Below are positions 1-20,000 of a stretch of DNA of 20,000 bases, in pieces (position 1 is the stretch's first letter; every line of letters starts with the position of its first letter). The translations under genes were made by a program, and so were the position numbers. The notes below the pieces were generated by a model. The model had not been told where the DNA came from. It worked only from the letters and a program-made list of their open reading frames with translations, and searched no databases. This DNA is from an uncultured virus (IMG/VR IMGVR_UViG_3300033075_000390) (lineage: Duplodnaviria > Heunggongvirae > Uroviricota > Caudoviricetes). The stretch lies in the IMG/VR virus record IMGVR_UViG_3300033075_000390. One strand, 5' to 3'.

Positions 1-376
1 CCGCATGTGATTTACGAATAGTAGTTAGTTTACGAGCTTGAACTGACGCTAAACGCTCTACACCTTCTTCACCATAAGCACGTTGCCCTTGAACGTCTTG
101 TGGAGTAATGTAGTCATCAAGAGGGAAGTGCGGAATTGCGTATGAACGCATAACACGAGTACCGTCTTTAGATACGTTGTTACGTTCACCACGGACTTTA
201 TCACCAATAAGACCAATAACACGATTAGATGCTTCAAAAGTTACTGTATGTTGAGATACAGGCTCTACGTCAAAGATACCGAGTTGGTTGATTAGACCGT
301 ATTCGTTAGGAATTGATACAAGTTCTTCTGTTAGGTCGGTAACTTTAAAACCGTTACCATAATCTCGAATAATCAT
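1..376 (-). CDS. Major capsid protein, lambda gpE-like (HK97 fold); 5' part only, runs off the window
   Basis: Manual translation from ATG at 376: MIIRDYGNGFKVTDLTEELVSIPNEYGLINQLGIF...IPHFPLDDYITPQDVQGQRAYG, open to position 1. The motifs resemble the Phage_cap_E family. SD is AAGGAC; the gene follows the decoration gene. Confidence 0.88.
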   Translation of the reverse strand, partial: MIIRDYGNGFKVTDLTEELVSIPNEYGLINQLGIFDVEPVSQHTVTFEASNRVIGLIGDKVRGERNNVSKDGTRVMRSYAIPHFPLDDYITPQDVQGQRAYGEEGVERLASVQARKLTTIRKSHA

Positions 377-405
377 TCTATTTTTGTCCTTTATTATTAT
401 TATTA

Positions 406-819
406 TTAGATAGAGTCGTTAGCTAAGATTTCTTTAGTAGCTAAAGAAGCATAAGCAGCAGCAAGTTTAGTTGCATCGTTGAAAGAGCTATGTGGTTTTA
501 AACCAGTTTTACGTACAATAGTTTCACCACGTACAATAGCTAATACTTTAGTATCTGTGGTAGCAGGAACAGCAACACTTAGGTTGTGCAAGTCTTTACC
601 AACAACAACAGCTACAGGAGCTTCTGAACCATCAGTTGCAGTTTGTACAGATTCTTTATATTTACCAGTAAGAGTTACTTTACCAAGCAACATACCAAGT
701 GTAAGGGTCTTAGCAGTATCGTTAACTACAACAAGTTCACGAGTAAGGGCTAAATCTGGTTTACTTTCGTATTTTACTACATCTGAATAACGTGGGGTGT
801 CTTGTGCAATAATTGTCAT
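406..819 (-). CDS. Head decoration/stabilisation protein (lambda gpD-like)
   Basis: 137 aa with the LGMLLGKVTLTGKY...DGSEAPVAVV motif; lies between scaffold and capsid genes; SD GAGGA. Confidence 0.8.
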   Translation of the reverse strand: MTIIAQDTPRYSDVVKYESKPDLALTRELVVVNDTAKTLTLGMLLGKVTLTGKYKESVQTATDGSEAPVAVVVGKDLHNLSVAVPATTDTKVLAIVRGETIVRKTGLKPHSSFNDATKLAAAYASLATKEILANDSI

Positions 820-836
820 TTATTATAATCCTCTTA

Positions 837-1871
837 TTATGCTTTTTTAAGTAATTTATCTAGTTCAGCTTGAACAGCAGATTTAGCAACTTTAACGCCT
901 TCCTCTGGTGAACCTTTCTCTTTAAACATTTCTGATTCATCTACTTTAGCAGTAAGAGCTTTAACAACATCTACTACATCTTTAAATGCTTCAGCATCTA
1001 AGTCTTTAACAGCTTTAAATAGTTTAGCAGAAGCATCTACATCAACTACAGCAGCAACTACTTCAGCTTCACGAGCTTTCTCAACAGCTTCTTTTTCTTT
1101 AGCTTTGAATAACTCGATTTCTTCTTTAGCTTTCTGAATGTCAGCTAGAGCTTTTTGAAGTTCTACTTCTTTTGCATCATACTGAGCTTTTTCAATTGTT
1201 TCTTGTGTCATTTCATTTTCCTGTGTGTCGGCTTTAGAAGCCTTAGTTTGTTTAGGATTTACACCCTTTGTAGGCTTACCGCCACTTTCACCATCTAAGT
1301 CTTTCTTTACTTCTTGTAACTTGAAAGACTTTTCAATAAACTGTTGATCTTTTAATAGGTTTAAATATTGATCTTCTGTAAGAGAGTTAATGAAATCTGT
1401 ACTACCTTTAGCTAATGTAGCTGATTTAAGAATCTCAATACCTTGTAGTTGATCTTCAACCCATTCTTTACGATCTTGACTTGTAGGTCGAGTAATAGGA
1501 TCGCCCCAATGATCTAGATTACCTTCTTTAGATGCTTTATCACGATACCAACACCAAAAGCTTTCCTGACCGTACTCATCAGAGTCATCTTCACTTTCAA
1601 CATATCCAAACATTGTAGCTAAGACTTCTGCATCATCTCCCCAAATATGAAAGAATTTTTCTAAGAAGTCTGGAAGGGATAGTGTTACACGAATCTGTGA
1701 CGCTTTCTGAATAAACTCTGGAGATCGGTTGTCTACGGATTTCATAACTAATGTTTTATAACCTGATGCAGCACCACCTTGTGCTTTATGTACTAAAGCT
1801 AAGTGAGCACCTTCGTGTTCAAATGTAATATCTGTCAATTTTCGTTTTGCTTTAGTCACTACCTTCTCCAT
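837..1871 (-). CDS. Capsid scaffolding/head maturation protein
   Basis: 344 aa with an E/K/A-rich coiled-coil C-terminal half; lies between protease and decoration genes. Confidence 0.7.
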   Translation of the reverse strand: MEKVVTKAKRKLTDITFEHEGAHLALVHKAQGGAASGYKTLVMKSVDNRSPEFIQKASQIRVTLSLPDFLEKFFHIWGDDAEVLATMFGYVESEDDSDEYGQESFWCWYRDKASKEGNLDHWGDPITRPTSQDRKEWVEDQLQGIEILKSATLAKGSTDFINSLTEDQYLNLLKDQQFIEKSFKLQEVKKDLDGESGGKPTKGVNPKQTKASKADTQENEMTQETIEKAQYDAKEVELQKALADIQKAKEEIELFKAKEKEAVEKAREAEVVAAVVDVDASAKLFKAVKDLDAEAFKDVVDVVKALTAKVDESEMFKEKGSPEEGVKVAKSAVQAELDKLLKKA

Positions 1872-2256
1872 CTAAACTCTCTGCATCAGCCTTAGCTCCA
1901 ATACTTACACCTGTATAATTACCACTCTTAACTTCAGACCATATGTCATCGTCTATAAATTGCAAAACTGATAACCAGCTTCCAGCCTTAATGATTGTCT
2001 CACCCATTTGCATATCAACTGGCGCAATATAACTCTCAACAACAGAGAAAGCCTCTGTGTCGAAGAGATGTAAAAGGTTTGCTTTACGGCAGTAGGTGTT
2101 AAAGTTATGACAGGCTTTACGAACTTCTGTAGCATCGTAAATATCACCATGTAGATCAACTTCATCAGGAGAGAGTACAAGGAATGTTGCTTGTTTTAAT
2201 TCTTCTTGTGCTTGCTTAAAAATAGGAACATTTGATGTTCGTTTCTTAACTGGCAT
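1852..2256 (-). CDS. XkdF-like putative serine (prohead) protease
   Basis: PDEVDLHGD, ACHNF, ANLLH, VESYIAPVD, GSW and G.YTGVSIGA motifs typical of XkdF-like proteases; head-module position. Confidence 0.8.
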   Translation of the reverse strand: MPVKKRTSNVPIFKQAQEELKQATFLVLSPDEVDLHGDIYDATEVRKACHNFNTYCRKANLLHLFDTEAFSVVESYIAPVDMQMGETIIKAGSWLSVLQFIDDDIWSEVKSGNYTGVSIGAKADAESLDGEGSD

Positions 2257-2332
2257 TTAACTTACCCTTTTAATTATAGTTGTGAGTAAGCTTATATTTA
2301 TTCTGTAGCAATTCTCATTGCCTTATAGCTGT

Positions 2333-2361
2333 ATTATATAACCAAGAATTTACTTTGTAAA
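2333..2361 (-). promoter_or_regulatory. sigma70-like promoter for the head genes
   Basis: TTTACA-17 bp-TATAAT on the minus strand, about 75 nt upstream of the protease start. Confidence 0.6.
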
Positions 2362-2453
2362 TACTTTAATTAAATATATTTATAAATATAAGCTAATCTC
2401 ATTACTTGTTGTTATTGTTTAGCAAGGATAAGCTACCTTGCAATCTTGTATTG

Positions 2454-3932
2454 TTATCCAGCATTATCTAAGTTGTTGTCGTTATCATTACCTGTACCAG
2501 CTGTTCTGCGACTACCCTCTAAAGGATTATCTAACTCTTGTCCTGCTTTACTTGTATTGTCTGTCAATAACTCTGACAAATCTGCATCTTCAGGTAAAGC
2601 ATCTAAACCAAGTAGATTGAGTACACGGTTAACAACAGGAAGTGTCTTAGGTAAGATGCCAATACTCCCAACACGCTGTAAGAATTTTGATGTTTCCTCT
2701 AATGAAACAGATTCAAGGTCATCAACGGCAATGAAAGGTAATCGTGTCATCTCCCAACCGTTCATACGAGCAATTAGAGGGATGAGGTGATGATTTACTA
2801 CGTTGCAAATCTCTTTCAGTTTTGATTCAATAGCAATAGCAGATAGGCTGTTCTTAATATTACCTAATGCGTAACTACCTGTACTACCTTGCCCCATAAT
2901 TAAAAGATCAGCACTTAAAGCTGTAAGGATAGCGTTACTGTAGTATTGCTTAATGTTTGTTGTATCATAAGCTTTACCACCTTCATTCTTCAATAACTCA
3001 AACTTAAACAAAGGTTGTTTTGTTGTTTCATCGTAAGCTAGAGGTAATACCATGCCTGATTGTTGATTCTGTTGGATATTACGAACAATGTTCTTCCACT
3101 CATTGTATTGTGCTTTAGTGATTTCATCAGCATCTTCTGCCATAACTTGCGGGGGAATCCAAGCAATAGGGACTCCACTTAAATCCCTTTGTAACCCACA
3201 GTTTTCGAGTTCTTCTACAGCAGTTTTATACTTCCATGAGTAGTAACAAGCTTTAAGAGGGGAGTCACCAACAGGAGAATCTTTATTCTTACCTAAACGG
3301 AATAGCAAAAACTTCTTACGTGGGATTGTAATTTCTTCACCTTTAGATGAAAGCAATACTTGCCCACGTTTACCTGTCTTAGCTACTGTTTGAGTTAATC
3401 CAATGAGATTTTGTTCTTCATCGTAATTCCACTTAGAAATACTATCTTGAGAACGAATAGGTAATTTTCTAATACCAATCTTACCATCGTTGAACAAGCT
3501 TCCTTTGGAGTGCAATCGTTTCCGAAGTACAATCTCATTCACACAGAAACCGTACTTATTCATACTAGCAACTTCTTGAATGAAGTCTTGCCAAGATTGA
3601 CCATCCATATCTTCAAATAAGCATTCACGAATGAAGTTAGCATAAGCTTGTTGTTCTTCACTCGCTTGAGGGTGTGGTTTAACTTCAAAGTTAGCTTTAA
3701 GCATCATGTGCTCATAGTAATTCAAAGCTGAAGCTACTGTAGAATCATAACCCATTTGCTTATACGTTAAGATACTTTGAGGGAACTGCAACTCTCGTTT
3801 TAATTCTTCATTGATCTGTCCGTTGCTAACTCTTAAACCTGTATAACCTAATTGTTGGATTGTAAAGCTTAGAGATTCTTTTGATGCTTTGGTCACATCT
3901 ACAGGTGTACTAGCACCTACTGTTTCACTCAT
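2454..3932 (-). CDS. Portal protein (DUF935-like)
   Basis: 492 aa directly after TerL; portal-like motifs (KFLLFR...SPVGDSPLKACYYSW, GSYALG); SD AAGGA. Confidence 0.88.
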   Translation of the reverse strand: MSETVGASTPVDVTKASKESLSFTIQQLGYTGLRVSNGQINEELKRELQFPQSILTYKQMGYDSTVASALNYYEHMMLKANFEVKPHPQASEEQQAYANFIRECLFEDMDGQSWQDFIQEVASMNKYGFCVNEIVLRKRLHSKGSLFNDGKIGIRKLPIRSQDSISKWNYDEEQNLIGLTQTVAKTGKRGQVLLSSKGEEITIPRKKFLLFRLGKNKDSPVGDSPLKACYYSWKYKTAVEELENCGLQRDLSGVPIAWIPPQVMAEDADEITKAQYNEWKNIVRNIQQNQQSGMVLPLAYDETTKQPLFKFELLKNEGGKAYDTTNIKQYYSNAILTALSADLLIMGQGSTGSYALGNIKNSLSAIAIESKLKEICNVVNHHLIPLIARMNGWEMTRLPFIAVDDLESVSLEETSKFLQRVGSIGILPKTLPVVNRVLNLLGLDALPEDADLSELLTDNTSKAGQELDNPLEGSRRTAGTGNDNDNNLDNAG

Positions 3933-3947
3933 GTTTTATTCCTTGCA

Positions 3948-5393
3948 TTAAAAATCTCTATTGAATGGGTTAGCTTGTGTAAATGAAGTCAGGTTGAAAG
4001 AGGGCAGTACCATTTGTCTACTGATGTGATTGTATGCGTCCGATGTTGCGTCCACCTGATCGTCATGTCCTTTCCTACCACCATCGAATTGTTCTAGCTC
4101 GTTTAAGTAGCTATTATTCCATTGTTCTTCTACAGAGTATCCTTCGTCACTGACGTACTGAACATAACCTGCTTCCGCCATAGCAGCAAAAGCACCAAAA
4201 CGTAGCACCTTATTAGCTTTAGGTTTAACCAACCTTACGGTAAAACCAAACTCAGCTAATTTAGCTTGTAGTGTTTTAGCATAGCTTTGTCCACCTGCAC
4301 CTGCATCTAGTGGTAGTGTAACAATTACGTCCCTACCATCAGCAAGAGCTGTTTTAAGAATTAACTCCTCGACACCTAAGAACTTCTTACGGCAACGAAC
4401 TACATGCTCTACTGTATAAACTTTATTCTTATCTTTTGACATAAGAACCCCTGCTGTATAATCGGGGTCTCTGTATTTTTCACTTGGTTCTGATGCTGCT
4501 AAATCCCAAGCTCTTACTCTCTGTACTACGTGAATAGGAGGGTGTTTAATCATCTTAACCCAATCACGTTTAAAGTAACCTGTACCTTCTTCACGAGCTG
4601 TCCAACTACCATATAGTAATCTATCTTGTTCAACACGGGATTGTTCTTTTAACTTACCAATGTACGCTTTAGATATGTATGGGTTATCGTAGACTGTACT
4701 GCCAATAACACACATTGAAGTAATACCACTATCTTCTTCTGAACCATAAACAGCTTCAGCTTCTTCTCGTGTAGCATACCAATCTAAACTACCGTCACGT
4801 TGTTTAACAAAGTATCGTGTTACGCCACGCTTATCAGGATCAGGAATACCTGTCTCAGGGTCTAACCACCACCATACCCAATCTTTTAGGAATGAATCAC
4901 AGTGAGGGTTTGTTGCCATACATAACGAAGCTTTATGATACCTTTCAGCATCAGCGTTACGGTTACGAGAACGGAGATAAGTAATCATCTCTTCTGTAAA
5001 TTCTGTTGCTTCATCGAATGCAATGTAATCTGCTTGTAACCCTTTAAACTTCTCTTTTGCTGCTTCGTTCTCATAGTGAGAAAATTGTAATGAAGCTCCT
5101 GTTGAGAAGATTAATTTACGATCTTTAATTTTAATTTTTAAGTTAGGGTCAACCCTGCTGTATAAAGCAATAGCGTCATCCCAAAGACCACCTTGTTGTA
5201 ATAATTGTGTAGATGTCCTACGGAAGATTACACCTCTTGAATAAGGGCAACTGATATATCTTAAAAATCTTAATAGAATGGAATATGATTTACTACTACC
5301 AGCACTACCACTGGCGATAGTAATATCTGCCTCAGAGTTAATGAACAACTCTTGTGGTTTACTAGCAGGAGCAATTACGTCTCTTTCTTGCAT
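3948..5393 (-). CDS. terL: Terminase large subunit
   Basis: Walker A-like GSAGSSKS, Walker B IAFDEA, coupling motif ATNP, and nuclease motifs RAWDLA and HDDQVDA. Confidence 0.95.
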   Translation of the reverse strand: MQERDVIAPASKPQELFINSEADITIASGSAGSSKSYSILLRFLRYISCPYSRGVIFRRTSTQLLQQGGLWDDAIALYSRVDPNLKIKIKDRKLIFSTGASLQFSHYENEAAKEKFKGLQADYIAFDEATEFTEEMITYLRSRNRNADAERYHKASLCMATNPHCDSFLKDWVWWWLDPETGIPDPDKRGVTRYFVKQRDGSLDWYATREEAEAVYGSEEDSGITSMCVIGSTVYDNPYISKAYIGKLKEQSRVEQDRLLYGSWTAREEGTGYFKRDWVKMIKHPPIHVVQRVRAWDLAASEPSEKYRDPDYTAGVLMSKDKNKVYTVEHVVRCRKKFLGVEELILKTALADGRDVIVTLPLDAGAGGQSYAKTLQAKLAEFGFTVRLVKPKANKVLRFGAFAAMAEAGYVQYVSDEGYSVEEQWNNSYLNELEQFDGGRKGHDDQVDATSDAYNHISRQMVLPSFNLTSFTQANPFNRDF

Positions 5394-5421
5394 TGCTTCC
5401 CTACTTATGTTGTAGAAGGTG

Positions 5422-5775
5422 TTACCCCTCTGCTACTTTAAATGAAATAATTGGAGCTAATGGTTTATCTTCTTGATCTTCGTCATCAGATTTAGCACTA
5501 GCGTTTATAGGTTTATATAAATCATCCATCATGTCTTGATATGTTTTCATAATGAATACTGCAACTTTAACTTTAGTAGCTTCAGTTGTTTTTTCATCTT
5601 CAAGCATATCTGTAAACACTTTAAGAGCTTTATTATTTAGTGGTTTTAATCGTCTAAGGATTTGCTTAAACTCTTTTTCACGATATTCTGTTCCAGTAAG
5701 AGACTTGGGATTAACCAAGTCCTTCCCTGTACCTCGTCCTTTCGGATTACCACTTTGTCCTTTAAGAAATGGCAT
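5422..5775 (-). CDS. Probable terminase small subunit
   Basis: N-terminal F.KGQSGNPKGR motif (DUF5681-like); immediately upstream of terL; SD AGGAGG. Confidence 0.7.
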   Translation of the reverse strand: MPFLKGQSGNPKGRGTGKDLVNPKSLTGTEYREKEFKQILRRLKPLNNKALKVFTDMLEDEKTTEATKVKVAVFIMKTYQDMMDDLYKPINASAKSDDEDQEDKPLAPIISFKVAEG

Positions 5776-5788
5776 TTTGTCCTCCTAA

Positions 5789-8074
5789 TTATGCAGTTAC
5801 TGCTACAATATCAACAATTGTACTAACTTCACCGACACTTGGAAATACTAATACTTTCAGTACTGTCCCAAGACCACGATCAGCGAGTTCTTGGCTAGTG
5901 ATAGTTGCTGAATGTGTATTCGTAAACTTCGTCCATAACGAGTATACCCCTGTTTGGTTAAGTATCTGAACTTCATAGGTCGTTCCTACTACTTCATTCT
6001 CTACATTAAAATTGATAGTAATATCATAGTTAGGGTGTAGTATTGCTGTAATGTCAACAGGTTTAAGAATTGGGTCAGGTTGATACGGACTTAAGTTGTC
6101 GCCACGTATACCTTCTGGGTATGGCGTGTTACTCTGAATTGGAGCATTGTATTCCGAGTTAGAGAAGAATCCATCGTATCTACCGTCAATAGTTAGCGAG
6201 TCATACATGACTTGTGGATACGCCCATACTAACTGCTTCATCACCCCAACGTTTTCATTGTTCTTAATGTCACCAAAGATACGTCTCCATATCGGCAAAC
6301 GGTATGATTTGGTGTAGTCAAACTTATAGATATAAGCAATCGCTGCATCTGGAACAAATCCTGACAGGTATGCTACCCTGTCAGGGGGATAACCTAGCTC
6401 ACCAATTGGAATCTCGTTCACGGCTTGATGACTCAAGTCTAAACGTGGAGGTTGTTCAATGATCCAGTCATAAGCTTCGGTCATAATATAATCGAAGTTA
6501 GGATAAGCATAATGATCTTGTGGGTAGTTGATATAAGTTGCCAAGCTTTCTTGTTGTGTACGAATAGTTGGGAAGAAGATCAACGGACATACCTTAGCAC
6601 TTGACCCATATTCAGCTTTGATCATTGTACGAATATCTTGACACGTTTGCCCAAGCTTGTTACGTAACCAAGTCTTAAACGCCTGTGACGTTGAATCAGT
6701 CATATTAACTGCTTCATAGATCGTACCGAGATCAGGAGCGAATAAACCTGTGTCAGTATTGAACGCAACCTTAGTTGGGTAATCGTAAACACACGGTTTA
6801 AGGGTGTCTACATTAAACCACCACCACGGTTCACCAATCTGCATATTGACTTGACAGTTTGCAGCTACAAGAATATCAGCAAACTCCTTGTAAGCTTTAT
6901 GCAAGTAAGCAATAGCATTTGGGTTACACAAACTTGCAAAGTAACTTGGTGGTGTGTAGCCTGTGCGACCTAAGTTAGAATCCCAATCACGTTGACACCA
7001 GTCTTCACGTGCGCTCTGTGAATATAGCTCCCAACTAACAGAGAAAACAGGCTCAAAACCTTCAGATTGTAATGCGTTGGCGTAGCCTTGATGCCACTTC
7101 TTAGTTGGAACATTTACGACATCACGACCATCGATCAAAGTATCTGGAATATAGAAACGGTTGTTAGTGAAGTCCCAATCCATTACTGGGTAATGACTCA
7201 TGCCGCAATAGTGATTAATGAAGCCACTATATCCAAGTGCTTTCAAATTGTTCACGATACGTTTTGGATTCAAGTCATAGTGATCGTCATAACTTGTACA
7301 CATCCCAATATTGTGGTTTTGGATGTTCACACGATTTAATGGAAGATTCGTTGCAGATAATGCTCCAGTTAATACCATGTTGGTCACACGTACATAACCG
7401 CTTATTGTCTGTGTCAATGGAACTGCGGAACTCTCATATTCACTGACGTAACCACCCAAAAACATTTTCTCGATGTATCGGACGTTGAAGTTAGTAGTAT
7501 TATCGAACCCACCTTTCACCGTATCGAAGTCAATAACGATACGAGCATCACGACTTGCTGGAGTTGTTGTGTAGTTGAATAACGCTATATAAGCAATACC
7601 CTTACGACCTTGCTCATCTACATATTGGACAGTCAATGTTGGTGAAGCTTGTGGATCATTCAATAATGGCATAGATGGAGAAAGTGCAATATCAAATTCC
7701 CATACTAGTCCAGAGTAATCATAGTTCGTATCATACCGTAGATATTGGTGATCTTTAGTATCTTTAGAGTCCCACACAATACCAACGAAGTCTGATTTCA
7801 GTCGGCTTTCAAATGCAACCTCAAAACCATTTCCATAACTGCTGATAGAGAATGATGCAGTCTGTGGCCCGTCTACACGCCAGTATACAGGATCGAATCG
7901 TCGAATACTTGACATGTAGTAAGTCAATGGTGGGACAAGACCCCCTTTTCCATCCTCGTAAAAATCCCCGTAAAGAATGTGTCTTAGTAATCGAGTAAGT
8001 GTAGCTTCTGTGGTTGCCCCTATACCATTTTGATATGAGTATAAAGTAGTTGTTTTATTTTGAGCGTCTATCAT
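5789..8074 (-). CDS. Large virion protein resembling the non-contractile tail sheath / DUF2460-associated TIM-barrel family (candidate receptor-binding protein)
   Basis: Motifs RRFDPVYW, YDDHYDLNPKRI...GYSGFINHYCGMSHY and MQIGEPWWW, recalled from that family; C-terminal beta-rich Ig/FN3-like segment. Confidence 0.6.
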   Translation of the reverse strand: MIDAQNKTTTLYSYQNGIGATTEATLTRLLRHILYGDFYEDGKGGLVPPLTYYMSSIRRFDPVYWRVDGPQTASFSISSYGNGFEVAFESRLKSDFVGIVWDSKDTKDHQYLRYDTNYDYSGLVWEFDIALSPSMPLLNDPQASPTLTVQYVDEQGRKGIAYIALFNYTTTPASRDARIVIDFDTVKGGFDNTTNFNVRYIEKMFLGGYVSEYESSAVPLTQTISGYVRVTNMVLTGALSATNLPLNRVNIQNHNIGMCTSYDDHYDLNPKRIVNNLKALGYSGFINHYCGMSHYPVMDWDFTNNRFYIPDTLIDGRDVVNVPTKKWHQGYANALQSEGFEPVFSVSWELYSQSAREDWCQRDWDSNLGRTGYTPPSYFASLCNPNAIAYLHKAYKEFADILVAANCQVNMQIGEPWWWFNVDTLKPCVYDYPTKVAFNTDTGLFAPDLGTIYEAVNMTDSTSQAFKTWLRNKLGQTCQDIRTMIKAEYGSSAKVCPLIFFPTIRTQQESLATYINYPQDHYAYPNFDYIMTEAYDWIIEQPPRLDLSHQAVNEIPIGELGYPPDRVAYLSGFVPDAAIAYIYKFDYTKSYRLPIWRRIFGDIKNNENVGVMKQLVWAYPQVMYDSLTIDGRYDGFFSNSEYNAPIQSNTPYPEGIRGDNLSPYQPDPILKPVDITAILHPNYDITINFNVENEVVGTTYEVQILNQTGVYSLWTKFTNTHSATITSQELADRGLGTVLKVLVFPSVGEVSTIVDIVAVTA

Positions 8075-8092
8075 TTTTACCTCACAAAGAGA

Positions 8093-8350
8093 TTAGACTT
8101 CTGAGGTAAGCACTGTCACCGTAATGTCTGTTGAGGTTGGTGTCCACGCCCATATTGGAAATCCTGCTGAAACAGCGAGATCATTCTTTAAAATCTTACA
8201 ATATGGAACGGTAGAGGTGTTAGGGGCAGTATTAGAGGATGATACGGTAAAACGTGTACCTGTATTGATAATCTCTTGAACATACCCTGCTTTTGTACCA
8301 TCTAAAATCTTTGTTGGGGTTTGTGTTAAGACAAATGTTTGTGCTGGCAT
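8093..8350 (-). CDS. Small beta-rich virion-associated hypothetical protein
   Basis: 85 aa, T-rich; SD AAGGAT; lies in the structural cluster. Confidence 0.65.
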   Translation of the reverse strand: MPAQTFVLTQTPTKILDGTKAGYVQEIINTGTRFTVSSSNTAPNTSTVPYCKILKNDLAVSAGFPIWAWTPTSTDITVTVLTSEV

Positions 8351-8437
8351 GTTTTATCCTTTTAATTCATTTGTTATTGAAATCTTACTAAGTAACTTCC
8401 TTGTACATTTAAATATTCTGATAGATGATGATCTAGT

Positions 8438-9847
8438 TTATTCCCAAGTAGCGTTAATTGCAACAACACCACGCACAATTTGAGAAGGTGTAGCTGTTGC
8501 AACAGGTATCTTTAAAATTACATGCAAGTAGTTTCCTGCATTGACTGATAAAGGTTGTCTAAAGTCAACACGCAAATCAGGTACATTGCCACCAACCGCT
8601 AAACCAACAGGAAGTGATTGACAACCTAAAGGGACACGTCTTGGAGCTTTGGTCGATACTCCATCTACTGTCGTTAAAGATACTGCTGTACCATCATGAG
8701 CAATACCCCATTGTAATAACGTAGGAGTTGTAGCTACTGCTGCGCCCATGTTGAATGTGCTAATGTTAATACCGTGTACAACTAAAGTTCTGCCCTGATT
8801 CGTTGCGGTTTGAGCAGGAACTTGGAATGCGAATAAAGCATAATCTGTTTCCGAACCCGATACTGCTGCAAATTGGAACTGTCCACCTAGGCTATTGTAC
8901 CCTGTAGCTGTATTAGACAACGCAGTCGAAGAAGGGGCAGCAGAGTTAGCCCAGTTAGCAAGATAACCTGTTCCTGCGCCTACGACACCTTGAGAACCAA
9001 TATCCCCACCTAAAGCTGCCAAGAAAGTTCGATCGTAACCATAAGTACCTCCGTATAAAGCACCTACACAACGATGTAAGTAAACTTGTTGTGCTGTAGA
9101 TGTAGCAGAAGCATTATATAATCTTGCACAAAACGGAGATGATTCTGAAGTAATAGAACTAGGTGCTGTATTACCTAATGGAATACTTCCAACAACAACA
9201 TCATCAATCTGAAATACGATTGACTTACTCATTATCCAAATTACATAGTCATGTGCTACGTTTAAACTTGGGGTAGGAATAACTCCTGTAGTTGACTCTG
9301 TACCTGTCACTGAAACAGTCACACCACGTAAAGTACCATCTGAACCATATCTAAAGAAAGACCCTGATGTTGGAGATGTTATACCTGTAGCAGCAAATGC
9401 ACCAATCTCTATTACTGCGCCTGTTACGAGGTTAGGTAACATCATACGCCAAGCGATTATTCTATCTGAACCTCGTAGAGTCTTAGCTTGTCGATAAGAT
9501 ACTAAACGAGCTGAAGCTGCTGACGCAAGAGAGTTACTTGAGTTTAACGTAATAGTATTATTAACTACACCAACTGTCATTACGCCTAGAGATTGAGACC
9601 AAACAGAAGGTGAAATAGCAGAAGCACTAAACCCTTGTTCGAAGTCTACTTGAACTGATCCTGTACCTAATAACCCTTGTGAACTAGCTCCAATAGGAAT
9701 GCGTACATTACCTGCGTCATCTGCAAAGCCTGCAATACCAACATATCCTGCCTGAGCTTTTACAGAAGGTAATGCTACCTTTAAATTATAATTACTATCT
9801 ACGTTAGCAACACCAGTTGAACTATCACCAGTTTCAATTAAAGCCAT
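8438..9847 (-). CDS. Putative fibre/appendage protein with a lectin-like beta domain
   Basis: 469 aa rich in A/S/G/T/V; concanavalin-like segment (HDYVIW...IVFQIDDVVVG); SD GAGGA. Confidence 0.55.
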   Translation of the reverse strand: MALIETGDSSTGVANVDSNYNLKVALPSVKAQAGYVGIAGFADDAGNVRIPIGASSQGLLGTGSVQVDFEQGFSASAISPSVWSQSLGVMTVGVVNNTITLNSSNSLASAASARLVSYRQAKTLRGSDRIIAWRMMLPNLVTGAVIEIGAFAATGITSPTSGSFFRYGSDGTLRGVTVSVTGTESTTGVIPTPSLNVAHDYVIWIMSKSIVFQIDDVVVGSIPLGNTAPSSITSESSPFCARLYNASATSTAQQVYLHRCVGALYGGTYGYDRTFLAALGGDIGSQGVVGAGTGYLANWANSAAPSSTALSNTATGYNSLGGQFQFAAVSGSETDYALFAFQVPAQTATNQGRTLVVHGINISTFNMGAAVATTPTLLQWGIAHDGTAVSLTTVDGVSTKAPRRVPLGCQSLPVGLAVGGNVPDLRVDFRQPLSVNAGNYLHVILKIPVATATPSQIVRGVVAINATWE

Positions 9848-9860
9848 GTTAATCCTCTAT

Positions 9861-10268
9861 TTAATTAATAACGTACAGTATTTTACGATTACCTTTTACT
9901 TTTCCTGTAAAAATACAATACACTGTACATGAACCGTTGGTAGTTTTTACTGCAAATTGAGCTGTATCCCATTCCCAATCATCTGTCCCTCTGTTTGTTG
10001 CAGGAGTCCCATCAGGGTAAACTACAACTTTAGATGTAGATAGAATATTAGAATCTGTGATAGTAAATTTAAATTCTTTTCTTGGTTTATTACCTAAATT
10101 AACTTCATAGGGTATTAGATTAAAACCAATAGTTGTTATAGTATCATCGGTATGCTTAGTATAAAGTTTACCATCAGCAGTGTTGACAGCTAACTCACCA
10201 ACTTCTATTTGATTAGTATTTGGAACAACTCCAATTGTACTATTCTTTTTTGTAATTAGGGTAGCCAT
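9861..10268 (-). CDS. Tail-fibre-like adaptor protein
   Basis: N-terminus ...GELAVNTADGKLYTK...IGF resembles the T4 gp37-type/Mtd-type fibre N-terminal module. Confidence 0.6.
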   Translation of the reverse strand: MATLITKKNSTIGVVPNTNQIEVGELAVNTADGKLYTKHTDDTITTIGFNLIPYEVNLGNKPRKEFKFTITDSNILSTSKVVVYPDGTPATNRGTDDWEWDTAQFAVKTTNGSCTVYCIFTGKVKGNRKILYVIN

Positions 10269-10275
10269 AACTTAA

Positions 10276-10728
10276 TTAGAATACTCCGCCATCTACTGTA
10301 CCAACAGCTAAAGTGACGAAACCATTTGCTGCATCTTTAGACCATGACATACTAGAGTTCATTCTTAGCACACCATCAGTCCCATCTGTACCCCAAACAT
10401 AACCTGAAGTACCTCCTGAAACAACAGCAACCTTTTCATCTGTGCTTGCAGCAGGAATGTTTAATGCTGTTTTAAAGCTATCAAAAGTAATCTTCTTTTC
10501 TTTTTGCCCTGTTGCTGAAGCATCGTGAATAATCAGTAAGTCAGCAGTTCCGTCTACAGATGCTAATGTTGTTAAATCATCAATTGCAGGAACAACAGGA
10601 ATTTGAGTAGTAGCATCTGTTGCAACGTGCAATGTACCACGATCTGTAGTTACATGAGCTTCGCCTGCAAGCATACCTGAAGTTGGTAAATTTGCCTTTA
10701 AACCTCTGCGTAATTGAATACGTGCCAT
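10276..10728 (-). CDS. Fibre-associated protein with an Mtd-N/hyaluronidase-like N-terminal module
   Basis: MARIQLRRG...LAGEAHVTTD...LHVA N-terminal motif; C-terminus VDGGVF; SD AAGGAT. Confidence 0.65.
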   Translation of the reverse strand: MARIQLRRGLKANLPTSGMLAGEAHVTTDRGTLHVATDATTQIPVVPAIDDLTTLASVDGTADLLIIHDASATGQKEKKITFDSFKTALNIPAASTDEKVAVVSGGTSGYVWGTDGTDGVLRMNSSMSWSKDAANGFVTLAVGTVDGGVF

Positions 10729-10737
10729 ATTTTATCC

Positions 10738-10983
10738 TTAATTAAAAGTACCCGCATCAATTGGGGTAGTGATTGATTCATCAGTGATATTTTCTGCAAC
10801 CCATTCACCTGCTTGAAAAGTTAGTACTTGACCATCTTGAGCAAAGGAAGTATCTACATCAGATAAAGACCCTAATGAATTAGTATTTGTATTTGGTGGA
10901 ATTTTAATATTTGTGTCTGCATCTACTACAGAAATTACTATAGAAGGCAGACTTTCTTCAATAACTACAATTAAGTCTTCCAT
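10738..10983 (-). CDS. Small fibre-associated protein
   Basis: LGSLSDVD...DGQVLTF...W repeat unit seen in phage fibres; C-terminus IDAGTFN; overlaps the upstream gene. Confidence 0.6.
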   Translation of the reverse strand: MEDLIVVIEESLPSIVISVVDADTNIKIPPNTNTNSLGSLSDVDTSFAQDGQVLTFQAGEWVAENITDESITTPIDAGTFN

Positions 10984-11324
10984 TCAGTTACTCCCATACT
11001 TACTGTAATATTACCTTCTAATGCTTTAAATGTTTTTTCTCCTTTAATAAGAATTAAGTCATATACAGATTTGGTATAATGTAGTAAGTCTGTGTCGTCA
11101 CTACTTAGAATAATAGTTACGGCACCAGTAGGGATATCTATGCGTAGTTTTAAATTTGTTGTACTTAGATCAAGAAGAATTTCTTTTGAGCTTTTATAAG
11201 GCTTGATCTGCATCCTAGCAGAATACCCAGTTAAATCTTTTACAGAGTTGTCCGAGTTCTTCAAAAGAATCATTTTCTGAAAAGGTATACTTTTTTCAAT
11301 TGAGAAATTATAAATTGCAGCCAT
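10971..11324 (-). CDS. Virion adaptor/fibre attachment protein
   Basis: DLTGYSARMQIK...YDL...EG.ITV motif common in phage fibre-attachment beta-sandwich proteins; SD AAGGAT. Confidence 0.6.
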   Translation of the reverse strand: MAAIYNFSIEKSIPFQKMILLKNSDNSVKDLTGYSARMQIKPYKSSKEILLDLSTTNLKLRIDIPTGAVTIILSSDDTDLLHYTKSVYDLILIKGEKTFKALEGNITVSMGVTEWKT

Positions 11325-11344
11325 GTATTATCCTTTATCGTTAT

Positions 11345-11676
11345 ATGCACACCAACAGCCACACTATCCTGCCTTGATGCTGAGAACACAAAGCTGTTCC
11401 CCTCTCCACAACATGCCGTTAGGCATACCTATTTGCTACCATTGCAGTAGCTTTATTTATTGTTGTTTTCTTTCTTATTATAAAACTGAATTATCAAGTA
11501 GGGCGCACGTTGATTTAGCTAACAACACGTAACCACGAATGTTTACGCTGATGGGTCATCAATAAGCTCTAGGCTTTCCACCTACATCTATTTACACCTA
11601 ACAGATTCGTCATAATGAGTTGTTACATGCAAGGATAACGGTGAACACATACAACTAGCATCTTACGATTGATAAA
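11345..11676 (-). ncRNA. Candidate structured RNA(s) or structured 5' leader
   Basis: Nested helices 11491-11497/11669-11675, 11535-11540/11605-11610 and 11618-11623/11651-11656, plus local hairpins ATGCC/GGCAT and GCTAC/GTAGC; no credible ORF. Confidence 0.45.
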
Positions 11677-11685
11677 ACTTGGAAA

Positions 11686-11907
11686 TTAATAAACAGGGTT
11701 CTTTTGAGGGGTTACACAACCATAAAACATTTGCTGTTCTATAATTCCATCAAACTTTGTATTCTTATTATATTCTGTATCTCGTAAGATTTGATTAACT
11801 TCGTTTCTACACACATTACAGAATGTTTCTTCAACTTTCATCCCGTCACTCAAAGTACGAGTTCCAGTAGGTCGAAGCAGCATCGTATTGCAACAGATAC
11901 ACCGCAT
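11686..11907 (-). CDS. Small Zn-ribbon protein (CxxC...CxxC)
   Basis: MRCICC...FCNVCR; SD AGGAA. Confidence 0.7.
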   Translation of the reverse strand: MRCICCNTMLLRPTGTRTLSDGMKVEETFCNVCRNEVNQILRDTEYNKNTKFDGIIEQQMFYGCVTPQKNPVY

Positions 11908-11927
11908 AGATAATTCCTAATTATTAT

Positions 11928-12560
11928 AATTTTATTGATGAAATGAACTTCGTTAAAAGAACCTTTACTGTGGTGTGAGGTATCTTATCGTTTTCCTACC
12001 ACATACTAATAATGCTTATTCACTTCTCAATAAAATTGCTAGTCTTTCCTAGCTGTCAACTTACCTAGTGCATTTCCAATCACGTTATGGAGGAGCTAGG
12101 TGGTGTAGTATTTCTACTAGACCTTTAAAAGTAACTCGTGCGTCAGTACGTGACAACCGATACACTAACCGAAGTATTAGTTGACCTTTGTGTACGGTGG
12201 AAGGTCATAACACCTGTAAGCAATGTAGCCTAACTCAACGCTGTAATATTTCATTTAAAAGGTTATTTTGATTACTTCTAAATGCACTACTAAGGTTCGC
12301 CACCCTACACCAACTTTTCAATCCACATTTTACTATCTAAACACGTTCTTCTCTGTACAAAACGCTAGAGTTGTAGTTTAGTATGAAGGTAGTGGGACAC
12401 CTATTCTATGAAACTGAGGGTGGTATTTTTGTTAAGGTGAATACCGCCAAAACACCTATTTAAGTAACCAAACAGTTTGAGTATCTACCGAAGTATCTAC
12501 CGAAGTATCTAGGCTTGTTTGGTGTTCTTTTTAGCCTAGCCCGTAGCCTTCGCTACCCTA
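11928..12560 (-). ncRNA. Candidate large structured non-coding RNA
   Basis: Many long-range helices (11, 10, 9 of 10, 8 and 7 bp), GAAA and cUUCGg loops on the minus strand, an H-type pseudoknot, and no ORF of 60 aa or more. Confidence 0.6.
12480..12511. repeat. 12-nt tandem repeat (AGTATCTACCGA, about 2.6 copies)
   Basis: Directly visible; each full unit forms a UAC-UUCG-GUA mini-hairpin on the minus strand. Confidence 0.85.
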
Positions 12561-12615
12561 AACCAATTCCGTCTTTCATAATCTTACTCCATTCATTTAA
12601 TATTTGGGTCCTCTA

Positions 12616-13149
12616 TCAAACTTCAACGTAGCGTTCAAACCTAATAATCTTCATTATTGTTGAGTGCGGTATATTAAACATTCTTGATAGAGACCTAGCT
12701 CCAAAATTTCTATCTCCATATTTAAAGTTATTCCTAATATATTTGACATCTTCTTCTGTCAACTTTCTGTTCTCTTTAGAAATCAGTTTTAAATGATCAA
12801 GACTAAGGAGACCAGTTTCAATAGCGTGAACAACGTTTCCTTGAGGAGTAACCCATTCCAAATTATCAACACTGTTGTTAAGTTTGTCTCCATCAATGTG
12901 ATTTACGAAAGGCAATTCATCAGGGTTTGGTATAAAAGCTTTAGCAACCTCTCTATGAATCTTCAACACAAGATTACTTCCTTTTCTACCATTAAGTTTG
13001 GTTACACACGCATTATAACCTTCACCAACAATATTTTGTTTTAATATCTTATTTGTTCTCAAAGAGAACAGTCTTCCCTTGTTGGATACAGAGAATAAAT
13101 CTTCATAACCAACAACACCTTTCCAAACTTCATTTTCAGCGTCTACCAT
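12616..13149 (-). CDS. NUMOD4-HNH homing endonuclease
   Basis: NUMOD4 motif EVWKGVVGYEDLFSVSNKGR; HNH motif VNHIDGDKLNNSVDNLEWVT; C-terminal HTH-like region. Confidence 0.92.
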   Translation of the reverse strand: MVDAENEVWKGVVGYEDLFSVSNKGRLFSLRTNKILKQNIVGEGYNACVTKLNGRKGSNLVLKIHREVAKAFIPNPDELPFVNHIDGDKLNNSVDNLEWVTPQGNVVHAIETGLLSLDHLKLISKENRKLTEEDVKYIRNNFKYGDRNFGARSLSRMFNIPHSTIMKIIRFERYVEV

Positions 13150-13197
13150 ATTCGCTCCTATGGTTGTTAATATTGATGAAACATCCTAGAGCGAATA
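13149..13197 (-). promoter_or_regulatory. Hairpin sequestering the RBS of the HNH gene
   Basis: TATTCGCTC (13197-13189) is perfectly complementary to GAGCGAATA (13157-13149), which covers part of the AGGAG SD and the A of ATG. Confidence 0.7.
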
Positions 13198-13258
13198 GGG
13201 TGCTTCTCGATACTAACTTGGACTCGTGTGGTGCAAAATAACCTCCTAAGTGAGTAAT

Positions 13259-13331
13259 CTCTGCGTATAGGATTCGAACCTATCTGTAGACGGTGTAGAA
13301 AACCGTTGCATATCCTATCTGCCAACGCAGA
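13259..13331 (-). tRNA. tRNA-Arg (anticodon UCU); CCA not encoded
   Basis: Acceptor stem TCTGCGT/ACGCAGA plus discriminator G; anticodon arm ACGGT-TTTCTAC-ACCGT; T arm ATAGG-TTCGAAT-CCTAT. Confidence 0.9.
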
Positions 13332-13567
13332 AGTTACTTACCTAAAGACTCGTGAGGGGAGTAAGGACAATAACAGTTCCGCTTACGATTATGCGGACTA
13401 CCTAGCAATCATACCAAAGTAAGGAGATGAACTTCAATACGAACGAGTAGCGACCTAGGAGATTTGTAGTGTGGAGTTGACTCTCCACAGATAGCAAGGA
13501 AGTTAGGAGAACTTCGATCTACCGCCTTAACCAACACAAAAAGTAATGCATGTTTTCTTGTGGGTAT
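13332..13567 (-). ncRNA. Candidate sRNA/tRNA leader with anti-Shine-Dalgarno loops
   Basis: Lies between the promoter and the tRNA. Hairpins GAAGTT-CTCCT-AACTTC, GTATTGAAGT-TCATCTCCTT-ACTTTGGTAT, TGTGGAG/CTCCACA and CCGC/GCGG. Confidence 0.55.
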
Positions 13568-13573
13568 AAGGAA

Positions 13574-13601
13574 ATTTTAACACATATTCTTCCAGTGTCA
13601 A
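13574..13601 (-). promoter_or_regulatory. sigma70-like promoter driving the leader/tRNA/ncRNA transcript
   Basis: TTGACA-16 bp-TAAAAT with an extended -10 TG. Confidence 0.7.
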
Positions 13602-13619
13602 CCTCTTTCAGCTTGATTC

Positions 13620-14090
13620 TTGCACAAAACACAAATATTTTTATATTTTTACACCAAAATCAGTTAAATTCAATCAAATTACACCAAACAAACAAGAAAC
13701 ACCACAAGATTGAGTTTAATTGAGTGTATTGGGTTTAACTCAATCAAGTATCTTCTTAGCACCTAGTACACCAACACAAACAGATCGCTTCGCTATTAGC
13801 ACCAAAACAAGGATGATCTTAAACACCAAACAAGACAACACCTAAGACAGGTATACAATCTAATTATATCTAAATAAGATTTATTCTTATTAAATCATAT
13901 ATAAGTATATCTAATACAGTATGTAATACTTAAAGTGTATATAAGATATACTTATAGTAAGTTATACAGTAAGTATATTATTAGTATTTATATTTAGTTA
14001 AGTATATTAATATATATATATTACTTAGTCTGTGTATCCTAGTTGGTACAAGATACTAGATATATAATATTATTTAAAACAGATTAAACA
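13620..14090. other. Non-coding origin-like region: CACCAAA-type repeats followed by a very AT-rich tract
   Basis: About six ACACCAAA-like motifs (13650-13845), then a TA-rich stretch (about 13855-14085), located at the transcription divergence point. Confidence 0.45.
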
Positions 14091-14117
14091 TATCCAACCC
14101 CTTGCCCCTTGATTCCA

Positions 14118-14146
14118 ATCATAAGCCCTTTGTTTTAGCTTGTCAA
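14118..14146 (-). promoter_or_regulatory. sigma70-like promoter pointing into the AT-rich tract
   Basis: TTGACA-17 bp-TATGAT. Confidence 0.65.
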
Positions 14147-14235
14147 GAGGGTAAAACCAAACATTTTTGTAACAATGACCTAAGTGTGTGTAAAACAAAG
14201 AAATTTAAATATCCTAAATTTGTTGTGTTTAGGGG

Positions 14236-14264
14236 TTGACGTATTGAATTTGGTGCTGTAAAAT
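14236..14264 (+). promoter_or_regulatory. sigma70-like promoter for the rightward genes
   Basis: TTGACG-17 bp-TAAAAT. Confidence 0.7.
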
Positions 14265-14337
14265 GAAAGACATAAACAAGAAAACACAAAAGTTAGGAGG
14301 TTTGTGTTTTTTAATTAAATTATTTGAGGAGTGATTT

Positions 14338-14880
14338 GTGTTAAATGATAAAACCTTGAGAAAGTTGTGGCACAAAATGTTTGAACGGTCTTACAACAAA
14401 AAGAGCCTTGAAAATAACCCAACATATACGGGTTGTTCTGTATCGTTGAACTTTTCCGATTACCAATATTTCAAAGATTGGTGCGTTAATCAAACTGGAT
14501 TCAACTCAGTAGATTTAAGAGGAAATGTCTTTCAATTAGATAAAGACATTTTAGTGAAAGGCAATAAAGTTTATAGTGAGGATACTTGTTGTTTTGTACC
14601 AAAAGAGATAAATGGTTTTTATACCAAAGCTAATAAGATCAGAGGTTTGTTTGCAATAGGTGTCTATTTCGATAAGAGATCACAAAAATTCATAGCAGGA
14701 TTATCTATCGAAGGTAAATATAAAATACTCGGTCAATACGACAACGAGTGGAGCGCTTTCCTTGCTTACAAACAAGCTAAAGAGAATCGTGCTAAAGAGT
14801 TAGCAGAGAAATGGCGTGGACAGATTGATAATCGTGTCTATGAAAAATTAATCAATTACAAAGTTCTTCTTACAGACTAA
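14338..14880 (+). CDS. HNH-like/AP2-domain homing endonuclease family protein
   Basis: LDKDILVKGNKVYSEDTCCFVPKEIN followed by an AP2-like region GVYF...LGQY...AFLAYK; GTG start with SD GAGGAG. Confidence 0.75.
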   Translation: MLNDKTLRKLWHKMFERSYNKKSLENNPTYTGCSVSLNFSDYQYFKDWCVNQTGFNSVDLRGNVFQLDKDILVKGNKVYSEDTCCFVPKEINGFYTKANKIRGLFAIGVYFDKRSQKFIAGLSIEGKYKILGQYDNEWSAFLAYKQAKENRAKELAEKWRGQIDNRVYEKLINYKVLLTD

Positions 14881-14919
14881 GAAGATTACAGATTAATTAA
14901 CAAAAGAGGAAAATTAAAT

Positions 14920-15276
14920 ATGTCTACAGAGTTTAACCACGATGGAAGTATTACCGTAATCGGATACAGCCTACCTGAGTTCTGTTTTGAACTGTGTGAG
15001 TTAGCAGCAAAAGGGTTTGTTGTAACAATGGAAGGAAACAAAGCACCTAGCGGAGGGTTTGGAAGTTACTACTCAGCAATTATAGTACCACGTCACCACT
15101 ATCGAATTGATTTACAAGGCAACCACTTAAACGTACCTAAGACAGAAGAGACACAACCTGAAGTTGAAGTGAAGTTACATACTGAAGAGCCTAAACAAGA
15201 TGTTGATAGTGTACCAACTACGCAGAATGAAAAGGGGCAACCAAAAACACGTACTCAAACTAAGAAAACAATTTAG
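14920..15276 (+). CDS. Hypothetical protein
   Basis: 118-aa ORF with SD GAGGA. Confidence 0.75.
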   Translation: MSTEFNHDGSITVIGYSLPEFCFELCELAAKGFVVTMEGNKAPSGGFGSYYSAIIVPRHHYRIDLQGNHLNVPKTEETQPEVEVKLHTEEPKQDVDSVPTTQNEKGQPKTRTQTKKTI

Positions 15277-15284
15277 AGGTGAAT

Positions 15285-15503
15285 ATGACAGAGCGTGACG
15301 TTGAAGATAGTAGCTTCTCATCTGTGTCTCTTAAAAACTTTAAGAGGAAAGAAACTGACGAGAATGGTGTTATTACCGTTAAGAGCAGTTCGGTTAAACT
15401 AGAAGCAACAATCAATGAACAAGATAGTGTTGAGCAGATCACACAAGTTCTTGATGCTGTGCAAGATTGGTTGAACTCAGTTAAAGCTTCTTTACAAACC
15501 TAA
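15285..15503 (+). CDS. Hypothetical protein
   Basis: ORF; the ATG at 15285 follows SD GAGGT. Confidence 0.65.
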   Translation: MTERDVEDSSFSSVSLKNFKRKETDENGVITVKSSSVKLEATINEQDSVEQITQVLDAVQDWLNSVKASLQT

Positions 15504-15627
15504 GAAAACAACTTAATAAAATATTAACACACCTATTGCTAATCGTATTTAGGTGTGTTACTTTATAAACACAAAGTTGTATTACGAACAATTTAATTAT
15601 TTTAACAAGGTGGTTAGGAGATGTAGA

Positions 15628-16437
15628 ATGAGTAAACGCAGACAGCAACATAAGCAACCAAAAGCCTACTATAGTCAAGGTCAAGCTGTTGGTGATAAAC
15701 ACGATCAACGTAAGCAACGAGGCGAGTCACAAGTAATTTCAGAACGTGTTGTGTGCAATGAAGAATACGATCTTAGTTGGTTCAAACCATCTGTTGCACA
15801 AAAGAGTATTATTTATGGCATGTCCAATCACCGTTGTACTATTGTTTCATCTCCGTCAGGATGTGGTAAGTCATCTACTATCGTGTTCCAAGCTTTGAAA
15901 ATGATGAAAACAGGTAAGTTTGATCAGATTCTTTTCATTAAAACACCAAGCACTTTAGGTATTGATGATTTAGGTGCTTTGTCAACAAACGAAGTTAAAT
16001 TCGATGTTCACTTAGAAGCAATGCGAAGTATTTTTCAATCTTTCATGTCTAAAGAAAAGCTTGAGATGGAAGAGCGACTAGGGCGAATCGAGTTCAAATT
16101 TCCAAATTGGTGTGGTGGCGAAACTTGGGACAGTAAAATCATCATAATTGATGAAAACCAATGGATGACCCCAGAAATTAATAAACTTGTATTGGAGCGA
16201 ATTACTGATAACAGTGTTGTTGTGGTAGCTGGTGATGCTAAACAGCGTTACTCAACAAAATGGCGTAAAGATGGTTTTAGTGACCTGATTGAGCGTGTCA
16301 CAGAGTTAGACGAAGATGGTGTTCGTGTATCCAATAATGAGTTGTTCCACTATGTTCGTTTAGAGCATTCTGAAAACCGAAGAGGAGATTTCTCTCGATT
16401 CATTACCGAAAATTATGATAAATTAAATATGAGTTAA
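15628..16437 (+). CDS. phoH: PhoH-like ATPase
   Basis: Walker A SPSGCGKS, IIIDENQ, AGDAKQ and the terminal RG motif. The true start is probably ATG 15628 (SD AGGAG), not 15553. Confidence 0.85.
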   Translation: MSKRRQQHKQPKAYYSQGQAVGDKHDQRKQRGESQVISERVVCNEEYDLSWFKPSVAQKSIIYGMSNHRCTIVSSPSGCGKSSTIVFQALKMMKTGKFDQILFIKTPSTLGIDDLGALSTNEVKFDVHLEAMRSIFQSFMSKEKLEMEERLGRIEFKFPNWCGGETWDSKIIIIDENQWMTPEINKLVLERITDNSVVVVAGDAKQRYSTKWRKDGFSDLIERVTELDEDGVRVSNNELFHYVRLEHSENRRGDFSRFITENYDKLNMS

Positions 16438-16450
16438 AAGGAGATATAAA

Positions 16451-16681
16451 ATGATTAATCAGCAACAATTAGTTGACGTGCTTTGTTCTTTAATAGAAGA
16501 TGACTTTAAGCAAGTTGATGAAGTTATTAAACAACTTCATAATATGTTTGATGATAAAAGTTTAAGTGAAACTATAAAAAATAAAGTTGGTGTCGAGAAG
16601 ATGCAAACTTTAGCAGAGTTAGTTGATGGTAAGTATGATGAAGAAGTAACGATGGCGGTGTTAGTGTCTAAATTTAAATAA
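16451..16681 (+). CDS. Hypothetical protein
   Basis: 76-aa ORF with SD AAGGAG. Confidence 0.75.
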   Translation: MINQQQLVDVLCSLIEDDFKQVDEVIKQLHNMFDDKSLSETIKNKVGVEKMQTLAELVDGKYDEEVTMAVLVSKFK

Positions 16682-16691
16682 GGAGAAATAA

Positions 16692-17369
16692 ATGAAACGA
16701 AAGATGAATAATGAAGACGTATTCGATCTACTACAATCGTCTGAACAGTTAGACTACAGTTTGAGTAGTATTACTCACAATAAGTTTGAATTTAACTTAG
16801 ATGAAGATATTAAAGAACCTAGCTATTATCGGAATTTGATTGAGGTGTTAAATAACGCAACGGAGCAAGATTTAGTTGTGTTAAATATCAACTCAGGAGG
16901 TGGTCATTTAGATAGTGCAATTTCTATTATTGATGCTTTGCGGAATACACGAGCTAACACATTAGCTTGGATTTCAGGTAGCGCTTATTCTGCTGCTGGA
17001 ATCATTGCGCTAAGTTGCAGTAATTTAGAGGTTGGTGAGTTTGCAACTCTCATGTGCCATAATTCGCAATACGGTTTAGGGGGTTACACTACAGACATTA
17101 AAGATCGTGCTGTATTTGAACATAAGATGATTTCTAAAATCATGCACAGTGTTTATAAGCACTTCCTTTCCGTAGATGAAGTAGAAGCTGTACTGTCTAA
17201 TAAAACAATATGGATGGATGCTGATGAAATCGTAGAACGCTTCACTAAGATGCAAGAAAAATTACAGGAAGAGTTTGAAGCTGAATTAGAAGCTTTCCAA
17301 AAGGAACAAGAAGATACTCTTGAAGGAGCTTACGCCAAACCTAAGAAAAAGAAGATTCTTCCATCTTAA
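16692..17369 (+). CDS. ClpP-like serine protease
   Basis: INSGGG, AYSAAG (catalytic Ser), LMCH (His) and WMDADE motifs. Confidence 0.85.
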   Translation: MKRKMNNEDVFDLLQSSEQLDYSLSSITHNKFEFNLDEDIKEPSYYRNLIEVLNNATEQDLVVLNINSGGGHLDSAISIIDALRNTRANTLAWISGSAYSAAGIIALSCSNLEVGEFATLMCHNSQYGLGGYTTDIKDRAVFEHKMISKIMHSVYKHFLSVDEVEAVLSNKTIWMDADEIVERFTKMQEKLQEEFEAELEAFQKEQEDTLEGAYAKPKKKKILPS

Positions 17370-17379
17370 TTAATATTGG

Positions 17380-17409
17380 TTGACACACAAGGATAAGGTG
17401 ACGTATGAT
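17380..17409 (+). promoter_or_regulatory. sigma70-like promoter overlapping the terminator
   Basis: TTGACA-18 bp-TATGAT. Confidence 0.5.
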
Positions 17410-17428
17410 TGCCTTATCCTATTTTTAT
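17390..17428 (+). terminator. Intrinsic terminator-like hairpin after the ClpP-like gene
   Basis: AGGATAAGGT/GCCTTATCCT stem followed by ATTTTTAT. Confidence 0.65.
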
Positions 17429-17447
17429 GTTTAAAGGAAATTAAAGA

Positions 17448-17618
17448 ATGCTAGATTATATACTACGTTTTATATTAACACTACTAATTATTGCAGGAAT
17501 TGCTTTCCTAATACCTACACTTGTGATATTCTTTTTACAAGTATTGATTACGGTTAGTGTATTCTTAGTAATATTGTTTGTTTTAAGCTTATTTTATAAA
17601 GGAGATAAAGATGTCTAA
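17448..17618 (+). CDS. Small membrane protein (56 aa, two TM segments); not in the ORF track
   Basis: MLDYILRFILTLLIIAGIAFLIPTLVIFFLQVLITVSVFLVILFVLSLFYKGDKDV; SD AAGGA; overlaps the next start. Confidence 0.65.
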   Translation: MLDYILRFILTLLIIAGIAFLIPTLVIFFLQVLITVSVFLVILFVLSLFYKGDKDV

Positions 17619-17907
17619 AGTTTACAGTTTTGAAGATTGTCAACCAGTAATCAAAGAAGCTTTTAAGAAAGCAATTGATCATTTAAAAGAAACTCTTGGT
17701 GAGCAATATTCAATGAATGCAACTAAGTTTGCTTGGGGTAAGTTTCAGGATTATGCTGAACAAGATATTGAGTTTATGATGGTTTGCGACCTTTGTGGTA
17801 AAGCTGATGGTGAGTGCGAGTTCACAGAAGTGATGGTTAATTCGCAAGATTTAATTAATATCTGCTATGACTGCCATGAAAAGTCAGATGTGAGTGATGA
17901 GCAATGA
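17611..17907 (+). CDS. Hypothetical protein with a C-terminal CxxC...CxxC
   Basis: 98 aa; SD AAGGAG. Confidence 0.75.
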   Translation: MSKVYSFEDCQPVIKEAFKKAIDHLKETLGEQYSMNATKFAWGKFQDYAEQDIEFMMVCDLCGKADGECEFTEVMVNSQDLINICYDCHEKSDVSDEQ

Positions 17908-18038
17908 TACTTAAATTCCTTAAACAATTATTCTGCTTTCATCACTACATTTACCGATGTTGGAATAGCACTCACGAATATGTAGAAGTTTGTAAGAAGT
18001 GCGATAAAGTACGTGTGATCAAAGTAAGATTTGGTTAA
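17904..18038 (+). CDS. Small Cys/His protein (DUF1660-like, 44 aa); not in the ORF track
   Basis: MILKFLKQLFCFHHY...CKKCDKVR; ATGA overlap with the upstream stop. Confidence 0.65.
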   Translation: MILKFLKQLFCFHHYIYRCWNSTHEYVEVCKKCDKVRVIKVRFG

Positions 18039-18058
18039 ATAAATTAAGGAGATATTAC

Positions 18059-18316
18059 ATGAAAGAACACAACAAACTAAGTGAAGAAGAGATTGTTAAA
18101 TTAAAGAATACTCTCTTACAATTAAACGGAGCTTTATTACGATTAGGTATAAATAAGGAAGATACACATATTGTATTACCTAAATCCGATTGGGTGTATT
18201 TTAACAATGTTCTTAGTTCAGGACAAAGTAGTATGAGTAAGTATTACCAAAGTGTAAGTGATAAGCAGTTTAGTTTGAGTGGTGTTAGTATAACTTATGG
18301 AGTTAAGGAGAAATAA
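18059..18316 (+). CDS. Hypothetical protein
   Basis: 85 aa; SD AAGGAG. Confidence 0.75.
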   Translation: MKEHNKLSEEEIVKLKNTLLQLNGALLRLGINKEDTHIVLPKSDWVYFNNVLSSGQSSMSKYYQSVSDKQFSLSGVSITYGVKEK

Positions 18317-18415
18317 ATGGCAACACAACAACAATTAGACAAAGTTTATATGCAAAATGCTGTAAATATGGCTACATTATCTCACGCTATACGAAAGAAA
18401 GTTAGGTGTATATGA
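18317..18415 (+). pseudogene. Truncated N-terminal fragment of a dCMP deaminase (32 aa)
   Basis: MATQQQLDKVYMQNAVNMATLSHAIRKKVRCI* aligns without gaps to YDIAYLKMAEAFSETSVANRLKVGCV of 19251-19667; has its own SD AAGGAG. Confidence 0.75.
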
Positions 18416-18468
18416 ACTACATTGGTATGTTAGGTAAACATGTTGAAAAGTTGTCTGAGGAGAAATAA

Positions 18469-19239
18469 ATGAATAATTCCGAAAAACATAATAAAAGTAG
18501 AGAACTGTACGAGTTCAGTGAATTTAAAACTAACACCTCTGGTTACTGTACTGTGATTGAGTACAACAACTTTAACGATGTGGTAGTCAAGTTTAGCAAT
18601 ACAGGGAGCAGTGTTAGAACAAGTATATGTAAACTAAAACAAGGAAAAGTTAAAGACTACTCTGCTCCAAGCGTATACGGAGTTGGGGTGTTAGGTAAAG
18701 ATTTTAAAAGGGGGCACAAGGATGATAAAACCTATCAGTTATGGGTAGATATGTTGGAGAGATGCTATAGTGAAAAACTCCATAAGAAACACCCTACATA
18801 CCAAACATGTAAAGTTTCCGACAATTTTAAAGAATATGAGTATTTCACAAAATGGTGTCATTCCCAAATAGGATTTAATAATGACACTTGGACTTTAGAT
18901 AAAGACATCTTAATAAAAGGCAACAAAGTGTACTCTGAAGGTACATGTTGTTTTATTCCTCAAGAGGTAAATAAAGTTCTAGTTAAATCTGATAAAATCA
19001 GAGGAGATAACCTTATTGGAGTATATTATTGTAAACGAAAAAGAAAATACAGGGCAACATTATCTGTATCTGGAAAGACGACTAGCTTAGGTCATTACAA
19101 CACAGAGCTTGAAGCTTTCATTGCGTATAAGGATGGAAAAGAGGAACATATTAAGTCTTTAGCTAAGAAATGGAAAGACCAAATTGACCCTAGAGTTTAT
19201 GATGCTTTAATGAATTGGACAATTGAGATTACTGATTAG
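18469..19239 (+). CDS. HNH-like/AP2-domain homing endonuclease
   Basis: LDKDILIKGNKVYSEGTCCFIPQEVN plus an AP2-like C-terminus; paralog of 14338-14880 with an extra N-terminal domain. Confidence 0.8.
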   Translation: MNNSEKHNKSRELYEFSEFKTNTSGYCTVIEYNNFNDVVVKFSNTGSSVRTSICKLKQGKVKDYSAPSVYGVGVLGKDFKRGHKDDKTYQLWVDMLERCYSEKLHKKHPTYQTCKVSDNFKEYEYFTKWCHSQIGFNNDTWTLDKDILIKGNKVYSEGTCCFIPQEVNKVLVKSDKIRGDNLIGVYYCKRKRKYRATLSVSGKTTSLGHYNTELEAFIAYKDGKEEHIKSLAKKWKDQIDPRVYDALMNWTIEITD

Positions 19240-19250
19240 GAGATAATAGA

Positions 19251-19667
19251 TTGAATAAGTACGATATTGCTTATTTAAAGATGGCAGAAGCGTTCTCTGA
19301 AACATCAGTAGCTAACAGGTTGAAAGTAGGTTGTGTTATTGTTCGAGATGGACAACCTATTTCACTTGGTATCAATGGAACAGTTGCAGGGTGGTACACA
19401 AACTCTTGTGAAGATTCAAATGGAGATACTCAGTGGTTTACAAAACACGCAGAGGTGCAAGCCCTTAATAAACTGCGTAAGAGTACAGAAAGTAGTGTTG
19501 GCGCAGATTTGTTCGTGACGCACTCACCTTGCAAGATGTGCTGTTTAGACATTATTGATGCTGGTATTAAGAGAGTGATATATAAACACGACTACAGGGA
19601 GCAATCAGGGTTAGATGTTCTAAGACAGCATGGAATTATTGTTGAAAAACTCATTGACAATGGTTAA
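19251..19667 (+). CDS. dCMP deaminase
   Basis: KVGCVIV, HAE and SPCKMC zinc-binding motifs; TTG start with SD AGGAG. Confidence 0.92.
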   Translation: MNKYDIAYLKMAEAFSETSVANRLKVGCVIVRDGQPISLGINGTVAGWYTNSCEDSNGDTQWFTKHAEVQALNKLRKSTESSVGADLFVTHSPCKMCCLDIIDAGIKRVIYKHDYREQSGLDVLRQHGIIVEKLIDNG

Positions 19668-19713
19668 TCTGTTATGGTAAGTTTAGAGAACAAATTAATT
19701 AAGGAGATTTACT

Positions 19714-20000
19714 ATGAAACTTAAAAACAAACTACTATCCATAGGTGCAATTCTACTACTCTCTTGTCAATATTCACCTGCACAAGCAAAGGTTGTGGAT
19801 AATTCATTAAACCCTACAGGTTTAGAATTAACCCTTTGTGAGAGTATTGCTGAGTTTGCAGAAGATGTATCTAACCTACGTCAGAATGGTGCAAAATATG
19901 CAGATGTTATTGCTGTAGCACCTAAACCTACAACACAAGATGAGAAAGATATTAAACTTATCTTAGATGAAATTACTTATACTGCTTGGCAATTAAATAT
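19714..20000 (+). CDS. Exported/periplasmic hypothetical protein; runs off the window
   Basis: MKLKNKLLSIGAILLLSCQYSPAQA-K... signal peptide-like N-terminus; SD AAGGAG; open to the window end. Confidence 0.7.
   Translation, partial: MKLKNKLLSIGAILLLSCQYSPAQAKVVDNSLNPTGLELTLCESIAEFAEDVSNLRQNGAKYADVIAVAPKPTTQDEKDIKLILDEITYTAWQLN

Follow-up and report, generated by a model that had tools for sequence, protein, structure and literature searches.

A two-class translation-initiation code in a phage lineage, perhaps read by an anti-Shine-Dalgarno RNA

The window analysed here is a stretch of 20,000 nt of DNA from an uncultured virus in which two divergent gene blocks flank a structured RNA. The late-type block (2..13149, minus strand) encodes the N-terminus of the major head protein, a decoration protein, a protease, a portal and a large terminase as well as a terS-like protein and tail-fibre-like proteins, small ORFs and an inserted HNH. 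The non-late (early/middle-type) block (14338..20000, plus strand) contains genes for an HNH, a PhoH-like protein, a Clp-protease-like protein, a further HNH and a dCMP deaminase together with small ORFs, and lies behind a divergent sigma70-like promoter-like site (TTGACG-17-TAAAAT; 14236..14264, plus strand). Between the blocks, a structured non-coding RNA of ~197 nt (13371..13567, minus strand) is followed directly on the same strand by a tRNA-Arg(UCU) gene (13258..13332), and a sigma70-like promoter (TTGACA-16-TG-n-TAAAAT, 11 of 12 matches; 13574..13601, minus strand) reads into the RNA. We infer that the late and non-late blocks correspond to temporal classes.

The hexamer AGGAGA occurs 17 times on the plus strand of the window and once on the minus strand. 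Fourteen rightward and 16 leftward starts were analysed. A sequence-only reading of the window had placed AGGAGA ahead of 9/14 rightward and 0/16 leftward starts; all nine plus-strand sites were found at the positions given and none was found at any leftward start (hypergeometric p ~1.4e-4, by hand arithmetic). With our own gene caller, which overlooks small ORFs, the counts are 7/11 rightward vs 0/14 leftward (p=0.0007). The nine sites are spaced 5-7 nt from the start codon, which is ATG in eight cases and TTG in one, and open ORFs of 32 to 269 aa, with one running past the end of the window. All on the plus strand, they lie at 15616..15621 (6 nt to ATG 15628; PhoH-like, 269 aa), 16439..16444 (6 nt to ATG 16451; 76 aa), 16681..16686 (5 nt to ATG 16692; Clp-protease-like, 225 aa), 17600..17605 (5 nt to ATG 17611; 98 aa), 18047..18052 (6 nt to ATG 18059; 85 aa), 18306..18311 (5 nt to ATG 18317; a 32-aa ORF that may be no gene), 18458..18463 (5 nt to ATG 18469; HNH endonuclease, 256 aa), 19238..19243 (7 nt to TTG 19251; dCMP deaminase, 138 aa) and 19702..19707 (6 nt to ATG 19714; the ORF that runs off the window). 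The leftward starts use AAGGA[U/A/C], GAGGA and GAGGU instead, in motifs such as AAGGAC, AGAGGAT, AAGGGT, AAGGAA, GGGAAG, GTGAGGT, AAGGAT and TAGGAA, and the sole minus-strand AGGAGA (11043) is separated from the next start by 55 nt. The nearest exceptions named beforehand, AGGAGG at the terS-like gene (5781..5786, minus strand, ahead of ATG 5775) and AGGAGC at the HNH homing endonuclease gene (13154..13159, minus strand, ahead of ATG 13149), are both present. As for the hairpin proposed to hide the latter, the minimum-energy structure does pair it with a complementary stretch upstream, but 11/200 shuffles fold equally well.

To extend the tabulation genome-wide, four whole relatives of ~80 kb each were divided into the head/tail/lysis block (late) and the remaining blocks (other). 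Pooled over the four, AGGAGA precedes 3/110 late vs 161/407 other genes (p=7e-17), AGGAG 8/110 vs 224/407 and GGAG 21/110 vs 266/407, while AGGA[ACU] precedes 48/110 late vs 70/407 other genes. The AGGAGA bias persists in each relative singly (0/23 v 37/94, 1/26 v 33/103, 2/33 v 43/107 and 0/28 v 48/103; p from 0.002 to 4e-7), and additional fragments have the same bias. By contrast, the label “strand-specific” that the bias had been given does not hold: in the four relatives, the motif tracks gene modules and AGGAGA-rich blocks are present on both strands. The impression of strand specificity arose because the view was limited to 20 kb. The lineage has two classes of translation-initiation sites that follow the gene programme and not the strand. 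The split also holds with longest-ORF starts (3/110 v 124/407) and in an annotation-free count of AGGAGA-N4-8-ATG (0-1 per late block vs 40-48 elsewhere), such that three ways of defining starts are concordant. Gene packing does not account for it, as the counts are 2/75 v 74/190 where the spacer is 15 nt or longer and 1/35 v 87/217 where spacing is tight, and the base composition upstream of starts is similar in late and other genes. The relatives that share the split differ by 20-30% in DNA and their loci are mosaics.

The first class, which we refer to as class E, has the consensus U-A-A-G-G-A-G-A-(U/A) and serves most replication, nucleotide-metabolism, homing-endonuclease and small unknown genes. 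In its extended form, the consensus is GGAG-A-(U/A)-(A/U)-(A/U)-A-A-A, with A following GGAG in 68% of cases, then A/U, and C at no more than 8%. Class L, (G/A)AGGAA of the GAGGAA/AAGGAA type, serves the head, tail and lysis genes and pairs with the 16S tail through one G-C pair fewer. Both classes are complementary to the canonical 16S tail and the spacing between Shine-Dalgarno sequence (SD) and start codon peaks at 6-8 nt; the sixth base of AGGAGA, an A, has no complementarity to this tail (ACCUCCUUA), from which that of the phage host may differ. The median pairing to the canonical tail is -6.0 kcal/mol for late vs -7.4 kcal/mol for other sites. Late sites at or below -4 kcal/mol make up 88%. 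The suggestion that virion genes “avoid” AGGAGA is not supported at the SD itself. At late SDs, G follows AGGA in 8/56 cases vs a background of 20.6% (p=0.16) and A is favored (36/56, p=0.001). Late coding sequence is depleted in AGGAGA, with an observed/expected ratio of 0.45 (z=-2.7) vs 1.15 in other genes; for GGAG(A), the ratios are 0.62-0.64 vs 0.90-1.21, and weaker SD-like words are equally depleted in both classes. CUCC is depleted inside class E genes (0.67), as expected if a class E SD is readily masked by CUCC. The late genes that keep GGAG include capsid, tail-tube, scaffold-like and terS-like genes, and the capsid and tube genes retain GGAGA or GGAGU followed by A-rich sequence.

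The proposal that the late block is headed by an RNA with UCUCCU motifs was borne out in the form of a conserved structured element in which these motifs are exposed. In 4/4 whole relatives, the late block has this RNA (~200 nt) at its 5' head, and the sequence and promoter of the RNA, including the -35 and -10 elements, are conserved in 7 distinct homologues, across which the three UCUCCU are invariant or nearly so. The RNA is predicted to form five hairpins; RNAalifold predicts 40 pairs, 24 of them with compensatory changes. Motif 1 (13505..13510, minus strand) is in the loop of a hairpin with a covarying stem, motif 2 (13457..13462, minus strand) is in a single-stranded linker, and motif 3 (CAUCUCCUUAC; 13422..13427, minus strand) is in a 10-nt hairpin loop with AUCUCCUU invariant in all aligned homologues. 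The predicted unpaired probability is 0.53-1.0 for motif 1, 0.54-0.92 for motif 2 and 0.89-1.0 for motif 3, relative to a mean of 0.39-0.47. Motif 3, as AUCUCCUUA, is complementary to the class E consensus over 9 nt, and the median predicted pairing to the RNA loops is -9.7 kcal/mol for class E vs -6.3 kcal/mol for late sites. In two relatives, a tRNA is present inside the RNA element. A search of the window with Rfam 15 gave no match at the gathering score; at E<=1, the region 11300-14400 gave the tRNA only, and two chance-level hits were obtained elsewhere. Contigs from RNA libraries cover both gene classes, and resolve neither transcripts nor RNA ends.

In the same pipeline, T4, Felix O1 and Acinetobacter phage Herod have no SD split between late and other genes. 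Searches with the RNA model gave no hit in Herod or Felix O1. Phages that lack the RNA thus do not share the bias to the same degree, and this comparison, like the genome-wide tabulation, came out in the predicted direction; the comparators are distant and infect other hosts. The nearest cultured relative, Limnohabitans phage DC31, has a weak split (GGAG at 6/33 late v 38/86 other genes) and a divergent, degenerate one-loop homologue of the RNA with the loop ACUCCUU. Because all RNA-bearing genomes are from one lineage, the association between RNA and split amounts to roughly one evolutionary event. The expectation that virion genes normally have the stronger SDs holds loosely, with late sites slightly stronger in Herod but equal in T4 and slightly weaker in Felix O1.

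Based on these data, we consider it quite possible, if short of an even chance, that the lineage uses a two-class translation code that is probably read by an anti-SD RNA. Most likely, the split would let one phage factor silence class E sites and spare class L sites. In this model, the candidate factor is the conserved RNA heading the late block, in which the exposed UCUCCU would pair with AGGAGA. The RNA would be made, stable and abundant; it would bind class E sites and shut them off, and ribosomes would thereby become available to the late sites, which are intrinsically weaker. Several observations act as counterpoints to this model. The promoter of the RNA matches the sigma70 consensus, as does that of the divergent early block, and late timing is not evident from it; therefore, the RNA would be produced at the same time as its supposed targets, and the switch assumes that it outlasts them. 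Sites that pair well with the RNA also pair well with 16S rRNA, and discrimination would therefore rest on only 1-2 extra pairs. An A after AGGAG is also frequent in T4 (17/28) and Felix O1 (9/15), and the RNA is thus not needed to explain that A. The retention of GGAG at 21/110 late genes and the lack of significant avoidance of G after AGGA at late SDs also speak against the model. Moreover, an RNA that blocks initiation gives no obvious reason for the depletion of GGAG in late coding sequence. A different function is also conceivable for a structured RNA placed just behind the promoter of a long operon, e.g. in antitermination or in the processing of the tRNA precursor.

The split could alternatively reflect tuning of initiation strength without a trans-acting factor, with the RNA doing something unrelated. 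Early and middle genes would depend on strong sites, both to hold their own against host mRNA and to be expressed from few templates, while abundant late mRNAs would be suited by moderate sites. The late SDs are still workable given their pairing energies, G after AGGA is not significantly avoided, GGAG is kept in those late genes for which the highest expression would be expected (capsid, tube and scaffold-like), as a gradient predicts, and the split is milder in DC31. However, the AGGAGA split is nearly all-or-none (3% v 40%) and not graded, T4, Felix O1 and Herod have no split although the general problem is the same for them, and the confinement of GGAG(A) depletion to late coding sequence, with weaker words equally depleted in both classes, is not predicted by tuning of starts. 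We regard this explanation as rather unlikely. Less likely still is that late and other modules came from ancestors with different SD habits that persist by descent. Mosaic loci and the restriction of strong splits to one clade, for which a single origin suffices, fit such an accident of modular evolution. Yet class E recurs in three or four non-late blocks that are separate and lie on both strands, the split is retained despite the sequence divergence of the relatives, and the homologous terminase/portal modules of Herod use AGGAG freely (19/40 late genes), which argues that SD type is not carried with the module. Finally, the motif was picked after looking and the window alone offers 30 starts, as would suit an artefact of chance, base composition or start-codon calling; this we consider hardly credible, because the split is replicated at high significance in each of four other genomes, the start definitions agree, upstream base composition is alike in both classes and three control phages run through the pipeline show no split.

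The remaining alternative, which we find quite improbable, is an endoribonuclease with RegB-like specificity but non-homologous to RegB that cuts early GGAG(A) sites, with late mRNAs lacking the word. According to two reports, RegB/S1 of T4 inactivates the GGAG SDs of early mRNAs at the site GGAGRAYARAA, with GGAA reported as poorly cut (PMC1702504, PMC3014915). The class E consensus is nearly C-free and resembles this site, the preference of late genes for GGAA (36/56) is in line with the same logic, and the depletion of GGAG in late coding sequence suits a nuclease better than a blocking RNA. By analogy with what is described for T4, the pre-late SD word, GGAG followed by A/U-rich, C-poor sequence, would mark messages for inactivation and free the translation apparatus. 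On the other hand, a search for the RegB family PF10715 at E<=1 matched 0/5 related records, four of which are at least 99% complete, while the same search finds T4 RegB at 1.1e-69. PHROGs names no RegB among the 29 ORFs of the window, and Pfam at 1e-4 names no ribonuclease in 128/131 called proteins of the relative G006. The capsid and tube genes retain the very word that would be cut, followed by A-rich sequence. T4, the model for such logic, lacks the class split of SD types that this lineage has; and the candidate reader here is an RNA, whereas RegB is a protein.

Anti-SD RNAs are also known from bacteria. For instance, the alpha-r14/NfeR1 sRNAs of alpha-proteobacteria have three hairpins, each with an identical anti-SD motif that is unpaired; the motifs are redundant in NfeR1, and silencing is by occlusion of ribosome-binding sites (PMC10746234). 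The phage RNA is similar in that several identical anti-SD motifs are unpaired, here in two loops and one linker, while the stems differ. Unlike these sRNAs, its motif is UCUCCU and not CCUCCUCCC, no Rfam family matches it, it is phage-encoded and presumably co-transcribed with a tRNA, and its presumed targets would be a whole class of the phage's own genes. In the C-rich/UCCC-seed sRNAs of low-GC Gram-positives (RsaE/RoxS, LhrC and RNAIII), loop-exposed pyrimidine-rich seeds pair with SDs; unlike the phage RNA, with which they have no sequence in common, these sRNAs come from bacteria and act on a small number of specific targets. The tRNA cluster of T4 encodes the small stable RNAs species 1 and 2, which are non-tRNA stable RNAs co-transcribed with phage tRNA genes but are not known to carry anti-SD motifs.

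In its fullest form, the anti-SD RNA model describes a lytic lineage with two translational “dialects” and a stable three-loop anti-SD RNA that titrates every AAGGAGA-type site and directs ribosomes to late messages. We offer this version as a conjecture, possible but held with considerable reserve. In it, the RNA would accumulate during infection and its targets would be the phage's own pre-late genes and perhaps also strong host sites. If true, the RNA would be a global, RNA-based counterpart of the RegB nuclease of T4 and would represent a possibly undescribed mode of temporal control in phages.

In the lineage of the window, ribosome-binding sites fall into two classes that follow the gene module, i.e. 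AAGGAGA-type sites at non-late genes (class E) and (G/A)AGGAA-type sites at head, tail and lysis genes (class L). The genome-wide tests were done on relatives; the record nearest to the window, G001, is an 11.7-kb fragment. The related IMG/VR contigs of ~80 kb (24 loci) are mosaic and four of them (G002, G003, G005 and G006) were analysed whole. Genes were called with a codon log-likelihood for ORFs, while starts were chosen by a generic SD score with no bonus for AGGAGA over other cores. There are four or five strand blocks per relative. Late blocks are labelled as such because of their gene content, the timing itself being presumed; in G006, the late block is one 24-kb stretch with portal, capsid, decoration protein, tail tube, tape measure, holin and amidase. 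AGGAGA precedes 0/8 and 0/15 late-block genes in G002, 1/26 in G003, 2/33 in G005 and 0/28 in G006. By contrast, it precedes 31-57% of the genes in the larger non-late blocks on either strand, the exception among non-late blocks being the terminal one of G006, with 7 genes, none of which has it. Thus, AGGAGA use is not strand-specific, as the sequence-only reading had labelled it, but module-specific. The bias itself, which that reading had exposed to a genome-wide count, persists and is significant in each genome (p from 0.002 to 4e-7). Pooled over the four relatives, AGGAGA is found at 3/110 late and 161/407 other genes (p=7e-17), AGGAG at 8/110 and 224/407, and GGAG at 21/110 and 266/407, respectively, while AGGA followed by A, C or U is found at 48/110 late and 70/407 other genes and GAGG at 44/110 and 95/407. 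Additional fragments have the same late/other pattern.

We regard an artefact as a very improbable source of this pattern. SD-guided start picking as its origin is ruled out by counts on longest-ORF starts (AGGAGA at 3/110 late vs 124/407 other genes) and by annotation-free counts of AGGAGA-N4-8-ATG, which occurs 0-1 times per late block vs 40-48 times elsewhere. Tight packing that would force weak SDs on late genes is likewise ruled out, as AGGAGA is found at 2/75 late vs 74/190 other genes with a spacer and at 1/35 vs 87/217 genes with an abutting upstream gene. The two-class SD code is robust and the observation solid.

In class E, the consensus U-A-A-G-G-A-G-A-(U/A)-(A/U) runs into sequence that is rich in A and poor in C, and the leading class L hexamers are GAGGAA, AGGAAA, AAGGAA and UAGAGG. 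The main difference between the classes lies in one position, directly 3' of AGGA, where class E has G in 225/297 sites and late sites have A in 36/56 (p=0.001 vs background). The suggestion that AGGAGA is avoided by virion genes therefore needs qualification: A is favoured after AGGA in late sites, but G, with 8/56, is not significantly under its background of 20.6% (p=0.16). After AGGAG, class E sites have A in 161/225 cases and G in only 14/225, and an A at this position cannot pair with the canonical 16S tail. Late genes still have SDs, with 88% of them reaching -4 kcal/mol against ACCUCCUUA, the canonical tail, which may not be that of the host. Their median SD strength is -6.0 kcal/mol vs -7.4 kcal/mol for other genes, and 6% vs 47% are at or below -8 kcal/mol. 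GGAG is kept by 21 late genes, including those for the capsid (cGGAGAaa), the tail tube (uGGAGu) and the scaffold-like and terS-like proteins.

How unusual the split is was judged against four comparator phages run through the same pipeline. No split is evident in T4 (GGAG at 9/43 late vs 34/216 other genes, with the late class taken to be given by the strand), Felix O1 (9/37 vs 26/77) or Herod, an Acinetobacter phage (24/40 vs 66/114); in the latter two, the late blocks were checked by locating homologues of terminase and portal. Among cultured phages, the closest relative is DC31 of Limnohabitans, with a 48% identical terminase and a shared gene order, and its split is weak (GGAG at 6/33 vs 38/86, p=0.01; AGGAGA at 2/33 vs 11/86, not significant). 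The division into two initiation classes is much sharper in this phage lineage than in T4. In a megablast search against cultured phages, the window matched one tRNA and a short tail-fibre stretch only.

The window, a 20-kb fragment of an uncultured tailed phage, has a leftward block (2-13149, minus strand) with the start of the major head protein gene, genes for decoration protein, protease, portal, large terminase, terS-like, tail-fibre-like proteins and an HNH endonuclease, and small ORFs. The rightward block (14338-20000, plus strand) encodes two HNH endonucleases, PhoH-like and Clp-protease-like proteins, dCMP deaminase and small ORFs. The two blocks are separated by tRNA-Arg(UCU), on the minus strand, and by a divergent control region that is rich in AT. 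All nine rightward AGGAGA sites of the sequence-only reading were found in place, each 5-7 nt ahead of ATG or TTG, with one of the ORFs behind them encoding only 32 aa; as that reading held, AGGAGA is absent from all 16 leftward starts (9/14 vs 0/16, p ~1.4e-4). Leftward SDs read AAGGAU, AAGGAA, AAGGAC, GAGGA or GAGGU, the exceptions being those of the terS-like gene (AGGAGG) and the HNH gene (AGGAGC). Short ORFs behind three plus-strand AGGAGA at 13422-13510 were rejected, there being no ORF or one of at most 7 codons. Within 13110-13215 (minus strand), the HNH gene SD, AGGAGCGAAUA, has ~10 nt of complementarity with sequence located 35 nt upstream, to which it is paired in the minimum-energy fold. 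This fold resembles the translational masks of T-even phage homing-endonuclease genes.

Three HNH homing-endonuclease genes lie within 7 kb (12616-13149, minus; 14338-14880 and 18469-19239, plus), and both rightward ones belong to one PHROG family, phrog_953. The stretch at 13850-14060, between two divergent promoter-like sites, is very AT-rich with many short GTATA/TATAT-type repeats and may be a regulatory or origin region. In the leftward block, no ORF occupies 11325-11685 or 11908-12615, two long stretches situated between the HNH gene and the first tail-fibre-assembly-like gene. A tandem 12-nt repeat lies at ~12487-12512 and a terminator-like hairpin at 12053-12038, and 11359-11688 is ~80% conserved in two relatives; the actual late promoter, or a further RNA, may be located here. 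The terminase alignment is broken at 4046-4059 in several relatives (L007, L008 and L009) by ~850 extra bases between its two halves, which suggest a mobile insertion (intron or homing-endonuclease cassette) in their terminase gene that is absent from the window.

The obvious candidate reader of the class code is a conserved RNA with three UCUCCU (anti-SD) motifs. A sigma70-like promoter (TTGACA, 16 nt, TG-n-TAAAAT; 13601-13574, minus strand) reads into the element of ~197 nt (13567-13371, minus strand), which is followed by the tRNA. Promoter hexamers and element are conserved in relatives, the most conserved parts of the element being the three UCUCCU (13510, 13462 and 13427), of which motif 1 is ACUCCU in one relative. 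Of the 40 pairs predicted by RNAalifold, 24 show compensatory changes, and the predicted fold leaves motifs 1 and 3 in hairpin loops and has motif 2 within a linker; the computed unpaired probability of the motifs is 0.53-1.0 vs a mean of 0.39-0.47. In 4/4 whole relatives, the element marks the upstream edge of the late block and shares its strand; in G003 this is so only across the contig ends, on the assumption that the genome is permuted or terminally repeated. In two relatives, a tRNA lies between the second hairpin and motif 2 (L017 4221-4533 and L019 1315-1596), and one contig has the 3' half twice, the second copy having kept motif 3 and lost motif 2 (L068 ~9993-10762). The RNA is modular in build.

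A covariance model of the 3' half detects every relative as well as a further two contigs of greater divergence (55 and 47 bits), and gives a weak match at the equivalent place in DC31 (29 bits, E ~2e-4), where the loop is ACUCCUU, the sole CUCCU of that region. The same model has no match in Herod or Felix O1, which, in line with the sequence-only reading, lack the split. The exact 3'-half pattern occurs across IMG/VR in 10 stretches on 9 contigs, all of this clade, Rfam has no family for the element and recognizes the tRNA only, and a search for further loci with the PhoH-like protein gave 3 close relatives only. Six RNA-labelled wastewater libraries contain 23-36% of sampled words, and contigs from four such libraries cover both gene classes, with DNA carry-over being possible. 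One 197-nt contig (run X13, record 11, RNA-labelled wastewater) spans 13370-13565, the predicted bounds of the RNA, but is taken as a hint at most and not counted as evidence because contig ends are expected at the edges of a conserved island.

We tentatively suggest a model in which this RNA reads the two-class code, a reading that we consider possible and rank first among the explanations. In this model, class E sites, as exact complements of the exposed UCUCCU motifs, would be silenced; for instance, UAAGGAGAU is predicted to pair with motif 3 over 9 nt, and the predicted duplex with the RNA has a median of -9.7 kcal/mol for class E vs -6.3 kcal/mol for late sites. Such an arrangement would be sensible for a switch. 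Late sites, being intrinsically weaker, would lose to class E sites unless these are silenced, and would be spared because they are without the word read by the silencer. Several points count against an RNA-read code, the action of the RNA being a prediction: it is confined to a single lineage, the promoter of the RNA is early-type, late exceptions keep GGAG, and the discrimination beyond 16S pairing is small. Alternatively, the classes would reflect plain tuning of initiation strength, which we deem somewhat unlikely, or the modular ancestry of the genes, which seems to us distinctly less probable.

The depletion of GGAG inside late coding sequence also counts against the RNA-read code. In counts against synonymous-codon shuffles in the four relatives, which are exploratory and uncorrected for the number of motifs tried, weaker SD-like words are equally depleted in late and other genes (observed/expected 0.62 and 0.63 for AGGA, 0.48 and 0.45 for AGGAT, 0.44 and 0.51 for AAGGA), while AGGAGA (0.45 and 1.15), GGAGA (0.64 and 1.21) and GGAG (0.62 and 0.90) are depleted in late genes only. 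The GGAG difference remains without motifs that precede start codons (0.67 vs 0.87). CUCC is depleted in class E genes (0.67, z=-5.1) and slightly enriched in late genes (1.19), and late coding sequence has more UCUCCU than expected (26 vs 16). The GGAG depletion there fits a nuclease that acts like RegB of T4 without being its homolog better than it fits the RNA. Nevertheless, a RegB family search of the relatives found none and Pfam named no ribonuclease family in G006 (128/131 called proteins, the 3 skipped ones crossing piece boundaries), and we hold such a nuclease to be improbable.

Temporal control in phages is mostly explained via transcription, and to our knowledge T4 RegB is the only textbook example in which a whole class of genes is controlled at the ribosome-binding site. 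The proposed switch has published parallels. According to PMC1702504 and PMC3014915, early messages are inactivated by RegB and S1 at GGAG with A-rich sequence behind it, GGAA being a poor cleavage target, and the translation apparatus is thereby freed; according to PMC10746234, the alpha-r14/NfeR1 sRNAs occlude ribosome-binding sites with three redundant anti-SD motifs in unpaired regions. A literature search that covered few subscription journals found, besides the RegB work, no account of an SD code specific to gene classes in a phage, and no account of a phage anti-SD RNA that targets the early genes of the same phage. If true, the model would add a new RNA-based mechanism of class-wide translational switching, provide a simple sequence rule that assigns genes of uncultured phages to temporal classes, and offer synthetic biology a compact tool for switching gene sets. 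Even if the RNA is unrelated, the class code is worth including in phage gene-finders and expression models.

Follow-up and report, generated by a model that had tools for sequence, protein, structure and literature searches.

A putative modular leader RNA upstream of a phage tRNA-Arg gene, with candidate anti-Shine-Dalgarno loops and an apparent link to an uncatalogued phage RNA family

Cuckoo RNAs of Alphaproteobacteria (alpha-r14, RSs0680/CcsR, and NfeR1) have been proposed to pair with ribosome-binding sites and are built from several adjacent hairpins with variable stems and a pyrimidine-rich loop motif that resembles an anti-Shine-Dalgarno (anti-SD) sequence (PMC4615179). The same paper describes S. 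aureus RNAIII, in which exposed C-rich hairpin loops act as seeds against SD regions (PMC4615179). In phage T4, the small stable RNAs rnaC and rnaD (species 1 and 2) lie head to tail with tRNA-Arg (NC_000866), in a tRNA region that also holds the homing endonuclease gene segB, and would be released by tRNA processing enzymes. The Otagovirus and Flaumdravirus phages of Pseudomonas (phiPsa374, VCM, REC, and KIL1) have a promoter, a leader, a tRNA cluster, and packaging genes in this order. RsaE is reportedly grouped with RNAIII, its C-rich (UCCC) loops being the seeds against SD regions. CUCC-rich single-stranded motifs are also found in the toxic small RNA of Betaproteobacteria (RF02278). By analogy, the cuckoo RNAs and RNAIII-type C-rich loops appear to be closest in design to the locus described here, and T4 rnaC/rnaD closest in genomic context.

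In this work, we analyzed a window of 20,000 nt (i.e., the whole stretch of DNA examined) that is part of a virulent-type phage genome. Its minus-strand genes encode the large terminase, portal, and head and tail proteins, its plus-strand genes include phoH, dCMP deaminase, and HNH genes, and the two sets diverge from a 740-bp intergenic region. A strong leftward promoter at 13601-13574, followed by about 235 non-coding nt with three UCUCCU motifs and then tRNA-Arg, had been predicted from the sequence. We found the promoter to be near-consensus (11 of 12 matches), the arrangement was confirmed by promoter scan and ARAGORN, and all three motifs are present on the minus strand at the positions given below. 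In the direction of transcription, the features are:

13601-13574, minus strand: sigma-70-type promoter TTGACA-16-TAAAAT with TG extension (promoter scan, 11 of 12 matches).
13531..13567, minus strand: predicted transcript 5' end at about 13566-13567 and imperfect hairpin H0 (conservation onset; H0 in MFE folds).
13490..13523, minus strand: hairpin H1, with outer stem GGUAG/CUAUC, internal loop AUC/CUUG, inner stem GAAGUU/AACUUC, and loop CUCCU (MFE fold).
13505-13510, 13457-13462, and 13422-13427, minus strand: TCTCCT motifs 1, 2, and 3, respectively (sequence search).
13471..13488, minus strand: hairpin H2, GUGGAG-AGUCAA-CUCCAC (MFE fold).
13455..13470, minus strand: linker with UCUCCU motif 2, the junction of two modules (alignment of relatives).
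13397..13454, minus strand: first part of the 3' module, with tail GUCG, helix P1 (CUAC/GUAG plus G-U pairs), and arm P2 (tail and P1 by alignment to model R1).
13411-13440, minus strand: arm P2 with loop UCAUCUCCUU and UCUCCU motif 3 (MFE fold).
13378..13397, minus strand: hairpin P3, U-CCGC[AUAAUCGUAA]GCGG-A (18-mer at 13379-13396; model R1).
13333..13377, minus strand: spacer from P3 to the tRNA, with a further CUCCCCUC at 13354-13361 (sequence).
13258-13332, minus strand: tRNA-Arg, anticodon UCU (ARAGORN; Rfam tRNA, 47.6 bits).
12616..13149, minus strand: HNH homing-endonuclease gene, downstream and in the same direction of transcription (PHROG phrog_59, E = 1.8e-42).

The tRNA-Arg(tct) gene is the sole tRNA that ARAGORN detected in the window, and its region is 89% identical to that of Acinetobacter phage Herod. 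The position of the HNH gene relative to the leader and tRNA varies among relatives. No intrinsic terminator was found within 12500-14500, and the 235 nt between the promoter and tRNA-Arg contain no ORF that is conserved in relatives. A 42-aa ORF at 13409-13537 was rejected as a gene, as its frame is lost in relatives and insertions of 116 and 28 nt fall inside it. The possibility that the leader is a tRNA pseudogene was likewise discarded, with ARAGORN and Rfam giving no tRNA signal in 13333-13567 and reporting only tRNA-Arg.

Two hairpins with UCUCCU motifs had been proposed for this leader, and both are present in the MFE fold. One is the GAAGUU/AACUUC hairpin with loop CUCCU at 13499-13515, which forms the inner part of H1 and carries motif 1; the other is the 10-bp stem at 13411-13440, in which GUAUUGAAGU pairs with ACUUUGGUAU to form P2 and four of the pairs are G-U. 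Among 2000 sampled structures, the CUCC core was almost always unpaired in motif 1 (P = 0.96-0.99) and motif 3 (0.99-1.0), whereas motif 2 was only partly accessible (0.29-0.53); the P2 loop UCAUCUCCUU was unpaired with P = 0.98-0.99. When the dinucleotides were shuffled 5000 times, three copies of TCTCCT in 235 nt were reached twice (mean 0.20), and CTCC occurs five times compared to a shuffle mean of 1.3 (17 of 5000 shuffles). The triple repeat by itself is only modestly unusual, because some 6-mer reaches at least three copies in 265 of 2000 shuffles. The folding energy of the whole leader is unexceptional (z = -1.44, equaled by 16 of 200 shuffles), and the opposite strand folds about equally well overall (z = -1.05). 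These single-sequence statistics are weak, and the case depends on comparison with relatives.

Close relatives of this phage were not found among GenBank phages, for which the only DNA match was the tRNA-Arg of Herod and the best terminase match was 48% identical; the leader region is also absent from G001, the nearest of the records examined. We identified eight further full or partial leader copies in IMG/VR, metagenomes, and one MAG contig (L005/L007, L006, L044/L043, L108, L126, L140, and L049), and the window-type sequences represent only about five independent lineages. Across the leader block (13376-13567), identity to the window is 95.8% (182/190) for L004 and 96.9% (186/192) for L002. 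The corresponding values are 81% (35/43) and 72% (31/43) for the promoter and 69% (293/426) and 72% (296/413) for the far intergenic part. The leader is not the sole conserved non-coding stretch, because the near intergenic part (13611-13900) is also well conserved (95.5% and 85%, respectively). In all six relatives that include the promoter, the -35 hexamer is invariant, the -10 hexamer keeps TAnnnT, and the spacer is variable; near-invariant sequence begins in each of them at ATACCCAC, 6-7 nt past the -10 hexamer. Metatranscriptome contigs from four runs of two studies cover the leader, although contigs are the only form of this evidence and such libraries may contain DNA. One contig of 197 nt corresponds to 13370-13565. 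Related strains part from one another exactly where the contigs end (13370 and 13565-13569), such that these ends may be assembly breaks.

Wherever a relative has the corresponding segment, its UCUCCU motif is unchanged; this holds for all three motifs, including motif 2 in the seven sequences with the linker, and even where the flanking stems changed in a compensatory manner. In L044, the most divergent copy, two pairs of the H1 outer stem are altered on both sides (GGUAG/CUAUC to GUUAU/AUAAC), as is one pair of the inner stem (GAAGU/ACUUC to GGAGU/ACUCC) with the loop CUCCU retained, and two pairs of H2 are altered likewise (GUGGAG/CUCCAC to AGGGAG/CUCCCU). All both-side stem changes of the window type come from L044 alone, and the MFE structure of L044 itself favors another pairing (-28.5 vs. 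-25.0 kcal/mol). For P2, the three substitutions among relatives each convert G-U to A-U and keep the pairing, which fits an RNA helix that would form on the minus strand. The same fold of the 3' module is predicted in all eight window-type sequences. Taken as comparative sequence evidence, these patterns indicate that the interval encodes a structured non-coding RNA element that is strand-specific, conserved, and under selection.

The leader is modular, with the 3' module occurring alone in L049 and insertions clustering in and beside the linker between H2 and the 3' module. At this junction, L005/L007 have a 116-nt degenerate tRNA-like insertion (tRNA model 17.9 bits, threshold 29), and L049 has the end of an ORF, by eye an HNH gene, with only the 3' part of the leader left. 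An extra 28-nt hairpin in L044 is located slightly upstream of the linker, between H1 and H2. The sequences that follow the leader also differ. The tRNA-Arg gene is next in the window, L044, L108, and L140; an HNH gene and then tRNA-Arg follow in L006; and an ORF follows without a tRNA in L005/L007 and L049. About the first 30 nt of the spacer are conserved in L044, L108, L126, and L140, and in L126 the sequence beyond the spacer differs. The 5' module (H0, H1, and H2) is specific to the phage lineage of the window, and an 18-mer probe from H2 returned three known relatives and one chance match in a coding region.

An unexpected result was that the 3' module ties this leader to a family of phage-specific RNAs that is so far uncatalogued and whose 10-nt loop hardly varies. 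The consensus of this family (model R1; 55-115 nt) consists of AAAUCG, P1 (5 bp), GG, a variable P2, (G)AGCAUCAACA, P1', and P3. The signature of P3 is N-CCGC[AUAAUCGUAA]GCGG-N', in which the outer pair covaries and the loop is nearly invariant. The exact P3 18-mer was found in 34 IMG/VR contigs (27 distinct full members) and 92 metagenome contigs, and 61 of the 80 metagenome loci that were fetched score 48-80 bits with R1. It was also found in 14 bacterial or MAG contigs, namely, the window-type L049 and 13 contigs without the family signature. These bacterial occurrences are at chance level, because 13 of the 14 have no further similarity and, by our own arithmetic, approximately 17 matches to an 18-mer are expected in 596 billion bases. 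All five pairs of P1 show covariation, with 97.4% of the cells paired among 27 distinct sequences; the covariation score was reached by none of 500 shuffles, and slid controls pair in 20-44% of the cells. Because an exact 18-mer search biases P3 towards invariance, we used a second pattern in which only the 5' strand of P3 was specified and any loop and 3' strand were allowed. This pattern returned 21 loci, 18 of which are members. The 14-nt stretch of loop and 3' strand is identical in 13 of these 18 members, four further loci (two distinct sequences) have one loop change, and the last one has a stem change. The strongest constraint in the family is on the P3 loop AUAAUCGUAA rather than on the CUCCU motifs.

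The family is present at one copy per record in all five phage records searched, three of which are at least 90% complete (104-344 kb). Members with high G+C show an extension on the 5' side. The carrier phages have G+C contents of 42-62%, and only one of the five carrier records, the window-type one, has a terminase that resembles that of the window, such that the RNA family appears to cross phage lineages. Among the 68 distinct members, a tRNA starts 7-12 nt after P3 in 14 (tRNA-Met in 11), a tRNA ends at the 5' edge of the motif in five, and the sequence examined contains no tRNA in 49. The downstream genes of other members are diverse, some members are located just upstream of ribosome-binding sites, and a terminator-like hairpin follows at least five of 47 members. 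The apical loop of P2 has CCC, CUCC, or CCUC in 22 of the 35 medium-length members (the purine counterpart in none), and such C-rich loops are rare in short (0/8) and long (2/9) members. A shortened version exists in the cultured Limnohabitans phage DC31 (25.3 bits, E = 1e-4), where it is found between a tRNA cluster and a terS-like gene that precedes the terminase gene.

This family is new to Rfam 15. Only the tRNA was above threshold when the window from 12500 to 14500 was searched at E <= 10, 20 family loci searched at E <= 0.01 gave no match at the motif, and L014 searched at E <= 10 gave no match on the motif strand. The P3 18-mer is absent from 50,697 GenBank phage records, which contain only chance 17-mers in coding regions, and the loop sequence AUAAUCGUAA was not found in a literature search. 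The searched supplements of PMC10690425, which catalogues candidate viral RNAs, have no occurrence, and the family may still be contained in its other parts. T4 rnaC/rnaD were rejected as family members, since the best R1 match was 7.3 bits and was elsewhere in the locus. The idea that the family core is HDV-like or a hammerhead was also discarded, as by eye the helix order does not fit.

Compared to canonical members at 48-80 bits, the window matches R1 at 30.9 bits (13376-13411; E = 4.7e-6). The P3 18-mer is identical and has U-A as its outer pair, and the R1 alignment of the L004 copy gives the tail (A)GUCG, P1 CUAC/GUAG, a long P2, and an identical P3. In all eight window-type sequences, P1 (CUAC/GUAG with flanking G-U pairs) encloses a P2 arm of 12 bp; P1 has no covariation of its own in this type because it is invariant there. 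The tail is (A/U/G)GUCG in the window type and (A)AAUCG in the family, such that UCG alone is shared, and the canonical member L106 has AGUCG. The junction GAGCAUCAACA between P2 and P1' is missing in the window, which has GAUUGCUAG there instead. Given the missing junction and the score of 30.9 bits, the window 3' module is better described as a divergent variant than as a canonical member. The window-type record G006 has one copy, and the window element is on the same strand as tRNA-Arg. On this sequence comparison, we consider the 3' third of the leader (13376-13454) to be a divergent variant of a widespread, phage-only, single-copy RNA family.

For the proposed anti-SD function, matches had been reported to the ribosome-binding sites of phoH and of a gene near position 19702. 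We located both: AGGAGAUG at 15616-15623 precedes the probable phoH start codon (ATG at 15628), and AAGGAGAUUU at 19701-19710 precedes an ATG at 19714. However, the plus-strand genes of this phage commonly have AGGAGA as their SD, and the complementarity of UCUCCU to it is therefore generic. The P2 loop with its neighbors, UCAUCUCCUUA, differs at one position from the 3' terminus of the 16S rRNA of E. coli. SD pairing by the exposed CUCCU loops is plausible in view of the C-rich P2 loops of many family members and of the CCUCCUCC loop leader that cultured Pseudomonas phages have at this genomic position. Such pairing cannot be the function of the whole family, because the short and long members mostly do not have C-rich apical loops. 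For DC31, L005, L049, and the Otagovirus phages, sequestration of the SD of the following ORF in cis would be as likely as action in trans. As a small RNA that would block ribosome-binding sites, the leader is a plausible candidate.

The comparison with the described systems shows both shared and distinct traits. Cuckoo RNAs have CCUCCUCCC in every loop of their two to four hairpins, whereas the window RNA has UCUCCU, with two of the three copies in loops and one in a linker. Moreover, cuckoo RNAs are bacterial, often multi-copy, and terminator-ended, while the window RNA is phage-borne, appears fused to a tRNA precursor, and has an additional unrelated invariant hairpin. By analogy, the window RNA may work in a similar way without being a cuckoo member. 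RNAIII and RsaE are Gram-positive chromosomal regulators without sequence or structural homology to the window RNA. RF02278 had no match in the window at E <= 10, and one RF02278 match at a locus from the family scan was discarded, as it came from the opposite strand of an unrelated locus and was due to a terminator. T4 rnaC/rnaD are downstream of tRNA-Arg and rnaC ends in a tRNA-like T arm, whereas the window RNA is upstream of its tRNA-Arg. The Otagovirus/Flaumdravirus leader is found at the equivalent place in the genome, where a TTGACA promoter heads a tRNA and packaging operon. Its 5' hairpin covaries, and the hairpin that comes next, CCUG[UUUCCUCCUCCUUU]CGGG (CCUCCUCC loop), is invariant. 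Yet its sequence is unrelated, it has no R1 match, and it has one anti-SD loop rather than three. This leader may act in cis, because the ribosome-binding site of the terS-like gene directly follows. The HK022 put RNA gave no R1 match.

RNase P cleaves at the 5' end of tRNAs. In our preferred model, the interval would encode the first 190-235 nt or so of a transcript that starts at about 13566-13567, and this part would be a modular structured RNA with a 5' module (H0-H1-H2) and a 3' module (tail-P1-P2-P3). RNase P cleavage at the 5' end of tRNA-Arg would free the leader RNA. Similar to the cuckoo RNAs and RNAIII, its exposed CUCCU loops would most likely pair with purine-rich SD-like sequences, either in trans with mRNAs of the phage or its host or, in the ancestral state, in cis with the gene that comes first downstream, and the invariant P3 loop would contact a second conserved partner. 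We put forward this model as a whole only tentatively, as a possibility that falls somewhat short of even chances.

Other explanations need to be weighed against this model. The leader could be a cis-acting element for the processing or expression of the tRNA and late operon, with CUCCU tracts that are structural or incidental; such an element would set transcript ends, block exonucleases, or modify elongating RNA polymerase or the access of RNases. The placement of family members directly after a tRNA (5/68), 7-12 nt before one (14/68), or just upstream of a ribosome-binding site is consistent with a role of this type, as are the tRNA clusters that related phages have where the window element sits and the lack of a terminator-like site in 12500-14500. 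Nevertheless, a single copy per genome despite many tRNAs and operons is not easily reconciled with it, nor are the 49 of 68 members without a tRNA in the sequence examined, the terminator-like hairpins after at least five of 47 members as for a stand-alone small RNA, and the lack of any similarity to HK022 put RNA (0 matches), and we regard it as rather unlikely. Nearly the same, and still on the unlikely side, is our assessment of a decoy or sponge that binds a conserved protein or RNP through the loop AUAAUCGUAA and the AAUCG tail, with SD pairing not being the function. A host RNase, a tRNA-targeting defense nuclease, and a ribosomal factor are candidate partners. Although a decoy would leave the three invariant CUCCU motifs amid changing stems in the window lineage unexplained, and Rfam, protein-binding RNAs included, gave no match, it agrees with a P3 loop that is the most constrained feature across unrelated terminases and G+C contents of 42-62%, with the association with tRNA and tmRNA gene clusters, and with an RNA found in phages only (13 of 14 bacterial-genome 18-mers are without the family signature).

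Two further explanations appear improbable. The family core could be a new self-cleaving or catalytic RNA that trims transcripts beside tRNAs, which is suggested by its small size (55-115 nt), invariant unpaired nucleotides, variable covarying stems, and variable arm, and by its adjoining tRNA 3' ends or lying 7-12 nt ahead of tRNA 5' ends. However, no Rfam 15 ribozyme family matched, inspection by eye gave no way to fit the core to an HDV-like fold, and one copy per genome is unlike most phage ribozymes; we consider a catalytic role very unlikely. Least probable is an interval without RNA function, either as the decaying remnant of a tRNA cluster or as an element that acts at the DNA level, for example as an internal promoter or as the target of a homing endonuclease. 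The 96-97% identity and compensatory changes are unlike decay, the onset of conservation coincides with the predicted transcript start, and neither ARAGORN nor Rfam finds a tRNA signal in the leader, even though tRNA clusters occupy this position in relatives, L005/L007 contain the degenerate tRNA-like insert, and HNH genes flank the interval and shift around it. As for a promoter, a promoter-like TTGAAG-18-TATGAT with TG lies inside P2 (13437-13408), but the P2 substitutions leave the helix paired, and the -35-like hexamer is made weaker by one of them (TTGAAG to TTAAAG). The modular leader RNA with SD-pairing loops and a partner-binding P3 is the reading that we prefer among these.

To our knowledge, functions are known for almost none of the phage-encoded small RNAs. 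The locus described here provides a compact and testable candidate, i.e., a promoter-driven RNA that is predicted to be joined to a tRNA precursor and to have conserved, exposed anti-SD-like loops, and the same theme is seen at the same genomic position in the leaders of cultured Pseudomonas phages. It is also linked to a larger uncatalogued family, whose carriers are dozens of uncultivated phages that have unrelated terminases, plus a single cultured phage (DC31). A bolder proposal, which we consider doubtful, is that the tail-P1-P2-P3 RNA with loop AUAAUCGUAA represents a new phage-specific, single-copy class that is shared by unrelated phage lineages and engages universally conserved host machinery, for example the ribosome or an enzyme that processes or targets tRNAs, and that the window lineage adds anti-SD hairpins for multivalent reprogramming of translation. 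If the P3 loop binds a conserved host component, the family may be a general phage tool for the takeover of RNA metabolism or translation; otherwise, it would still be a new structured RNA class for Rfam.

Next to the promoter of the tRNA-Arg leader (13601-13574, minus strand) lies an intergenic stretch of the window, 13611-13900, that shares 95.5% and 84.7% identity with two relatives. Two of the four metatranscriptome runs had their highest summed contig depth here, and the stretch could be the site of another RNA or a regulatory region. At 13897-14012 lies a field of repeats of a TAAGTATAT-like unit, AT-rich and both direct and inverted, among which the inverted repeat I3 has 94% complementarity. 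A similar repeat field is found in the divergent region of Limnohabitans phage DC31 (L181:11180-11480), and the field in the window may serve as an origin or as an array of regulator-binding sites. Elsewhere in the window, no ORF of at least 40 aa was found in about 700 nt of the minus-strand operon (11908-12615), parts of which have 90-95% identity in relatives. A further point concerns the start of phoH:

Window 15553: GTG start of the longest phoH ORF

The PHROG match to this ORF starts at residue 17, and an ATG at 15628 has AGGAGA 6 nt upstream. Because of these two observations, the ATG at 15628 is the likelier start.

Two relatives with a window-type leader, L005 and L007, carry an insertion in the leader, and L007 has a further ORF downstream:

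L007:3049-3164: 116-nt insertion that splits the two leader modules; identical case in L005
L007:4428-5483: ORF of 351 aa, about 1.1 kb downstream of the leader

The insertion has an acceptor-like stem of 7 bp, a good T arm, a CCA-like end, and an aberrant middle. It received no tRNA call from ARAGORN, and the Rfam tRNA model gave 17.9 bits, below the threshold of 29. This element is possibly a tRNA-like RNA, either degenerate or non-canonical. Judged by eye, the 351-aa ORF looks like an IS200/IS605 TnpB (OrfB) protein and has a zinc-ribbon pattern at its C-terminus.

Among Pseudomonas phages, a leader was found in phiPsa374 and its allies:

L182:5800-5955 (phiPsa374), also L187-L189: promoter, then leader with hairpin loop UUUCCUCCUCCUUU, just upstream of a terS-like gene

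The promoter is already annotated as such in the KIL1 record. A blastn search with the 171 nt of promoter and leader hit 50 phage records (41 over at least 80% of the query), a count that refers to this region as a whole; the loop was compared among the four phages in the alignment, where it is invariant. The window's arrangement of leader, tRNA-Arg, and HNH homing-endonuclease gene has a parallel in phage T4, where segB, a homing endonuclease gene, adjoins tRNA-Arg and two stable RNAs, rnaD and rnaC (record positions 70908-71918).

The R1 family, of which the window's 3' module is a divergent variant, is clustered with tRNA and permuted (two-piece) tmRNA genes in six large uncultivated phages (L022, L026, L035, L036, L038, and L040). 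Rfam tmRNA_permuted scores were 91-129 bits in L022, L026, L035, and L040, as well as in L013, while the tmRNAs of L036 and L038 were called by ARAGORN alone. Seven high-G+C members (L016, L017, L018, L031, L033, L089, and L096) have in common an extra hairpin, GCCGG...CCGGC, upstream of the R1 core, followed by CAC(U)CUCAAC(G)AAAUCG. Since these members share both the hairpin and the sequence after it, the R1 RNA family probably extends beyond the 75-position model.
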